Below are positions 1-64,000 of a stretch of 64,000 bases of DNA, in pieces. The position numbers and the translations under genes were made by a program. Origin of the DNA: Psammoneis japonica. Taxonomy: Eukaryota. Positions within the stretch are counted from its first letter, which is position 1; every line of letters starts with the position of its first letter. The notes below the pieces were generated by a model. The model worked only from the letters and a program-made list of their open reading frames with translations. It ran no database searches and was not told the origin of the DNA. The DNA is taken from assembly GCA_008632985.1 (NCBI GenBank), contig QPGO01000039.1, forward strand, positions 310,001-374,000, given 5' to 3'.

Positions 1-777
1 CTTCTTCAATTCCTCGTAGGCAAAGGTTTCGTCATTGGTTTCCTCCACAGCGTCATCACACAATTTCTTGTAAATCAAATGAAAATCTCGAATATCATCG
101 TTATGCAAATAATACGGTGTCAGGTCGGCACCACCCCCAAACCATGCCATGCTGCACGTCGACGATGATTGGACGAGAAATATGCGTACATCGGAACGAA
201 ACGTGGGCACCATTGGACTACGGGAATGCAAAACGATACTGAGTGCTGCGGCCGAATAGGTATCGCCCGCTTGAACATCTTGTTCATCATCCGAATCTTG
301 CTGATTTTGTTGTCTCGCTCGAATGGCTCCAGCCCGTTCCTTGGACAAGACACCCTGTTGAATCATGGTGAAGCTACATGCACCCTTTTCAATCACGTCA
401 CCACCTTGAATGACTCGTGTGATACCGCCGCTCCTCCCTCCCTCCTCCTTGTCAGCAAACACTCCCCACGTATCATTGGTGAAGGCAGCACCGGATCCGT
501 CCATTTCTTCCAAGGCGTTAACAATCTCTAATTGTTTTGTCTGCAAAAAGTCGCTAAACTCGTGAAACAATACAGTTGAACTCTTCTCTTGAGTCTTCGT
601 ATCGGAATCGGTATCGGCATCCTCCTCCTCCACAAGAGACATTCTAAATCCATTATTGGCCGCATCCGTAGCAAGCGATGGCCGGCGGTTTGCAATGGAT
701 TTGGGTGCAAAGATTAACGCTGCTGCTTGACGAGGAAGCGCGTTCAGCAAAACGACGCTCGTGCTAAACGCCTTCAT
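1..777 (-). CDS. hemF: Oxygen-dependent coproporphyrinogen III oxidase, 3'-truncated by the window edge; probable plastid-targeting presequence
   Basis: Not in the ORF track because it has no stop in the window. Manual translation from ATG 777 gives MKAFSTSVVLLNALPRQAAALIFAPK...SGGITRVIQGGDVIEKGACSFT...YSAAALSIVLHSRSPMVPTFRSDVRIF...WFGGGADLTPYY, which contains the CPOX family motifs. Confidence 0.92.
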   Translation of the reverse strand, partial: MKAFSTSVVLLNALPRQAAALIFAPKSIANRRPSLATDAANNGFRMSLVEEEDADTDSDTKTQEKSSTVLFHEFSDFLQTKQLEIVNALEEMDGSGAAFTNDTWGVFADKEEGGRSGGITRVIQGGDVIEKGACSFTMIQQGVLSKERAGAIRARQQNQQDSDDEQDVQAGDTYSAAALSIVLHSRSPMVPTFRSDVRIFLVQSSSTCSMAWFGGGADLTPYYLHNDDIRDFHLIYKKLCDDAVEETNDETFAYEELKK

Positions 778-1366
778 GGTGACTATGAAATCCAAAGCCG
801 CAATCTCTTTTGATGCAAAACAGAGACAGCCGGCAGCGTTGATGTCAGGTCCTTGTGCTCGCGACACAAGCGTTGCCTCCCCTCTTTGCTTTATTTCACT
901 CGGGCGGGCGGCAAGGGTGCGGTGACGTTTTGCCGTCAGCAGTCATCGCGCAGAGGCAAGTGGCATTTTTTGAAATTTTCGTTTCTGCCGGCGCGTTTTG
1001 TATCGAAGCATGTGTCACTATATTATATTAAAATGCATAATATATGAATATATGACCTTTTCCATACAAAAATCTACAAATAACAATGATTAAATTATTC
1101 AAAATTATAAAGAACATTAATCCTATCAGAGAAAGATCTTTCCGAATGTATTCAACGTTGAAAGAGCTCAAGAAAGGTACTATCAAGACTATAAGAAAAA
1201 GAGAAGTATCTCTTTTTCTCACAAAGGTAGAAAGCTACAGGACCAACAAGCTCCAGTAGGGCCCTACCGCCGGCCATCATCTGCTGAATTTTCTCCATAC
1301 ACATCATGATACAGACTAAGCTTGGGTACTTGCTACGGTACAGTAGAGTAGAGGCTCTCTCTACTC

Positions 1367-1368
<2 letters not shown>

Positions 1369-1416
<48 letters not shown>
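1369..1416. repeat. (GA)n microsatellite
   Basis: Perfect GA run of about 24 units. Confidence 0.98.
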
Positions 1417-1420
<4 letters not shown>

Positions 1421-1626
1421 TACAGCACCAGAGAGGGACTACTGCGACTATGAGAAAAAGAGAACGACATTGTTGATTGAAAAGGAAAGCCCGGCCAAGT
1501 CATTATTGTGAGAACCCGAACTCCTCGACGTCGATCGTGGGTGTCAAGTCGATAGGTTTCTTGTTTGCCTCAACCTGCTTTCAAAACATACCAGGTAAAG
1601 AACAACGAACATTGAGAACAAGTGTT

Positions 1627-4600
1627 ATGAGAGAACGAAGAAGACACAGTCGCCCCACAACGGAGGGACGCGGAATAAACGGTCAAGGAGGGAGGCAGGG
1701 TCAAAATGCTGACACCAAGAGGCTTCTCCCCGACAGTCGCGAAGAAAAGATGCGTCGACGTGAGGAGCATAAGAAGCTTCTTCTTCTCCCAAAGGACACC
1801 TTCAGTTTCTTCGCTTATGTTGAGTTCGGAAGCAAATCATTTGTACTGGCGTTCCTAGTGCTTTTGGTCCAAGTGCTGACCCTATCCTTCTTAATGGCAG
1901 ATGGAATAGACCTCGAAGATGACAAGAATCCCCTCAACATCCCCGCATCAGTTACTGGGGAAGTGCTAGCATGCCAGTTTCTAGCCTTGCTCATTGCAGT
2001 GTTAAGCCAGACGGATCTCATAGCGTCAACGAACCTGTTCTACAATGGATACAGAGTCACGTCGAAAGAAGATAAGGACGTGGTTGATTTCGAGGTGGCA
2101 CTACGCGAACTTGAACCGTCGACCCAGGATGATGAAGAATGTCAGAGCAGTCCTGCCAACTACGATGAAGAATCTCGCCTGCAAGAAGCTTTCACTGTGG
2201 TGGAGGAGACCAAGGAAGAAGCTCCGAATGAATTGAGTCGACAAGGTTGTTCGGATGAACACGCCGTTGAAGGTATGTCAGACAAACACCTGTGCTACAA
2301 AGCGAAAGAGCTATTAAAACGATGCAGGAAATGGTTAGACGCCTATCCGGAAGAAGCAGAACGGACATATTCGTCGTCATATTGGAAGTGGTTCTTCTCT
2401 GTCCTCCTGCGCTTTCTTGAAGGAGCCCTTTGTCTCACAGTTACCTTCATTCTAGTCGTGCGTGAAGAGACGGCAAGGGACGTGCTTCTCAACTTCACGG
2501 CTGTTGAGTTTGTCTCAAATATTGACAATTTGTGCTTTGGCCTTGCAATGATGGGTTATTTTGGCGAGAACGTCCGAGCAGATGCAGGCAACAAAATCAT
2601 CGACGAGGATAATGCTCAAGTTAAAAAACCAATCGAGTTAGCGTTCGTTCCAAAGAGATTCAAGAAGATCCCATTCCATGCCATTGTGATGTTTATCATA
2701 TTCATTGGCTTGGTAAGTGGCTGGACCGCCGTTGTTATAAAGCAACGCAATGGAGATTACATCTCCGAAGCTGTGTTTGTGCAGTTTAGCGATGAATACC
2801 TGCCAGCACTTGGGACTTACAGTGGCGTATATCGCCGAAGTGGCAGGGGAAATGCCTACCGAATGATGTACGAAGCGGTCGTATCTGAGGACTCTCAGTC
2901 TGCATTAAGTCACTCCGAACAAGCATGGCTGGGGTACTGTCCGATACATAATGAGAACAGTGGCTTTTGGAGCCTCACAATAGACGGCGACCCATGCTCG
3001 TGGCTGACACGCTCCTCCGACTCAGTGTCATTTGAAATTCTGGATTCAGCGACTTCTCAATGGTATGTCAAGGATGGAACCCGTACTGTCCCTATTCAAC
3101 ACTTCACAATGGTTCCCTTTCCAGGGACGGAACCGTGCCAAGGACATGGCTTCTTTAGAAACGGAGTATGCGAGTGCAAAGACGGTTGGCTTGGCTTGGA
3201 TTGCGGATTCAACGACACATGCACTCACTTGTCACTAGACGTTCGAAAAGAAGAATTTTTCAGCGGTCGCAAGTGGGTGTCAGATTTCGATCTCTATCGC
3301 GATGAGGAAGCCAAGGTTGTGAAAGTCTACGGTCGTCCTGTTTTCGTCAAGAAGACACTTTCAGGACAAGCTGAAATTATCATGTTCGTCGGACGCCGTT
3401 GGGTGCTTTACGAGAGATCACAGAATGGTATGGATCAGTACTTGAAGCAATTCCACGCAACTTTCACTAAAGATTTCGACGTTGTCTTTTTAAGTGAAGC
3501 CGTGGATATTGGCAGCCCTTCGGATACGATCACGCCCCTGAACCTTGAATGGTTTCATTCCGCCGATCGAACGGCGTCTCATTTCCGCCTTCCGGCAGTT
3601 GATTCTACGAGCTCCACGGAGGCTGTTTTGCTCTGTTCTGTTTGCAATAACACAACGAATCCATGCCAAAACAATGGTATTTGTGTAGAGGGTAAGTGCA
3701 AGTGCGCGGTGGCTGCAAAGGGTAGTATCTGCGAAGACCCGCCTGTCGGAAACGGGCGCTGTGATGAGTACCTCAACACACCTGAGTTTGATTTCGATGG
3801 CGGAGATTGCTGCGAGTCGCGTTGTGTTAGCAGTCAAGAGTACACTTGTGGCAAGGACGATACGGGATATGCGGACCATGGATATTTCTTTTGTAAAGAT
3901 CCGGTGAACGTTTGGAGGCCAAATAGCATTCCACTTCCTGGTGTTAGCCCTGTTGCGCAATCTGGGTCTTCGGTGGCGCTATCTGAGAATGGTGCTGTAC
4001 TCGCTGTTGGCGATCCTGGCGCCGACACAGTTCGCCTATTTGATAAGTTTGGAGCTGAATGGGTTCAGCGTGCACAGTTGGTGGGACCAATATCTTCCGA
4101 CTTTGGTAGGTCGGTCGCAGTACAGTTGACCTCGCCGAGCAACATCGTCAGCAATCCTTCCGACCTCGCCAGCGTGAACGTCGCCGCATCAGGAAACAAA
4201 ATTGCACGCGTTTACGGCTGCACGACAAAGGGTTGCCAACAGATCGCAAGTGACATCAAATTAAGCGGCACTGGCAACGGTCTTGCGTTGTCGCGTGACG
4301 GTGTCGGAATGCTTGTCGCTGTTTCATCATGGTCAGAGCGGTGGGAAACAGCTGTCCAAGTCTTTAGGAGCCCGGAATCTACTGGAACTTGGACGCAGGT
4401 AGGAAAGACTGTTGGTCATGACACAACTGGAAGCAGGTACGTTGCTTTCTCAAGAGACGGGAAAACTTTGGCTTTGGGAGGTTACCATAATTTGGCAGCC
4501 GATACCTTCATTGGGAATCTGAAGGTTGAAGTGTATTCATGGAACGAAAAGATGAAGGATTGGGATAGGTTGGGAGACGACAAGATCGAGAGCTCTTCTG

Positions 4601-6057
4601 AAGTCCACGGTGCAGAGCTTCCTTCCCAATCAGTTGCGCTTTCTGGTGATTCGATGGTGCTTGCGATTGGCTCGATTGGCTCTTCACCCGGGGTCCAAGT
4701 GTTCGTCTGGAACAAAACGGAAGAGGAGTGGACAGAACGCGGAGCCCTAATTGTCGGAGCAGACAACCGAGAACTCGTGGGATGGTCTGTCGATTTGTCT
4801 TTCGACGGATCGATTGTTGCGGTCGGAACAGGCCGCGGAATGGTTGATGGGGAGAGAAGCTCTATCCGCGTATTTAGATGGAACGGAACAGAGCATGAGC
4901 AGCTCTGGAATGGAATTCCAGGAGGAGAAACAAGTGCAATCTCCCTCTCGGACGATGGGTCGGTGTTGGCAGTTGGACTGCCATTTTTCGAAGGCAACCG
5001 GCGAGGAACGACAATCGTCTATGACTTCCTGTCTCCCAACAACAACTGCAGTAGTACCTCCGCACTTTTTCGCCTATCCGTTACGGCGGACGACAAGGCA
5101 AATGAGACTTCTTGGGACCTCCGTACTTCTAACGAGACCTTACTTGAAGGGGGCTTCGCTGATGGAGTGGGCGCCTTCTCAACGGCTGTGGAAGAGGTAT
5201 GCTTGGAAATGGAAGATTGCAACATCTTCACCATATATGATACCGACGGCATAGATCCACCTGGTGGCTACATCATCTTTCTGAATGGTACAGAACATGC
5301 CTCAGGAGGCGATTTTTCCGTTTATGAAAGGCGTCGCATCGGAAATTGTTCCTGTGACGAGGAAAAGGAACAATTTCGGGCTGTTATCAAACATCCTGAC
5401 TTTGTTTATTGGTCCCTCTATGATGTAGCACATGGCCAAACCATTGTCCGGGGCGGTGGCAATCAGACATGGTCTCGTTCAGCAGTCGAGGAAGAATTTT
5501 GCATCGAAGCCAGTGACTGCTTACAACTTTCAATCATTAAAACTCACAATGGTGAAGGGAGAAAGTCTGAATATGAGTTTTTTCTTGGAGACGACGACTC
5601 TCCGGTTCTTCAGGGCTATCTGTTTTTAATGGAGGAGACGGACAGATCCAACGTCACAGCCTGTCCTGACACACCAATACCTCCTCCTGCCGAATGCGAC
5701 ATTGGGGAAGTGCCTGTACGCGTCGAAGTGACACAAAAGCTCTTTCATAATTACCAGGCTCCATGGTCCCTCGTCAGTGCGTCCACGCGGGATGGTGCGG
5801 TAGAGACCAAGCTACTGTTGGAAAGTGCCCCTGGGGACCCAACAATGTTTGATCGGACAGTTGTGGAGCAAGCATGCGTGATGCCAGAAGAATGCCTTAA
5901 GTTTTCTTTCGGGTTTGGAAATTATTCGTCAAGCCACGTTGATTTTGAAGCCAATACGCCTGGAGATTACAGGCTCTTTTACGATGGAGAGAACATCACA
6001 GCATGGGAGGGAAAACCGCAGATTTTCGGAAATTGCGCCAATGTGACGTTTCCATAA
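1627..6057 (+). CDS. Large multi-pass membrane protein with EGF-like, LNR/Notch-like and FG-GAP/integrin-alpha-like beta-propeller domains
   Basis: Uninterrupted ORF with first ATG at 1627. N-terminal hydrophobic helices; EGF-like CECKDGWLGLDC and NPCQNNGICVEGKCKC; LNR-like GNGRCDEYLNTPEFDFDGGDCC; repeated GxSVALSxDGxxLAVG blades. Confidence 0.85.
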   Translation: MRERRRHSRPTTEGRGINGQGGRQGQNADTKRLLPDSREEKMRRREEHKKLLLLPKDTFSFFAYVEFGSKSFVLAFLVLLVQVLTLSFLMADGIDLEDDKNPLNIPASVTGEVLACQFLALLIAVLSQTDLIASTNLFYNGYRVTSKEDKDVVDFEVALRELEPSTQDDEECQSSPANYDEESRLQEAFTVVEETKEEAPNELSRQGCSDEHAVEGMSDKHLCYKAKELLKRCRKWLDAYPEEAERTYSSSYWKWFFSVLLRFLEGALCLTVTFILVVREETARDVLLNFTAVEFVSNIDNLCFGLAMMGYFGENVRADAGNKIIDEDNAQVKKPIELAFVPKRFKKIPFHAIVMFIIFIGLVSGWTAVVIKQRNGDYISEAVFVQFSDEYLPALGTYSGVYRRSGRGNAYRMMYEAVVSEDSQSALSHSEQAWLGYCPIHNENSGFWSLTIDGDPCSWLTRSSDSVSFEILDSATSQWYVKDGTRTVPIQHFTMVPFPGTEPCQGHGFFRNGVCECKDGWLGLDCGFNDTCTHLSLDVRKEEFFSGRKWVSDFDLYRDEEAKVVKVYGRPVFVKKTLSGQAEIIMFVGRRWVLYERSQNGMDQYLKQFHATFTKDFDVVFLSEAVDIGSPSDTITPLNLEWFHSADRTASHFRLPAVDSTSSTEAVLLCSVCNNTTNPCQNNGICVEGKCKCAVAAKGSICEDPPVGNGRCDEYLNTPEFDFDGGDCCESRCVSSQEYTCGKDDTGYADHGYFFCKDPVNVWRPNSIPLPGVSPVAQSGSSVALSENGAVLAVGDPGADTVRLFDKFGAEWVQRAQLVGPISSDFGRSVAVQLTSPSNIVSNPSDLASVNVAASGNKIARVYGCTTKGCQQIASDIKLSGTGNGLALSRDGVGMLVAVSSWSERWETAVQVFRSPESTGTWTQVGKTVGHDTTGSRYVAFSRDGKTLALGGYHNLAADTFIGNLKVEVYSWNEKMKDWDRLGDDKIESSSEVHGAELPSQSVALSGDSMVLAIGSIGSSPGVQVFVWNKTEEEWTERGALIVGADNRELVGWSVDLSFDGSIVAVGTGRGMVDGERSSIRVFRWNGTEHEQLWNGIPGGETSAISLSDDGSVLAVGLPFFEGNRRGTTIVYDFLSPNNNCSSTSALFRLSVTADDKANETSWDLRTSNETLLEGGFADGVGAFSTAVEEVCLEMEDCNIFTIYDTDGIDPPGGYIIFLNGTEHASGGDFSVYERRRIGNCSCDEEKEQFRAVIKHPDFVYWSLYDVAHGQTIVRGGGNQTWSRSAVEEEFCIEASDCLQLSIIKTHNGEGRKSEYEFFLGDDDSPVLQGYLFLMEETDRSNVTACPDTPIPPPAECDIGEVPVRVEVTQKLFHNYQAPWSLVSASTRDGAVETKLLLESAPGDPTMFDRTVVEQACVMPEECLKFSFGFGNYSSSHVDFEANTPGDYRLFYDGENITAWEGKPQIFGNCANVTFP

Positions 6058-6539
6058 CACACAAGTCAGGATCAGAATCCACGTATGTCTTACACGTCAA
6101 GAACCTATCAATCGCACGGGAAAACTGTGATACTGATACGCTCTGTCCGTTGCAGTAGCTCTTTTCTTGCATTGATTTTCATTGGGCTTTTGGTTGGTGC
6201 TCCGCATCACAAACTGTGATTGTTCACTGCGTGCAAATTGGACGAGCTTCTTCTTTACAATGCATAAATTAGAGTTGCATAGTGTACTTACACATTGCTG
6301 TGTCAGGAATCAACACGCTCTCAAACTCGCTCGAGCTTTTTACAAGAAGGTTTTTTTGCACTCAGTGTTGTGGGACGGTGAATCAATCATGCATGCGGAG
6401 TGTTCATAAAATCACTGGCTCTATGCAAGAGGAAGAAGACGATGAACGCCCCGCCATGGTTTTCGAGTTTTCAGTCGTTTGTTGAGATTTATTTGTTTTC
6501 ACGTGCAACGTCCGCGTCACCTAACTAGCTAGTGGTGCG

Positions 6540-7620
6540 GGGAGAGGGACAGACACGGACACTGAGTCATGTAGGTGGGGAAGGGTGTGGGTTTGAGAGC
6601 GGGGTGAGTGAGTTGAGAATGTAGTTTCGTAGAACAGCGTGTGAGTTGGTCAGCAAGGGATTTGGTGATGGCAAAGCTGATGCTTTGTAGACCCCATTGT
6701 GCAGGAGTTGTGGTGTGGTGGGTGAGTCCAAAGCGCGCAGATGAGGTGCTTTTCCATGCAGCACCAGCGGTGGCAGGCAAAATGGCGGAGGGTGATGAGT
6801 GGGCACAGGTGCGGGCAGCATGGGCAGCGGGATGTTGGAAGCAGGATTCAGTGGTCCAGGGAGGGGCAGGTGGGGCAGCAATGGGATGATCTTGGTCTGC
6901 ACCACAAAGAGGAGGCAGTGGGCGAAGCAGCTGGGAGCGCCGAAGTGATCGATGGTGAAGGGTGTGAGACAGATGCCGGCGTCATTGAGAGCAGATGTAA
7001 GGGTTGCTTCACATTGGGTTTGAATTTCCACCTGGTGCTCAAATGGTGTGCTTCGGCACATGGATTGGGAGTTGGGGCAGGCAAGCCAGGAGCTGCTGGA
7101 AGTGGAGGAGGTTTGGGTGCAGAGTGGTGAAGTGGCAGAGGCAGCTGGGTTAAGTTGGACGCCAATGTCAGTGGGGTGCTTGAGGGGAGAGTGAGGGATG
7201 AGGTCAGCTGGTTTGTGGTGGACTGCAGATGAGTCGGTGCAGATGCCGGAGAGCGGGGTGAGAGTTTGGAGCGTGGCGAACAAGCCAGCATGGATGGCAT
7301 TGGACGTTGCAGTTTTGCATCCAAGGGAGTGGCATCAGAAGGCATGGTTGCTGCAGGGATCAGCTGTGCCATTGCAAGAGAGGTGCGTGACAGAAGCAAG
7401 GCACTCCAGTGAGATGGGAAGTCGAGGTTTGCGTTGGAGCATGAGGCGGAAGTGGTGTGAGGCCAGGCATTGGTGTGGCAAAGAGCGGGAGAGCAAGTGC
7501 AGGGAGAGGCTGGTGAATGGGGAAAGAAGAGAAAGGAGTGCAAGGGTGACGTGTGCTGGGCCATGTTGTCAGAGGTGTTGCAGTTGGCGTTGAAAGTGAG
7601 CACAGCAGAATCCTTTGTGA
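6540..7620 (-). mobile_element. Decayed 3' end of a non-LTR retrotransposon (CRE-like: CCHC finger plus restriction-like endonuclease)
   Basis: Minus strand reads SCNGTADPCSNHAF*CHSLGCKTATSNAIHAGLF (family-like DPYGDHAFRC...KT...N.IRD), followed by LKHPTDI (RPxD) and LTPFTIDHFG. Confidence 0.65.
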
Positions 7621-7728
7621 TGTTGTTTGGGGGGGGGGTTTAGACAGCATGAGCAATGAGAGCAAGAACAATGCAAGAATGCTCATGTGACATGCAGACA
7701 GTGCCACCAATGCCACCACCTCAAACTG

Positions 7729-9248
7729 TCAAGTGCGTGCATGGGCACCACGCCCGAATCCTGCTCCATGTCCACCACCTTTGTCATTTTTGTAACCATG
7801 TCCGCGTCCAGCACTTGCCGACTGAGATTGCTGCTGCTGAGGTTGTTGCGTTGTTTCTTTCGAGCCTTGTCGTGTGGCTGCCACATGCCGTCCCAAAGGG
7901 TCGCCACGTCCCTGTTGTCCTTGACCTCCACGCACGGCCATGTGCTCACGGGCTTGCACAATGCATGCTTGGCTGCCGTCAAACCACAACTGTTGCCACT
8001 CATCTGGGGAAAACGCACAAGTGGGATTGGACGCATCTGCGCCATTGATCACAGCACCTCGTCCACCAAAGTGTCCCCTGCCGCAGCCTTGCTTGTTCCT
8101 GCCTCGACCGCCACGTGGCCCTCTGCCACCACCTCTGGCAAAGCCTCTCCCTTGGCACCCATCACGGGTTGTCTCCAAAATCTTGTGCTTTGAGTGATGC
8201 TGAGCTTCCAATTGAGCCGCTCCATGCAAATGAGAGACTTCTGAAGAAAAGAGTGCACAAGCGCCAGTGAAATCACGGGGAAACTGCTGACTGATCACAG
8301 GGGTGCAGGCTTGCAGTCTGACGTTGTCGGTTTTGATTCCTCGCAAGAGAATGTCAACCTTCTGTCTTTCTGTTTTATGCTCATCCTTGTCTTTGTTCAA
8401 GGTCGCAAATGCAGTGGTGAGTTTTGCCGTGTAACGCTCGAATGACAAACACCATTCATTCTTGCAATGCAACGTCCGAATGTTTGCCAGTGCTGGCTGC
8501 GCACGCTTGCTGAGTTCTCCCTGTCCATTGCAATGGTTTGCCCACGCCCAAAATGCATCTCTCCCATTCTCAGTGTTGTCACATTGTTCGATCCAAGTCC
8601 ATCCTTCCGCATTTACAAGGCATCCTTTTTCAACAAATGACAAACTGTGCGATTGTCCGAATCGAAAGCTGTCCCATTCAGGCTCAACTGACACATGCGC
8701 TCTTTGACATCATCAATGAATTCAGCCAGAGCTGCTGCCGGTCTTACAACATGTCGCAACAGTTCCTTCAACACACCAATCTTCTGTGACAAGAGATTCA
8801 AGAGTGCATCTTCCATCACATCATGGTCTTCTGACTTAAATGCCGGCAAGGAACTGGCCGTTTCATCCAATTCAACCATGTCCTTTTTGATCCACTTTTG
8901 TTGATGAGCTTCAACCAACGCTGCCTGGTTGAACAGTGTGGCATCAAGCAAGAGATTGTGCTTCTGACGATCATGAAGCCACCACACCAGGGCTTGCAAA
9001 TTCTTAATCTGAACAGCACCAAGCACTAATCTGCCATCGTTGACACTGTGCCTTCCAGCTCTGTTTGCCATTTCTTCCACATCTGAGTCACCTTCCACAA
9101 CTGCAATGTCCTCTAAAGTCACAAACCCATCAAAGAACACCAAATGAGCTCTTGCATTGACGTTGGCAATGCCACATGTCTGCAATGCGTTGTCCACATC
9201 TACAGCCAGTGCTGGGGCTGCTGAAGCTTGGGCTGGTGCTGCTGCCAT
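7729..9248 (-). mobile_element. Decayed Ty1/copia (diatom CoDi-like) gag, frameshifted near 8620-8690; no pol seen
   Basis: Motifs LGAVQIKNLQALVWWLHDRQK, NGRDAFWAWANHCNGQGELSKR and LHCKNEWCLSFERY, then an RGG-rich tail. Confidence 0.8.
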
Positions 9249-10586
9249 GCTCTCTTGTGAAACAAAGGCAACAAAATGATGTCCATGATGGACACACAAG
9301 GTGACTGTGAGACTCGCACAATGGGTGTGGATGGGAGACTGAACGCTCTCCGAGCACCGTGGTGACAGGTCCACGCAGTCAACCGGCAATGGGAGGCCAC
9401 CCCATGCTGTTTTGTCTGATTGAGCACGCGCTCTGGGCTTGCCACCCCACACTGCTACGTTCAACACCTGTTGCACATGTTGAAAACCAATGTGTTTGCA
9501 AGTGTGATGCCATTTCAACCGCAGCGATTCTCGTCGTTCGTGTTCATGTCTTTTTCCGTGTCATTGCGCAACGCACACACGTGGAACCCGGTGCTCTTTC
9601 CATGGCTGACACCCATGTGGTTCTGCACAGCAATGAACGGCTGCGCGTGTCGTTTCAATTGATGCTCACATGATTGTAGTGCCATTTCTTTCTGTCACTC
9701 AGTTGCACGACAATGGCTCTGACAAAGCGAGTGAATGGCGATGTGGTCCATGGCCCATGCTGGGGCACCCTCACTTCGTCTCTAAAGAACAACGACTGCT
9801 CGCACCGTTGATGCAACACTTCTCTCTAGATCATGCACGCTGACCCATGCGCACGAACCTGCACACTGACCAGGACAGACCACTCCATCAAGATTTGCTC
9901 GCACGCGCGCCTGGAAACATGTGCCCCCTCTCCATCTCTCTCCCCTCCTCCTTTTCCTCTTCCTTTTTTGATGAACTCGGAGTGGCCACAAACATGGCAT
10001 TGCCATTTGCAATTCAAGCATTGCAGTGGCTACGCGGGGCATTTGGGATGCAGAGTTCGACACGATGCCCAGCGATTTCTGGAATTGGAGGAGTTAGGAT
10101 CACACAACAAAGCAGCTTCCACACACGTGCAAGACATGGAATGCAACACGCCGACTGCCTGTTTTTTGTTTGCCAACCAGAGTTTGGTCTACAATCATTT
10201 GAAGGACGAATGGCACCAGTCACAAATGAAATGTCATTCTGGTCGCAGAACACGACTGCCAACCAAGACACATCGAAATTGTCAGCTGCGGGGTTCGAAA
10301 CAAATGGCCGCCGCTTGAAACGCAAATCGGACAGCAATGAACTAGTTCACAATCTAGACACAACAACTTTTGACAATGTCCATTCACTGCTTTGCTGTTG
10401 CTGTTGCTGCTTTTGTCAACGAGACCTCCGTTGACTGTGTGTCAGCCTTGGAAAGGCATCTCAACTGGTTGTTGAGACCAATCTGCGCATCGGCATCAAG
10501 CTTCTAGCCAATTTTGCCACTGCGGATGCCATTTTGAAGCAAACCCGGGAAAGCAGTGAGTTTGAAACACACTTCTTGTCTTCACC

Positions 10587-12150
10587 ATGGTGCCAACTCC
10601 ACCTCCTTCACCCACAAGCACAGGGACCAGTGCCACGACGCCGAATGCCAAGCTCATGCAAGACCTGCTGTCAGTGTTCTCTGAAATGGGAATCAAGAAC
10701 AAACTGCTGCCAACTCCTTCTCTTCAAGGCAGAACCCACAAGTCCCATGGAGCGCACATTGGTGGATCAAAACTGGACAACAACTGTGACCAGACCAAGT
10801 TGCGCACTCACCGATTCGCACCCCAGCGTCATCACCCAAAGGCTCTCGATTGGATCGAGCGCTCTCTCTGAGATCAACAAGCTTCTGCGATGACCCACAA
10901 GTTCAACGGAAGACTTGAGATTTCAAATGGTCCTGTCAACAAGCTAGATGAGGATGATTTTGTCAAAACCATTCAAGATTCAGTTGAGGCTCATGGACAG
11001 GAGACATTCTGCCACGTCAAGAAATTGGAAGGAACGGTCGCCTGCATTTTTGACAATCTCCACGAGTTCTCTGTGACGGATCTACGAGATGAATGCTCCA
11101 CCCGTTCAGCAGCTGCAGACAACTCAGCCTACGATGACATTGAGAACAATGATGTTGGGCTCTCTCAGCTGCTGGCATTGTCCAGAATCACAAATTCCTT
11201 CCGTGAGAAAATCCACACCGAGTTCAACCACTTGAAAGACTTCAAGAATTGTCCAGGATCCGTGCTCTTCATGATGGCCCTGGGTGCGTGCAATGCTGGT
11301 GCTCTAGCTGATGTTGAGAGTGCTGAAAAGGACCTGGAAGAGCCTGCTCTGTCTGAACATTCTGGTGAAGATTGCACCGACCTTGCTGCCGAAGCCCTCC
11401 GCATTGTCAAGATTGTGCAGACAGACTGCACCGTGCTGACCAATGCGGGCTTCAAGATTTTGCACAAGGCATCCAACATGTCCTCAGAACACTTCAACTG
11501 CTCAGTGCACAACAAGATTGACAAAGTCAAAAGGATGGAGCGCAAGTGTTGCTTGAAGGACCCTGCCACAATCAATTCCGACAGTTCCTGCATGATGCAC
11601 GGACTGGTCGGCATCATCGCGTGGATCCAAGAGGAGCACAACAAGCTTGCAAAGGATGGAGAGTGGCCTGCTTTGGCTGCAAAACTTCCTGAAAGCAACC
11701 TGTTGTCGGCTGATGAGCCTGCCAAGATGAAAAGTTGTTGGGGATGTGGTCTCAAGGGATGCACCAGGAAGACCTGCCCCAAGTGCAGCAAGAACCCACC
11801 TCCGGCAAACTCAGAGCACAAATCCTTGGGACCGTCAGACCCCTCGAACCAAAAGAGAGGCCTGCCACATGGCGCACCAAGTTTGATGGGGATGCTGCTG
11901 CAGATCTGAAGGTGCGCCCATGCAAATGGTGTGCGAAATGCAGAGTCAAGGGCTCGGACAAACCCAGACTCTGCCAGCGCCATTCCACCGTGGAGCATGC
12001 GGATGATTTCAAGCACCCTCCAAAGAAAAAACTGTCCAGAAACTTGTCTTCCGTTGAGGACCCTGATCATGGTGCACCCATGGGTCCCCCAGCACAGACA
12101 GACAAGGAGCCCTCCAATGAGAAATTGGACCCAAACGAGTTGATTTTTAT
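10587..12150 (+). mobile_element. Second decayed copia-like gag with zinc knuckle
   Basis: ORFs 10587-10871, 10890-11909 and 11735+ give PGSVLFMMAL, LSEHSGED (LxxYPGED-like), DGEWPAL and knuckle CWGCGLKGCTRKTC, then KWCAKC...HSTVEH. Confidence 0.7.
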
Positions 12151-12299
12151 GGTCAAGTGTCTGAGGATGGCCCATTGCTTCACACGCAAGTTGAAAATCC
12201 ACTTGATGCATTGCAAAAGGGATGTTTTGGCAACATCAGGAAGGAAGGGTGCTGCAAGGGGTCCTGTGCCATGTCGCATCTGCAAAGCTCTCAACATGG

Positions 12300-13845
12300 T
12301 TGTCTGACAATCCATTGTTTTAATCATGGACATCCAAAAGAGTTCAAAACAAATTGTCTGCAGAGGAAAAGAAGTTGCCATTTTAACATTGCCAAGGTGT
12401 GCTCCATTTGGGCGTGATGTTGAATGACAAAAACTGCTCAGGTTCAAAAGAATGACAAAGATGTGAAGCACAAGTGACCCCACTTTCATCAACAATTTTG
12501 ACACAAGTGAGTCTCCAACAGTGTTGACATTCTCCATGCACAGAGTTGTGTTAAAAATTGAAATGAGCATCATCTTTTTTTTGCTTGTTTGCCCCACCTT
12601 TTTCAGTGGTGTCCTCAATCTCATCATCAAGAACAAGGTGCATGTCTGATTGTTGTGTTTCTTGCTGAGAGGCACCGCTGCAGCAAAGATGCCAAAGCAC
12701 CCTTTTTTTTCTTTCTTTCTTGTTTTTTTCTGTCACACAATGGGGCTGCTTTTTGACACATTGTTGTTTGGATCATTGCCATGCAGCAGCAATTGGAGAG
12801 TGCTGGAGAGTCATGTGTTGTTCCTTGCCAACAGCCAACCTTCTTTGCTCTGCTTCTGCTTCTTGTCACCTGCGCAACTGGGAAGAAATGGATCTCTTTG
12901 TCAGTTGCCCAGCATTTGAGAACAACAAAGATGCATCTTGACCAGTGCATCACATCATCATCTGACACATTCCAGCTGCTCTGGGTGGGACCTTGCACTG
13001 CTGAACTGTGACATCAACGGCAGTTTTTTGGATTGCGCCATGTGTTGTGCATGCACATTTCTACAACCTGCTGATTGCTGTGGACAGAACAAACAGGTGT
13101 CAGACACCTGTTTCCTGGCATCACTGGTGGCATGCAATTGTCAGCATTGAACGCCACACAACAAGCACAGGGACAAAAGAAATTGACTCTTCTGTCACAT
13201 TTGTCTGTCTGTCACCCATTTGTCTCATGGAATCTACATGAAAGTTCCCACACTTTTCGGTCTGTCCATGCTTCATCTGACAACTGTTTGTTCCTCTGAC
13301 AACCATTTGTTCTGCATGTAGATTGTCACCTGGTTGAGTGCAGGGAAAAGGCAGTCACTTTGCTGCTCTTGTTCTCAACAAAATGCAAGTCCAAAGAAAA
13401 AGTTGCACCCCATTTCAAGCACCTCTGAACACCTTCTGACCTGTTGAACAATGCAGCTCTCATTTTGATCAACAGACATTTGTTTCTACATGACTTTTGT
13501 GGCATCTCCACCCACATCAGCACAGCAGGAGTTAAGTTTGTGTGATCCTTCTTTTGTCCACTGCTTGACAAATCATTGCAACACATGAGACATGCAATTT
13601 TGATGCCATCACAACCTCATCACTTGTGCTGCAAGTGAGCACTTTCTTCACAAGTTAGGAAATGCATGCAATGCAGCCACAAAAAATCTTTGAATGCAGC
13701 GAAAATGCCAGTCAAAGCATGCCCAGCAAAAGATGCACTTCCTTGCCACATTTTGCTGAAATGTGAGTTTCACATCTGCATGAGTGTGGTCTTGCACTCC
13801 GGAGTGAGGTGGGGCACATTCTCCTTTTGTTCTGCCTTGCGTCAA
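12300..13845. mobile_element. Non-coding decayed repeat with relatives elsewhere in the window
   Basis: 12965-13065 aligns by eye with 49960-50055, and 13680-13835 aligns with 18075-18240. Confidence 0.7.
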
Positions 13846-13960
13846 GTACATACAGAGCAATCGAGAACTGTGAAAGAATTATAATGCACGTAACTCCATT
13901 TTCTTAGAGCTTACCGCGTACACTTTTGCATTAAAAAGGAGAGCTGTGTTTGCTTAGCAT

Positions 13961-15386
13961 TCATGACCTGTCATAGAAGGGGACGATGTGTTTGGCCACA
14001 AAGGATCGGACAATTTCGTACTGATCAGCTTCATCAACCATGTCTAGCAAGTCAAGCTCATTGGCAACATCGCGAGAGGAAGAAGGTGCAAAGAGACTCA
14101 AAAACTCTGCCGCCCCCATTGCTTGAGTGCTGTTCGCATTTCCACCACGGTTGTGGGATCCTTTGCCGACATCGGACTCCTTTCCATGCCCCGATACCGA
14201 CGGAGGGGGCTGAGACGACCCATGTTGTTCTTCTTGGTCATTGAAATTGCGGCCACGGTCACCACTGCGATCACCGCCTTCGTTGTCAAGGTCATGTCCG
14301 CGAGCATGTGATGTGCCAATCATTGCAGCTTGAACAGCTTCGAAGGGGAGTCGATCCACGAAAGTTAATGGGAGCGTTTCTGCTTGCGATTTGTCAAAAA
14401 AGATTATCCAGAATATACTTGGCAAGACCAGCCGATCCTTCTTCATCCTCTGGAAGCTTGAGTTTCCACAGAGAAACGGCCATACAATCATCGGCGTCTT
14501 TCGCAAACCAATAGAAAGTCCACGAGTCATTTAAATCGGTCAAGACGGTAACCACAGCGTGACGAGGATTTAAATAAGATGCCGCCACATGTTCACAAAT
14601 CGCCTGGGGGTTGTGGTTTTTACTTTTCATGTTCTTGGGCGTTTTTAATTCAAATAAGGCTTCCACGTTCTGCCGCAGTGTTTCGTTCTCAATATTCCGT
14701 ACTTGAGCAACAACAACGTCAGTAGTTCCACAGATTTTTCTTCGTTTTTCCTTGCCTGGAAGGTCAACAGAAAGGCTTGATCGATCCGGTTGTACGTCTG
14801 CCATCGAGTAATGTGATGGTAAGCGCACATTCGTAAGAAGATGGGCCATGTAAGCTCTCCGATTTCTCTCTGAGTCTTCGTCCCCCGCTAGCCATCGAAA
14901 GGGAGGCAATACAGGGGTATTCGCCGGTTTGACTGGCCAAGAAGCACCTTGTTCCCGGAGATGTAACATGTCAAGAATTTCTATCTTCACCGAATTGGTT
15001 ACCTGTGATAGCACGATGGTGTTTTTCTTGGCCATATAATCTCTTGCCATTTCTTTTAGGGCGGCCGCTGTTTCGCCCGACTGTTGCGGCGACGGTGGCT
15101 GGGCATGAATACGATATCGTGCCTGTTTCTTCCCAAGAACCGTCATGACGCCACCATTACAATGCAAGAGAGATCCGAATGTCGTGCGGAGCGGCTCAAA
15201 GCCCTCGGCGTCCACGGCGTGACAGAAATTCGTGTAGTCGTCCGACAATGCCGCCGTTGTTTGTCGCGCTCCTTCGCCAAACTTCACCAGCACGCTTACG
15301 CCGCTGCTTGTCATACGTACATCCACCACATGAAGTGTCTCCGAAGGTTCTTCTACTGACTGTGAAGTGTTTAATTTGGCTGCCAT
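13961..15386 (-). CDS. Crinkler (CRN)-like protein with PD-(D/E)xK-type nuclease domain; one frameshift at the A6 run 14396-14401
   Basis: GTTDVVV...ALFELKT...PQAICEHVAAS...VVTVLTDLNDSWTFYWF. Removing one base joins ...DNLF to DKSQAETLPLTFVDRLPF of ORF 13961-14530. Confidence 0.7.
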
Positions 15387-15540
15387 GGTTGGAATATGAC
15401 AGATGACAGATAGCTAACGTGAACATCAAACATCCACCACCGTTTTCTTCGGGCGCGCGTTGTTGCGGCTGCTATGCTGCTGCAAGGTCCGTGAACCCTA
15501 CTGTACTGTAACTCTACCATGGTGCTCTAGAGCTGCTAGA

Positions 15541-16529
15541 GTGTCCAGTCTACCGGGTTTTTTCCTCAATTGAGGCAGTGAAATTGTCCTCAATTGAGGC
15601 AGGCGAAACGTGCGGCAGACAGAAAATAACACGCTGTTTTGGCAAATGACACGAGAGACGACGATGTCAATTCTGTTTCGCAAAGCAGTCTCTACAATGA
15701 CAGTGAAGCTGCTTCAACACTCGCAACACCTTGCTTCACATGCTCAATGCGCTCGCCTGTGCCAAATTTGAATTTTGAGATCCACAAATTAGCCATGAAT
15801 GTGGGGTGCGAAAATGGCCCATCACATTCACAAAAACTCTTTTGACACACTTTCAACCACAGTGTTGTCTCATGTTCAATGCACATTAACGTACAATGTG
15901 CTTGGCATTGTTGACTGTTGTGTTTTGGTGACATAAATCGGCGCCAAGATTGTTGACGTCGGTCGTTTGTTGCGACTGCAATTCTGATGCTGCGATCGCA
16001 AAAAATGTTTCTTGAAAGCTCAGCACACAACAGCAAGCTTCTCTTGTCAATGGAGAAGACGTCCTGCTGTGCATGCAGTGCATGTTCACCATCGTTGCAG
16101 ACCCGAATTCTTGAAGGGCCGTTTTTTGTGTTTTGCGCTTGACCCCTCCTTTTTTCGACTGTCGCTTCGATTTCGAGACTCGGGCCACCATGACAAGGTC
16201 GTCCTTGTTGTGTTTCACAATTTTGTTTGCAGGTGCATTGTTGAGAGAGCACCAGAGTTTGTAAAACGGCGGTCGCATCATCGTCAAAGTCCCAAAAATT
16301 GCGTTTTTTCGGCGTGCGCGTGTTTCCATGCCCAAAAGGTGAAGAAGAATTTGTGTGGTCGAGTGCGAACAAAGAGCCGAATTGTTGCCCCAAGAGGTTC
16401 CAGAGCATGAAGAACAACACTGCAACGTCACTCAAGGGTTACGAACGATTTAGCAATTTAGCGAGTGGGGTTGAAAAACTGCCTCAATTGAGGTTTTTAC
16501 CTCAATTGAGGCACTTGGTAGAGCGACAC
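15541..16529. mobile_element. About 1 kb non-autonomous TIR element
   Basis: Ends GTGTCcagTCTACC and GGTAGAgcGACAC. Each end carries two CCTCAATTGAGG palindromes. TAGA flanks both sides (15537-15540 and 16530-16533). Confidence 0.75.
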
Positions 16530-16559
16530 TAGAGAGTGGGTTTGGGAAGGAAAAAGGAT

Positions 16560-17968
16560 TTTCGTGCAGATGAATGAATGCCACCACATGCATGCGGAAC
16601 ATGAATGCGGTGCCACTCATCCACTCTAGAGTTGGTGCTTGCAGTGCAGTGTTGATTCCTTGATGAATTGCTCAGCACATTTAGTCCCTTCGCACTTCAT
16701 GTCGCTGGCACTCATTTTGCATTTCCCAGTTGCGCCATCGCTGCACAACGAATCATTGTGAACAACCAAGAGTGGGAGGCTTCGTCTGGCTGGCATCATC
16801 ACAAATGCAGACAGCTGCAGCAGAAGGGCTTGTGACAAACCTGCGACACCCGTCTAAAGTCGACCATGAAGCAACGCTCCTTCAGTGACAGTGTTCCAAA
16901 CATCCATGCAGACCATGTGGTGGAGAGTGTGTTGGCTCCCAATGACACTGATGCCACTGTTGCAACACACATTGTCTCCAATTTTCTTGTGGCAGATCTC
17001 ATCAGCAAATTGCCTCTCCAGTCACATGCTTGCAGCAATGGACATGATCAGGATCATTTTCAACTCTCAAGACAAATGCCACAGGCAAATGGAAATTTTT
17101 GCCCAACAGATGATGTCCATGAAGGGTGCAAGCATGTGGATCACATCACAAATTTTGAAACAATGGCAGCAAGTCAACAACCAAGATTTGGCCTTCTCTG
17201 CCGGCGAGTGTGCATTTCCTTGAATGGTGCTTTGTGATGTTGTCTGACACAATTTGGTGAGTTGATGTCTCTTGTGTCCATGCACTCCACAGTCACCCAC
17301 AAATGATTCCAACACAATCTCTGCTGGCCTCCTGTTCTTTGCTGCAACCATTCTTGGCTCACACTCTGTTTTGGTTGTTTTCTGCCTCAGATCATTGACA
17401 ATCACAATGTGGTCACCTTGGTCCAAGTGCTGGCCCTGGGCAGTGCCGGTTGACAAACCGGGTCCACACACCAGAGTCATGAAGAATTCTCACAATGTGC
17501 TGCTGATGGGCATTGCAACTGCAAATGCACTGGCAACATCTTGCCCATCCATGGCATCCATTGTGGATGACAACTGTCAAGTCAGCCTTCGAGCATTTTT
17601 GTGGTGCTTGCTTGGGTGGATGTCGGACTTGTGCAGCGTGTTTTGCTGGTTTTGTGCTCTTGTGCCTGAGCATTTTGTTGTGGTGCTGTGTTTGCTGGTC
17701 ATGTGCTTGCAAATCTTTGGGCCTCTGTGACCTCTGTCACTGGTGCTCCTCACACCTGACTTGAGTGCCAAGAGCTTGTCATTGGGGCACTGCAAGCTCT
17801 GGCACTTGCAGCGCCACACCTTGGGCAATTGCCAGTCACTTTTAAAGACCTCAACATGGGCACTGAGCCTCATTGGCTTGCTCAACTTCCTCAGTTGTGT
17901 GTCGGCAGGAGTGCTTCCACCCCTGACTTTGGACTCAAATCTTCATGGAATCTGGTCACCAACAGAAC

Positions 17969-18005
<37 letters not shown>

Positions 18006-18400
18006 CTGGCGGCCAAACAAAGTGATTGGCTCTGACAAAAGCGGCAGCTGCAAAACACATGCAATGTGGAAATGACAAATTTTTGAATGTGATGAAAATT
18101 CTGATCAAAGAACACCTGGCAAAAGATGCAGTCAGCACTGGCCACACTTTGCCAACATGTGAGTTTTACATCTGCGTGAGTGCTGCAGTCTCACACACTT
18201 AGAGGAGTGAGGTGGGGCACCACATTCTTCTTTCGTCCCACCATGCTCCCGATGACACCATTTGTGCTCCTGCTGTTACAACACATGTTGTTTCCAAATT
18301 CCTTGGTAGATCTCATTGGCAAATTGCCTCTCTGGTCACATGCTTGTGACAATGGATTTAGTCAGGATCATCTACAACAACTGCACTCTTTCAAGATAAA
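16560..18400. mobile_element. Unclassified decayed repeat block with an internal dispersed duplication
   Basis: TpA-depleted. 16930-17065 aligns with 18240-18380. (CT)n at about 17969-18007. Confidence 0.6.
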
Positions 18401-18406
18401 TTGGGG

Positions 18407-18604
18407 GAAGTCTCCAGCCAGCTGCTGGCTGAAAAAAGTCTGCTCATCAGTGCGTTTGGGGGTTTTGCCAGTGCAATTTTTATGTGCACAAAAGACGTCG
18501 AGTCTGTCCAGCGCTCGCCAAAACCCCCCAACGCACAGATTGACAGATTTTTTTGGTGCAAATTCTACATGAGATTCTTCAGCCAGCAGCTGGCTGGAGA
18601 CTTC
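18407..18604. mobile_element. MITE/foldback element of about 200 bp
   Basis: Perfect 27-bp inverted repeat GAAGTCTCCAGCCAGCTGCTGGCTGAA (18407-18433 and 18578-18604), plus a nested imperfect inverted repeat at about 18452-18474 and 18511-18534. Confidence 0.75.
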
Positions 18605-18773
18605 GGACATTTCTGCACATTCGATTCTTTCGATTACTTTGGCCCCAACATTATTTTTTTTGTTTCGCCTTTTGGATTTCGCTTTGCTTGCGCCGTTGCT
18701 TTTCACCGACAAACCTTTCCTTTCTCTGGCAACTAGAGACCGGCCCCAACAGCAAGGGATATTGACATTGAAG

Positions 18774-21119
18774 ATGGCGATTCGAATGCGTTGTCGAAAA
18801 GTCGAAGCCATTGTAGCGTTCTTGGCACTCGCATGGTCGATTACCTTTATGGTTTTGATTTTCAAGTCCATGGACGCAGAGGTTGGCAACAATCCCCATG
18901 TTGTTTACCACAAAATCATACGCAAAAAGCATTCGCAGGAAAATTTTACTGTTTCTGCAGAAACAAAGAATGATTTGCCGCTTTACGAATCACTCGACAA
19001 AGAAAAACTCAAGCATCCATCGGATAGCGTCGTTCTTTCGTCTTTTGCTGAAAGAGAAATCACGCCGCTTTCTGAAACAATCCACAAACTCAAACAGGTG
19101 TCTGCCAAGTTTTACATTTACACGGACTACATGATTACTCAAGAGCTTGTGCTGGAGGTGCTTCGACTTCAGGGACAAATGCAACCGTTTGAACGCGCCG
19201 GTGACATTCTCAAGTATTCAAGAGCCGATCGGATCGTATTACGAGCACTCGAAAAGCATCCACTGAGAACGGAAAATCCCGAGGAAGCATCCTATTTCAT
19301 AATTCCAACTCCAGTTTCGGAACTCTTGCTATATGGTTGCAGAACACAGTGCAAACGATACGATCAGGCCTTTGCGGCTCTGAAGCGACAGAAGACCTTT
19401 CAAAAGACGCGAGGACACAACCACATCATTGTCTCAACGGGTTTGTTTTCCTTTAACAAGTATTTCTCGTTTCTCGTGGAAGGACTGTATCGGAATTACA
19501 TGCTGCTTGAAAATGTAACGGTTGCTACCCATTACGACCCCTTTGCGGCGATTGATCTTGCCAAGAAGACAAGGAGCATGGGTGCTGCCTATGACTTTAA
19601 CGTGCTCTTTCCATTTGATGGGCCCGTCAGCAAGGCGTTTTCCATTGGAATGGGACAAGACGCTCCGTTAGCGTTGCAGACGCCATCCTATGAGCGGTTC
19701 CATCACTCCAAGTACTTTATCTGTTATCACGGCCGTGATACGGAAGAGCATCGTTATCTGTACAGCTCCAACGTGTACCGAGAAGCTGCATGGGAATTGA
19801 GGCTGCGAGAGAACAACTTGCCACTTTCCAGTATTGAACATGAATTGGATGAAAAGACGTGGACGAAACGATTGGGCAAGTCCAAGTTCTGTCTTGTCGT
19901 TCGGGGTGATCGACCGCACTCGGAGGAGCTTCTATACGCTGTTCGAGCCGGGTGTATTCCTGTGGTTGTGAGTGACTATTTCCAAGAATATGCCAGTCCC
20001 TTCAAATCAAGCGTAGATATGGAAGACTTTTGCATTTTTATAAAGGAGCTCGATTTTCGAAACGACGCCAAGAAGGAAATTTTTGCCCTGCAGGATCTTT
20101 CAGAGGAAACAATCAAGGAGAAGATCCGAAACTTGGCCATGGTTCAGAAAATCATCTTTCCGGATCACCCCGATTCCCTCTTTGTGGAAGCCTTCTTGAC
20201 AGAGGCAATACAAACAAACGACCGATTCGCTCCGGGTGTGCAGACCAGAAAGGCAGTAGAGATGGGAGAATCAAAGACGACGATATCCGGGGAAGAATTG
20301 ACCTATCGTTATCCAATGTCATTGACATATCCGCGACGGTCCGACAGCATCAATGGCGCGGACGTGATTGTGGGATTGTTATCAGCTGCAGGATCACTTG
20401 CGACAAGGACAGCCATTCGCAGTTCTTGGGCAGAAAAGTATCGCGACCGTGTGTTTTTCCTTGTAAGTGGAAGTTGGAGTGACATTGAAGAGGAGTTTTA
20501 TGAACAAGGGGATCTCTTTTGGGTTGACATGCCGGACCACTACTTCTTGTTGACATACAAGGTCCAAGTGTTTTTCCATGCTGTCGAGGCTCATGCCGAC
20601 TCGTACGACTATGTTTTCAAAACGGATGACGATAGCTTCGTCGGCCTTCCGGAGGTTTCACGGATTTTGGGCGAGGCGAAGCCTCATTTCTGGGGGCACT
20701 GCGTTTTCACGGAAGAAGCTAGAATTGCAAACAGGGACCCAACGTACACTTGGTACACACCAGAATCTCTGTTTCCGGATAAGTATTATCCCGTATATGC
20801 ACAAGGGGCCGGGTATGGGTTGTCAAGGGAGTTTGTGAAATGTTTGACACCAAAGCTTGCCGAGAACAAGTTCATGCCGTGGGAAGATGCGGCTACTGGG
20901 TTGCTAGCACAACAATGCAGTCCTGATCTGAATGTACAATGTCAGGATACAGAGTATGACCAACACAACAACAACAGAGGCAGGAAGTGTGTGGAGCACA
21001 AGATAAACGCGGAAGAAATTTTCTGGTGGTACAAACGAGAAACTGCAAGACAGTGGATCTGGGAAGCGACGCAGGGAAACTCAACCAAGATTTCTGACCT
21101 CCGAAAGGGCGTGCAATAA
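18774..21119 (+). CDS. Type II membrane glycosyltransferase: exostosin (GT47) fused to a galactosyltransferase (GT31) domain
   Basis: First ATG 18774 followed by a TM helix. GT47 motifs HPLRTENPEEASYFIIP and SKFCLVVRGD...AGCIPVVVSD; GT31 motifs RTAIRSSWA, YVFKTDDDSFV, YPVYAQGAGY and WEDAATG. Confidence 0.9.
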   Translation: MAIRMRCRKVEAIVAFLALAWSITFMVLIFKSMDAEVGNNPHVVYHKIIRKKHSQENFTVSAETKNDLPLYESLDKEKLKHPSDSVVLSSFAEREITPLSETIHKLKQVSAKFYIYTDYMITQELVLEVLRLQGQMQPFERAGDILKYSRADRIVLRALEKHPLRTENPEEASYFIIPTPVSELLLYGCRTQCKRYDQAFAALKRQKTFQKTRGHNHIIVSTGLFSFNKYFSFLVEGLYRNYMLLENVTVATHYDPFAAIDLAKKTRSMGAAYDFNVLFPFDGPVSKAFSIGMGQDAPLALQTPSYERFHHSKYFICYHGRDTEEHRYLYSSNVYREAAWELRLRENNLPLSSIEHELDEKTWTKRLGKSKFCLVVRGDRPHSEELLYAVRAGCIPVVVSDYFQEYASPFKSSVDMEDFCIFIKELDFRNDAKKEIFALQDLSEETIKEKIRNLAMVQKIIFPDHPDSLFVEAFLTEAIQTNDRFAPGVQTRKAVEMGESKTTISGEELTYRYPMSLTYPRRSDSINGADVIVGLLSAAGSLATRTAIRSSWAEKYRDRVFFLVSGSWSDIEEEFYEQGDLFWVDMPDHYFLLTYKVQVFFHAVEAHADSYDYVFKTDDDSFVGLPEVSRILGEAKPHFWGHCVFTEEARIANRDPTYTWYTPESLFPDKYYPVYAQGAGYGLSREFVKCLTPKLAENKFMPWEDAATGLLAQQCSPDLNVQCQDTEYDQHNNNRGRKCVEHKINAEEIFWWYKRETARQWIWEATQGNSTKISDLRKGVQ

Positions 21120-21454
21120 TCTTCGGGTGCCTTGTTTGCCGATGTCTCTAGAGAGAAAGTAGCACGTATGCAAGCTTCATTAAAAAAAGACTCTAGATCC
21201 AAGACTGTTGTAAGTCTGCATCACAGTCTCTCACGTGATGTAAAGCTGGCGACCTGGACAAATTGAGAGTACCTCACCCGATTCGATTCCCGCGAGTTTC
21301 TTCTACTATGCACAAAGTGCGACGCGACGAACTGCTATGTTACCTACTTACAACAACAACGGCTTTCCCTAGAGATAATAGTTGATAATCTTTCCATGAT
21401 ACGAGTTCGTACACTCTTCTATCAAGAATTCTTTACCATCGATCAAATAATAAA

Positions 21455-22624
21455 TCATTTGCCAGCTGTCTTGACAATAGATTCCCAGACCTTTGTCGGG
21501 ATTGGCATTTCTCCCTTTGCTAGGCGTTCGGCGGCAACTCTGGTGGACCGTTCTCCGGGAATCCGAATAGTGTCACCACTTTTCTTCACAGTCTGCAGTA
21601 CTGATTCAACCTTGTCTTCAAAATCGTCCACGAGAGCATTCGGGTCCACGGCGATAAAGGCATGCCCCCAATTCTTCGCCTCCTTCTTGGAGGGAACTTG
21701 GCCCAACACCGCGCCACCGCTCAAAACGCCAGCAAGCAATTCGACACAGAGAGACAACCCAGCCCCCTTGTGACCACCGAAGGTGGCAATCGCACCGTCT
21801 TCCAATGCAACTGAAGCGTCCGTTGTGAACTTTCCATCCTTGTCATAGGCCACGGAATCTGGCAGGGGCTCACCTTTGGCTTTTGCTGTCAAGACACCAA
21901 ACAGTGCAATCGCGGATGTGGCCATGTCAAAGGTAAAGGGAGGCTTGTTTACTCCTTGCGGGACTGACACGGCCAAGGGGTTGGTTCCAAACACCGGCTT
22001 GCCCCCAGCAGCCGCAGCTACAAACTCCGGCGAGTTGCACATGGCAATACCAATCACATTGTTATTCTTTGCCATGCGTTCTACATAATACCCAAGTTGA
22101 CCACTCGAGGTACACGTGTTGTACGTGCAAACAATTGAAATGGGACCCGAATGTTTTGCCTTGGCCACTGCTAAATCAGAAGCCATGCTGGCCGCCACCA
22201 TACCTGGACTTTGGTTGCCATTGATTACGGCGGAAGTGGCTGTTTCACGTTCGACTTGAGGCTTTGCGACGTTTGGTGCTGGGGCCATGAGTTCAGGTTG
22301 GTACATTTTGACAAGACCCTGGTTGTTTCCGCAAAGCTCAGCATGAGTCATGATTTCGGCTTGAACATTAGCATCCTCCTCATCCCAACCGATAGCCTTT
22401 AAGGCCGCGGCTGTTGTTGACTGAGCCTCATCGATAGGAACCTTAACCACGTCATCCTCACTTTTGCCACTGGCAAACGAACGATAAGAAATACTTGTCG
22501 GAGACGACTGAAAAGAACTTGTGGATCGTAGCGATGGAGCCGTTGATGAGAAATAGGACCTAGTCAGAAGCGTTCGACTCGTGGTCCTCGTGATCTGTCT
22601 TGCTATACCGGTAATACCAAACAT
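21455..22624 (-). CDS. Type 2 malate/L-lactate dehydrogenase family (Ldh_2) oxidoreductase with mitochondrial-type presequence
   Basis: GTNPLAVSVP, FDMATSAIA and FGGHKGAGLSLCVELLAG motifs; R/S/T-rich N-terminus from ATG 22624. Confidence 0.9.
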   Translation of the reverse strand: MFGITGIARQITRTTSRTLLTRSYFSSTAPSLRSTSSFQSSPTSISYRSFASGKSEDDVVKVPIDEAQSTTAAALKAIGWDEEDANVQAEIMTHAELCGNNQGLVKMYQPELMAPAPNVAKPQVERETATSAVINGNQSPGMVAASMASDLAVAKAKHSGPISIVCTYNTCTSSGQLGYYVERMAKNNNVIGIAMCNSPEFVAAAAGGKPVFGTNPLAVSVPQGVNKPPFTFDMATSAIALFGVLTAKAKGEPLPDSVAYDKDGKFTTDASVALEDGAIATFGGHKGAGLSLCVELLAGVLSGGAVLGQVPSKKEAKNWGHAFIAVDPNALVDDFEDKVESVLQTVKKSGDTIRIPGERSTRVAAERLAKGEMPIPTKVWESIVKTAGK

Positions 22625-23706
22625 GTTGTCGACACTACCTTTTATCAAGCCTTCACTTGTACTTTCGTTGCACGGAAGTTAGCGGAGATGAACCGAAGAG
22701 GTGGGCACAATGACGGCAGCGAATGAACGAGATTAGGCGAAAGAACGCAACATGCAACATGGTGGAGTGAAGATCCTTTTCTTCAAGATTTGGAATTTTC
22801 GAATTATAACGGAACCTTCGTGAACGAATAAACATTAATATATAATGTATGACGTCATCAAAAATACCTATTGCGAAAAGGCGTTTGAGTACTTCTCATT
22901 TTGAGCAACCCGCGCCGCCCGTCCGCCGCCCGCCTACAGGTTGCTGGTTGCGGCGAGTTTACCGTAACCGGTGTTAGACCTCTCTTAGTAGCTAGAGTTG
23001 GAATAGCCCAACGCAACCGAAGACCTAGCCCTATCGCCTTATTTCTATCTCGACACTCAAACAATAGTCTACTGTACCAGGTAAGAAGTCATCTATACTT
23101 TGTTGATTAATAATTTTGCTGATCACATTCAATCTCTAAACAGAGATCAGAAAAAATGGTGGATGCAATCTTGAGTGCGGTTTCTTCGGTACTTATTGCC
23201 ACAGGCTCAGAGACTGTGTTATTGCTGTTTTGTTTTTCATGGCAAGTAGAAGCATTTTGTATTCGAAAGGACATAATATTATGCTCTGAGTTAGGACGAC
23301 TACGTAGCTGCTTCTAGTAGAGTAAGTTGGCGAAATTAACAGACACAGAGAAGAGGAAACGCTAACTGTTACAACAAGAACTGCAACTACCAAAGCAGAA
23401 CAGATTCCTGTTTGTATGAAGCACCATCGTCACATATCGTTCCAGAACAAGGTAGAAATAAAGAGGCTAATGATAGTTCGATTGCCTTTGAATAATTCTA
23501 ATTTCGCCTCTGTTCCCGTTTTGAAATGTGACGAGTGGCTTCTGCTTCTCCTTATCTCCCTGCCCTGTATCGATCAGGATAAAGGCGTCAGTTTCTATGA
23601 AAAAAATGCGTTTTGCGTTCTGTTTTCATTGGAATAAACTCACCACAACACGTATATAAACACCCAAATCACCTTCAGAATACAGCCCCCACACTCCTTC
23701 TGTACA

Positions 23707-23976
23707 CTATGACGATGACTTTTTCGACGCTGCCAGTTTCGCATTAATCAGGTCCTGCAGGTCCTGCTTGCTCATGTCACCTTTTTGTACACGCTTGGCA
23801 TCGGCTTCTCGTTGTTCTTTATCGGCCAGGGCCTTGGCAACAATCGCAGCGGCTTCGTCCTTGTCGGATTGAAGCGAGTTCACTTGTGACGCACGTTGTG
23901 CCGGAGCGTTCTTGTCTTCTTTATCCGACGTTTTCGGAACATCTAAGGATGCATAGGAATCTTCACGAGTACTCAT
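23707..23976 (-). CDS. Small charged hypothetical protein (89 aa)
   Basis: ATG 23976, MSTREDSY...; coding-like helical composition. Confidence 0.55.
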   Translation of the reverse strand: MSTREDSYASLDVPKTSDKEDKNAPAQRASQVNSLQSDKDEAAAIVAKALADKEQREADAKRVQKGDMSKQDLQDLINAKLAASKKSSS

Positions 23977-24560
23977 ATTTGCGAATAAAGTGTAGTACCA
24001 ACGGGTTGCTTTACAAAAGAGATAGTATGATGCAGTCTGCTGCTGTTCAATGGTTGTTGGTGTTGATGTTGTGTTGTTGTTGAGCGATAATCCAAATCTG
24101 AAATCTGGGCGATTGAAAAGCCCTGCGTAGATTGATACTGATATATACGTATGTAGAAAAATACAAAGAGGCACTGTATGCCGGAATCTTTGAACAATTC
24201 GACTGACGAATTTTGGACTACTCTACTCTCTACCGTACTACTCTACTCTAGAGCTAGCAGCTACTCTAGAGAGCACTTTAGAGCTACTCTCTAGAGAGAG
24301 CACTTTGACTTACAGACCTCCCAGTTGGGAGTGACTCTAGAGTAGAGAGTCAAAATAATCTCAAATCTTGTTGTATATGAATATGATGTAGCTCCGAACA
24401 CTCCGAATGGAAATGGATTTTGGAAGGCGTTCATTCATGAATTGCATAAGAGATCAGACTTTTAAGTAGCCTCTATCTCTCTAATAGTAGAGGCAACAAA
24501 TAACACTGTAAAAGCCAATAATTCGCGCAAGATAACTTCTATAATATTACAGTCACAAAT

Positions 24561-26072
24561 CTACGCAAGCACTTGTTGCATGTCCTTGATGAAATTGGCC
24601 GCTGCCGTTGGCGCAAAGGATCTAGCCAACATTTCCGGTACGCCAGGGGAGTAAACGTGCGTAATGGTTGTCATTTCACACTGATTGTTTCCATAGGGTC
24701 GCAACAAATTGACTCCAAGGAGCATTTCACTCCTCACAACATTCTTCCTGGGGTTCTCGACAACCCCGTCTTGTTCCCAAACCGACCTCGATGTCAAGAG
24801 ATACGAAGAGTCATCGTCTTCTGCGGCGTGTGCATAAATCAACGACTTCATTTCAATGGTTTTACGAACAAATGGCGGCTTGTTGAGACTGGAGTTGATT
24901 CTTGCCATTCTTGGTTTCTCGTCATCGTCATGGAGCAAGACACAAACCGTCTCGCGTCCAAGACTCATCTTGTTATATTCTTGAACACGGTCATTGTCAA
25001 AAATCAAATCCAACACTTGGCGAGGCGTGGCATTCACGATTCCACGCGCCTTGAGAACCGGCAAGTGGCTTCCAAAGCCCTTGTGCGTGACTTCACCGCT
25101 CCATACGAGAACGTCTTTTTCTACATTCAGTCCCTTGGCTAGAATCTTTTCCGTGTCACGAGTGGGCTTGAAACCCTCCTCGGACGTGATTGTCTTGAGA
25201 CCCAACTTTGACAAGGCCTCCAAGACGGAATCAAGATCATCATCGAGAGAAAAGAATTCATTGTCTTGGGTACATTCGAGATTCAAATCATGCACCCGCA
25301 TAAAAGACTCACAACGAGCTGGCATGGAGACGCTCTTTCTGAAAGAAGTGCGTCGTCGTGCCTCCACCAGCAGAGCTTGATCCTTTTCCAGCAACGCGCG
25401 TGACTTGTTTAGAGCGTTTTGCAACTCTTGAATCTCACTCTGGGTATGCGCAATGCGAGCTTCAATAACCGCAACGCAACTCAACGAGTTGCTGTTGCTT
25501 TCTGTCAGCAATTCATCGCTTTCATTGGGTGGCCACGAACGAAGCGTTTCTGTCGTCATGGCTCTCTCTCGAGCAACGTGTTCTGAACTTTCCGCCAGAG
25601 ACACTTCTTCTTTGTCATTATTGCTCTTGTTTCGGCGACGGCCGATTTTCTTTTTGAGTCGTTTTAGACGGGATTTGCGTTTCTTTTTTCGTTCATTTAC
25701 GGATGATTCAGCTGTCAAGCCACTGCGCGAGGCAGTTGTAGTACTTGCCAAGGTGGTATCATCTTCGTCGTCCTTTTCTAGAACCACAAAATCGTCGTCC
25801 TCTACCTTTTCAATCGCGATAATTTCTTCCTCCACACCGTTCTCAACAATGTCAATAACATCGTCCACAGGAACGATAGCATTTCGTTGAGGAACAACTG
25901 ATACTCCAAACAGCTGCTTCAACAAGGGAGGCATGGCTATGCAACAATCATTTTCGGTTGAATTCAACCGAACTTCTGGAGATTTTTTGCCTGCATCAGA
26001 AGTAGGTAGCAAAACGGTATTGCCTTCCTCTTCCGATAGCTCGTGCTTTCTGAGAATATTTTGCGGTGGCAT
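24561..26072 (-). CDS. START-like lipid-binding domain protein with N-terminal acidic/basic and coiled-coil region
   Basis: LKARGIVNATPRQVLDLIFD...YNKMSLGR...YLLTSRSV...VRSEMLLGVNLLRP...MTTITHV. Confidence 0.8.
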   Translation of the reverse strand: MPPQNILRKHELSEEEGNTVLLPTSDAGKKSPEVRLNSTENDCCIAMPPLLKQLFGVSVVPQRNAIVPVDDVIDIVENGVEEEIIAIEKVEDDDFVVLEKDDEDDTTLASTTTASRSGLTAESSVNERKKKRKSRLKRLKKKIGRRRNKSNNDKEEVSLAESSEHVARERAMTTETLRSWPPNESDELLTESNSNSLSCVAVIEARIAHTQSEIQELQNALNKSRALLEKDQALLVEARRRTSFRKSVSMPARCESFMRVHDLNLECTQDNEFFSLDDDLDSVLEALSKLGLKTITSEEGFKPTRDTEKILAKGLNVEKDVLVWSGEVTHKGFGSHLPVLKARGIVNATPRQVLDLIFDNDRVQEYNKMSLGRETVCVLLHDDDEKPRMARINSSLNKPPFVRKTIEMKSLIYAHAAEDDDSSYLLTSRSVWEQDGVVENPRKNVVRSEMLLGVNLLRPYGNNQCEMTTITHVYSPGVPEMLARSFAPTAAANFIKDMQQVLA

Positions 26073-26958
26073 GGCTGCTGTGCTTACAAGACAAGCCGAT
26101 ATGATGAGCTACACAATCCGAAGTATACAATGTAGAGAATAAAAACGCTGCTCTTTATCGACAACAATCACAACAACTACGAGCAGATGTGAAAGCAAAA
26201 AACAAGAAAGTGTGCGTCGATGGATGCGGAGGTCGTGTTTGCACGACCACGTTTAGGCGGCAACGCGACTGTCTTTGAACTTCGTCTCAAAGTAAGCCAA
26301 ATAAATCAACATCGTATCCGTCAGCAAAAGTGCCGTCGCTGAAACGAGAAGCACCGTACGACTAGCAGACATCTTTGCGGGAAAGCCGATCGAGTAAAAG
26401 AGCCTGTTTTTTGAGTTGAAAATTGTGGAAATCGTTTGCTTCAGAAAAGCTACAGACAACAACAACAACAGCTTCAAGGTGCAGCTGCTGAGATTGTTCA
26501 TGGAACAAAAAAGGAGATGTTTGCTTGTTGGAAAAGAGTGGGCCACTGTTTCAAGTGCTCCACGTTTCTCATTGTGGCAAGTGTGGAGAGTCTTTCAACT
26601 CACCTCCTGTTTCTTGTGGAGTCTTTCTCAACTCTCCTCACGACCCTCCCACCGGTAGAGAAGCGAAAGTAATTTACTACACAGCTTCTGGAAGGTGCAG
26701 GCGAAACTGAAAAAAAAAATGGTGTCCTCGGCCAGTCGTGATGTTGAATCCGCCACCATGCCACGTCCACGACTGAAAAACACAACCCATGACCCAAACT
26801 TCAAACTGCATTTTCATTCTCATCTTGCGAAGACTCCTCTTGCGTGTCAACACGTCGATGCGAACCGAAAGAAAAGCATATTTCGCTCTCTCTACTCTCT
26901 AGAGTAGAGCAAGAGAGAGTGTATCTCATAAACAAGACAGCTTTCCATCCATAGCATC

Positions 26959-28641
26959 ATGTTGTTTCGGTCTTTGCTACGAATCTTTCTGATGACGAGG
27001 ATGCTCGTTCAGGGAGCAAAAACCAAGTCTGATTTTCTGGTGGAGAATTTGGAAACAGTCGAACCAGCGTATGCGTTGTTCGAAGGTGACATGTATGCCG
27101 GTACTTTACCCATTCACAACGATGATGCAAACGGAGAAATCATGTTTTGGTTGTTTGATCCGTCCGCGCCAACCGTGGATGATTCCATGGTGATTTGGTT
27201 GAATGGCGGACCCGGTTGTTCCAGCTTTCTCGCGGGTCTCATGCTGGAGAACTCGCCCGTCATGGTTACTCCACACCCAGCTGGATACTGTTGCATGACT
27301 CCGGACGAGCCACTGGCTTACAATCCATATGCTTGGACCAATGCTACCGCTATGCTTTATGTCGAACAACCTGTGGGAGTAGGGTTCTCGAACGGAGGAA
27401 AGGAACCCAACAACGAAGAGGATGTAGCTCGTGATATGTATGGATTCTTGGTTAACTTTTACAAAGTCTTTACGGATTTTCAGCCCAAACGACTCTTTAT
27501 CGTTGGAGAGAGCTATGCTGGAATGTACGTCCCTTCGATTGCTCGGTACATTCACTTGGAAACTACACAGTTCCGAAAGGGCAAAGTTTCGGGTCGTGTG
27601 GATATGCACTTGTCCGGAATTGCCTTGGGCAACGGTTGGGTGGATCCCGAAATTCAAGGACCAGCCACGATTGATTATGGCTATTGGCATGGTTTGATTG
27701 ATTCCTATACACGCGATGCATTGCATAAAGAATGGCAACACTGTATGGAGTCGCCCAGAAAAGAGAAAGAGCCAAGTCCCTTTCACAAGTTTAATCCACC
27801 TGATGATTGCGGAATGATGGGAGCCATTCTAACGGCTGCGGGAGCTGATCAAAAATGGCCCGGCATGGAAACGCCCTACATGGGCCTTAATGGTTACGAC
27901 GTGTCTTCGTGGGATAACTACAATGAGTTTATTCTCAAAGAGACGAACAATACCATCATTCGATTCTTTAACAATCCTAAAGTGAAGGAAATGCTCCACG
28001 CACCCCCTGACATTGACTGGCAAGGATGCATCCCTGGAGCCGGCCGACGTCGTCTTTTATCGACGCGGAATCTAATGTTGGACAATGACGAGCCCAACTC
28101 AACCGTACCATACATGGCGGAATTGTTGGACGCAGGTGTTCCGGTGCTTGTTTACAACGGCGATCTGGACCTAACCACGTGTGCCCAGGGGAGCGAAGCG
28201 GCGCTGAATGGCATGGATTGGCATGGCGCTCAAGGATGGCCACAGGCCGAACGGGCTCTTTGGATCTCCAATAATCGGTCTGCTGGATACGCCAAGGAGC
28301 ACGAGGATCTGTCCTTTGTAGTTGTGTACAACAGTGGTCACTTGGTGCCAATGAACCAGCCAGCGGTGGCGTTAGATCTCATTACGCGGTTTTTGCAAAG
28401 GCGTAGCTTTGCCGATTACGTACTCCCGTCCTTTCGCAACAATTTGAATGGCAGCACTTCCGAGAAGCAAGACACGCCACCGACTCGGCATGATTGGTCC
28501 TTCTTCATGAAAGGGTTTCTCTTGGGTCTAATTTCAGGTCTGTTGATGGTTGCAGTTACTTTATACACGACACGTCGCTTACGCGGACGTAGATTTAGGG
28601 AATACGAGGAAATCTCCTCAGCCGGAGTTGAGATTGAGTGA
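26959..28641 (+). CDS. Serine carboxypeptidase S10 with C-terminal TM (Kex1-like)
   Basis: WLNGGPGCSS, YVEQPVGVGFS, GESYAG, YNGDLD and SGHLVP motifs; C-terminal hydrophobic helix. Confidence 0.95.
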   Translation: MLFRSLLRIFLMTRMLVQGAKTKSDFLVENLETVEPAYALFEGDMYAGTLPIHNDDANGEIMFWLFDPSAPTVDDSMVIWLNGGPGCSSFLAGLMLENSPVMVTPHPAGYCCMTPDEPLAYNPYAWTNATAMLYVEQPVGVGFSNGGKEPNNEEDVARDMYGFLVNFYKVFTDFQPKRLFIVGESYAGMYVPSIARYIHLETTQFRKGKVSGRVDMHLSGIALGNGWVDPEIQGPATIDYGYWHGLIDSYTRDALHKEWQHCMESPRKEKEPSPFHKFNPPDDCGMMGAILTAAGADQKWPGMETPYMGLNGYDVSSWDNYNEFILKETNNTIIRFFNNPKVKEMLHAPPDIDWQGCIPGAGRRRLLSTRNLMLDNDEPNSTVPYMAELLDAGVPVLVYNGDLDLTTCAQGSEAALNGMDWHGAQGWPQAERALWISNNRSAGYAKEHEDLSFVVVYNSGHLVPMNQPAVALDLITRFLQRRSFADYVLPSFRNNLNGSTSEKQDTPPTRHDWSFFMKGFLLGLISGLLMVAVTLYTTRRLRGRRFREYEEISSAGVEIE

Positions 28642-29246
28642 GCATTATCTCGGCCGCAAGTAGAGTAGGATATAAGCTAAACCACTACGATTCGTGTACT
28701 GAGTAGATAACCCAGACAACCGCCCCACACATGAATCACAAGGAGACCATGTCCTTTGCCATCGTGACAAGATCTCAACACTTGAGAATCCGACCATCCC
28801 TTCTCACCGAAAATTGCCGAGAGTGGACTGAACTCAGGAATCTTCTGCACAAAGCCGTCAGCCCATGAGAGCAACAGATTCAATCCAACAAAAGAGACGC
28901 CACTTGGGTAGAGGGGATACGGAATGGAAATCTTGCCAACAATAACCTCTAGTAGATCATCCTCTGGACCTGCGGGGTGATGTGTTGCATGGACAACTGG
29001 CCAGTGGGTTTCACTCACCCTTGTCACCTTTCAAGCACTACACAGTGGTATGGTGACAAAGTGACCGCTTTTTTATCACAGCAGCGTATCCAATGGCGCG
29101 GTGTGACTGCATCGTGGTCTGTGTAAGTTGTTAGATTATAAAGACATCTTTTAAAAATTCATCTAAGGTCATGCCGGAAGACTCAAACCCGGTACATATT
29201 CTTGGTCACTACACTACCTCCTTTTGTCACCCGTTGCTATTCATTT

Positions 29247-30487
29247 CTACTGCAAAATGACTGGCTCGGGCGGGGAGTTTGGTTGGAGAAAAAAGTCATG
29301 ATGCTGTCCATCTACTACAAGTCGGGAGTTTTCGGACCCAACATTATTTCTCGAGGAATCAATGTGTTGGTATTCAATCTTTTTGTAATATCCATTGTAC
29401 ATGACATAGGCAAGGCAACCACCAACCATCACGAGAAAGAATTTGCGGAAACCACCAACGCCTCTCTTCTTCTTTTCGGGAGATTCTTGATACTCTTGTG
29501 CCTGATTCTTCTCACCAGTAGTTGTAGGTTCTTTTTTGTTTTCGTCCTTGTGCATGGTTGTGCTGTTGTTGTCGGGCTTGGTGGCACTACTATTTCCAAT
29601 GTCAGCAGCGGCAGCAATCTTAACACTTTCCGTGTACAGGGCAACCAATCCAGCATCATTCATGCAGGTGACATTGACAACACCCACCTCATGCAATGCC
29701 GATTTTAGTAGATTGACTCCCTTGGATGACTCGCAATTATTAGACTTGTTGGTAACATTGTTTTGAAAATAAATCGTGGCAGACGTCACCTTGTTGTCCA
29801 TAAACTTGGAAATGGCACTGCGTTGTAGGAATTGAGCATCGGCCAAGGGTTCCATGACAATCCGAACATGACCTTGTACTTGAGATGCAAATTTGGAATA
29901 GACTTTTGAAGGATATAACAAAAAGAGAGAAAACAGAGAAATAAGTGGAACGGTAAAGAAACACGCGCAATACATCCAAAACACAGCATGCACACAGCAC
30001 ATACGCACCCGCACTCCAAAAGGACCAATAGGCCTTGCTTTTTTCCACGGAACAATTGTCTCGTTGATCGACACCACAAAAGACCAAGTCTCGAAAGAGT
30101 GCTCCACCGGCGTATCCTCGGGAGTTACCAGACCCGGAGTTGTGAATGTTGATTTAGTACTACAAACAATTTCAACACAAACAAGGCCTTGTTTCGGGGA
30201 GGAGAGCCAAACGAGACTTGTTGTTGTAGATACTCATGAAACAAACTTGGTTCAATGTCGGCATCCAAATGATTCTCGAGAATATTCATAAAGGAACCAA
30301 CCAAAGCGGGGCATGACGATGATTCTTCTTCTGGAATGGGTGGACAAAAGTAGCATCGTCCTTCGAGAATCTCCTTGAGATAAAGTGATTGAGTTTTGTC
30401 GTTTGCAGTCACCAAGGAAGAAAGCAACAACATACTGACAACAGCAGTCAATGGCAAGAGACTACAAATGCGCTTCATCATTGTCAT
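29247..30487 (-). CDS. CD38/BST1-like ADP-ribosyl cyclase / NAD glycohydrolase homologue, type I membrane topology; intron 29903-30008 and two apparent frameshifts
   Basis: Reconstructed as signal peptide, LKEILEGRCY, PPRNKALF, VTPEDTP(G)GALFRDLVFCG, YWSFWSAV|YSKFASQVQGHVRIVM, NKVTSATIY, NNCESS...NVTC, then a TM helix. Confidence 0.72.
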
Positions 30488-30861
30488 GGGGGGGTCGCAG
30501 CAACGCAAGAGAGAGGTTCTTGTTACACAATCTGTGTTGTGGTTCTCAAAGGTGACGCGTATCTTTTTCGTTCTTGCGCTTTTTGTTCTTTTTGCGTTGC
30601 ACGACTCGAGATCTTTTCTGCACGTCGTCCGCAACAACTTCCGGGTTTTTTGGAGGGGCGCGCGAATAAAAGCTGGCGCGCATGCAGGATGATCCCACTC
30701 CATCCATCCAACGACGACCATCAACGCGAGCGACGAGCGACGACCGACGACCACCAACCACACAACAAGTACCACAACAAAGTTAGCTCTCACCCTCTTT
30801 GTTGTTTTGCCTTGTTGTTGAAGTCTACGTCGCACTGTATTTGATTCACAACTACTACAGT

Positions 30862-33800
30862 ATGGTGGATCATAACAACAAGCGTCGCAAATTCCATGAT
30901 AAGGACAAGTATTATCGACGTAAGTGTCGTGTGTTTTTACAAGTTTGTTCTCCCTCGCGATTCTCTCGCTCAACACGTTTTCTCTTATACATTATTATGA
31001 TAGTCGCCAAGGAGCAGGGCTTACGGAGTCGTGCTGCCTTTAAATTGAGTCAAATCAATCGCAAATTTCCAATATTGGAAAATGCCAAGGTTGTTTTGGA
31101 TTTGTGTGCCGCTCCCGGGGGTTGGACGCAAATCGCCTCGAAAACATCGAATAGTCTCGTGATTGCCGTGGATATTTTACCCATTCGTCCATTGGGACAA
31201 CCCAATGTTGTGACATTGGTGGGTGATATTACGACAGATCAATGCAAGTCTGCCATTACACGTACATTACAACAAAATTCCATCAATTCTCAAGTCGATG
31301 TGGTATTGCACGATGGTGCACCCAATGTGGGTGCATCGTACGATAAGGATGCCTATCAACAAGTCGAATTGGCACTCCATGCACTCAAGTGTGCTACACA
31401 ACATTTGCGTCACAATGGAAGCTTTGTCACGAAATTATATCGTAGTCGAGATTATCCAAGTTATGTTTGGGTTGCCAAACAATTGTTTGAAACCGTCCAA
31501 GCCGTGAAACCCACCGCGAGTCGTGGTCAATCGGCGGAAATCTTTTTAGTCTGTCAGGATATCATGCGGCTGAGTCTTCCATTGATGCACGCATGTTGGA
31601 CCCCAAGTATATTTTTGAATCCGTCCAAGGTGATTCGACCGGTGGTGGCAATAATTCTACGACTCTAAATGCCAATGTCTTTTCCAAGAATAACAAGCCA
31701 CGTCGTCAACGCAATGGATACGATATGGAACATTTGGATGCCACCATGCAACATGTTCAACCCGTGGCGGATTTTATCGAGTCAACGTCTACCAACGATG
31801 ATAATCCAATTCTCATGTTGTCCAAGTGTACCGGCATGAGCTTTTGTTGTCCCAAATGTCAAGACAATAGCGAAGCATTGTTGTGCAATTGCGCCTTTTA
31901 TTTGAAGCATGCCAATGCGAAATTAAGAATGCTTGACGGATTTACAAGTTCTCAACAAGAGTGATTTCAAGAATTTATTAACATGGCGTACCAAAATTCA
32001 AAGCTTAGTCAAGGAACGAGACGAACAACAACAAGAGAACGACGACGAGGATGCATCCTCTGACGACGATGACGACGTTCAAGTGAACAAGAACAACAAG
32101 AACAAGATACAGAAGACGCCATTCAAGCCGAAATTGAACAAGTTCGTCATTTGCGATTGCGTCAAGCGAAAAAAGTCAAGAAAAAGGAACGAGCACTTGC
32201 CGCCAAACGGAGGAAACGAGCCGCGTTGGGTATGGATTTGAATGCCATTGAAGTTCCCGACAATGAAAAAATCTTTTCTCTTGCAACCATTACGTCCAAG
32301 GGAGAATTGGAAGCCATTGTGCAAACCAAGGATAGTAGTAGTACTGTTGTTGTGGAGAACAAGAGTGATGAGAGTGATGAGGAGGACGAGACGAATCATC
32401 AAGAAGACGAGCAAAATGACGACGACGACGATACGGGTTATAGCTATCGATTGGATCGTGAATTGGATGAAGCCTATGATTTGTATTTGAAAACAACCAA
32501 GGATGGATTGGCCAAGAGTGGAACTAAAATGGCCAAACGCTCCAAAAAGCTACAACGTGAAAAGGCGGCACAACAGGCCCAAGAGGATGCACAACTTGTG
32601 GGAGCTGGTGTGGATCAAGATACCAAGGCATATGCGAAAATGTTGTCTCGAGACAATGATAGTGATGATGATGACGATGGAGCTTCCAGCAGTGACGACG
32701 ATGATAATGATGATGGTTTTGCTGCAGAACCAATGACCCCCGAGGAGCATGCTGCCAAGAATGAAACGAAAAAGAAGAAACAAGTCAACCCACTCATTTA
32801 CAAGCTTCCCGACGATCCCGCTTCGGTCAAGACGGCAAGGTGGTTTAGTAATCCGCTCTTTGAAAGTATTGGCAATGCGGCACAGTTGGCATCCATGGGA
32901 AGCGTCAAGAAAAGTAGGCTTGATGAAAAGGAGAGTGATGTGGAAAGCATTGGTAGCAATGACGACAACGACGACAAGCCCAATAACAAAACAGGAATTA
33001 ACGCGGACGAAGTCCTTGCCATGATGCCCAAGACAGACAAGCAGATTCGTCATGAACGTAGAATCAAGGCAATGGAACGTGAAGAGAGGAAAAAGGCACG
33101 AAGAGCCAGGCGAGCTGGAGAAGACGAGGAGGGTGCTGCGGCATTTGAAGTTGCACCGTCCAAAAATCGCGACGAGAATGAGGACGAAAATGTCCTAAAG
33201 CTGGACGGTTTAAGCGAGTCGCAACGAAAGAAGATACTTGATGCTCAAGCACTCATCAAGGCAGGTATGGGGACATCGATTGACCAAAGTGACGGAAAGA
33301 ATTCCTTTGAAGTTGTAGCAACCGAAGCGCAAGACGACTCAAGACCACTTCCCATTAAAGACCACCGCAAGTATGATTCCGAGAACGAGGATTACGATAG
33401 CGACGACTACGTTCAGACTTTGGCATTGGGAACCATGATGCTTCGTCATTCCAAAGCCAAGGCTCTCGTGGATGCGTCCTACAACCGATATGCCTGGAAC
33501 GATCCCGCCGATTTGCCCGACTGGTTTGTCGACGACGAGAATAAGCATTATCGTCCACAGCTTCCCATCCCACCAGCCTTGTTGCAAAAGATGAGGGAAA
33601 AGGTCCTTCACTTGTCTACCAAGCCAATTGCCAAGGTGGCTGAAGCGCGGGCGCGAAAGAGCAAGAGAGCTCGAAACAAACTCATGGCGGCGAAAAAGAA
33701 GGCGGAAGCCGTTGCCAACTCGTCTGACATGTCGGAAGCAATGAAGCTCAAGGCAATCAGTAAGGCGATGCGTAGTTCAGACGCCAAAGGTAGCGGAAAA

Positions 33801-33959
33801 TCATATGTGGTGAGCAAAAAGGGAGGAAAGACAAAGGGTGTCAAGGGTGCGAAAATGGTAGACAAACGAATGAAGAGTGATGCGCGAGGTATGGAGCGTG
33901 CTGAGAAGAAACGAAAGGGCGGAAAAGCAGGAGGTCGGTCCAAGAAGAGGCGTCGTTGA
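30862..33959 (+). CDS. SPB1: 27S pre-rRNA 2'-O-methyltransferase Spb1/FTSJ3; intron 30920-31003; frameshifts near 31560, 31920 and 32080
   Basis: DKYYRLAKEQGLRSRAAFKL after splicing, LDLCAAPGGW, VLHDGAPNVG; C-terminal LPDWFVDDENKH, KVAEARARK and KMVDKRMKSD. Confidence 0.95.
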
Positions 33960-34199
33960 GCAAAGATCAGTTTAAAAAGCTCTTGCGGTACAGTAGCATC
34001 CGTAGCTCTTGTTTGCCATGCGGCTCGCCGGATTCAACGTAGGGTTGTCCCGTCGTCCCGCCAAGAAACAAGTGCCTTCCCAAGAGAACCGCGCGTCGGG
34101 TACCGGTAGTACTGGCTTGTGCAATGTCTAATAAAAACAAACACACAATGGTCATTTAGTAAAATAATAAATTCTAATAAAGTAAATCTTAACAGATGC

Positions 34200-36780
34200 G
34201 GCTCTTGGTGGGCGTGTTTGTGTTTGCGTGGCATTGTGCTGGCAACTGGGTTTGACATGGGGGAAGTTGGATTGGGGGGAAACAACGTGGGCCACTCCTT
34301 TGTTGCTGGAGAGTCATGCCTTCAGATGATGGCACTCAAGCTTGTTGCTGTGGCTCAAAAGAAAAAAGGCCGAAATGAGAAACCCTGGGCTGGGCTGGAC
34401 TGGACAGCAGCTGAGGCAATGGGGAATCCGCAACAATGATGATCTGGAGAGCTGCGTCATCGTCTTGTCCGTCACCATGGTCTGCAAAGTGCAACCTGCC
34501 ATTGTGACAATTTAGAAAGCACCTTGCCCTGGATGAAACCTTTGCAGGGCCATCTGTGGCCATTGGGTTGCCCTTCACACTGCTTGTGCATGCTCGACTG
34601 AGACTGTGATGAATGCTGTGGAAGTTGGAGAGATTGGTCAAGAGTCAACGGGCATCATTCAGGCCTTGGCTGACCTTGATCCAGATGTCAACACCGTTTG
34701 CAGGTTAATTTGAGACTGCCAGTTGGAACTCAAGAGTGAACCCACTTCATTGAAGTTTCTGACTCTCCCCAAACTGTGCTCACCATGCAGTGCATGATTT
34801 GTCACACATGTGGAAAGTGCACGCTGGGGTTTGCTTTTGTGAGTGACAGTTTCCAGCTGCATGAGTCTGACATTTGGCAAGCCTGTTTTCCCAACAGTCA
34901 CCCCACGAGTTGAAACTTGTTGTCATCATTTGCACCCCATGGCTTGTTTTTCAAGAGAGAGGCACTCAAACACAAAGATTTGGGGTCGCACACACAGGTG
35001 ATGATGTCTGTGAAACCTTTGCCTCAGTCAAAGTAGAGACTTCACAAACATGTGGCATTTTCACTTTCAATGTTTGCATCATGAGGTCAAGAACTCTCAA
35101 AAGGCCTGTCTCAGTCATGGTCATCATGATGGCCAAATGATGGAGATTCTTGGAGATGTGAGAAGGTGTTCCAGGATGACAGAGTTTTGCAGCAACAAAG
35201 CAATGGCATGCATGATTGACAGCTGCCATGTGATGTTGTCTTGTGGTCAACATCCACAGTGCCTGGAAAAGATGAAAGCCAAGTTTCATTCTGCTGACAA
35301 AGGAGCAATGAATTTGGACATCATGCCAAACATGAAAAATGTGCTGAACAAGTGCAGCAAACAGTTTGGTTGAAATGACAGCATTGGCATCTGAGCAAAA
35401 CCATTCTCAAGCATGTTCCTCCAGCAGTTGAAGCAATCTTCCAAAGCAGCATGTGTGAACAATTTGGTGCTCTCTGCTGTGAGTCAGTCTTGTGGTTGAC
35501 TTGTTGCTCAATTTGTCACAATCACAACTGCTTCTGCAATCATGCAAAAAGTGCCATCCACCATGATGGCGAGAATCATCACTGTGACACAGCACTTTTG
35601 CACTGCCGCAAGTCAGTCTCACAGTTGCCAGCACAGGCAGCATTCAAAATCTGTGAGCGAAGCTCCCTGCTGGTGTTCAAACCATTTTTTTTTCATGTTG
35701 GCACCCATGCACAGTGTGTCAGGAACACATGGGACAAGCCACACATCACACATTTCCTGTCTGGTGGCAAGGCACAAAAGGGACACACAAAGGTGAGCAA
35801 TCCATTCCATTGTTTTCTCTGTGTTGTTGACTGTGTTGAAAAGATTTGAGCACAAAGACTGTGCTGAATGTGAGGAGTGCTTGTGGTCCGCAGAGGGGGG
35901 TTGTCTCAGCCTCACTCAAAGTTGAGATGTGAATGTGCACACATGACTGTCAAAACTTCTGTGCTGCTTGCACAAGACAGGTGGACAACTGGGCACAGGA
36001 CTCATCTGCTGCCTCAGATGCCCTCAATTGCCTGCCAGGGTGATGCATCAGAGGGACAAATGTCATGACCAAATGATGTGCCCGTCAATGTTGTCAATGA
36101 TTTTTTGTTCATCAACCTCTCCTTGGTGCTCAGTGGGGGCAGACAATTGTGTGCTTTTGGAAGTGCCGCTGCCTTGGCCGCTCATGATTGCCTGCCAGGG
36201 TGATCTGCCAGAGGGCAGATGTTATGACCAAATGATGTGCCTGTCAATGTTGCCAATTGTTTTTTTTTTGTCATTTGTGTGCATGGTTTGGGTTGCCACC
36301 AATCTTCTCATTTTCAACCACCAGCCTGTCTTGGCTTTCAAGGCTGCCCTGTGATGTGTTTGTCCCCCCCCCCCTCCCACACCATCATTGTGCAGGAAGA
36401 AACAGGCAGCACAGTGGGTGGGAGAGCACCCCTCCATCATCAGCTCAGTGTTTGCGGTTTGCTGAAAGCACCTTGCAGATGCACGAAAGTGAAAAAACGC
36501 AACAGATGAAGAGTGTGAGGACATCGTCCCGAGAGAAGAGAAAAAGTCTTCTCCTGCTGCTCTGTCTTTTTCATGACAGCAGGTGCACCTTCTCAAACCC
36601 AACTTAGAACAGGAGGAGATTACCAGAGAAGAGGAGCAGTCCAACATTGTGGACCTGTTGGCTACAACATGCTCTTTTTGGCCGGCAGCGGCAGAATGTG
36701 CCCTGCGACGGACAGAACTCATGGTTTTCCACGTGTTCAGGAACGAACACACCACGCACCGCAGAACAAGAACAACGACA
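34200..36780. mobile_element. Unclassified decayed repeat block
   Basis: Strongly TpA- and CpG-depleted, no credible ORF, with an 80-bp direct repeat at 36027-36105 and 36187-36270. Confidence 0.55.
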
Positions 36781-36854
36781 CTGTAACATGGCTAACAATG
36801 TGTGCGATACTATTATCTATTATCGTCCACAACCCGCGAAACAAAAGGCAAACG

Positions 36855-38246
36855 ATGAGCTCACCATCAGCGCAAGAGGAACAGAACGTCGACGTTATTA
36901 TCGTGGGAGGAGGGCCGTGTGGTTTGACGCTCGCAAAGGGATTGTTAAATCAGGGATATTCGGTGAAAATCATTGAGAAAGATCCTGTGGATTTGAAATC
37001 ACACGACTGGTCCAAGGCATACTCGTTTCGTATCGATGTCCGAGGTCTCAACCTGCTCAAGTCGCTGGGTATTTACCAAGAATTAACAGAGTTGGGTGTC
37101 AAGTCCGAGGGATTCAAAGGCACAAAGTGGATGCCAGACGGTAGTTTTGATGTGTTGCCACCGAGAACTTTGGGAAGCGTGGCGTACTGGATCATACGGC
37201 CCAAATTCCTCAAGCTGTTGAGTTGTGCCATTCCCAGTGAGACCATAAGTCATGATGAAGTAGCCGATATTCGATTTGACGACGGCTCCGTGTCGGTCTC
37301 GACTTTAAATGGCAAGTCATATCGTTCCAAGTTTCTTTTTGGTTGCGACGGAATTCATAGTCACGTCCGGTCGACGCTTGAACGTTCTGTAGACCCCGAT
37401 TATAAAATCCACAAGATTGACTGTCCCTCTTCTGGATTTGCCTACAGAGCCACCTTGTATGATCCGCCAGACTCTCTAGACCCTGATGAGATCTACATGA
37501 TTATTGGAGAAACGGGTGACAAACTCACATTAATGCCCGTTGGCGGCGAGAGAGGAGTCGCGAGGCCCATTGCGGTTGCAAAACAATCTACGTTTCGAAT
37601 TTTTCAAATCAAGAATCCAGACGATCTTTACGATACTCTTGATAAGGAGTTTCCTCAACTTCAAGTGCGAGAACGACTGAGCGTTAAATCCGCTCAAGCT
37701 TGGTGTTGCAGTGAAGGGTCGACGTTTCCTCGCCCTCGATGGGCTGGCAAGGCGTGTGGCGTACACAAAGGGGTATTTGTGTGTCTCGTGGGAGACGCAC
37801 TGCATTGTGTGCCTCCGGATTTGGGACAAGGCGTCAATAGTGGGTTTGTAGATGTGCAAGTCATTCTTGATTTCATGAAAAATCGACAAGAACTCGCACT
37901 CTCCTCCTCCAACGTGGACGCCCTGAACAATGAGCTTGTCTCGGAGGCGCGTGCCTTGTGCCAAATTCTTCCAATCGGCATGCCGTATCAATACAACCAA
38001 CCCTTTTCGATTCACAAGGTGCTTTTCTTTGCTGATTTCATGGCGCGCTTTGCCCTCCATCGGCTCGTATCCAACACCTGGTTCCACGCGCCAGCCATTT
38101 TAGAAATCCAAGACGATCCACCCAAAAAGTACACTACGATTCTAAAACATCATTACCAGACGAGACGTCGCATGTTGGCACTCGTCGGATCGATAACGGT
38201 AGTAGCGATAGGAATCTGGAAGCGGTGTGGAGGACAATCTAGATAA
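36855..38246 (+). CDS. FAD-dependent monooxygenase (kynurenine 3-monooxygenase-like)
   Basis: DVIIVGGGPCGL, GCDGIHSHVR and LVGDALHCVPPDLGQGVNSG motifs; C-terminal TM; likely start MSSPSAQ. Confidence 0.9.
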   Translation: MSSPSAQEEQNVDVIIVGGGPCGLTLAKGLLNQGYSVKIIEKDPVDLKSHDWSKAYSFRIDVRGLNLLKSLGIYQELTELGVKSEGFKGTKWMPDGSFDVLPPRTLGSVAYWIIRPKFLKLLSCAIPSETISHDEVADIRFDDGSVSVSTLNGKSYRSKFLFGCDGIHSHVRSTLERSVDPDYKIHKIDCPSSGFAYRATLYDPPDSLDPDEIYMIIGETGDKLTLMPVGGERGVARPIAVAKQSTFRIFQIKNPDDLYDTLDKEFPQLQVRERLSVKSAQAWCCSEGSTFPRPRWAGKACGVHKGVFVCLVGDALHCVPPDLGQGVNSGFVDVQVILDFMKNRQELALSSSNVDALNNELVSEARALCQILPIGMPYQYNQPFSIHKVLFFADFMARFALHRLVSNTWFHAPAILEIQDDPPKKYTTILKHHYQTRRRMLALVGSITVVAIGIWKRCGGQSR

Positions 38247-38753
38247 ACGAAGTGGAGACTTAAGAGGCGGTCCGAGCACTCTTATAACTACGATACCGTC
38301 AGGTGTTAGGGTCTACCGAGTACTGTAGGTTGATTGAAGCAATTACTTCATCTTGGATCCAGATCCATTTGGAAAATCCCTCAAGCCACTGCGCCACCGG
38401 ATCCTAGCAGGCCCAACCATCACCGGCGGAAAAAAAGAAGGGCTCAATCGCATGGTGACTCTCTGCGTTGATTTCGTTCCTCAGACGTATAAGAGTAAGG
38501 GATTGGTTATTTGCCTCTGGGCCACGTTCATTATGATCTATTTCGCCTATTGTGAGTGTTATTGGGGGTGGGGGTTGTAATTCTTTTCAACAAACAAGTC
38601 TCTTCTGACAGCTGCTTTTCACACCTCAACTGAACGTAGACTGGCAGTTTCGTTTCGACTATGAGAATTTTCATTCATACGAGGCCCGCACCAATTCATT
38701 TCCAGTGTCGTAGTAAGGCTGCTTCGATTTCTATCTTTGAGGTCCCTTCATGA

Positions 38754-39662
38754 ATGCGACATGTGTCACCCTTCGCAACCTTGTTGCTGACTCGAACAAT
38801 ACCTGAGATTCTCAGTGTTTGTTGGTTGCTCTTCATGGGCATAGGAAGCATGGGGAATGGCGTAAGATCAAATAAGCCTTCCCGTTCTTTAATCGGCATT
38901 ATCGCAGTTGGTTGCTTCACCCATCTCCCGATGTTAGTCCTACCCCACCTGAACAGCGTACTGTTGGTGATGGGATCGGTGGTAGTTTTCTGAGCCAACG
39001 TCAATCGCTCTGGGTACAATAACCATGATCATCCACCTTTTTCACCTGGTTTCGTGAATACAGGAGTTGAAATTCTTTCCTACGCCGAGCAACGCACATG
39101 CGGAACCGCACCGCCGAGAAGGTATCATTAAAATGGGTGCCAATGCTTTGCACGTTGTCCAACACTTCAATGACGAAAGTGTCGTGGTCTCGTTCTTTGG
39201 TCAAGCGTTGATCACTTTCTGAAACAGAAGAAGATTGCGTTGGAGCCGGTGGGTTCCGTTGGACGTACAAGAAGTTTTTTTCAGGCGACCTTGCAGAGAA
39301 GAGGGCATTCTTGACGGACCCAGAACAGTGTAGAACTTGCCACAGTGGCTTTTAAACGCAGATGCAGATTCAGCACACAGCTTGTGTCCCGAACTGTCGT
39401 GTATGTCCTCAATTCTTTCCTTCTTCCGGCAGCAACAATCGCCACGGTGACGGCACTTACTGCTGCGCTTGTCCTTGCGATGTCGCCCGTTCCATGCCCA
39501 CACGTGAAGGCGTGGAAGTACTTTGGCAACCACATGGGCTCCAAGGATCTGTACGGTGGAGCCGACTACACCCCCTTTATTTACGGTGAGTGTGCATATT
39601 TTCATCACATGCCAACACCACAGCGTAGAGCAGTTGTCGAGGGCATCAAACGAGCAATCTGA
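38754..39662 (+). other. Possible fragmented or intron-containing membrane protein gene
   Basis: Two short ORFs with hydrophobic segments and normal TpA content; no family recognised. Confidence 0.3.
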
Positions 39663-39789
39663 TCGAAGCAAGTAGTGAGTAGTGAGAACTTCTGATCGAA
39701 GAGTGGTAGGAATGTTACGTAAACATAGCTAGAGAGAACAGAAGGTATGATCAGGCAGCATGATACTGATCTAAGAAGATGCTGAGAAA

Positions 39790-42250
39790 CTAATTTTCCA
39801 GCGGCATGAAGTCATAGAGCCTCACAACCCCCTCTCTAAGGGGATCTACAGCATTCTCTGACGAAGCACCGACAGCAAGACGCATTCCATCAGAAGAAAG
39901 AGAAAAGCTGACACCAAACCGTTCATTGAGCTTCTGTCCTCTGATTCTGTCACCTACTGGTTGCCAAGACGTTCCATTATTGTCATAGACACGAACATAT
40001 CCCCTCTCTCCATCCGCAAACCCATGAACTGGTTGCGACTCGTTTTCCATCTGCGGACAACCCCACTCCGTAAAGCCTGTCATTTGCTTTGTCGCCATCA
40101 ATAGCATCTCCAACTTGATACCATTCTTCTGTGCTATTATCAAATGAAAATACTCGCACCTGGCCACTATCAGGTCCTTGTCCATTACTGTACTTTGCCC
40201 CTGCTGCAAAAGTCATTCCGTCAGATGAAAGCGAAACTCCCCTCCCAAACCAATCATCTGCAGCCTCGCCATAAAGGGTATTGCCTAGCTGAGTCCAATT
40301 GTTGGTCTCAAACCGAAAGACTCGAACCTGTCCCTGACCACTGTCTTGACCCGTCGGCCCATCGTTTTCGTATGCGCCCACAGCAACAATAGTTCCGTCA
40401 GCTGAGAGCGACACAGCCCACCCGCTTCGATCACCAGCGCCCTCCCCATCTATATCATTACCCATCTTTTCCCATCGATTGACGTCATAGCGGTAAACGC
40501 GTACGTGACCACTGTTTTCAAGTGATGTGCCATCATTCTTGTGTGCACCTATCGCAACAATAGAACCATCTTGTGACAAGGCAAAGTCCCTGGCCGATTC
40601 GTCACGCTCTGCTTCGCCTGTGATTGGATCTCCCATTGGGGTCCACACCAAATCTTTTCCTGCAGTGAGTTCATACATGCGAAGCTGACCAACATTGGAT
40701 TGACGCCCTGCTTCGCCATCGTACCAGCTCGTGCCAATCGCTATGTGACTCCCATCCTTTGATAGTTTTCCTCTCGTCCATTCTTTAGGATTCCCAATGA
40801 TCCTTTGTCCGACCTGAGTAAAAGTGCCATTCCCATTGATATCGTACACGAGAACCATTCCAGAATCCTCTCCACCAGCATCATTCCGTCGTGCACTGAC
40901 CAAGAGACGTGTCCCTGTTCTGTCGAGGGAAACTCTCCCACCGAATAAATCACCGGGTGATGGGCCCTCCAGATCTAAACCGACCTGAACCCAATTATGA
41001 GTGTGATTGAAGATCGGCTCCGGCGTAGTAGGCTCGGTCGTCGTTGGCGCCAGCGTAGACGGCTCGGTGGTTGTTGGCTCGGGTGTAGGCTCCAGCGTAG
41101 ATGGGGCATGGGAAATATCACCCCCAGCGCGGGGGACCAAGACAACAGAAACCACAATGATTCCAATGACTATCAACAAAACAACCGCTAATACTGACCA
41201 AAGCTTCCACGTTTCGAAGCGGCCCTCCTTCTCGAGACTCCCTGGGTCGATTTGAAGGATTCATCTCCAAGTGGGATCTCCTGACTGCGCTCGGGATGAC
41301 ATGTAAACACCTTCCTTTGTCCACCTGTTCCGCTGTTGTCAGGGGGTAAATATCTTTCTTTGACCAAAGAGCCCTGCTCTCTTTACATGAAAGAGTTTTA
41401 CACCACATGTGGGACACAGTCCAATGTTGAGACGATCTCTCGCCAAGGCTGAGTCGATCTGGCGATTCTGTTCCGCTTCTTCATCGACTAGAACTGCATT
41501 CGGAACCGTGTAATTCGCCTGCGGCGGCAAAATATCTTCCGAAGGAGTAAATACGGTGTCCACATCATCATAACCCCCCACCAATTCGTTCAGCGCCAGG
41601 GAGGGGGTAATTTGATGGCTGAGCGGTATCTCCAGCTGGAGTTACCGCAGGAGAAGCGACGCTTGGGAAGAACTCAGTATCCATACTTTCCTTTCCATAC
41701 GAACCAAAAATTTGATCCGCACTCTTTTCATCAGAAGAGATGATACACTTGCGAGCTACGGCAGCTGCTGCATTGTCAGCTCTTGTTCTCGTGCACAGTA
41801 TAGTGCCATCTTCGTTGTGTTTAATATCATCATCCTTGTCAACTTCCTCAGAAAATTCCTGTGAAGAAGTTGCAGATGACGCCGCCTCGCTTTGACCTTC
41901 GTTGAATAAGTGAGGCAGCGCTGGAGGTCTCGAGTCTTCCTCGCTATCTTCCGGGTAGTTACAGTGTCGATGAGGTCGAGAGGTAACAACAGGAGTCAGG
42001 ATCACCATCTTCCTTTCGGCGTCGGTATTCATATCCGCGGCACAGCGGCGGAAGCAACAGGACGACGACGAGGAGGAGACGGAGGAGGAAAAGAATCACC
42101 CGTTGTTCGAGCCGCGAACGTACGAGGTGCGCGAATGGAAGCGATGCTGCTCGACGTCGTAGTTCCCGCCAAATTGGGCTGCTGCACCGGAAGCTTTTGC
42201 TCGACACAGCGTTGATCGTCGTCATCGCCATTCCCAGAGTTCTTCGTCAT
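39790..42250 (-). CDS. Single-pass membrane protein with PT-rich stalk and FG-GAP-like beta-propeller; exon structure uncertain, several frame breaks
   Basis: ORFs 42029-42250, 41568-42032, 41339-41584, 39983-41179 and 39790-40209. Repeated WxQxGxDIDGE...GWAVSLSADGTIVAVGA...GQVRVF blades. Confidence 0.8.
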
Positions 42251-43670
42251 CCTTGGTTTGTTTGGTGGCTAGGTTATTTCAAATTAATGAGATGATTGTT
42301 GTTGTGTTTTGTGTTGTGTGCTTGACGCGCCGTGGCCGTGGGTCGTGGGGCAATGGGTAAAACGCGATCGCAAAGTTTGCCGCAGTTTTTCAATCGTGTT
42401 TTCCGCATCTCAAAAACACGGATTTTTTTCATGCTCGGCTGGCTTGGCCAATCAGATTTCGTGACAAAGTCCCGTTTCATCATCATTGCATCATCATTGG
42501 CGCAGTCCACAACTCGCCAGCATTGCCATCCATTGCATCTCCTCTGCAGATTGTGCACTCAGAAGCGCACAGGCATTTCCACCCAATGCAGCTCTTTCAT
42601 GTGCAGAAGCGACCCTTGCAGCACTTTGCAAGTTGACTGAGGAAGATGGTGTGCTTCAGCTGCTGCTGGCTGACAATTGCAAAGAGGGAGCTGCAATTGG
42701 GTGCAGCATTTGCAGGGACCAGGTGTCACAACAGCGAGGGCTGTGGATGCACGCTGTCACAGTGTGATGTGCAAATGTGCGTGTTTCTTTGAGGACATGT
42801 CCTCACTCCAAGGCTCCCCTGCAAAACTCCAGCTGCTCAAGTGTGAGTGGGTGCAAGCAACTTGAAAGCTGTTTTGACTGTTTCCAAGAGCAATTTGGCA
42901 GCACTTTGGTGGCACTCCATGCACGCCACTTGTTCTTGTGCAGAATTGCACATGAAAAAATGTCGTGGAAAATGAGAGCAGCAAAGAGGCAGTGCAAGCA
43001 GGTCAGCCAACAATGATGAGAGCAGTCGAGAGATGCAATGGCAAGTGGTGGTGCAAAGTTGTTGCAAAGGGCAAAAAAGATGCACGCCAGTTGGCAAACA
43101 TCTTGCAACAATGAAAAGTGGTGCAAACCAGCAGGGGGTTGAAAGTTGCACACTCACAACAAAAACCAAGGTGTTGCCCTGCTCTGCACTGAATGGCGCA
43201 AGCAAGGATGACAGCACACTTCACAAGTGCAATGTGGCGCATCGCACACACATGCACACGTGCATGCTGTGTGAGAACAACTTGGGATGCAGATCTGGAA
43301 ATGTGAAGGGAAGACATTGCACCGCTCCTCTGGGCACTTGGAGGGGCCTCATTTCCCTTGGTTCACACAGCAGCATGGGCAAATTGAGGTGGCAATTGAC
43401 TGCAGCTTGAGTGTGACAACAAATGCTTTTTCTCTTGCATCCACAGAAGCAGTGACACAAGAACATGTGCAACATTTCCAGTCTCTTGCTCCAATCTGAG
43501 GATGAGCATCTGTGAAAAATTTTGCAAGACCCAGGTTGAACACCCAACCACCCTCCCCACATGAGTGCCACACAGCAGTGCAGCCACACCCAACAACCGC
43601 CAGCTCGTTTGCACTTTCATCAACAGACAGTTGTCAATTTTCACACATCATGTGCCTGCACAGTGCGCTG

Positions 43671-44017
43671 TTTGCTGATTTCATGGAGGGCTTTGCCCTC
43701 TGTCATGTTGCACCCAACACTCAGTTCCACACACCAGCAATTGTTGAAATCCAAGACAATCCTCCCAAAGAGCACACACTGCAAGATTCTAAAACACCAT
43801 GATCAGATGAGTTGTTGTGTGTTCTTGGCACTCAGAGTTAAAGCTTGAGGGGCTGTCTGAGCCGGCATTCAACAGACCAAGAGCATTCAAAATCAGTCAT
43901 TTGCCAGACTTGTGTCCAGCACAGTGCCTTGAGGTGTCACAAGTGATGCAAGTCAAAAGGCAAAAAAAAAGCTTCATCTTGCATCCAGATCCATTCAGAA
44001 AATCTCCCTCAAGCCAC
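43671..44017 (+). pseudogene. Mutated duplicate of the 3' end and 3' flank of the monooxygenase gene
   Basis: 43671-43833 aligns with 38028-38183, and 43972-44017 aligns with 38346-38390. Confidence 0.85.
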
Positions 44018-44789
44018 AGTGACCTGTGATGCCACATCTCGGAATGCCAAGATCCATCAGTGGCGTGCCTTTTTTGTGGACTGGAGCTTCATCATTGAGA
44101 TCAAAGCCATCAAGCAGTGACTTGAAACTGCAACACTGGATCCCAGAACATGGAAACACGTCAGTGCCAGCATTCAAAACCCGAGAAATTGAGTTGGACA
44201 CACTTTTTTGTGGACCGGAGTCATGTGTGTCATGTTGGTTTTCTCATCTTCCAATGCGATTCATCACAAAGATCAAAACCAAGAAGCAGTGACTTGAAGC
44301 ACATGTGACCCAGCATCAATTCTGCCAAAATGGGACGCAAGCTTAAAATTTTGTCATGCATGGGAAATGGCGCAAAAAAGGTTGTCATTTTCGAGAATCC
44401 ATGATTTGCATGAAGACGCGTCGTCAAGGTGCGTGGGACGGCTCTGTTTGCAAACAAGATGCATTGGGTCCATGACAGAGGTGTGCCAACCTTGGCACCA
44501 CGAGCGAAAAAAGAAGATGATGTGCCGCGGCACAGGCAAATCCCATCTGGCTGCATGCTTGTGATGCATCCATGTTCCATTTCCTGTTGCATGTCGAAAA
44601 GTGTGAAGGGTTCACAAAGAAAAGCAACTGGACTGCAAGATGCTGATGAAGGACAAATTGGTTGACTCGAGCAACGATTGAATTCATCTTCGAACATGAT
44701 GTTGCGGTTTTTCTACGGCATCAATCGGATCCTGGATGGTGCTTGAGAGTGCAGCTGCATGTGCCCCAGTTCAAATCAAAGAATGTTTT

Positions 44790-45640
44790 AAAGCCTGCTT
44801 GCAAGAAGGATGAAATCGCATCCCTCAAGTCCGATCTCCCCATCTGTGTTTTGAGCAACGATGCACAGCTCCTTGTCATGCGCAGCAGCTCGAGAATCAC
44901 GAACACTGAATTGCGAAACAGCGTCTTCGCAGCCATCCTTGTCTGTGTCTTCCATCTTCTGAAAGTCAGACAGTGGGGAGTTGTTCCCTGGTGTGCCAAA
45001 CCTCACTGTTTCCAAATCGATGGTCCTCACATCAAGCTCTTTACTGCCATGAATTGCAACGGTGAATCTTGCGTTTTTCCCGTGCCTGATGAAGTCAGTG
45101 GCATCCTCGGCTGAATGTCTGTCCTGACAGTGAGCTTTTCTCCTCAGTGTTTGTAGCACACTTGTGCCCCTTCATGATCAGGAACGTCATGGCATTGGCT
45201 TCCCGCATGGCAATGCGATCCCCATGTCCCAACATCACCATCTTGTTAAAGCCAGAAAAGCAACTTGCACAGGCCTTGTTGCGACTTCCTTTAACGTCTT
45301 GGCCAAGTTGCATCCATTCTGTTCCATTGCACTCGAACATTGTTGCACGCCCTCTTGTCGGCAATTAGAACATGCAACAGCAACCCGCTGTCCATCACTT
45401 GAAAGTGACAAAGCGGAAAAATGGCCGTGACATGGCAAACGTCGATCGAACAACGGTGAGCCGACCCTTGTCCACGTCGAATTGTTCCACTCAAAGACGC
45501 ACGCGCTTTTCCTCCCTCTTGCCCCAGACATGACAATGCGGCTTCCGTTTTGGGACAAAGCCATCCAATCTCCAATGTCGAAACAAGTGTCAAGCTTGAT
45601 CCACATCGATTCACGCAATTTGAGCTGACCCAACTTGTCT
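44790..45640 (-). pseudogene. Decayed FG-GAP-like propeller gene fragment with a C-terminal Dx(D/N)xDG-containing domain
   Basis: MALSQNGSRIV, ACVFEWNNSTWTRVG, LSLSSDGQRVAVA, FECNGTEWMQLGQDV, VAIHGSKELDVRTIDLETVRFG...DTDKDGCED; frameshifted. Confidence 0.75.
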
Positions 45641-45649
45641 GTCAGCCAT

Positions 45650-46260
45650 TTCTTCCGGGACAATCCTGCCATGGCCAAGACCTTTCCACCATCTTGACAA
45701 CACTTGTGAACCAACTGCAGCAATCCTGGAGTGTCTCTCCCTCATCTTGCTGAATGAGCATCAGCTGCTTCCAAGCACTGACCGCTTGCACATGCGCGGA
45801 CCTTCTCATTTGCATCAAACAGCACCAACTTGAGGATGTCCAACAGTGCTGCCACATCCCACTCCTTCACAATCTTTGCGAACCCCGCCACTCCTTCAAG
45901 TTTGTGGTGAACAGCCTTGGCACACTGTCCCACAATGACATTGAATGCCTTCACCTTCTGCATCTCATAGACTGCATCTTGTTTCATGCAGTGATTGCAC
46001 TGCTTCCCCCAGATTGCCTTGTTCTTCTCTGATGCATTCTGCCCAGCTGGACACTCAGGCTCCACTGGTTTGTTCTCTTGCCTTGGCAACACCAATGCCT
46101 CCATCTCTGGCCCAAACACTCTGCCAATGCACTCGCCAATCTTCTTTGTGGTTTCTGTGCATCCATCTGTCTGTCGTCCTGACTTGGCAATGGTGTCATG
46201 CACCAACTCCTTCAATCTTTTGTGTTCCCGCACTCAGCTGCATCTGTGCCCATGGCTCAA
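45650..46260 (-). mobile_element. Copia-like gag N-terminal fragment (third family)
   Basis: TETTKKIGECIGR...KAFNVIVGQCAKAVHHKLE...DVAALLDILK. Confidence 0.7.
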
Positions 46261-46269
46261 CCAACTGAT

Positions 46270-46760
46270 CTCACTGACCAATCTCACCAGAGCAACACCA
46301 AACAATGCAACCTAAACCACACCTTCCTTCAGCAGGCATTGACTCTTGCAAATTTATGACCATCATGAGGAGCAGACACGCGGATGGGCATTTCTGTCGG
46401 ATGTCATCTGCATCTCTTGGCTCAAGTGTGTGCTCTTTCTTCTTGTGAATCAAGATCTTGTTTTGTGCATGAGAGTCAAGGCTTGCCATCAGACATGAAC
46501 AGAACATAAAATTGTCCTTGTTTAAGAGGCAGGCTCTCTCATGTTCCTCAATCTGCTCCACAGTGAGCTGCCTGCATGGTTCAATTATCCATGAGATGCT
46601 TTCTCTCACTGTTCTTCTGTTCCAGGTCAAGATTGACATCAAGGAACAATTCTTTTCTCAAGAAATCCATTCTTTGCCATGCGCTGTACAACACATTTTG
46701 CTGATTGTGGCATGAGCCGTCTCACAAGAACGGATGGACATGTTCAGAGCAAAGGCTTTT
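46270..46760 (-). mobile_element. Copia-like gag fragment (fourth family)
   Basis: QLTVEQIEEHERAC...DNFMFCSCLMASL...PSACLLLMMVI. Confidence 0.6.
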
Positions 46761-46999
46761 TACCACATCTTCCAGAACACCATCCATGTTTGTTTCCCCA
46801 ATTTTCTGTCAAGTCGATTTTGGGCAAAAAGCGTTCATTTGGCAGGCCAGAACGCTTCTTGTGTAAAGAATGCATGCGCGAAAGACTACATTGGCTGCCT
46901 GCCAGGAGAGCTGCTGAAGATTCGGTCTCCACCAACATCATCATTGTCACCAGTGCAATCTGCTCATTGTTCTGCAGCTCACCCGCCAAGAGGACCGAT

Positions 47000-49900
47000 T
47001 AGAAGTGCGCACCAAGTAAACGGTGGAAGGTGCGTTTCAAGACGTTTTCTCTAACTGGTCGCCGGGCCGCTAGCCGGCGGCAAAAGGGCGTGTGTTCATC
47101 ATTGACTTCTCTCCTGGAACGAACAGGCATCTACAGCAATCCTTCATTGGAGGAGCTGAAGGCTGCAACGGTGCACCAGGAGCTGCACAAGTCAACTCAA
47201 TGTACAAAAAAACATTGCTTTTTCTCCATGGTTGGATGAATTCTTTTGCCATCTTTTGTCTTTCCTGACTTCGTCTCGATTCCCGAAGAACAAGCGTCAT
47301 GATCCCGATCACCAAACAGCCGATTTGCAATCAGTCGGTAAAATGCTCCCACCCACTTTCGCTCTCTGGTGTCACAATGCGAGCAGAGTCTGTCTCGACA
47401 TTGGTGGTCGGGCTAAGCGGCGCTGCCGGCACAATCAACGATGAAGGGATTTCCTGTTGTCTGGCACGACGCTTGTGCAGCTGAAGGGCCACCTCATTCG
47501 AGTTGAGACTCATGTGATGGAGGCTTGCAAGCGGGTAAAACCTTGCACCCACATTCAATGTGTGAATGATTGCACGCTGCTTTGGCCATCAACCCCCAAG
47601 GGTCCGGAAGGGGTCGCCCTTCTTCCGAATCCAGACGCAATTTCAGCACACGTCCGAACTTCTCGGGGTCGCTCAGCAAATGTGGAAGACGTGCCCCGCG
47701 TTCCTCTCGGAATGCATTTGTCAATTCCTCATGCCACCACCAGACATCCCTCGGAGTGGTCTCGCTGTTGAGAGATTTCGCATCGGTTTCTCTGTCTTCG
47801 TTCACAGTGACCATGGTGGGAGCAGGCTGCTTCTGGTTTTGCTTGTTCTTGCCACTGCTTGCTTTTTCTTGCCTTTCTTCTTGTTTGTTTTCATTCCATT
47901 GTTTGCACCGTCGCACTTGTTGCCTGCATGATCAGAGATTGGGTGCCCCGCTTAGGAGCGAATGAGCCATCGCCTCGAAAAAGTGGCCAAGCACCTTGAG
48001 ACCATGCCAACCTCCTTCGGGTCGCAGGTGCCAGACTTGTCATTTTCCGCATTGTCAAATGAGACCAATCAAACTGGGACAAAACTGACCGACACATGTC
48101 GGCCACAGTTTTGTCCGTCCCCAAAGCGACAAGAACAATGACCTCGCAGGGAGTGTTTCCATCCCAGTCCTTGAGCTCTCGAGGGTCAAACATGGGATGA
48201 TGAGCATCTGAGGTTCGCCGTCAAAATAAACCCGGTGATTTGACTGGAGAGTTGGGAAGTTGTGAACATCATCCGCAGACAATTGTTCTTGTCTGAATTG
48301 CCCCCCATCATACGAAGAAGCCTCACTTGGTTTCTTTCGTCTCCTGCGAACCCTTCGATTCTCCCAGTGGCTCCTTCTGCCATGTGAACCCATCCGGACC
48401 ACCGATTTCGAATCAAGAAAGATGTGGCCTTCACAAGGTCGGTGTTGTTGTCAAAAATCCCTTTCTCTTTTCTTGAATTGGCTGTCACTCCCCAGGGTGT
48501 TCATCCAGGGGTCTTGAAGGACACCAGACGTTTTCTTCCCCGATGCCGTCTTGATGTTCTGATGAAAGGGGGGGGTCGTTTGTCGACAGATCCTGTCGAA
48601 TGATTCCATGAGTTTCGTCTGAACTGGAATTTGAGAGTGCAGGATCTGACAAAGGCACTTGGCATCTACAAAATGCTCGCCATTCATTCGAAGGTCCTTT
48701 TCAACAAGCTCTCTTGCATTGACAGCAACCCGTGAGCAAACGTCATGTTGGACGGAGACAAGGTTGCGGATTCTAGCTGCTTTGAAAGAGATCCAATCTT
48801 TCCGCAGTGTTTGCCTCATGGATTTCTCCATGGAAAGCTTCCTCTCCATCGTGTTGACTCGGTCTTGCGCCGTCTCTGTGTCCAACAATTTCTTTTGTTG
48901 TGTTTTTGTTGTTTTGGTCGCACTGTAAACTGCAATCGTCAATCGTGCGGTGTCTTGGCCTCGCCAATTTGACAAGGCGCCTGGACGTCACCGCAAACTG
49001 GGAAATTCCGCAGGGAGAAAATGGAGAATTCTCTACACATGAAAACATTGACATTTTGCACATGACACACAATGCCACGAATTGCTGAACAATTGCACGA
49101 TGCACGTGCCCGAAGGGAGATTGTTGCTTCGGGCACGAAATTCGAGCTTCGTGCACGTAGAGACCGTAGAAAACACACCAGCATTCGAGAATGTCCGATT
49201 TGTGTAGATCACGTGCATGTGGCACAGCACCACAGAGGTCATTGATGAAATTGCTGCAACGACTCATGCGACCACAATGAGATTTTCAATGCCATGTGCC
49301 ATGTAGAATGGACATCTGCACGAAGGAAGAATGTTGCTTCGGGCAACGACATTCGACCTTCGGGCACGTGCATTGCGCAATTGTTTTGCAATTTGTAGCA
49401 CACTGTGCGTGATCCTTGCTGTAGAGCCTTGTGACAAGCTAGTTCTGTGCATCCACGGGTGGGCAGTCACACAAAATGCACAAATGACTGCATGCCCGAA
49501 AACCGATTGGGCAACGGTCATTTTGGCGAGGAATGCCAGTGCATTTGTACAATTTGTGTAAAAATGTTCATGATGTACAGAGGGGCGCGCGGTTGTTGCA
49601 AACTCGGCCCATTTTTCACTCCAACGGTCAAAATGCTTTCTCAAGTCACGAAAATCATCAAACAAATTACATGGATCGAAAGTTCAGAATCAGAGCTAAA
49701 AATCGACACAGGTGTGTCATGTGCTGCCTGAGAGTCTTCATGCCTAAATGAAGCCACAAAAGCAGTGCGCGCGAAACCAAAAATCGAGCGAAACGCGATG
49801 ATGAGACGTCTCATCCCGGTTTGCGTGGGATTGTCATCGTTGCTCTAATTCGCATCTTGCTCAGATCATCCTCAGTGGACATGTGAACAACAGCAGCTTC

Positions 49901-52900
49901 AGCAGCATGAAAAATGCCTCATCTGGGTGATTTTCATCACCACGAAGCACTCCATTGTGGACGCATTCCAGGTCTGGGTGGGACCTCGCACTGCTGAACT
50001 GTGACATCGACAGTTTTTTGAATCACATCGCATGTCGCGCACGTAGATTTCTACGTGATTTTTTCTGCATTTTGTGTCATTTTACGGTGCACTCATTGAG
50101 CGATCCGTCCAACAACTTTTGACATTTTTCATTGCAGCGCGATTCTATGATGTCTTAAGAATCGTGCAGGGCAGGCGCATTGGCAAAAACGTCGAGTGGC
50201 AAGAGGCATGATTGTGCCACACAAACTTGGCCGTTTGTTTGATGTTGAAGACAAATGCACCCATTGACTGAATTCTCGCACTGCGGAGCTCGCACGTAGA
50301 ATTCCACGGGCCCAATGTCACACGGAGTCCCACCCAGGACTGGAACCCGTCTGTGGCGCCGCGTGAGCTCACGTGAGTGAAAATGTGACTCGACGTTTGT
50401 GAGCCGCCAATGTCTCAACAACCACGTGAACAACAATGAAACCACTGCACAGCACTGCTCTGCATCATTCACAGAACACGTTTGTCAACTCAGCCATGCG
50501 ACAGAAGCCATTTTGAAGGATGAGAAACGTTTTGCATCAAGGCACTTGAGTCATGTCAAAAGCACAAAATCTTCTTCACAGTGCAACAGTGAACATCCAT
50601 GCGAGCACAAGAGCAACCCAAAAACCCCAACTTGGCATTGTTCTTCATTGTCCATGCAACACATTCGGCCTCTTGCCAGTGTGATGCAACCATTGTTGAA
50701 GGACGAGACACATTTCGCGTCAAGAGGGTGCATTTGTCGTCGAAATCATGGTGTGTGTCAAAACTCATTCAGAACTCCACGAGGATTCGCTGCCCGAGAT
50801 TCGGGCCTTCACCGGTTGAGTGTTCAGACTCAACATTTTCATTGATGGTTGGCGTCAATGGTTTGCCGCCGACTGCCATTGCAAAAAGGAGATTCTCATG
50901 GTCAGCTCCATTGGCGATCCATCGCTAAAAAAGCGCGCGAAAAGTGCACTTTGGTTTGCATCAACCCCACGCCCCTCTGTGTGGTTTGTCTTTTAAACAA
51001 TTGTCCTCACTTTGTTTTGGTGTCACAATGCTGAACATTTCTTTCCTTTGGTTGTTCTCCTGGCACACATTCCTGCACAATTTTGTGCACAACCTTTTGA
51101 TGGTTGTCAACGCTTTTGTTCGCCTAAAACAATGTTCATGAATGTGATGGTTTCCGTTGGTGATTTTCCGTTGGCGATTGCATGTGCTGCCTGCTGCCAC
51201 GAACCAGCAGTGTTTTGCCCCAGACGAAAAACATCACTCTGCATCCACACGGCACACCGCATCTGCGCAACTCGACCTTTCTTGTTGCTTTTGTTGTTTG
51301 TTGTTTCTTTCTCTCTTCTAGTCTGCTCAGGTGTGATGCACCACATCCAATGGTCCTTTGCCAAAAGGACCGCTCCTCTTTCATTGTTGCCTTTCTTTCT
51401 TTTTTTCTTTTTCACTGTGTTTTCCCATTCGGCCCATCAATGCTTTTGTGCGGTTGGCGCCGTTGCAGCTCTGCATCTGTCGTTTTTTGCTCTTTCTTCT
51501 TTCTTTCTTTCCTCTTGCTTCTTGCCATCTGCATTTTTGCTTCCTCTCTCTTCTTTGTTTCATCTTGCTTCTTGCCATCTGCATTTTTGCTTCCTCTCTC
51601 TTCTTTGTTCTCTTTTTTTTCTTGCTGCCTGCATTTTTGCTTGCTCTCTCTTTTTGTTTTCTCTCTTGTTTCTTGTTTTCGTCGCTCTCTCCTTTGCCCA
51701 TTCTCTTTCTTTTTCTCATTTCTGCCAATCCTTTCTCTTTGTATTTTTTTGTGTTGTCCCCATTTTGACGTTTGGTGCAGTGCAATGAGTGGCCACTGTG
51801 GTGCCCCCACCCGTGTCAATCGCTCCAAGCGGCTTTCTCGATGGGGCCAACCGCCAAAGAACCGACATCTGGGTGCGGCTTTTGTTTCAAGTCCTGCTGC
51901 TGCTTTTGGCCGTGCAAGCCTGTCTGCCGCTGGCACCCCCTCGACAGACACGAAAGCACCCTCACTTTGTCGTCGTTCTTGTTGGAGTGACCCCAACCAA
52001 GTCAAGGCAACTGCTGGGTCTGCCACTGCTGGTTCCACTGCTTCTGCCAGCCCATCTGCCAATGATTCTCCCACAACAGCCAGCAGCTCTGCATCATCCC
52101 ATCGTCGTTCTCGCTGGAGTGACCAACACGCAGCTCCCGCCATTTCCAGGCATGCTGCTGCTGCTTCCCTGGCGTCCACTGGCCCATCTGCCGCTGGCTC
52201 TCCTTGATGTTGACCAATCCCACAGGACACAATGGTGTTCCGCTTGAGTGACCGACATGTGGCTCCCGCCATTTCCAGGCATGCTGCTGCTGCTTCCCTG
52301 GTGTCCACTGGCCTGTCCACCGCCGGCTCTCCCGTGATGGTGACTGACCCCGCAGGACACAATGGTTGTTCCCGCTTGAGTGACCGACACGCAGCTCCCG
52401 CCATTTCTGGGCATGCTGCTGCTGCTTCCCTTGTGTCCGCCAGCTCATCTGCCGCCGGTTCTCCCATGACAGCGACCAATCCCACAGGACACAATGGTCG
52501 TTCTCGCTGGAGTGGGGCTCCCTGTCGCTAGATGGCCCATCTGCAAATGGTTCTCGTCATTTCCATCGGTCTCCAAAACCCAACGTCTGAAAACAACATG
52601 CCACCATTTCTGGTTCATCATCCAGAGGCTCCTCCACCGCTTCTCGTTCGGTTCCATCGACCACATCTACTCCTGTCAGGTCTGCCAGGTCCATCCCGAG
52701 CCATCGTGATTGCAGTTCACGCACTTTGAGGAACACTCTGTCATCAAGGCATGACCTCCCACCCCCTCCTGTTGGAAACAAGCGATCTTCCTCTGGTGCC
52801 TTTACGTCAAGTCACCGTTGGAAGCGCAGTTGTCGAGTTGATGTGTCTGCTTCTGGGTGCGAGTCTACAACCTCAAATTCCTCGTTGTCCACCAGATGCA

Positions 52901-54200
52901 ATGGCAGCCCACCTGGCCAACGCCAGAATTCTGCATCCACCTCTTCCTCGCCCATTTTAGAAGGACAGTTTGGCCCTCCTGTGCATGCCGGGTCATCCTT
53001 TTTTGGTGACGACGAGTCTTGCACATTTGATCCTCTGGAGGTGGATGACGACTCCAACGATTCTACCGACTCAGAAGAATCCGAACCTCCCATGTTGCAG
53101 GCCCAACAACAGGGACATCAATCTCTGTTGGAATCTCATGATGCAAATTTCAGAAGGTGCTGCCAAGTGATCGATTGCTCTTCCTCCGAAAAGCCCAACG
53201 TTGCCTGCGAGGACATGTCCGTTGCTTGTTGCGACGAAGACACAGCGCATTTTCGGAAAGCACTGTTTTCCATGCAGATGCAAAACAAGGACCCACCCTC
53301 CACTGCACTCAAAGCGAAGCATCCGGGTGAGCACTTTGTTCTTCCGGATCCTGACATGGCTTTGCTGTTTCCACGTGGGCACACTGGACTGGCTGCAATG
53401 ACCAAGCCTCGCTGCAATCCCCATGGTGAGGTTAGAATCGAGGACCAAACTTGCCATCTGTCGGAGGCCAATCGTCTTGGTGTCGATGTAAAAACTTTGG
53501 AACCGGGTCGACTGCATTCCGCAGTGTGTGGCGATCAATGAGTGGTGGCGGTTGTGGATGACGATGAATGGTGTTCTCGCATCCGCTCACCAGGTCTAAA
53601 GCAAGTTTGGCGCGATTTTTGCCTTTGAGAGAAACCCGGTTGTCCAGGTCGACATCAGGTGCCCGTCACCGGAGAACAAGGAAATTGTGAAGTGACGGTT
53701 GGATCCAGTGGCGACCACAATGGAGCAAGAGGAGAAAACGGCATGTCGGTGCCCCAGTTCAACAAAGGCACCAAGCGCTGTGCACCTCCAATGGCCAAGC
53801 CAGGCAAAGCGGATGCGTCAATGGCTTTTTTGTTGCACTTGCTCTTCAATGCGAACTTCGGCCATGGGCGTTCTTGGTTGTGGAAGCATCTCCGGCAAAC
53901 AAGGGAATTTGTGCTCATGTTGCCGCTCACGAACCAGAAGGAAAACATCTCCAGCATGAAAGCAGCAGCATTGGTGCGTTGAGAATCAGTTTCCGAGAAA
54001 GAGCCAACGGCGTGCGTGCGGTGTTTGTCAGAGGAAAAAGGATCCGTGCTGCCTCCTCTTGTTGTGACGAAAGATGTTCATGGATTTGTCGGGAACCATT
54101 TGAGCCAATCTCAATGTCAGGTTGCTGGCATCAATGGTTTGATTGTGAAATGCATTTGTCACCAGTGCTTGCGTTTGCAGTTCTGCCACTGTCTCCGGCA
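47000..54200. mobile_element. Decayed TE-associated accessory ORFs (minus about 47.1-48.95 kb, plus about 51.8-54.0 kb), possibly part of the adjacent MULE
   Basis: Broken protein-like frames almost devoid of Tyr; TpA-depleted; no domain recognised. Confidence 0.45.
52105..52520 (+). repeat. Tandem repeat, about 130-bp unit, just over 3 copies
   Basis: GCTCCCGCCATTTC recurs at about 52133, 52262 and 52393; encodes SRWSDxHAAPAISRHAAAASL. Confidence 0.9.
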
Positions 54201-54242
54201 ACAAAAACCATCATGTTGACATTCCACCGGTGTGCCAACCCT

Positions 54243-57125
54243 TTAAGCTCTTTCCTGCTGACGGTGACACTCACAAAGACACCCCGGAACTCTGTGTTGA
54301 TGAACAACACAAAGGCAACAACTTTCCCCGAGGTGGGCTTTGTTGGACCCAAACGCATTGCACGCCGGCAACGGCGGTGGAACGGTCCCGGGGAATGCTC
54401 CAGAATAATCTGGCGGGATGCCTTGCAGGACTGTCAGTTGAGACGGCATGGCCGATGCTTGAAACAAAGCAGAAGGAGCAGACGGAACAATGGGCCATCC
54501 CGCGGGGTCAATGACAGGTGGTCTAACTGCTGGAGTTGTTTGGCCGGCATGGCCACTCTTCGATGGTGCAGCCTTGCGTCGCTTCTTGGATGCTTCTTCT
54601 TCACAAGCTTTGATGTCAATCTTCATTTGGTTGACTCTCTCTTGGCGGGCACGTTTTCTGGTGGGAAGCTTGGTTGACCGTGATTGGATGACATCTGCAC
54701 ATTGCAGGATGGCGGCATGTGGGTCATTCATTTTTTTTTAGAACTCTTCGCAGTCTCCGATGAAGAGTTTTGCACCATCGGCCGACTCTGTCACTGTGAC
54801 TTTGCACAAACCATTGGTCAGTTTGTGCAGCAACTTGTGGTCTGAAGCCGATTCTCCATGGGGGAACCCTTTCAACGCATTGTGGCAGCCCATGATTCGA
54901 ATTTTGTCAATCATGTCCCCAACGCAGTCTTGAGTGTTGACGAGACACCCGCCTTCGTATGTTGCAATGTCGCGCTTTGCGTCTAGTCAGCCGATGTCTG
55001 CCAACACATCGTTGGTCAGCGCTTTGTCTTCGTCCAACATCCCACACCTCCGTGAAACAGTGGACCGCTCTAGTGTGTGGGTGTGGACCATGGACGGAAG
55101 GGACGCATTCAGCACACGGGAGAGGGTCACGCCAAGGGGAATCAAGCCATTGATGGACTGCGAACCCTTCATTTTGAGATTCATCCTGTGAAACATCATG
55201 TGTGAGCATGGACCCAAATGATCAAAACTGTCCTGGGCAACAACAACCAACTTGCCTCTCGTGAGAGTTGTTCTGTGGAACCAAACCGGGCTCCCCGAAA
55301 GACGTGTAGCGCCAGTTCGCGAAGTCGTCGTCGTTGATGTGCTGTTCTGCAAATGCATCCGCCAATTTGGTTTCGCCTGCCTTCCTCCATGACTCGAGCA
55401 CCATGCCAGACATGGCATGGAACAACTCTGCAGTTTTGCACCGGTGGAGCATCCTCACATCATGGATGGCAACTCTGGACAGGAAAGTCGTGTCCTTCAT
55501 GCACTTCTGGCATTGTCCGTTTCCTTGCCTCATGAAATCTGTGCAGAACTTTTGGAGGATGTGAGGACAGCATGTGCCTCTGGGATTGTCAGGGTGCAAC
55601 AGCTCAAAAGCACTCGAGAATGCTTTCGAGTGATCCGAGCAAAGTCCGCCTGCAAACTCCAAGTCGGTTGTCCCAAACAAGTCCGACGCCGCCTTTTCAA
55701 AGCACAGAACATCAACACGGCACCTTCTTCGTGCTCTCCGGTGGTCAAGCAGCAGCAAATTGGCTTGAACGTGCTGGAGCAGCAATGCTTTCCAGTTTTC
55801 TCTCGTTTTAAAAAGTCACTCACGCCGAATGCGATGAGAACAAAGTCATTGCAGACGACTCCATGAGTTCCATCTATTGTGCCAACCACACGGTGCTCTG
55901 GGTTGCGACAATCACAGATGTTTCACAACAGACCTGGGGAGGAGAAAACAACTGTGTTGTCCCTCGCTCCCAGGAAGGGACCCTTCGGACCTTTTCTTTT
56001 TCAGAACCTGGCTTCTGACTTGCCTTGTAGTTCGGTCAACCGTTGCTTGACATTGGTTGGCAAGTCATCCGGCTGGAACAAGCAGAACATGTCTGTGTGT
56101 GGCACCCCATTTTTGCTGTGACGCTTGCCTCTTACACCCCTCGCGTGCAGCCATTTGGCCTTTTCTTTCATGTGGACTTCCAAAGAAACGGGTTCTGCAT
56201 CGAAACCCTCTGGAATCCGCAAACCCCATTTCCAACAGTGGGACACCAGGTCTTGTGTGTACGAAATTTTGGTGTTGCATGCTTTTCTGTCTTGAAGAGA
56301 GTTTTCGGACGCAGGGTGTGCCGTTGTTGCCACCTCTCTTCATCTCTGTGTGATGCAGTGGCAAATCTTGTTAGAAACCTTGTCGCGGAGATCCTGCATT
56401 TCGAACAACTCGGACACAGACGGATCTTCCGAATTTGAAAAGTGGTCCACAGTTTTTCTCTGCATGTCCTTCGGCGGTGCGTTCGGGTCGCTTTCCATCA
56501 TGAGCTGCACATGCAGTTTTGCCACAGGAGGAAGACCCCTCGAGCCTTTTGCGAGAATGTGCTCCCGCCAAGTTTGGGGTTTGTGACCATCATGGCCACA
56601 TGTCACTTCCAACTTGCAGGGGCCAGTCGACGGTGCCGCGACAATGTTTGCTTTGAAGCGACAACCCGGTTTTTTGCAGCTAAATTCGCTGACCACAGGA
56701 ACAGAAGGATCTTTCTTCTTCTTGAAATTGTTGTCATTGCGGTCGGCTTTAGCGTCTGGGCCTAGAAATTGTCGGGCGGCTGCGAAGGAGGGGAACAAAT
56801 CTCCAGGGTGCGAATCAAGAGCAGGGCTAGAATCGTCAGCTTCGGCCGAGCGAGATGCCATGTTGGTTGAAGAATTGGGCACGCCGCCCTTTTTGACTTG
56901 CTCCGCTTGAACAGCATTTGGAGCATGGGATGGTTCTTTTCCCGGCCAGATGCACTTGGCTCGCTGGGTCACAAAGTCGTCACAAACCGAGGCAACGAGT
57001 TGCTCGGCTTTGGGAGAGGGCATGAGCTCTGCAGCATCTGTGACAAAGTCGACTCTCTCCATGAAAGCCTTGGTTTGTGGAGAGAGAAAGTCTCTGGGCT
57101 CCGTGGCAGCCTTGCATGCCACCAC
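54243..57125 (-). mobile_element. Decayed Mutator/MULE transposase
   Basis: N-terminal GDLFPS...CKKPGCRF...HDGH finger; catalytic-domain motifs TIDGTHG, PICCCLTTGE, CSDHSKAFSSAF...P...TCCPH and PQNNSHER; frameshifts and stops. Confidence 0.8.
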
Positions 57126-59334
57126 ATTGAGGCAGGCATCCCGGTTGCCACCTTCTCGACCCTTGTGCCAGGAGATGGCAAGGGTGGCTTCCCACCATCA
57201 GGCATGAGGGACCAAAAGGAGCCGAGTGCAAACACAAACAAGAGACCATGCAACATGGTCGGCAACGAAGAATTGTGGGAAGGATGCTCAAAAGGTGAGG
57301 CCGAGGCCGATGCGGACAGGGAATCGGGGCCACGTTGGAGGGAAGTTTCCCGCCAAAACTGAAACTTCCCGCCAAAAAGCCAAATCCCACAGAAAACCGT
57401 TGTTGCAGCACATTTTCGACAGTTCAAACAATTGCTCTGTAGAGTCACTGTGTTTTGCATTGCACGGGAAATTTTGAATCGAGTCCGTTCGGGAAGATTG
57501 GATTTCTCCGTCCTCCTAAATGAGCACAGGAAATGAGCGATTGAAACATCCAAGTAGACTGCGATTTGGCGAGTGGCCATCAAAACAGAAATGCCAATGC
57601 TGTGGTTGTGCAAAACCGTAAATTGTCAGACGGGCGTCCAGCTCGTTCAAAAACAAGAGCCAGCAAACTCGGACCCTCACTCATTTCTCACACTTTCGAA
57701 AGAGTTGAACGCAAAGCCGAAGCTGCAGCACCATGACGACATTCAACAAGAGTGGAGCCAATGGCAAAAGGTGAGAAGGGAGTGGGGAAGAATCTGTTCA
57801 TTGTGTGATTTGCAAATGAAACGCTCACTCTGTCTTGCAACCATTTGCATCGAACAGACCCGCAGCCGCGTCAAAATGGAGGATTGTCAAGATCTCGAAA
57901 GTGCTGAAGCGACCCAGGCAAAGACCAAGAGCAGCCATGGCATTGAGACGTTTGTCGAGGGACTGTGCAGGATGGAAGGTGGTCGCAACGAAGAACAAGA
58001 AAGCTCTGGAGGTCTGAAGGCTGCATCGGCAGCGATCGGCTCAAGGTTTGATTTTGGGTCGCCGGCGAAGACATGGGTGCATCCAATGCAGACCGGGCAT
58101 TTGTGTGTGATGCATTGGCAGTTTGTGCTGGGCAAGGAGGAGGCTGGTGTGCTTGTGATTTCAGCGGCGACGGTTGTTGTTGTCATGGTGAGTGCATCAT
58201 TTTTGGTGGTTTCTGCGCGCAAAACAAACGTGACTTGTCTCACACTCATGCCTGGTTTCTTCTTGTCCAAATTTTCAAACATTTGTGCAATGACCAAAAT
58301 GACCCATTTTGTCTTAATTTGTTGATTGTTGTGACAGTTCACAGTTGCACAAATGACCATTTCGCAGTTGCACATGACGAGCTTTTCAGTTCATGTCGAC
58401 CGCCTCGACGAACAGAAACATTTGTTGAACAGCCCCCATTTTAAAACAAGACTGAACAATCATGTGCAACATGTCGTGCCAACCACGCAGGAGTGTGCAT
58501 TGTGCCGGCATGACAATTTGGTGCAAGCACGAACAGAATGACCATTTATTTCTTCTAAGAAACCAGACAAAATAAACTGAAAGGACTGAGGTGAGCGCGC
58601 AGCTACATGAAGTTTTGAGTCCCGCCTGCTCGGGACTCGTTGACGCTTCCATCTGGACACCGCGGTGCACCGTGGGAAAAAATGACGACGGGTGCGACAA
58701 TGGCATGCCGATGCAAGTGCCTTTTGCTGGCAACAATGTTCACTGCACCTGATCAGTGTTTACAAATCACCTGTGCCCAATTGGTCCACTTTGTGCATCA
58801 GGTGCAGCCGATTTGATGAAATGGCACCAAAACAAAGAACGATCCACGCAGCGTTCGATGACGCGACAAAGCCACGGAAAACGTCGTCTCTTGTTGGGCA
58901 TTGGGGCAGTGCTGATGCTTGGTTGACGGAATTGAAGCTGCAGGGTGTGGACAAAGATGTCACGGTGACACAAATGAACGAGAATTGAAAAAGCATCCCG
59001 AACACGGACCCCATCTAGAAGCTCCACGACCCGGTGCCAAGGTGCGTGTCGTGAGTGTGTCGAAAAGCGTCAAGATCAAGAACAAGAAAAGCAATCGCAT
59101 CTCCAATGCTTGGCATCTCTTTTACTTTGTGTCCCCGTGCAAATCGTTGGTCAAATTGCCATGTGAAATCCCGCGGCATTCTTGGCAGCAAACGCACAAT
59201 GCGAGAAAGATTGGTTCTGTGTCAGCACTCACACACGCCAACCCGGCAACACTGAGTTCCAAGCTGCCCAATCTCCTCAACACCAACCTGTGAATGGAGA
59301 AGAAGGGGGAGGAGACGACAGCACTCGTGTGCAC

Positions 59335-59550
59335 AAATCTGGCGTTGCCGAGTCCCAAGCTGCCAAATCTGCCCAAGCTGCTCAACACCAATCTGGCATT
59401 GCCGAGTCCCAAGCTGCCAAATCCACCCAATCTGCTCAACGCCAATCCGGCATTGCCAAGTCCCAAGCTGCCAAATCCACCCAATGTGCTCAATGCCAGT
59501 CCGGTGTTGCCGAGTCCCAAGCTGCCCAATCCACTCAATGCCAACCTGTG
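59335..59550. repeat. 54-bp tandem repeat, 4 copies plus a partial upstream copy
   Basis: GCCGAGTCCCAAGCTGCC at 59347, 59401, 59455 (variant) and 59509. Confidence 0.95.
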
Positions 59551-59980
59551 AACAAAGGAGGACAAGAAGAAGAAGAAGGAGGAGGTGAGAGCAACAAGTC
59601 ACACGGAAGGTTGATGCACTGGAGTCCGAGGTGGCTCGCAAGTTTCTCAACATTCCAAGCGGTCACGTCCGAAAAAAAAAAGTGCCACTTGCCATCAAGA
59701 GATTGCAAAACCACTGTCTGGCAAATTTTCTGACCCCAACCTCCTCCTGGATTCATGTCATCCATCCCGATTTTTGCCATGAGAAGTCGAGACGACAGAT
59801 TGGACATTGACGGCTAAAAATGCAGTGTGGAACCGCAACAAAGCGACAAGTGCCTAAAGCTTTCAATGACGAGCAAGAAAAATGCAAAACAGCAAGAAAG
59901 TGTTGCCAGTTGCTTGCGTTCAAGGTGAACATCATCATTTTTCACGGCAGCAAGTTGTGAGCTCCACAAATCACACACTG

Positions 59981-60585
59981 CTCAGAGCAGAAATCAGCAC
60001 AGACAAAACCAGTGGTGCTGCAGGAGCTGGTGCCGCTGTCGCAGGTTTCCTCCCACTTGACACCAAAGCACACTTTCTGACACATGACCCCTGTTTTCCA
60101 CTCTTCACGCGCGTGCGCAGAACTTGACGCTCATTCGCGTGGCTTCATTCCTCAACTCTCCCTCTTGACGGTGATTGTTTTTGTCACGCGGCGGGCCTCA
60201 TCATCACTGAACGAGGGGGTGCCCGGGTTGGCCGTTGTCCGGGGAGACATTGGGAGCAATGCTGCCATCAGGTCGGGTCATTGGGGTTGTCTGTCTGCCT
60301 GCCTGCATGAGTGTGGCATGCACGCGGTTCTCACGCGCCAATTTTGGCCATGAAGCAGACAGAAGGGCGACTCGAACCTGAGGCCGCAAAGGAAGGTTGG
60401 GCTCACAACCACTCAGAGCAGAAATCAGCATGGACAAAACCAGTGGTGCCACAGGAGCTGGTGCCGCTGTCGCGGGTTTCCTCCCACTTGACACCAGTGC
60501 ACACTTTCTGATGCACAGTCCCTGTTTTCTGCTCTTCACGCGCGTGCGCAGAACTTGACGCTCATTCACACGGCTTCATTCCTCA
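59981..60585. repeat. 174-bp direct repeat (59981-60154 and 60412-60585)
   Basis: Direct alignment by eye. Confidence 0.95.
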
Positions 60586-61331
60586 GCCACACTTGCCATT
60601 GTCTGCTGTCAAATGATGCACACCACAATCCATGTTGTCAATGAAATCGACCATCCGTTGCTTGGCTTGATCCAAAAGACAGTGCATGACACGCAACAGC
60701 CCCACCTCGATTGATGCAGAAATGTCGGCCGATGACAATGGCTCAAACATGTCGACATGAAACCAAGAGCCGGTGTTCCTCGTCAGGGCTTTGAACATGG
60801 TCGAAATGCTCCCTGCACAAGTGTGTGAAACGAGCGCATCGATTGCATCGCGACAGCACACGAAAAAGAGCAGCGGATGGTGATGCAGCTGCAAAATCCA
60901 TTTTTTTTTTTGCCTTTCGATTGAGCAATTGCCTTCAAACAAGCGATGAAAATAGTTTCCATGTGATGGCAGAAACCATTCTAAAGCACTGCTGTTGTTG
61001 AAAAGGTTTGGCAATAGCATGAAATGCCGTTCCGATTCTCATGGTGAGTGGCGTTCGGAGGGTGTGTGCGCATACGTGACTGAATGAGTCCCGCCTAACT
61101 TCATGCAGCCGCGCGCTCGCCTCAGCATAGCCCGCCCGGCTGGCGGTCGAGCGCGCGACGCGCGCATCTGGAGATAAAAGTACATGATACTATCACTGAT
61201 AGTCAATCTTGCCAATCGCTCACAGTGGAACAACGAACAACGGAACATCGCATCGACGAGAAAACGAGATGACCCTGTTATTTCATAAGAGAAGAGATTA
61301 TCTAAAAGACAGAGAGATATTGACGTTATCA

Positions 61332-63182
61332 ATGATGGAAGAGAGCAATGAGCGATCCCAGGATGTGATGGCTAGCAGTAGCAGCAATGAGTCGTTGGAA
61401 GCTGGAATTCAACAAACAACAACAACGCAGGACGATACAGCAGACCAACAACAAGACGACGAAGACGATTGCCGGAAAAGTCTCAACTCGTATTATGGAA
61501 ATCGTCTTGGCATTTTACAGAGTTTATCGTTGCTGTTGAATGCTGGATTGATGGTGTACGCACACGTGGGTTTGTCCGCAGTGATTTTGTCGAGTCGACC
61601 TCCACTCGATCAACAGCAGCTGCGGTCGTTACAGGAAAATAATACTACAGCATGCAATGAGCAAGATTTTGTAATTTGGCAATCGGGTGGACAAGCCAAT
61701 CGAACCATTCATTCCAACTATTGTTCTCGAGAGTATAACGGTGGATGTTTGTTGGATGAGAACTGTATTGCAGAATGCTTTACGACTGTTCACGGGTATT
61801 CTCCGAGTTGTTCCGCATGCTTTGGTGCACTCCCCGATTGCAGTTTGGCAAATGGGTGTGCACTCGTTTGTGCATCTGATAGCTTTGGTATTCCATGTCA
61901 AGAGTGTAACATTCCGTGTACGGAGGAACTCGATTTGTGTTTGGGATTTCCAGAACAAAACGGCACAAACATTCCCACATTTGCACCGGGACCAACCGTA
62001 GTACCGGTACCTGGCACTGGCGAAAACTCGTGTACCGAGGTAGATTTGGACTCGATTGACCGTTGGTATGTCGTGTACGAAATGACCTTTGTCGACGCCA
62101 TTGAAAAGGCATGGAACGGAGGCGTCAAGTTGTTGGCTTTTATTGTGGTGATATTTTCGGGTATTTGGCCGTATGGCAAGAATATCATTCTAATGTTTGT
62201 TTGGTACATGAAGTTGTCACCCAAACGACGTAGCTCGATCTTGGTTTGGTTGACACGGCTGTCCAAGTATACGCTTGTGGATGTCTTTGCTGTCATCACC
62301 GTGCTGGTGGGAGTGTTGTTGGAGCTGGACGTGGGCGGGACCCAAGTCGTTGTTCGTGGAGAGCCTCGTCCAGCCATTATTTGCTTTTTTGTGGCCACCC
62401 TCTGGGAGTTTGTGCAGATTGAATGGACCTTTCATAAGCACAAACAACATGTTGTCTTTTCGGAATTTACCGACAAAGACGACAAGGACGATAGCCCCAC
62501 AAGCTTGCTTGGAGCGTTGCGATTCCGTACGCAGTTGCGGTCCAATCATGATTGCGTTGCGCCCAAAAGCACGACAGCCATGCAAGTTTGGGTTGGATTC
62601 CTTCTCATATCCACAATTGCTCTGTATATTTCTGGATCCGTGACGGACATGATTCGTTTCATTTCGTACGGCAGCAGCAGTACTGGATGCGTGAAATCGT
62701 ACAATCTCGTGTCGTTTGGCAACGCCATGGTGAGCGAGCTTGCGCTCACCGACAACTCGGCCAAGCCCGGCACATGGACTCTGTATATAATCTATGTGCT
62801 ACTTGTGCTTGCCTTGCCCATTCTTGTGCATGTACTGCAGATTGTCATGCTGGTTTTCCAAGTAAACAACAAGAGACTCGCCGAATGGACCGGATCGACG
62901 TGGGGATTTTCCAGTGTGGAAGTGCTCTTGATTGGAGTCTTTTCCGTCGAACACGCCTTTGAAAAGTTTGTGGCACAATTGGCCGGCAATGACTCGTCTC
63001 AATTCTTTACAATTACGAGTTCCCTCCAAGATGGATATTTCATTTTGATTGGATATTCCATTGCGGCGGGACTGCTGCAATACTTTGTGCAATGCGCCGT
63101 TTCTGAATTTTACAAAATTGATCCGTACCACAAGGTTCATGTCGTTTGGTTCAAGGCGCTTCGGTGTTGGCTCAAGGAATAA
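61332..63182 (+). CDS. PqiA-like multi-pass membrane protein with Cys-rich extracytoplasmic domain
   Basis: IVVIFSGIWPYGK...LTRLSKYTLVDVF (KWSxxDVF-like), with a second weaker repeat; CFTTVHGYSPSCSACFG. Start codon uncertain. Confidence 0.75.
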   Translation: MMEESNERSQDVMASSSSNESLEAGIQQTTTTQDDTADQQQDDEDDCRKSLNSYYGNRLGILQSLSLLLNAGLMVYAHVGLSAVILSSRPPLDQQQLRSLQENNTTACNEQDFVIWQSGGQANRTIHSNYCSREYNGGCLLDENCIAECFTTVHGYSPSCSACFGALPDCSLANGCALVCASDSFGIPCQECNIPCTEELDLCLGFPEQNGTNIPTFAPGPTVVPVPGTGENSCTEVDLDSIDRWYVVYEMTFVDAIEKAWNGGVKLLAFIVVIFSGIWPYGKNIILMFVWYMKLSPKRRSSILVWLTRLSKYTLVDVFAVITVLVGVLLELDVGGTQVVVRGEPRPAIICFFVATLWEFVQIEWTFHKHKQHVVFSEFTDKDDKDDSPTSLLGALRFRTQLRSNHDCVAPKSTTAMQVWVGFLLISTIALYISGSVTDMIRFISYGSSSTGCVKSYNLVSFGNAMVSELALTDNSAKPGTWTLYIIYVLLVLALPILVHVLQIVMLVFQVNNKRLAEWTGSTWGFSSVEVLLIGVFSVEHAFEKFVAQLAGNDSSQFFTITSSLQDGYFILIGYSIAAGLLQYFVQCAVSEFYKIDPYHKVHVVWFKALRCWLKE

Positions 63183-63422
63183 CTCGTGGTGGGCATCCAA
63201 AACAATAATGATTTCGGGGTGAGCAAAGAGAACCAAACGGTGGCCAATTATTTGAAGAAACTGTACGTTTGCGCCTATTCTGCCAGGCGTGCAAGGTACT
63301 ATACAGCCGACTCTCTAGGGAGACTCAACAGAAGAGACGCCATGGTGTAACTCGTAACGCGGTGTTGCCTACTTGTTAAATAATTCCATAAACACTAGAG
63401 AATATCAATTCATTCCAATTCT

Positions 63423-63937
63423 CTACACCGTTGCGGATTCAACCTCTTGTTCTTGCTCCTCATCCGCGGCAGCGACAAGTGGCTCGGTAGGGTTATCCTC
63501 TTCTTCCTCCTCTTGTTGTTGTTGCTCTTGTTGTTGTCGATTTTCCTTCATTTTGACCAACGTATACAACAAGCTTCCACCCAAGACTGTAAAGATTCCC
63601 AACACACCCGACACGGTTGCCTTGTTGCCCCACAGATAGAATGCCAACATGGATTGGGCGGCAGCCTTGGCGGTACCAGAAATGGTATGCGACAGAGGCG
63701 AGGTCGCCTTGATTTGAAGCACGGTAACAATACCAATGGAAAACCCAAAGAAACCGGCAACCACCATGGCGGACCAAAAAATGGGAGACAGAAATTTGGA
63801 AGTTTCACTGTCCCACGAAAGTTGCTGGAGCAATACGTCTCGTTCAAACAAGAAGAGAAAGGTAGAAACAAGAGACAGGCATTGACATTGTTGTAAAAGG
63901 TCAATTTCCAATGATCATCTCCGACAATGGGCAAGAC
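63423..63937 (-). CDS. Last exon of a GDP-fucose transporter-like (SLC35C1) gene; frameshift near 63860
   Basis: [17 protein letters not shown] and [19 protein letters not shown] motifs; acceptor ...ctacag at 63938. Confidence 0.85.
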
Positions 63938-64000
63938 CTGTAGTAGAAGTGTGGATGGATTGAACAATACATTCAACGTAAGATTATGACGAGAACTCTG

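Follow-up and report, generated by a model that had tools for sequence, protein, structure and literature searches.

TpA-depleted blocks and their contents

The window analysed in this study is a stretch of 64,000 nt from Psammoneis japonica; its host proteins are diatom-like. An earlier note on this DNA had described four nearly TpA-free blocks between normal genes, and re-segmentation reproduced them with limits within about 100-250 nt of the earlier ones. The blocks pooled comprise 30,773 nt and the remainder 33,227 nt. The features are as follows.

6650-13850: block 1, TpA-erased repeat DNA (O/E TA 0.09, CG 0.45, TG 1.71, CA 1.69)
7732-9560, minus strand: Copia-type (Ty1/copia) gag remnant in two overlapping frames (8616-9560 and 7732-8709), without downstream pol
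10746-12148, plus strand: second repeat-protein remnant with a Cys-rich knuckle; 281 relatives, without Pfam family
12964-13064: very high-copy motif of about 100 nt; a second copy at 49960-50054 is 77% alike
13851-15649, minus strand: island of unaffected DNA separating blocks 1 and 2, TA and CG normal; ORFs 13964-14530 and 14397-15413
15650-18400: block 2, TpA-depleted repeat DNA; alternative left limit 15900
34191-36604: block 3, intergenic insert (O/E TA 0.04, CG 0.17)
42330-61050: block 4, 18.7 kb, TpA-erased (O/E TA 0.09, CG 0.68)
43671-44017, plus strand: degraded host-gene duplicate, a copy of the 3' end of the neighbouring FAD-dependent oxidoreductase gene (38028-38389)
52050-52514: 132-nt tandem array in block 4, with units differing chiefly by transitions and CA/TG doublets

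The TpA depletion of the blocks is real and was confirmed by counting. The four blocks contained 171 TpA (O/E 0.09), against about 1,042 expected at the O/E of the DNA outside them (Poisson P ~5e-246), where 1,247 were found (O/E 0.54). CG was reduced in the blocks (1,091, O/E 0.57, versus 1,831, 0.98, outside), and TG and CA were raised (3,133, 1.62, and 3,101, 1.63, versus 2,452, 1.17, and 2,447, 1.19). The O/E of AA was 1.27 in the blocks and 1.14 outside. The hand counts of TA given previously were exact (0 in 7201-7620, 0 in 55321-55740, 2 in 34621-35040 and 16 in 37021-37440). Judged from the dinucleotide positions at their limits, the block edges are sharp, to less than about 100 nt; at the left edge of block 3, TA is spaced 3-10 nt apart until 34190, after which the nearest are at 34513 and 34706.

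The loss of CpG, partial to complete in the same blocks, is absent from the earlier note. It is patchy (O/E 0-0.9), whereas TpA loss is uniform across the blocks; at 47001-61000 TpA is nearly absent with CpG O/E at 0.6-0.9. In block 2, depletion is incomplete on the left (15650-16700; TA O/E 0.14-0.33, CG about 0.9), and the right part is nearly without TA and CG alike.

Long open frames persist in the TpA-erased blocks. Their ORFs of at least 100 aa (n=117) contained 0.16% Tyr, 5.3% Cys and 4.8% His, compared with 2.9%, 2.0% and 2.0% in the long host ORFs (n=13), which agrees with the earlier description of block ORFs as lacking Tyr and rich in Cys and His. A Pfam scan of 146 ORFs at E<=0.001 matched none in the blocks, all 11 family-bearing ORFs lying outside them; at E<=1, 44 block ORFs gave chance-level matches only. 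The scan found no Pfam family for the two island ORFs, no recognisable protein domain among the ORFs of block 4 and, as the earlier note had already remarked of a responsible enzyme, no deaminase or polymerase gene within the 64-kb window.

Three sequences in the blocks can be identified: the remnant of a Copia-type gag, a repeat protein of no known class and a fragment of a host gene. The earlier list of affected LTR, non-LTR and DNA elements was not reproduced, there being no Pfam match. The gag of block 1 has 170 relatives at E<=0.001, to which it shows 39-51% identity. An intact relative (L008) carries RVT_2 in its pol ORF, and matches in the window are confined to gag. Tyr accounts for 0 of 315 and 2 of 326 residues in the two gag frames, against a family median of 2.66%.

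Read support and copy number

Contigs from public run X1, which may be the source data of the assembly itself, were compared with blocks 1 and 2. Contigs of 800-2,900 nt matched without any difference at 11039-12070, 12043-12839, 13275-16205 and 16258-17671, at depths of 60-71, so that single-copy gene depth in the run (59.8) is equal to that of exact contigs over TA-free DNA. These contigs bear out the TA-free sequence of blocks 1 and 2, a check against reads that the earlier note had proposed. The run also contains 94% of sampled words from 34000-40000.

The read-derived contigs also reveal the repeated nature of the DNA in blocks 1 and 2. Paralogues of block 1 occur as many contig pieces of 80-99% likeness, with summed word depths of 100-10,366 against 59.8 for single-copy DNA; the highest value belongs to the bin of the high-copy motif (12671-13337), the paralogues of which retain TA and CG in their loose-end consensus. 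For block 2 the summed depth was 736-742 at 15339-16672 and 3,688 at 18007-18673. The TA-free stretch 16673-17339 reached only about 1.3 times single-copy depth at 80% likeness. The earlier proposal of a DNA-level A:T to G:C process aimed at repeats or heterochromatin is supported as to action on DNA in place, and the change is confined to repeated or inserted DNA with sharp edges; strict restriction to repeats is not supported, in view of stretches such as this last one. At 80% likeness or more, paralogues of some TA-free stretches are few, so the targeting rule may be repetition, foreignness or chromatin.

Ancestral state and direction of change

None of the 120 gag-family proteins listed was TA-free, nor was any of 30 metagenomic loci at which relatives of the gag in block 1 occur, so the process is not visibly common in the sampled environmental relatives. 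The 30 loci had TA O/E of 0.48-1.09 and CG of about 1.0-1.3, the 14 gag loci longer than 5 kb had TA O/E of 0.60-0.89, and Tyr made up at least 1.75% of every one of the 120 listed proteins. Intact relatives equally free of TpA, which the earlier note had named as an outcome that would speak against it, were thus not found, the metagenomic gag relatives standing at TA O/E 0.6-0.9.

Polarised changes were counted in two repeat-protein families and in one host-gene fragment of about 200 nt, the TA or CG context of each inferred change being defined by the present neighbouring base in the window. In the family-conserved columns of the two repeat proteins, 236 of 359 residues were kept overall but only 1 of 16 Tyr, most of which had become Cys or His. 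With another cut-off, Tyr was kept in 0 of 6 columns against 129 of 174 for other residues (P=4e-4), and for the second repeat protein in 1 of 9 against 84 of 132 (P=0.003); its nine conserved Tyr columns now hold His (3), Cys (3), Tyr (1), Ile (1) and Phe (1). Within TpA lay 23 of the 28 inferred single A:T to G:C changes (A to G 15, T to C 8), where chance, by arithmetic from dinucleotide counts, would place about 40%; the other 5 (A to G 1, T to C 4) lay outside TA. The absence of a TA excess over other A:T transitions, likewise named as adverse, was therefore not seen. Inferred single C:G to T:A changes fell within CpG in 23 of 30 cases (G to A 15, C to T 8) and elsewhere in 7. The conserved columns also hold 28 single transversions and 37 multi-step changes, and there has thus been much ordinary decay as well.

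The oxidoreductase fragment could be compared with the gene copy nearby. The 6 TA of the gene copy have become CA (3), TT (1) and GA (1) in the block copy or stayed TA (1), and its 11 CG have become CA (4), TG (4), AG (2) and GG (1), none being kept. Taken with the relatives and the Tyr columns, these comparisons show that the loss of TpA arose by mutation of ancestral TA-containing sequence and is not native composition.

Products of both TA to TG and TA to CA are present, and therefore both strands have been mutated. This had been claimed before and agrees with the polarised counts and with a runs test, in which TG and CA, near equal in total, were interleaved (z -1.7 to +1.8). Among repeat pairs inside the window, tandem-array units included, CA/TG doublets made up 43 of 72 adjacent double mismatches, and against paralogue contigs TG to CA doublets occurred at 6757/6758 and 18570/18571. 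Since repeat copies differ by such doublets, the DNA copies were mutated in place.

Candidate process and known systems

The blocks are best explained as stretches of a diatom nuclear genome made up of old DNA, either repeated or inserted: remnants of transposons, short repeats in high copy number and a fragment captured from a host gene. Once these copies were in place, a TpA-specific process acting on DNA would have turned A:T into G:C on either strand, yielding TpG or CpA; some 87% of the original TpA has been lost (O/E 0.09 versus about 0.7 in intact relatives), and neighbouring single-copy genes were spared at edges sharper than about 100 nt. We hold with good confidence to this at the level of pattern: the direction of change, its TpA context, its occurrence on both strands and on DNA copies already in place, and its restriction to the blocks within the 64-kb window. 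That the activity is targeted and defence-like rather than a passive bias seems to us somewhat the better reading. As to the enzyme, adenine deamination in 5'-TA-3' by an ADAT2/TadA-type deaminase is our leading guess, a tentative one. The natural tRNA target of these enzymes, A34, is always preceded by U33, and they deaminate A after U or T, the context seen here. To our knowledge no organism has been proven to use ADAT2/ADAT3 or TadA naturally for the mutation of genomic DNA, and the window holds no such gene. Activity of amphioxus ADAT2 on DNA has been reported (PMC10354150).

A second, partly independent process would have removed CpG by C to T change and added to the TG and CA pool, most simply through deamination of 5-methylcytosine in CpG-methylated transposons. 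Such decay accounts for the lost CpG and for some of the added TG and CA, but cannot remove TpA. In diatoms, DNMT5a is reported to methylate transposons at CpG, and CG methylation to depend on it (PMC9998398).

With the same pattern and targeting, the chemistry may differ: thymine of TpA could be modified by an enzyme in silenced DNA, for instance through oxidation by a TET/JBP-type dioxygenase, which yields 5-hydroxymethyl- or 5-formyluracil, and could then mispair with G at replication and give T to C, without an adenine deaminase. A preference for TpA and TpC is reported for dinoflagellate 5-hydroxymethyluracil, and 5-formyluracil causes mutation towards G:C; we know of no modified thymine in diatoms. 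TpA being self-complementary, the 15 A to G and 8 T to C changes and the equality of TG and CA fit T as well as A, and deamination of A and a mispairing modification of the paired T are indistinguishable from sequence alone. We nevertheless regard thymine modification as unlikely: nothing in the window bears on modified thymine, ADAT/TadA action on A after U yields the TpA rule without extra assumption, and the authors of a preprint on Bigelowiella natans (Mettrop et al., bioRxiv 10.64898/2026.01.13.699255) prefer adenine deamination and find an ADAT2 homologue with DNA-editing residues.

It is improbable that no dedicated system exists and that, in blocks lying in heterochromatin, ordinary error-prone repair (such as Pol eta-type synthesis at WA motifs) or a replication bias slowly eroded TpA over very long times. 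The blocks are old, as the divergence of the gag remnant and the many transversions and multi-step changes indicate, and CpG decay in the same DNA points to long exposure. Yet AA, the other WA motif, is undepleted, A:T to G:C change outside TpA is rare and the edges are too sharp. Among the passive changes that methylated DNA undergoes, CpG decay is usually the quickest, and at 47001-61000 TpA loss outran it. The rate described for B. natans is about 1,000 times background, and on in some lines only.

Editing of element RNA (ADAR/ADAT-type A-to-I) or of cDNA, followed by integration of edited copies, is very improbable. According to the preprint, the A that ADAR-type enzymes edit is preferably one that follows U, and one affected element is a retrotransposon; but edits of sense RNA give one-strand A to G, and the strand symmetry here, with Tyr to Cys and Tyr to His alike on the gag sense strand, contradicts such an origin. 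Tandem-array units differing by doublets and a host-gene fragment are also affected, and the targets described in B. natans are single-copy integrated DNA viruses.

A sequencing or assembly artefact, in which a modified base at TpA is misread and the true genome still holds TA, hardly merits belief, even though run X1 may underlie the assembly and its library type is unrecorded: a base read as G on both strands of palindromic TA would give all-TG reads from one strand and all-CA reads from the other, and two skewed half-depth haplotypes, which the exact full-depth contigs and the site-by-site interleaving of TG and CA contradict. Frameshifts, transversions and indels, as genuine decay leaves them, are present in the blocks too. 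Elements natively TA-poor through selection or foreign origin, for which composition alone speaks, can be given almost no credence, as this is contradicted by TA-containing relatives with normal Tyr content, by invariant family Tyr turned to Cys or His in broken frames and by the same state in unrelated sequences, including the host-gene fragment.

RIP of Neurospora and other fungi likewise acts in place on duplicated or invading DNA: both strands acquire dense transitions within rather well-defined limits, which ruins coding capacity and spares adjoining genes. It is a C to T process acting mostly at CpA and creating TpA, so its chemistry and footprint are opposite; here TpA is destroyed and CpA and TpG are made. 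RIP also generates stop codons, the present process almost none. The C to T direction is stated in the preprint as well (10.64898/2026.01.13.699255). Deaminase restriction (ADAR hyperediting of double-stranded RNA, APOBEC3 on cDNA) is similar in that it inactivates foreign or selfish nucleic acid by mutation, but acts on RNA or single-stranded cDNA with one-strand bias, in contrast to strand-symmetric marks on resident DNA copies.

The kind of mutation proposed here is already known from B. natans, which weakens the novelty implied earlier: the preprint describes TpA-specific A:T to G:C hypermutation, likens it to RIP as a defence and names an ADAT2-type deaminase as candidate. Of 231 new mutations that arose there in two regions of integrated viral DNA, 230 were A to G or T to C, all on TpA according to the authors, and the signature arose de novo in mutation-accumulation lines. 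Shared features are changes to TpG and CpA only, on both strands, in localised regions on a normal background, and a footprint left over the long term, in which clustered 1-kb windows combine low Rho TpA and high Rho CpA+TpG; TpA-depleted genes are enriched in reverse transcriptase and DDE domains. The cases differ in that B. natans is a chlorarachniophyte (Rhizaria) and the present organism a diatom (stramenopile); the rate in B. natans was measured on two inserts, one a single-copy giant virus and the other a virophage, and the targets here are multi-copy remnants of transposons, short repeats and a piece of a host gene; Rho TpA of the giant-virus region is 0.45, against a TA O/E of 0.09 over 30.8 kb here; CpG is lost here and mentioned 0 times in the available preprint text; and the mutation rate was measured there, the present pattern being read from a genome sequence. 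What is new in this study is that the lineage is a diatom, that the change is near saturation, that transposons are targets and that CpG has decayed as well. Almost half of the window would be old repeated DNA bearing a TA-to-TG/CA pattern so far reported in one unrelated alga only.

TpA depletion in four blocks

Dinucleotides were counted in 500-nt steps over the 64-kb window, and blocks were set by segmentation together with the positions of TA. Two states were found, with 7-43 TA per 500 nt in host-gene DNA versus 0-8 in four blocks, the limits of which fall within about 100-250 nt of those proposed in the earlier note.

Block 1: ~6650-13850
Block 2: ~15650/15900-18400
Block 3: 34191-36604
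Block 4: ~42330-61050

Table. Dinucleotide counts, with observed/expected ratios (O/E) in brackets
Blocks pooled, 30,773 nt: TA 171 (0.09); CG 1,091 (0.57); TG 3,133 (1.62); CA 3,101 (1.63)
Outside blocks, 33,227 nt: TA 1,247 (0.54); CG 1,831 (0.98); TG 2,452 (1.17); CA 2,447 (1.19)

At the TA O/E of the DNA outside, the blocks should contain 1,042 TA (Poisson P ~5e-246). GC is 0.50 in the blocks versus 0.475 outside, and block edges are sharp, TA occurring every few bases until 34190 and next at 34513. Relative to the DNA outside, and after strand symmetrisation, depletion follows the order TAT (0.03), TAC (0.12), TAA (0.23) and TAG (0.26), with TAT/ATA the most depleted TpA context and TAG/CTA the least. 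Four TA counts made by hand in the earlier note (0, 0, 2 and 16) were reproduced exactly by recount, and the block ORFs are, as it described, poor in Tyr (0.16% of residues vs 2.9% in long host ORFs) and rich in Cys (5.3% vs 2.0%) and His (4.8% vs 2.0%). The loss of TpA is real and strong, and the earlier reading of it is correct in outline.

By the genetic code, Tyr codons become Cys or His codons while TAA and TAG vanish, and since almost no new stops arise, long false ORFs persist in the blocks. The long overlapping both-strand ORFs at 51000-52530, a strongly T-rich and C-rich stretch with A-T skew down to -0.6 and tandem arrays of 50 nt and 132 nt, are almost certainly spurious, a product of the lost TAA and TAG stops.

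Logan contigs of three runs from one sample were compared with positions 6001-26000 at a likeness of at least 80%. Contigs without a single difference cover 11039-12070, 12043-12839, 13275-16205 and 16258-17671 at a word depth of 60-71, and a single 8,034-nt contig spans the host genes at 18575-26000 at depth 59.8, which the exact contigs equal. The bases are thus borne out at single-copy depth, as a check of the assembly and not by an independent sample, since the public run X1, of unrecorded library type, may be the assembly's own source. A modified base misread on both strands of the palindromic TA predicts all-TG and all-CA versions, each at half depth; this is contradicted, as TG and CA alternate site by site inside full-depth contigs (runs test z -1.7 to +1.8).

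The left part of block 2 (15650-16700) is a repeat of summed depth ~740 whose CpG is near normal and whose TpA is only partly depleted (TA O/E 0.14-0.33). It may be a younger insertion, in which the TpA process could be observed under way. Between blocks 1 and 2 lies an island (13851-15649, minus strand) of normal TA and CpG, with ORFs of 189 and 339 aa without Pfam family; its summed depth of 78-122 suggests a few paralogues, so that a multi-copy sequence seems to have escaped the TpA process.

Block content and direction of change

The 11 ORFs that could be given a Pfam family are all located outside the blocks, with normal TA, and the long host ORFs run without interruption. The best matches of the Spb1 C-terminal ORF share 51-62% identity with it, and those that are named are all diatoms (Attheya, Eucampia, Nitzschia, Odontella, Discostella, Seminavis, Chaetoceros and Stephanodiscus). 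The FtsJ and Spb1 C-terminal domains of a single rRNA methyltransferase gene are split between two plus-strand ORFs ~400 nt apart, 30787-31665 and 32073-33956. As both domains sit in the same ~1,000-aa protein in relatives, an intron or a change of frame is implied in the window.

Profile scans found no Pfam family at E<=0.001 in any block ORF, and only chance-level matches at E<=1 in 44 block ORFs. No deaminase was found among the ORFs of the 64-kb window by the Pfam scan, no RNA family or tRNA by the Rfam and tRNA scans, and local tandem arrays only by the tandem-repeat scan. Blocks 1 and 2 are repeated DNA, as their summed depth ranges from 75 to 10,366 against 59.8 in host genes. On the 20 kb compared, 1,064 contig pieces of X1 were placed, 165 at >=99% likeness, 157 at 95-99%, 311 at 90-95% and 431 below 90%. 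A few block stretches are almost without a close paralogue, for example 16673-17339 (depth 75 vs 59.8). The following could be named or assigned to a family:

8616-9560 and 7732-8709 (overlapping frames), minus strand: Copia-type gag remnant, the two together matching one ~500-aa family
10872-11906, plus strand: second repeat-protein ORF, from a family of 281 proteins without Pfam domain
43671-44017: degraded host-gene copy, its source the 3' end of the FAD-oxidoreductase gene at 38028-38389

The gag family of block 1 has 170 members at E<=0.001. On metagenomic contigs its relatives lie upstream of a pol ORF that carries RVT_2, the whole element measuring about 6.6-6.9 kb, and the family is thereby identified as a Ty1/copia-type retrotransposon gag. 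Of such an element the window retains the gag alone, a tblastn search with 63 ORFs of at least 200 aa from 30 metagenomic loci having found no pol remnant in the window. For the second family, none of 12 long relatives had a Pfam family and no relative was found in viral_contigs. Beyond these two and the host-gene fragment, the statement in the earlier note that LTR, non-LTR and DNA elements are all affected was not reproduced. For the ORF at 56343-57197 (minus strand), the ESM Atlas gave low recognition, unnamed clusters and faint FLYWCH/GCM hints, which were set aside.

A ~100-nt motif found at 12964-13064 (block 1) and 49960-50054 (block 4) has a summed word depth of ~10,366 in X1, versus 60 for single-copy DNA; the tRNA and Rfam searches gave no match for it, and a SINE-like element or a transposon terminus are candidates. 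Nine of the metagenomic contigs with Copia-type gag (L001, L004-L006, L008, L014, L023, L024 and L027; 6.6-7.2 kb) each end in a 99-208 nt copy of their own start, 5 of the 9 overlaps being 100% identical. The probable cause is assembly wrap-around over LTRs or tandem copies, the alternative being circular forms.

The relatives of the block-1 gag have ordinary TpA. The 30 metagenomic loci have TA O/E of 0.48-1.09 (0.60-0.89 in the 14 loci >5 kb) and CG of ~1.0-1.3, and none of them is TA-free; the refuting outcome named in the earlier note, that intact copies would be equally devoid of TpA, is therefore not seen. Among the matches listed (n=120), all gag proteins have 1.75-3.6% Tyr (median 2.66%) and none is Tyr-free, and the two window gag frames have Tyr at 0 of 315 and 2 of 326 residues. 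In family-conserved columns of the two repeat proteins, 236 of 359 residues are retained in the window, against only 1 of 16 Tyr, with mostly Cys or His instead. With other cut-offs, conserved Tyr of the gag became Cys (4), His (1) and Leu (1) (Fisher P 4e-4), and conserved Tyr columns of the second family held His (3), Cys (3), Tyr (1), Ile (1) and Phe (1) (Fisher P 0.003).

Table. Conserved-column changes explained by one transition
A>G: in TpA 15, elsewhere 1
T>C: in TpA 8, elsewhere 4
G>A: in CpG 15, elsewhere 4
C>T: in CpG 8, elsewhere 3

The same columns also hold 28 single transversions and 37 multi-step changes. Of the single A:T>G:C changes inferred, 23 of 28 lie in TpA, against ~40% expected from the blocks' own dinucleotide make-up; TpA is thus in excess over other A:T transitions, and this comparison does not refute the earlier note. 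In the host-gene fragment, the 6 TA of the gene read CA (3), TT (1), GA (1) and TA (1) in the block copy, in which 0 of 11 CG were kept.

Strands, CpG loss and mechanism

The totals of TG (3,133) and CA (3,101) in the blocks are balanced, also locally and without runs (z -1.7 to +1.8), and the sense strand carries changes of both kinds, A>G (15 in TA) and T>C (8 in TA), seen at Tyr codons as Tyr>Cys and Tyr>His respectively. Both strands were therefore mutated, site by site, in agreement with the earlier note. By the runs test, TG and CA do not form the strand-coordinated stretches that processive single-strand deamination would leave. Across 19 within-window repeat pairs, which comprise 1,658 aligned positions and in part overlap inside tandem arrays, 43 of 72 adjacent double mismatches are CA-versus-TG doublets, the next class having 5. 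Comparison with paralogue contigs shows such doublets too, at 6757/6758 and 18570/18571, within the 40 differences listed of 1,101. A doublet of this kind results when a single ancestral TA (or CG) is turned into TG in the first copy and into CA in the second. Separate DNA copies, units of tandem arrays included, were hence mutated after duplication.

CpG loss, on which the earlier note was silent, is patchy where TpA loss is uniform: CpG O/E is 0.0-0.2 at 12001-13500, 17001-18000, 34501-36500 and 42501-44000. Across 47001-61000 it is still 0.6-0.9 while TpA is nearly absent, and the loss of TpA therefore appears to be a process separate from, and faster than, CpG decay. L020, a 1,047-nt metagenome contig with a gag relative, has CpG O/E 0.26, TG/CA 1.55 and a TA O/E only mildly low (0.48), so that CpG decay takes place in at least one further host in which TpA has not been erased.

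The DNA of the blocks, repeated or inserted, carries an in-place, TpA-specific A:T>G:C change on both strands and, in the same DNA, a CpG-specific C:G>T:A change. For the former, the proposed chemistry is adenine deamination, which may be due to an enzyme of the ADAT2/TadA type; the tRNA target of these enzymes, A34, always follows U33. The sequence fits a mispairing modification carried by the thymine of TpA just as well, since both chemistries would leave the same mutated pair with the same flanking bases and are thus inseparable by sequence. Deamination of 5mC, whose signature of CpG loss with TpG/CpA gain in repeats is present (pooled CG O/E 0.57; 23 of 30 inferred single C:G>T:A changes in CpG), would account for the CpG part only; diatom transposons are described as CG-methylated through DNMT5a (PMC9998398). 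Since separate DNA copies were mutated, a one-strand origin by RNA or cDNA editing is ruled out. ADAR- or APOBEC3-type editing of retroelements at these stages gives a one-strand bias relative to the transcript of the element; here TG and CA are symmetric and interleaved, non-retroelement sequence is affected, and copies differ by CA/TG doublets.

Comparison with Bigelowiella natans and RIP

In mutation-accumulation lines of B. natans, two integrated viral regions mutated at ~6e-7 per site per generation, and 230 of 231 changes in them were A>G or T>C, all on TpA according to the authors (Mettrop et al., bioRxiv 10.64898/2026.01.13.699255). The hypermutation occurred in some lines only and was episodic, at ~1,000 times background; reverse-transcriptase and DDE domains were enriched among TpA-depleted genes, an ADAT2 homologue with DNA-editing residues was proposed as the enzyme, and RIP was given as an analogy (10.64898/2026.01.13.699255). 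That preprint mentions neither diatoms nor CpG. When its thresholds were applied to 1-kb windows (10.64898/2026.01.13.699255), 26 of 64 passed, in consecutive runs of 8, 3, 5, 4 and 3, besides a pair at 16001-17001 and an isolated window at 54001.

As in B. natans, A:T>G:C change at TpA gives TpG/CpA, both strands are mutated, and foreign or selfish DNA is affected while host genes are normal, as judged for blocks 1 and 2 by the Copia-type gag, the second repeat protein and the high-copy repeats, and for host genes by the normal TA of the 11 ORFs with Pfam families. The window additionally has CpG transitions and ordinary decay, and what it shows is a sequence footprint; in B. natans the mutation rate was measured directly. 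Fungal RIP changes C:G to T:A, mostly at CpA, and so creates TpA and AT-rich DNA; the chemistry of the window is opposite, with TpA destroyed, CpA/TpG enriched and GC raised (0.50 vs 0.475). Almost no new stops arise and long false ORFs persist, unlike after RIP. A trigger by duplication is a feature of RIP; blocks 1 and 2 are repeated, yet 16673-17339 has a depth of 75 vs 59.8, and the B. natans targets include a single-copy insert.

The window is a second, phylogenetically distant instance of the phenomenon described in 2026 and is not categorically new; what is newly seen is its near-completion on transposon remnants, combined with CpG decay. No report of TpA loss in diatoms, and none of such hypermutation besides the B. 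natans preprint, was found within the literature searched, and a later preprint, 10.64898/2026.07.24.739820, mentions neither TpA nor hypermutation. Were the same dinucleotide rule to hold in another, distant lineage, the B. natans case would prove no peculiarity of one alga, and a shared or convergent enzyme would be suggested. To our knowledge, no transition-based defence running opposite to RIP was known before the B. natans preprint of 2026.

In genomes of this kind, the origin of TpA-erased DNA is masked, its ORFs being without Pfam family and the loss of TAA and TAG producing long false open reading frames, and gene and repeat predictions need correction for TpA erasure. Diatoms are abundant and ecologically important, and some species are genetically transformable; if the footprint were found in a tractable diatom, the search for the enzyme would be directly testable. 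With it, a natural enzyme that deaminates genomic adenine could be identified for the first time, which would be relevant to base-editing research.

We consider it possible, at somewhat below an even chance, that diatoms have an active and targeted genome defence, homologous to the system of B. natans, which recognises repeated or invading DNA and acts on it in place, turning each TpA into TpG or CpA. Such a defence would replace all Tyr codons and remove TATA-type and AATAAA-type signals as well as TAA and TAG stops, while creating no stops. A natural DNA adenine deaminase, or a thymine modifier, would then still have to be found, and TpA-directed DNA editing would be an ancient defence of stramenopile-alveolate-rhizarian eukaryotes.

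Follow-up and report, generated by a model that had tools for sequence, protein, structure and literature searches.

Position-dependent loss of TpA in a decayed monooxygenase gene copy and in TpA-depleted blocks of a diatom contig

Within a 64,000-nucleotide window (G000:C37:310001-374000 of a 91-Mb eukaryotic assembly), a decayed piece of the 3' end of a monooxygenase gene lies 5.6 kb downstream of its parent, in the same orientation, and is depleted of TpA and CpG, whereas the TpA and CpG content of the parent gene is normal. This difference, pointed out in a first-pass annotation, is real, correctly polarized, and one-sided. Here and in other gene copies along the contig, TpA is lost, mostly to CA and TG, in the copy and not in the parent, and according to where the DNA lies. 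We consider it probable that this reflects a position-dependent A-to-G change at TpA, accompanied by a slower CpG decay, in silent blocks, through steps of chromatin, methylation, and enzyme action that we infer. The pair consists of the following features.

36855..38246, plus strand: parent gene, FAD-dependent monooxygenase, an intron-free frame of 463 amino acids from the methionine at 36855 (PF01494, E 3e-24)
38028..38183, plus strand: parent segment A, source of the copy core, codons 392 to 443, with 6 TpA and 11 CpG
38247..38428, plus strand: parent 3' flank, significantly duplicated at 38346-38389 and weakly in the remainder
43671..43833, plus strand: copy core, matching 38028-38183 (75% identity, E 1e-24), out of frame after a 4-base insertion near 43778, with 1 TpA and 0 CpG remaining
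43834..43971, plus strand: copy middle, probably parent 3' flank after deletion and decay, of marginal homology
43972..44017, plus strand: copy of the parent 3' flank, matching 38346-38389 (89% identity, E 7e-9)

The parent frame has a second, upstream methionine at 36798, and the best relative of its protein is from Seminavis robusta (name as given by the source; 58% identity), which marks the genome as diatom-like. Beyond the gene, a segment at 38406-39309 has paralogues on C34 and C7, at 80% (sharing 23 TA) and at 71 to 75%, all of them TpA-normal.

The first-pass annotation had described 43671-44017 as a copy of 38028-38390. Two significant pieces bear this out, identical together at 164 of 200 aligned bases, but they do not form one continuous match, and the middle is marginal: for its 162 parent and 138 copy bases, the score obtained with transition-lenient scoring was reached by 3 of 500 shuffles, while that obtained with neutral scoring was reached by 173 of 2,000 shuffles and by 75 of 2,000 real block stretches. 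Because of this marginal homology, the middle was omitted from the core dinucleotide counts. To the right, the copy extends weakly to about 38428/44065; upstream of 43671, homology was not significant (134 of 500 shuffles). No extra copy of the monooxygenase 3' end besides 43671-44017 was detected in the genome. The copy is not an assembly error. One contig of the X1 run spans 43608-44334 with 4 differing letters, none of which falls within the two aligned pieces, and another spans the parent with 1 differing letter; X1 is possibly the assembly's own sample and hence not independent support. As to the origin of the copy, an old tandem duplication of the monooxygenase together with the neighboring FG-GAP gene was rejected: no DNA of the block matched 39800-42300, and the gene relic described below is 33% alike (E 0.065).

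All base changes quoted in the first-pass annotation were found at their positions, namely, GTA to GCA (38067 to 43710 and 38129 to 43772), cacgcgcc to cacacacc (G to A at 38088 and 38090), and gacgat to gacaat (38115). Over the 156-bp core of the pair (38028-38183), all 11 CpG were lost (4 to CA, 4 to TG, and 3 by transversion; binomial p = 4e-7), as were 5 of 6 TpA (3 to CA and 2 by transversion; binomial p = 0.006), one of the TA-to-CA sites adjoining the 4-base insertion. The sole surviving core TpA lies in CTAA at 43789. Other core dinucleotides were kept in 131 of 178 cases, with 47 lost. The full stretches hold 22 TA and 23 CG in 362 bases of the parent, against 2 TA and 1 CG in 347 bases of the copy; with the middle included, 16 of 18 aligned TpA were lost, 12 (lenient scoring) or 9 (neutral scoring) of them to CA/TG. 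Over 395 bases, the copy has 2 TpA where about 23 are expected (p 4e-8), and the 1,271 bases to its left have none. By itself, the pair is thin evidence for TpA, with 6 sites and 3 transitions; what it shows most clearly is a loss of CpG, as ordinary methyl-cytosine decay produces it. The core also contains 4 CA/TG swaps, only one of which (H402) is polarized to the copy, and these could conceal losses on the parent side. Being old and short, with CpG loss as its main feature, the pair illustrates the process modestly.

Comparison with 9 orthologues gave the direction of the changes, and the CA/TG states did not turn out to be ancestral: at informative codons, the orthologues carry the parent residue. 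R398 is found in all 9 (G in the copy) and Y426 in 8, while the H of the copy, produced by TAC to CAC, is found in 0. Likewise, D421 is present in 5 orthologues, H402 in 6, and A412 in 3, the corresponding N, C, and T of the copy being present in 0; K425 is present in 7, and the E of the copy in 1, the sole appearance of a copy residue. Y426 corresponds to site 38129, and D421 and A412 correspond to CpG-to-CpA sites, while V405 (site 38067) falls in an unalignable stretch. Judged by these residues, the parent state is ancestral. Since the residues compared are selected sites, they give direction and say nothing about selection.

Selection on the parent, which the first-pass annotation had offered as an alternative, was assessed at synonymous sites and in the 3' flank. 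Synonymous TpA was kept at 4 of 12 sites in the duplicated part of the parent (30/101 in the whole gene), compared to 300/1035 in eight other frames of the window, and synonymous CpG at 7/13 (71/136 in the whole gene), compared to 656/1574. The duplicated 3' flank holds 11 TpA in 183 bases, an observed/expected ratio (o/e) of about 1.0. The equal loss on the parent side that would have contradicted the first reading was thus absent, and the claim that only the copy had changed stands as far as one-sidedness and the normal TpA of the parent are concerned, with 6 sites as its TpA evidence in this pair. In five parents that have copies in blocks, taken together, synonymous TpA is kept at 83 of 260 sites, which shows no synonymous loss relative to the baseline (p 0.36). 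A gradual two-sided process would have marked the synonymous and 3'-flank sites of the parent, although n = 12 is small for this pair. Normal synonymous and flank TpA make selection on the parent unlikely as the sole cause; a purging of whole silenced alleles would be traceless. Ordinary genes shun synonymous TpA as well (T before A, 196/633, versus 583/961 before C or T), so that TpA loss may leak into genes at a low level.

We called blocks with a two-state model on TA across 464 kb of the contig. TA o/e was bimodal, and 39 depleted blocks made up 198,179 of 464,000 bases (about 43%). Four of them lie in the window (6689-13846, 15935-18166, 34191-36604, and 42286-60952). Two of these, and two elements next to the copy, are as follows.

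34191..36604, no strand: second TpA/CpG-depleted block, TA o/e 0.02, CG o/e 0.19
42286..60952, no strand: block holding the copy, TA o/e 0.09, CG o/e 0.68, a patchwork of repeats and dead host-gene pieces
45238..45620, minus strand: FG-GAP/beta-propeller-like host-gene relic, 3 TA and 23 CG in 383 bases, labeled from a weak likeness (E 0.065) to the neighboring FG-GAP gene
45620..46250, minus strand: high-copy repeat, probably LTR-retrotransposon gag, 150 of 150 scored matches (237 candidates), with TGA as nearly every internal stop

The relic has lost its TpA while CpG is largely kept; its entry into the block therefore probably postdates that of the monooxygenase copy. More coding-like text continues from it down to about 44800. 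No close parent of the relic was found in the assembly (other matches, 28 to 44%), which may be incomplete and in which old repeats may escape detection. The gag label is a lead only, the nearest named clusters scoring 0.79 to 0.81, and a Pfam search with the repeat at 45620-46250 and the other block frames submitted gave no matches.

The description of the copy as embedded in a transposon block proved loose. The nearest high-copy repeat shown is about 1.6 kb away, and the near flanks are almost free of repeats: with common words skipped, nothing else matched the 1.3 kb on the left, and the 1.6 kb on the right matched twice over 120 bases (on C2 and C315). Short direct repeats occur right of the copy at 44069-44300 (44088/44260, 39 bases, 85%; 44069/44203, 18 bases, 94%). 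Between the end of an Spb1-like gene and the promoter of the monooxygenase gene, the block at 34191-36604 takes up the gap, and each of the two genes lies within about 250 bases of a block edge. The parent start codon thus lies about 250 bases past the end of a depleted block, and distance by itself is not the rule.

A self-comparison of the 464 kb yielded 106 alignments with both members inside blocks, 92 with both outside, 36 inside/outside, and 9 mixed. The 36 inside/outside alignments and one mixed pair were analyzed. In these 37 alignments, TpA was kept at 88 of 563 sites, with 188 changed to CA and 180 to TG, while CpG was kept at 368 of 749, with 293 changed to TG/CA; because the classes were set by TpA density, such one-sided pairs are ascertained, and the 106 both-inside alignments are unpolarizable. 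When the monooxygenase pair and a repeat family were removed (9 alignments), TpA was kept at 59/505 sites, and the reverse change from CA/TG to TA occurred at 21/1760. At 80% identity or more, 48 of 228 TpA were kept, along with 250 of 366 CpG.

Three lines of evidence are free of this ascertainment, namely, duplicates outside the blocks, gradients within single copies, and the relic without a twin. Outside-block duplicates at 88 to 98% identity keep their TpA (e.g., 22/24, 20/21, and 12/16), as do the window segment 38406-39309 and its 80% paralogue. Gradients were found in the copies of two gene pairs.

G000:C37:245938-248483 (L081): GDPD copy; parent at 231607-233211 (L080)
G000:C37:560344-561501 (L106): copy of a GLUG-motif gene, young (92%); counterpart at 545561-546723 (L105)

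In the GDPD copy, which is disrupted by three stops and by an insertion of 1.2 kb, 19 of the 20 TpA of the first part are gone, as are nearly all of about the next 6, and then 14 of 19 are kept (rank test, p 5e-4), the loss fading about 150 bases beyond the insertion. Near its ends, the insertion shows an overlap of 3 bases and an inverted match of 100 bases. The GLUG-motif copy keeps 0 of 22 TpA and then 10 of 19 toward the block edge (p 3e-4). In both copies, the ends that retain TpA show greater, not smaller, divergence at other sites. Of the four pairs tested, a third showed no gradient (p 0.24), and the value for the fourth, 238907/248964 (p 0.29), is void, the pair having been read in reverse. 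Lectin-like gene copies are also mutated in blocks, like these two. Same-strand runs of changes were seen in one of four pairs tested, the GLUG-motif pair (p 0.003). Overall, these data supported the view that position, rather than sequence, homology, or selection, decides TpA loss. The first-pass annotation had concluded that targeting follows chromatin domain or position and not transposon sequence; its positional part is probably right, resting mainly on these other, better pairs, whereas its chromatin part remains conditional.

Apart from gene copies, there is a family of 392-base repeats about 90% alike (window 49960-50351; G000:C37:198575-198966, 174833-175222, and 230571-230960). Each member retains 6 to 12 TpA, CA/TG swaps are numerous, and the members seem to have been mutated separately after insertion.

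The A-to-G changes depend on the preceding base. In the 37 alignments, background divergence included, A changed to G at 385/1126 sites after T, compared to 135/2278 after A, 120/1824 after G, and 208/2121 after C; in young pairs, the values were 157/456 after T, 34/947 after A, and 29/787 after G. At sites where strand choice can be discriminated, the YTAY strand was the one changed from A to G in 112 cases and the RTAR strand in 41 (p 8e-9), and the TpA surviving in blocks are mostly YTAR, the survivor of the monooxygenase copy being CTAA. In one 92% pair, 18 of 23 TpA were lost by transition, versus 1 of 21 CpG. As TpA loss outpaces CpG loss, two separate processes are indicated.

Put together, the account that we favor would run as follows. 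A piece of about 400 bases of the monooxygenase 3' end would have been duplicated, without change of orientation, to a site 5.6 kb downstream and ended up in a silent block. DNA of such blocks would be mutated in place on both strands by a fast A-to-G change at TpA (TA to TG or CA, best at T-A-pyrimidine) and by a second, slower decay of CpG to TpG or CpA. Exposure would be set by the location of the DNA and not by transposon identity or the possession of a twin, working genes being spared even 250 bases from an edge. Of this account, the data themselves show the mutational spectrum, its direction, the unaffected parent, and the dependence on position. The blocks would be repressive, CG-methylated chromatin, and CG-methylated transposon islands are indeed described in diatom genomes (PMC9998398, as far as its text covers them). 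CpG loss would then result from deamination of 5-methylcytosine and TpA loss from adenine deamination by a TadA/ADAT-like host enzyme, the last being a step on which we are about evenly divided. According to the relevant part of PMC10586758, TadA prefers U-A-C-G; by analogy, this fits the T-A-pyrimidine signature without constituting a test of it. That a host DNA adenine deaminase of this type, acting at T-A-pyrimidine, is steered by repressive chromatin and not by homology or foreign origin, so that anything in or beside a silent block would be rewritten, is put forward only tentatively.

Profile searches of the genome gave 9 deaminase-family matches (PF00383), including a TadA-like frame in L110, and 27 C5-methylase matches (PF00145). 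No chromatin-binding fusion was seen in the frames read of the 9 deaminase-family matches, and neither these nor the methylase matches are linked to TpA loss. One frame combines a deaminase domain with a 2OG-Fe(II) oxygenase (L112:313-1785, minus strand, on G000:C79). The 27 PF00145 matches are above expectation for a few single genes, and the C5 DNA-methylase frames L122 to L124 (G000:C301 and C297) themselves lie in TpA-erased DNA (1 to 7 TA per kb).

Among other explanations, the change at TpA could be position dependent and yet stem from error-prone repair or replication (for example, by a Y-family polymerase at T:G mismatches) or from a miscoding modified T or A, which we judge unlikely. 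The occurrence of TpA and CpG losses in the same blocks agrees with it, and so does the lack of anything unusual among the deaminases in the genome profile matches. The preference of polymerase eta for WA predicts raised AA-to-AG change; A-to-G change after A is no higher than after G in young pairs (34/947 against 29/787, versus 157/456 after T), and such background levels disfavor a WA-type polymerase. The precedence of TpA loss over CpG loss (18/23 versus 1/21 in the 92% pair) also speaks against the repair or replication route. In its favor, a double-stranded target is atypical for TadA-type enzymes as these are portrayed in the portion of PMC10586758 concerned.

A process like repeat-induced point mutation (RIP), hitting both copies upon homology and followed by purifying selection that cleared mutated parent alleles, is very unlikely. 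It would suit two linked direct repeats 5.6 kb apart, a parent conserved among orthologues, the four core CA/TG swaps, which are compatible with independent hits on either side, and the RID-related DNMT4 that diatoms carry (PMC9998398, in the passage on this family). Against it, parent synonymous and 3'-flank TpA are normal, here and in four other parents; in linked duplicates at 90 to 98%, TpA persists in both members; within a dead copy, segments of equal homology fare differently; and a gene relic without a close twin has lost TpA too. RIP of Neurospora and Leptosphaeria, including its leakage and DIM-2 branch, does share with the present process dinucleotide-specific transitions that ruin repeats and sharp compositional blocks, as outlined in bioRxiv 10.1101/344036 and PMC2973834. 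In the sections of these sources that deal with its spectrum and trigger, however, RIP changes C to T, chiefly CpA to TpA, and so makes TpA, which here is removed (CA/TG to TA, 21/1760), and it mutates repeat copies upon homology, whereas parents and outside-block duplicates (88 to 98%) are spared here. RIP requires RID/DNMT4 or DIM-2 and is limited to the premeiotic stage. The process is not RIP, having the opposite spectrum and no homology trigger. The contrast with RIP drawn in the first-pass annotation holds for the spectrum and the spared parent and was overstated otherwise: RIP also spills by position, as a gradient, into single-copy DNA near repeats (PMC2973834 and bioRxiv 10.1101/344036, in their accounts of leakage), and position dependence alone thus cannot separate the two.

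That the copy is an ordinary pseudogene, decaying by methyl-CpG deamination under relaxed selection with its TpA loss due to chance, has little to commend it. The signal of the pair is strongest for CpG loss (11/11), just 3 TpA transitions occurred in the core, and background divergence is high. Yet chance does not readily account for the 1,271 bases without TpA to the left or for 2 TpA instead of about 23 in the copy, and CpG decay leaves TpA intact, whereas contig-wide pairs lose TpA faster than CpG. CpG decay occurs in pseudogenes, and an excess of CG to TG/CA marks the silent copies here (8 of 11 core CpG by transition; 293/749 contig-wide). Such decay in methylated transposon islands, as far as diatom CG methylation is treated in PMC9998398, would likewise turn CG into TG/CA in a dead copy with an intact parent; it leaves the faster TpA loss unexplained. 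Ordinary decay is refuted for TpA by the contig-wide pairs and is likely the account of the CpG part.

Least probable of all is capture of the fragment by a mobile element, with editing as RNA or cDNA during retrotransposition and targeting that follows the element: the gag-like repeat 1.6 kb away and the same-strand runs in one of four young pairs (p 0.003) are in line with it, while the copy, for which capture was tried and rejected as an origin, is single and near its parent, its surrounding terminal repeats are not convincing, changes to CA and to TG are equally frequent and occur side by side within pairs, and the gradients sit inside nonmobile gene copies.

Returning to position-dependent A-to-G change at TpA, the closest known system is that of Bigelowiella natans, in which integrated NCLDV and virophage DNA undergoes TpA hypermutation (Mettrop et al., bioRxiv 10.64898/2026.01.13.699255), to whose main account the following comparison refers. 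Both share TpA-to-TpG/CpA changes on both strands (here, 188 CA and 180 TG out of 563), A-to-G change confined to the TpA context (here, 385/1126 after T), and regional, long-term clusters poor in TpA and rich in CpA/TpG (here, 39 blocks and a bimodal TA o/e). Single-copy DNA can be mutated in Bigelowiella, and the relic at 45238-45620 lacks a close twin here, in an assembly that may be incomplete. An ADAT2-like adenine deaminase is proposed, by inference, there too; here, there are 9 PF00383 matches. In Bigelowiella, moreover, the de novo rate is elevated about 1000-fold, and the process is active in only some of the lines. Unlike the viral DNA targeted in Bigelowiella, the targets here are host-gene copies and retrotransposon-like repeats; 198 of 464 kb are affected, compared to 124 clusters in the Bigelowiella genome, and CpG loss accompanies TpA loss. 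The T-A-pyrimidine preference and the edges inside single copies belong to the present data and not to that main account, whose supplements may hold flanking-base data. By analogy, the process may be a variant of the Bigelowiella type in which the viral-target feature fails, a common enzyme being only a candidate. No diatom report of TpA hypermutation was found within open-licence PubMed Central and bioRxiv, a scope outside which most subscription papers lie.

With these findings, TpA hypermutation is no longer confined to viral inserts in a single chlorarachniophyte but also takes in about 43% of a contig stretch in a diatom. Host-gene duplicates are affected according to their landing place, which limits which duplicates survive, and repeat dating and annotation are biased, since TAA/TAG stops and Tyr codons vanish. 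The context fingerprint and the parent/copy pairs provide a means to seek the enzyme and its guiding mark in a genetically tractable group. If true, a chromatin-steered deaminase would be a natural A-to-G editor of the genome and a chromatin-guided inverse of RIP that SAR algae only distantly related have in common.

Lastly, the assembly was compared with X1 for changes within blocks. Leaving out two transversions, one adjacent double, four multicontig rows, and one five-base run, 12 single-contig block transitions remained among 40 of the 175 listed differences, namely, 6 CG versus CA/TG, 2 TA versus CA/TG, and 4 others, all unpolarized and too few to use. The two TA versus CA/TG differences, at window positions 43438 and 46314, are an unpolarized hint of recent TpA turnover.

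Follow-up and report, generated by a model that had tools for sequence, protein, structure and literature searches.

The window analysed here is a stretch of 64,000 nucleotides (C37:310001-374000 in the assembly) that carries ordinary host genes, among them a malate dehydrogenase whose nearest named relatives are found in pennate diatoms at ca. 69% identity, with four TpA-poor domains sitting between these genes. Domain borders were drawn by a two-state segmentation on the TA rate and enclose observed-to-expected (o/e) TpA ratios of 0.02-0.10, compared to a TpA o/e of 0.54-0.58 and a CpG o/e of 0.95-1.02 in the gene-rich segments of the window. The domains are listed below, with strand given in all lists only where a feature has one:

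6689..13846: TpA-depleted domain around the comparison block 12300-13800 (TA o/e 0.08, CG 0.45)
15552..18166: fourth TpA-depleted domain (TA o/e 0.10, CG 0.50)
34191..36604: TpA- and CpG-depleted domain around the comparison block 34600-36400 (TA o/e 0.02, CG 0.19)
42286..60952: continuous TpA-depleted domain, a mosaic of insertions of different ages (TA 104, o/e 0.09; CG 800, o/e 0.68)

Six-frame read-throughs of the three domains other than 42286-60952 matched no Pfam family in any of 18 frames. The copy search for 34191-36604 returned no close copy and, besides the domain itself, a single 87-bp match at 76%.

Direct counts reproduced most of what a first-pass annotation of this DNA had estimated by hand. 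Its reading of no TA and about 20 CG at 55321-55740 is exact (0 and 20; o/e 0.00 and 0.705), and the total absence of TA from these 420 bases is far from the ca. 24 expected from composition or ca. 13 at gene level, yet ordinary at the block mean of ca. 2.6 (P ~0.08). Likewise, the comparison blocks have indeed lost both dinucleotides, with 9 TA and 8 CG left in 12300-13800 (o/e 0.076 and 0.113) and 3 TA and 12 CG in 34600-36400 (o/e 0.024 and 0.121). The annotation had further placed its TpA loss at 47000-61060 and noted that much of the MULE block keeps CG-rich runs. The TpA part stands (86 TA, o/e 0.10), though the domain actually runs from 42286 to 60952, and CG is kept insofar as 681 CG remain (CpG o/e 0.75), but this lies ca. 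25% under gene level, so CpG is not intact in the block. Kilobase by kilobase, CpG o/e within 42286-60952 spans 0.19-0.95. As TpA falls to 0.1, CpA and TpG rise to 1.5-1.9.

Mobile elements of the largest TpA-poor domain

The domain at 42286-60952 contains the following features, to which we add one fragment from the comparison block 12300-13800:

13116..13321: family A fragment in the comparison block, older, with both dinucleotides lost (11/13 TA, 22/23 CG; background 10/173)
43671..44021, plus strand: old degraded copy of 38028-38393, the end and downstream region of a FAD-binding gene (transversions 9.6%)
46763..47914: single-copy yet TpA-poor stretch (1 match in the assembly; a public-run contig differs mostly at TA- or CG-derived steps)
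49958..50351: ca. 392-bp MITE of family B, partly damaged (terminal inverted repeat 49960-49984/50327-50351)
50978..58382, minus strand: young MULE-like DNA transposon copy (common to C234, C39, C287 and C34)
54552..57092, minus strand: broken transposase in the MULE-like element (tblastn with 18 homologues of a sister-family protein)
55321..55740: test segment of the first-pass annotation within the transposase (0 TA, 20 CG)
58586..61125: further element with a 29-nt inverted repeat (arms 58586-58614 and 61097-61125, 90% complementary)

The term "MULE block" thus suits 50978-58382, but the rest of the domain is made of other insertions. Additional inverted-repeat elements were seen in the remainder of 42286-60952. 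"MULE-like" seems a fair label judging from protein comparisons: a full HMMER search with the sister-family protein found 185 homologues, PF10551 (MULE) is matched at E<=0.01 by 14 of the 29 homologues scanned, two of these above the cut-off, and 18 homologues align to 54552-57092. Direct comparison of the transposase pieces and sister ORFs to Pfam gave no MULE match, and a word-indexed homologue search found nothing. The tyrosines of the homologues face mostly Cys, Phe and His in 54552-57092 (Cys or His at 93/281, in alignments that are not independent of each other). Mutator-like transposons typically carry long terminal inverted repeats and make a target duplication of 9-11 bp. No inverted repeat linking 50978 with 58382 was present among the 25 longest of 305, and a search of the assembly for an intact copy found none, the least damaged copy being TA-poor as well.

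Over 6109 three-way alignment columns, 41 transversions (0.7%) are private to the MULE of the window. An approximate star-tree fit, in which one class sits at its boundary, assigns this copy ca. 84% TA loss and ca. 28% CG loss and its ancestor ca. 179 TA and ca. 378 CG in these columns; the corresponding o/e values of ca. 0.5 and ca. 0.9 are those of host genes, and composition is therefore not the cause of the depletion. A model-free comparison of 55321-55740 to a sister copy shows that 5 of 6 sites that are TA in the sister are now TG or CA, while 20 of 29 CG sites are retained and 8 have become TG or CA. The best polarised measurement inside the block comes from the family B copy at 49958-50351, which has lost 20/26 TA and 3/27 CG relative to undamaged copies. 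Older material looks different, with 12/13 TA and 15/15 CG lost in the FAD-gene-derived copy at 43671-44021 and a comparable state of the family A piece described above. Age mainly accounts for the contrast: the elements of the block 47000-61060, TpA-poor yet CpG-rich, are young, and those of the comparison blocks are old.

Damage measured copy by copy in two MITE families

The two losses were compared per copy in two families of short DNA transposons in which undamaged members survive. Family A, a MITE of 697 bp with a target duplication of 4 bp, was scored in 34 copies after leaving out duplicates (L108, L096), sisters (L106, L113, L115), the reference (L097) and loci without a match (L117-L120); copies of its B-subfamily were scored against one reference copy. 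Family B is a 392-bp MITE with 1580 candidates, of which 40 were scored and 30 loci returned; we used 29 of these (L161 duplicates L162) together with L041. As these top 30 were ranked by their similarity to a copy that was itself damaged, the family B set is truncated at the heavily damaged end.

In family A, 20 damaged copies have lost 595/686 TA and 383/699 CG, compared to 19/514 and 17/512 in 14 undamaged ones. The 17 damaged copies of family B have lost 230/440 TA and 39/466 CG, the other 13 only 4/337 and 6/362. All-or-none damage, as suggested by family A, was dropped as an idea because TA loss in family B rises by degrees, from 0 up to 24 of 26, and the same sites go first; this gradation reflects a high TpA rate relative to background only. 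The first-pass annotation had proposed that TpA conversion is faster or earlier than CpG deamination and that a per-copy comparison with divergence would reveal this. TpA indeed goes first in both families, with a TA:CG rate ratio of 10.2 in the early damage of family B (profile interval ca. 7-15) and of 5.3 in the later damage of family A (site-effects model, 19 copies, L107 left out). In silenced transposon DNA, TA steps hence turn into TG or CA ca. 5-10 times faster than CG decays, and this change is 70-90% complete by ca. 1% neutral divergence.

The ratio differs widely between copies, from ca. 1 to >20. In family A, L095 has lost 23/29 TA and 0/27 CG, L081 40/45 TA and 15/42 CG (with background differences of 3/483) and L121 15/44 TA and 11/42 CG, a ratio near 1.3; in family B, L158 and L180 have lost 11/26 and 14/26 TA but 0/28 and 0/27 CG, respectively. 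A single shared exposure per copy is rejected for family A (LR 73.4 against a simulated maximum of 39.0, 0/200), and the margin becomes far thinner after dropping L095, L121 and the window piece (32.2 against 30.8, 0/150). Ancestral composition does not account for this variation.

Outcomes at a given site pair agree in 61% of cases between unrelated family A copies and nearly always between sisters (28/28, 23/23 and 15/16), showing that each copy was hit separately. TpA steps therefore become TpG or CpA after insertion, site by site and independently per copy. Near-identical copies are essentially untouched in 10 cases of family A and 13 of family B. Six family B copies retain 22/22 scored TA between flanks with TpA o/e <0.1 on both sides, so the process is slow to act or intermittent. 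Background changes are also more frequent in damaged than in undamaged family B copies (49/4485 vs 8/3432), so that age is confounded with a local rise in mutation rate; TA loss in this family correlates with background differences (rho 0.66) as well as with CG loss (rho 0.65).

CpG loss falls within TpA-poor domains

Across 448 windows of 500 bp covering C37:210001-434000, the scatter of TpA against CpG is L-shaped. Among 87 windows with CpG o/e <0.4, TpA is <0.2 in 85 and >=0.45 in none, while 51 of 165 windows with TpA <0.2 still have CpG >=0.6; at other loci (232 windows), 48/48 CpG-poor windows are TpA-poor, too. Within TpA-poor windows the two values correlate (rho 0.57, n=173), and from the nested scatter and this correlation it follows that CpG loss is nested inside TpA loss and confined to TpA-poor domains. 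A domain edge that crosses a family A copy (L107) shows the same order, with TA loss setting in at element position ca. 185-250 and CG loss at ca. 336. An island at C40:46500-48000 has a TpA o/e of 0.16, 0.15 and 0.00 at a CpG o/e of 1.17, 0.99 and 1.04. The earlier description of the two losses as "decoupled" hence overstates the case in space, where CpG loss occurs only inside TpA-poor domains and both losses are near zero in undamaged copies, and also across copies, where they rise together (rho 0.55 in family A and the value given above for family B).

Two probable reactions with different sequence rules

The claim that TpA conversion is a mechanism separate from CpG decay fares better: the direction of change is opposite, flank dependence differs, the overdispersion between copies is strong (LR 73.4) and strands are not coupled. 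TpA change is hottest at ATAT and RTAY and slowest at YTAR, with survival relative to gene level of 0.00 at ATAT, 0.02-0.06 at other RTAY and 0.43-0.48 at YTAR, whereas CpG survival depends far less on flanks (0.41-1.12). A>G is preferred in T-A-Y contexts (CTAC 52 vs 13, ATAC 53 vs 20, TTAT 72 vs 32). Nine tests for strand-coordinated runs and for TA-CG strand coupling detected neither (all |z|<1.3); a correlation between strands per copy, seen in 22 copies with sisters counted (rho -0.46, p 0.03), was gone after removing sisters and site bias and was rejected.

Only trinucleotides containing TA or CG drop below 0.65, and the loss of C is specific to CG and not of the CHG or CHH type (ACG 0.36, CGA 0.39, CCG 0.48 and CGC 0.62 compared to CAG 1.67 and CCA 1.34). 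Within these domains CpG, too, is converted to TpG or CpA, at a pace 5-10 times below that of TpA and ca. 15-19 times above that of other C>T (152/349 CG lost vs 25/1702, ca. 19x, in close family A copies; ca. 15x in family B). To judge from its sequence context, this CG-specific excess may well reflect 5mC deamination, with which it is compatible rather than proof of it. The assembly has 27 methylase profile matches, including a candidate DNMT5 on C76 in which a Tudor domain is followed by a weak match to PF00145 and then by SNF2, like the Tudor-methylase-SNF2 order given for DNMT5b in the available text of Hoguin et al. (PMC9998398). A PF00383 search of the assembly gave 9 deaminase-fold matches.

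A rough clock, probably of silencing rather than insertion

The first-pass annotation had also suggested that the ratio of the two losses could date insertions. What survives is a rank order among damaged copies: in a family A tree built from 381 columns without TA or CG, CG loss follows terminal branch length in 16 damaged copies (rho 0.76, p 0.0007), while TA loss, which saturates, does not (rho 0.38, p 0.14). In this masked-site tree damaged copies are interspersed with undamaged ones, and dating of insertions itself was rejected. Old family A copies among genes (L098, L102 and L123, terminal branches 0.026, 0.079 and 0.025) stay nearly undamaged, whereas L081 (0.003) has lost 89% of its TA; with the ratio ranging from ca. 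1 to >20 and a clock that starts at silencing and not at insertion, insertion dating fails. As a rough and ordinal guide, TA may serve as a fast hand useful to ca. 1% divergence and CG as a slow one.

Proposed explanation and alternatives

We consider it probable that two mutational reactions of different speeds act in the same silenced domains, an account of which some parts are observed and others deduced. TpA in silenced DNA is changed first and quickly to TpG or CpA, which would happen through an enzymatic lesion that may be recruited by the same heterochromatin without need for CpG loss, and the CpG arm would arise when 5mC set by a DNMT5-type enzyme deaminates. The TpA/CpG pair would then form a coarse two-handed clock of time spent silenced and not of insertion date. 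For the TpA lesion itself, deamination of adenine in DNA to inosine, which is read as G, is our leading candidate, if a tentative one. The observation is real and now comes with numbers: a 5-10-fold rate gap, shared targeting, a rough clock and, probably, separate chemistry. The interpretation given by the first-pass annotation is partly supported. Shared boundaries and correlated losses sit awkwardly with a clean split, since shared targeting could be one machine, as do the near-equal losses in L121 and the relatively larger CG loss of the family A piece in the window.

It is practically inconceivable that the elements simply arrived TA-poor and CG-rich and only lost CpG afterwards. This idea could draw on the failure to find an intact window MULE and on its TA-poor least damaged copy, but undamaged copies of both MITE families have 43-51 TA per 700 bp with nearly all 26 scored TA kept, the star-tree ancestor of the MULE (ca. 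179 TA, 378 CG) has o/e values of ca. 0.5 and ca. 0.9, and the homologues place tyrosines opposite Cys or His at 93/281 positions (in non-independent alignments); polarised copy sets thus refute it. Modified bases can give motif-specific miscalls in long reads, so that miscalled TpA and CpG bases might be suspected in the assembly. We nevertheless regard such an artefact as very improbable given that the same ancestral context resolves differently between copies (61% agreement) and sister duplicates agree fully, and that contigs of a public run (X1), possibly from the same sample, also read TG or CA at these steps, with the opposite outcome at some sites. Over 46763-47914, the X1 contig differs at 26 letters, and of the 22 listed 17 fall on steps derived from TA or CG, six of them being TG/CA swaps. 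It has the look of a second allele, or of another strain, in which the scars arose separately, but may stem from the assembly's own sample and so offers no independent support.

A single coupled pathway, in which T:G mismatches from 5mC deamination undergo error-prone patch repair by a polymerase-eta-like enzyme and TpA changes are a by-product of methylation, is quite unlikely in our view. Such an enzyme prefers A after T or A. The shared domains and correlated losses would suit this pathway, as would the excess of A>G outside TA over C>T in damaged family B copies (19/2717 vs 5/1768) and their raised transversions (25/4485 vs 5/3432 in undamaged copies), and low CG loss is no counter-evidence because no trace remains at CpG once a 5mC lesion is repaired. 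It is opposed by the lack of strand-coordinated runs and of TA-CG strand coupling in the nine tests, by changes at TA that are ca. 50 times those at other adenines, and by the C40 island in which TpA is gone and CpG whole. Two reactions with the TpA lesion on thymine instead (a modified T in R-T-A mispairing with G) appear unlikely as well, if a little less so: since TpA is self-complementary, the A>G bias in T-A-Y is equally a T>C bias in R-T-A, but a Tet_JBP search of the assembly gave 0 matches, a weak objection given that the control was also silent, and the authors of the Bigelowiella natans study favour adenine deamination, as a proposal, in the part of their text that is available (bioRxiv 10.64898/2026.01.13.699255).

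Extending the two-reaction account, we can imagine, with considerable reservation, a methylation-independent defence shared with Bigelowiella, in which adenine deamination (or thymine modification) at TpA would strike newly silenced DNA ahead of CpG methylation and in some cases in its absence; the scars at TpA and CpG would then be two separable silencing layers that order insertions genome-wide. The C40 island and copies that have lost 11-14 TA but no CG are the cases cited for TpA change without CpG loss.

Significance and comparison with known systems

One preprint has so far described a mutator that targets A:T>G:C changes to eukaryotic DNA, and no report of TpA hypermutation in diatoms was found in the open-licence literature, judged from listings. 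Undamaged reference copies show here that TpA change runs 5-10 times ahead of CpG decay in the same domains and at a variable ratio; such a rate gap in a diatom narrows the mechanism and makes it testable. In practice, transposon ages estimated from divergence come out too high in such genomes if TA and CG columns are left unmasked, and dead elements shed their TAA and TAG stops and look intact.

RIP of ascomycetes makes TpA from CpA by C:G>T:A changes and is triggered by similarity between duplicates. It resembles the process studied here in that dinucleotide-specific transitions wreck repeats and spare genes, but the direction is opposite, as TpA here falls to 0.1 and CpA/TpG rise to 1.5-1.9. 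Moreover, near-identical high-copy MITEs are untouched, while the TpA-poor stretch at 46763-47914 was hit with only one match in the assembly (lost or unassembled copies being possible), and duplicate pairing hence seems unlikely to be what sets the process off.

The decay of CpG in DNMT5-methylated transposons, as known from the diatom transposon methylation described in the available text of Hoguin et al. (PMC9998398), is similarly CG-specific and confined to transposon islands in an otherwise normal genome. It accounts for the slow arm only and cannot make TpG or CpA from TpA. An alga with a DNMT5 candidate in which methylated cytosines are not hypermutable, according to the accessible part of PMC11884799, implies that 5mC need not always yield CpG loss.

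The closest parallel comes from Bigelowiella natans, in which integrated DNA of NCLDV and virophages undergoes hypermutation restricted to TpA (Mettrop et al., bioRxiv 10.64898/2026.01.13.699255). According to the available text of this preprint, the rate per generation is raised ca. 1000-fold with only some lines active, no duplicate copy is required, an ADAT-like deaminase is proposed, and rates in the NCLDV region are 6.85e-7 for AT>GC and 3.9e-9 for GC>AT. These rates already imply that the TpA process there is separate from C>T decay; the words "CpG", "5mC" and "diatom" do not occur in the main text as far as it is available. Both systems share the change of TpA to TpG or CpA, its patchiness, its restriction to foreign or silent DNA and clusters that are TpA-poor and rich in TpG and CpA. 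As in B. natans, change at A:T sites is nearly exclusive to TpA (230/440 vs 19/2717 at other A:T sites in the 17 damaged family B copies), and the domains (o/e 0.02-0.10) lie among genes spared at 0.54-0.58. Unlike in B. natans, where rates were measured directly, they are deduced here from copies, and the diatom-like host belongs to a different supergroup branch. The targets also differ, being DNA transposons and gene duplicates changed to near saturation, with strong CpG loss in the very same domains.

TpA loss without CpG loss

The clearest example of TpA gone but CpG kept is a small island at G000:C40:46500-48000 (locus L095 of the assembly), where the observed/expected ratio of TpA is 0.00-0.16 and that of CpG is about 1.0. 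In a 1.9-kb duplicate pair (G000:C37:248964-250843 and 238907-240833), the damaged member has lost 63 of 73 TA steps but no more than 24 of 83 CG steps (11/70 in the reverse comparison). Transversions amount to 5.7% between the two duplicates and, taken together with 24/83 CG lost, therefore indicate that their divergence is old and the CpG loss small. The smallest TA:CG ratio of the young copies was found for L121 (G000:C196; TA lost 15/44, CG lost 11/42), a MITE with TA-normal flanks that is interrupted by a 4.7-kb insertion.

At L107 (G000:C95:310514-311157), where a domain edge crosses a single MITE, TA loss extends ca. 100-150 bp farther outward than CG loss. Eight MITE copies (L082, L097, L172, L174, L175, L177, L181 and L186) are undamaged though TpA is lost in both flanks, and the flanks of L097 have lost CpG, too.

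Damaged copies of MITE families A and B further show a faint secondary A>G change outside TA, about twice as frequent before T as otherwise (9/765 versus 10/1952; 18/548 versus 19/1133). Where public sequencing run X1 differs from the window, AAT>AGT is again a recurrent change (window 46127, 46958, 47330 and 47497).

Elements in and around depleted DNA

One element of the window reaches slightly beyond the TpA-poor domain with its right end:

Window 58586-61125, element with a 29-nt inverted repeat at its ends

Between its 29-nt arms, one TA step and two CG steps differ. The two sides of the 4-bp target duplication at L026/L027 (G000:C146, C104) read CTGG and CCAG, which are the two possible products of one TA-containing word.

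L071:1171-3216 (G000:C1) carries a MULE-like frame open for at least 681 codons in which tyrosine is nearly absent; dead elements appear intact because TAA and TAG have been lost. Within a TpA-depleted MULE relative, a kilobase rich in TA (o/e 0.65-0.83) and CG (1.26-1.46) is probably a young insertion (L009:500-1500, G000:C75). Several cytosine-methyltransferase copies, some with stops, lie within TpA-depleted DNA (o/e 0.03-0.15) at L136 and L137 (G000:C301, C297) and are possibly transposon-borne or duplicated genes that have themselves been damaged.
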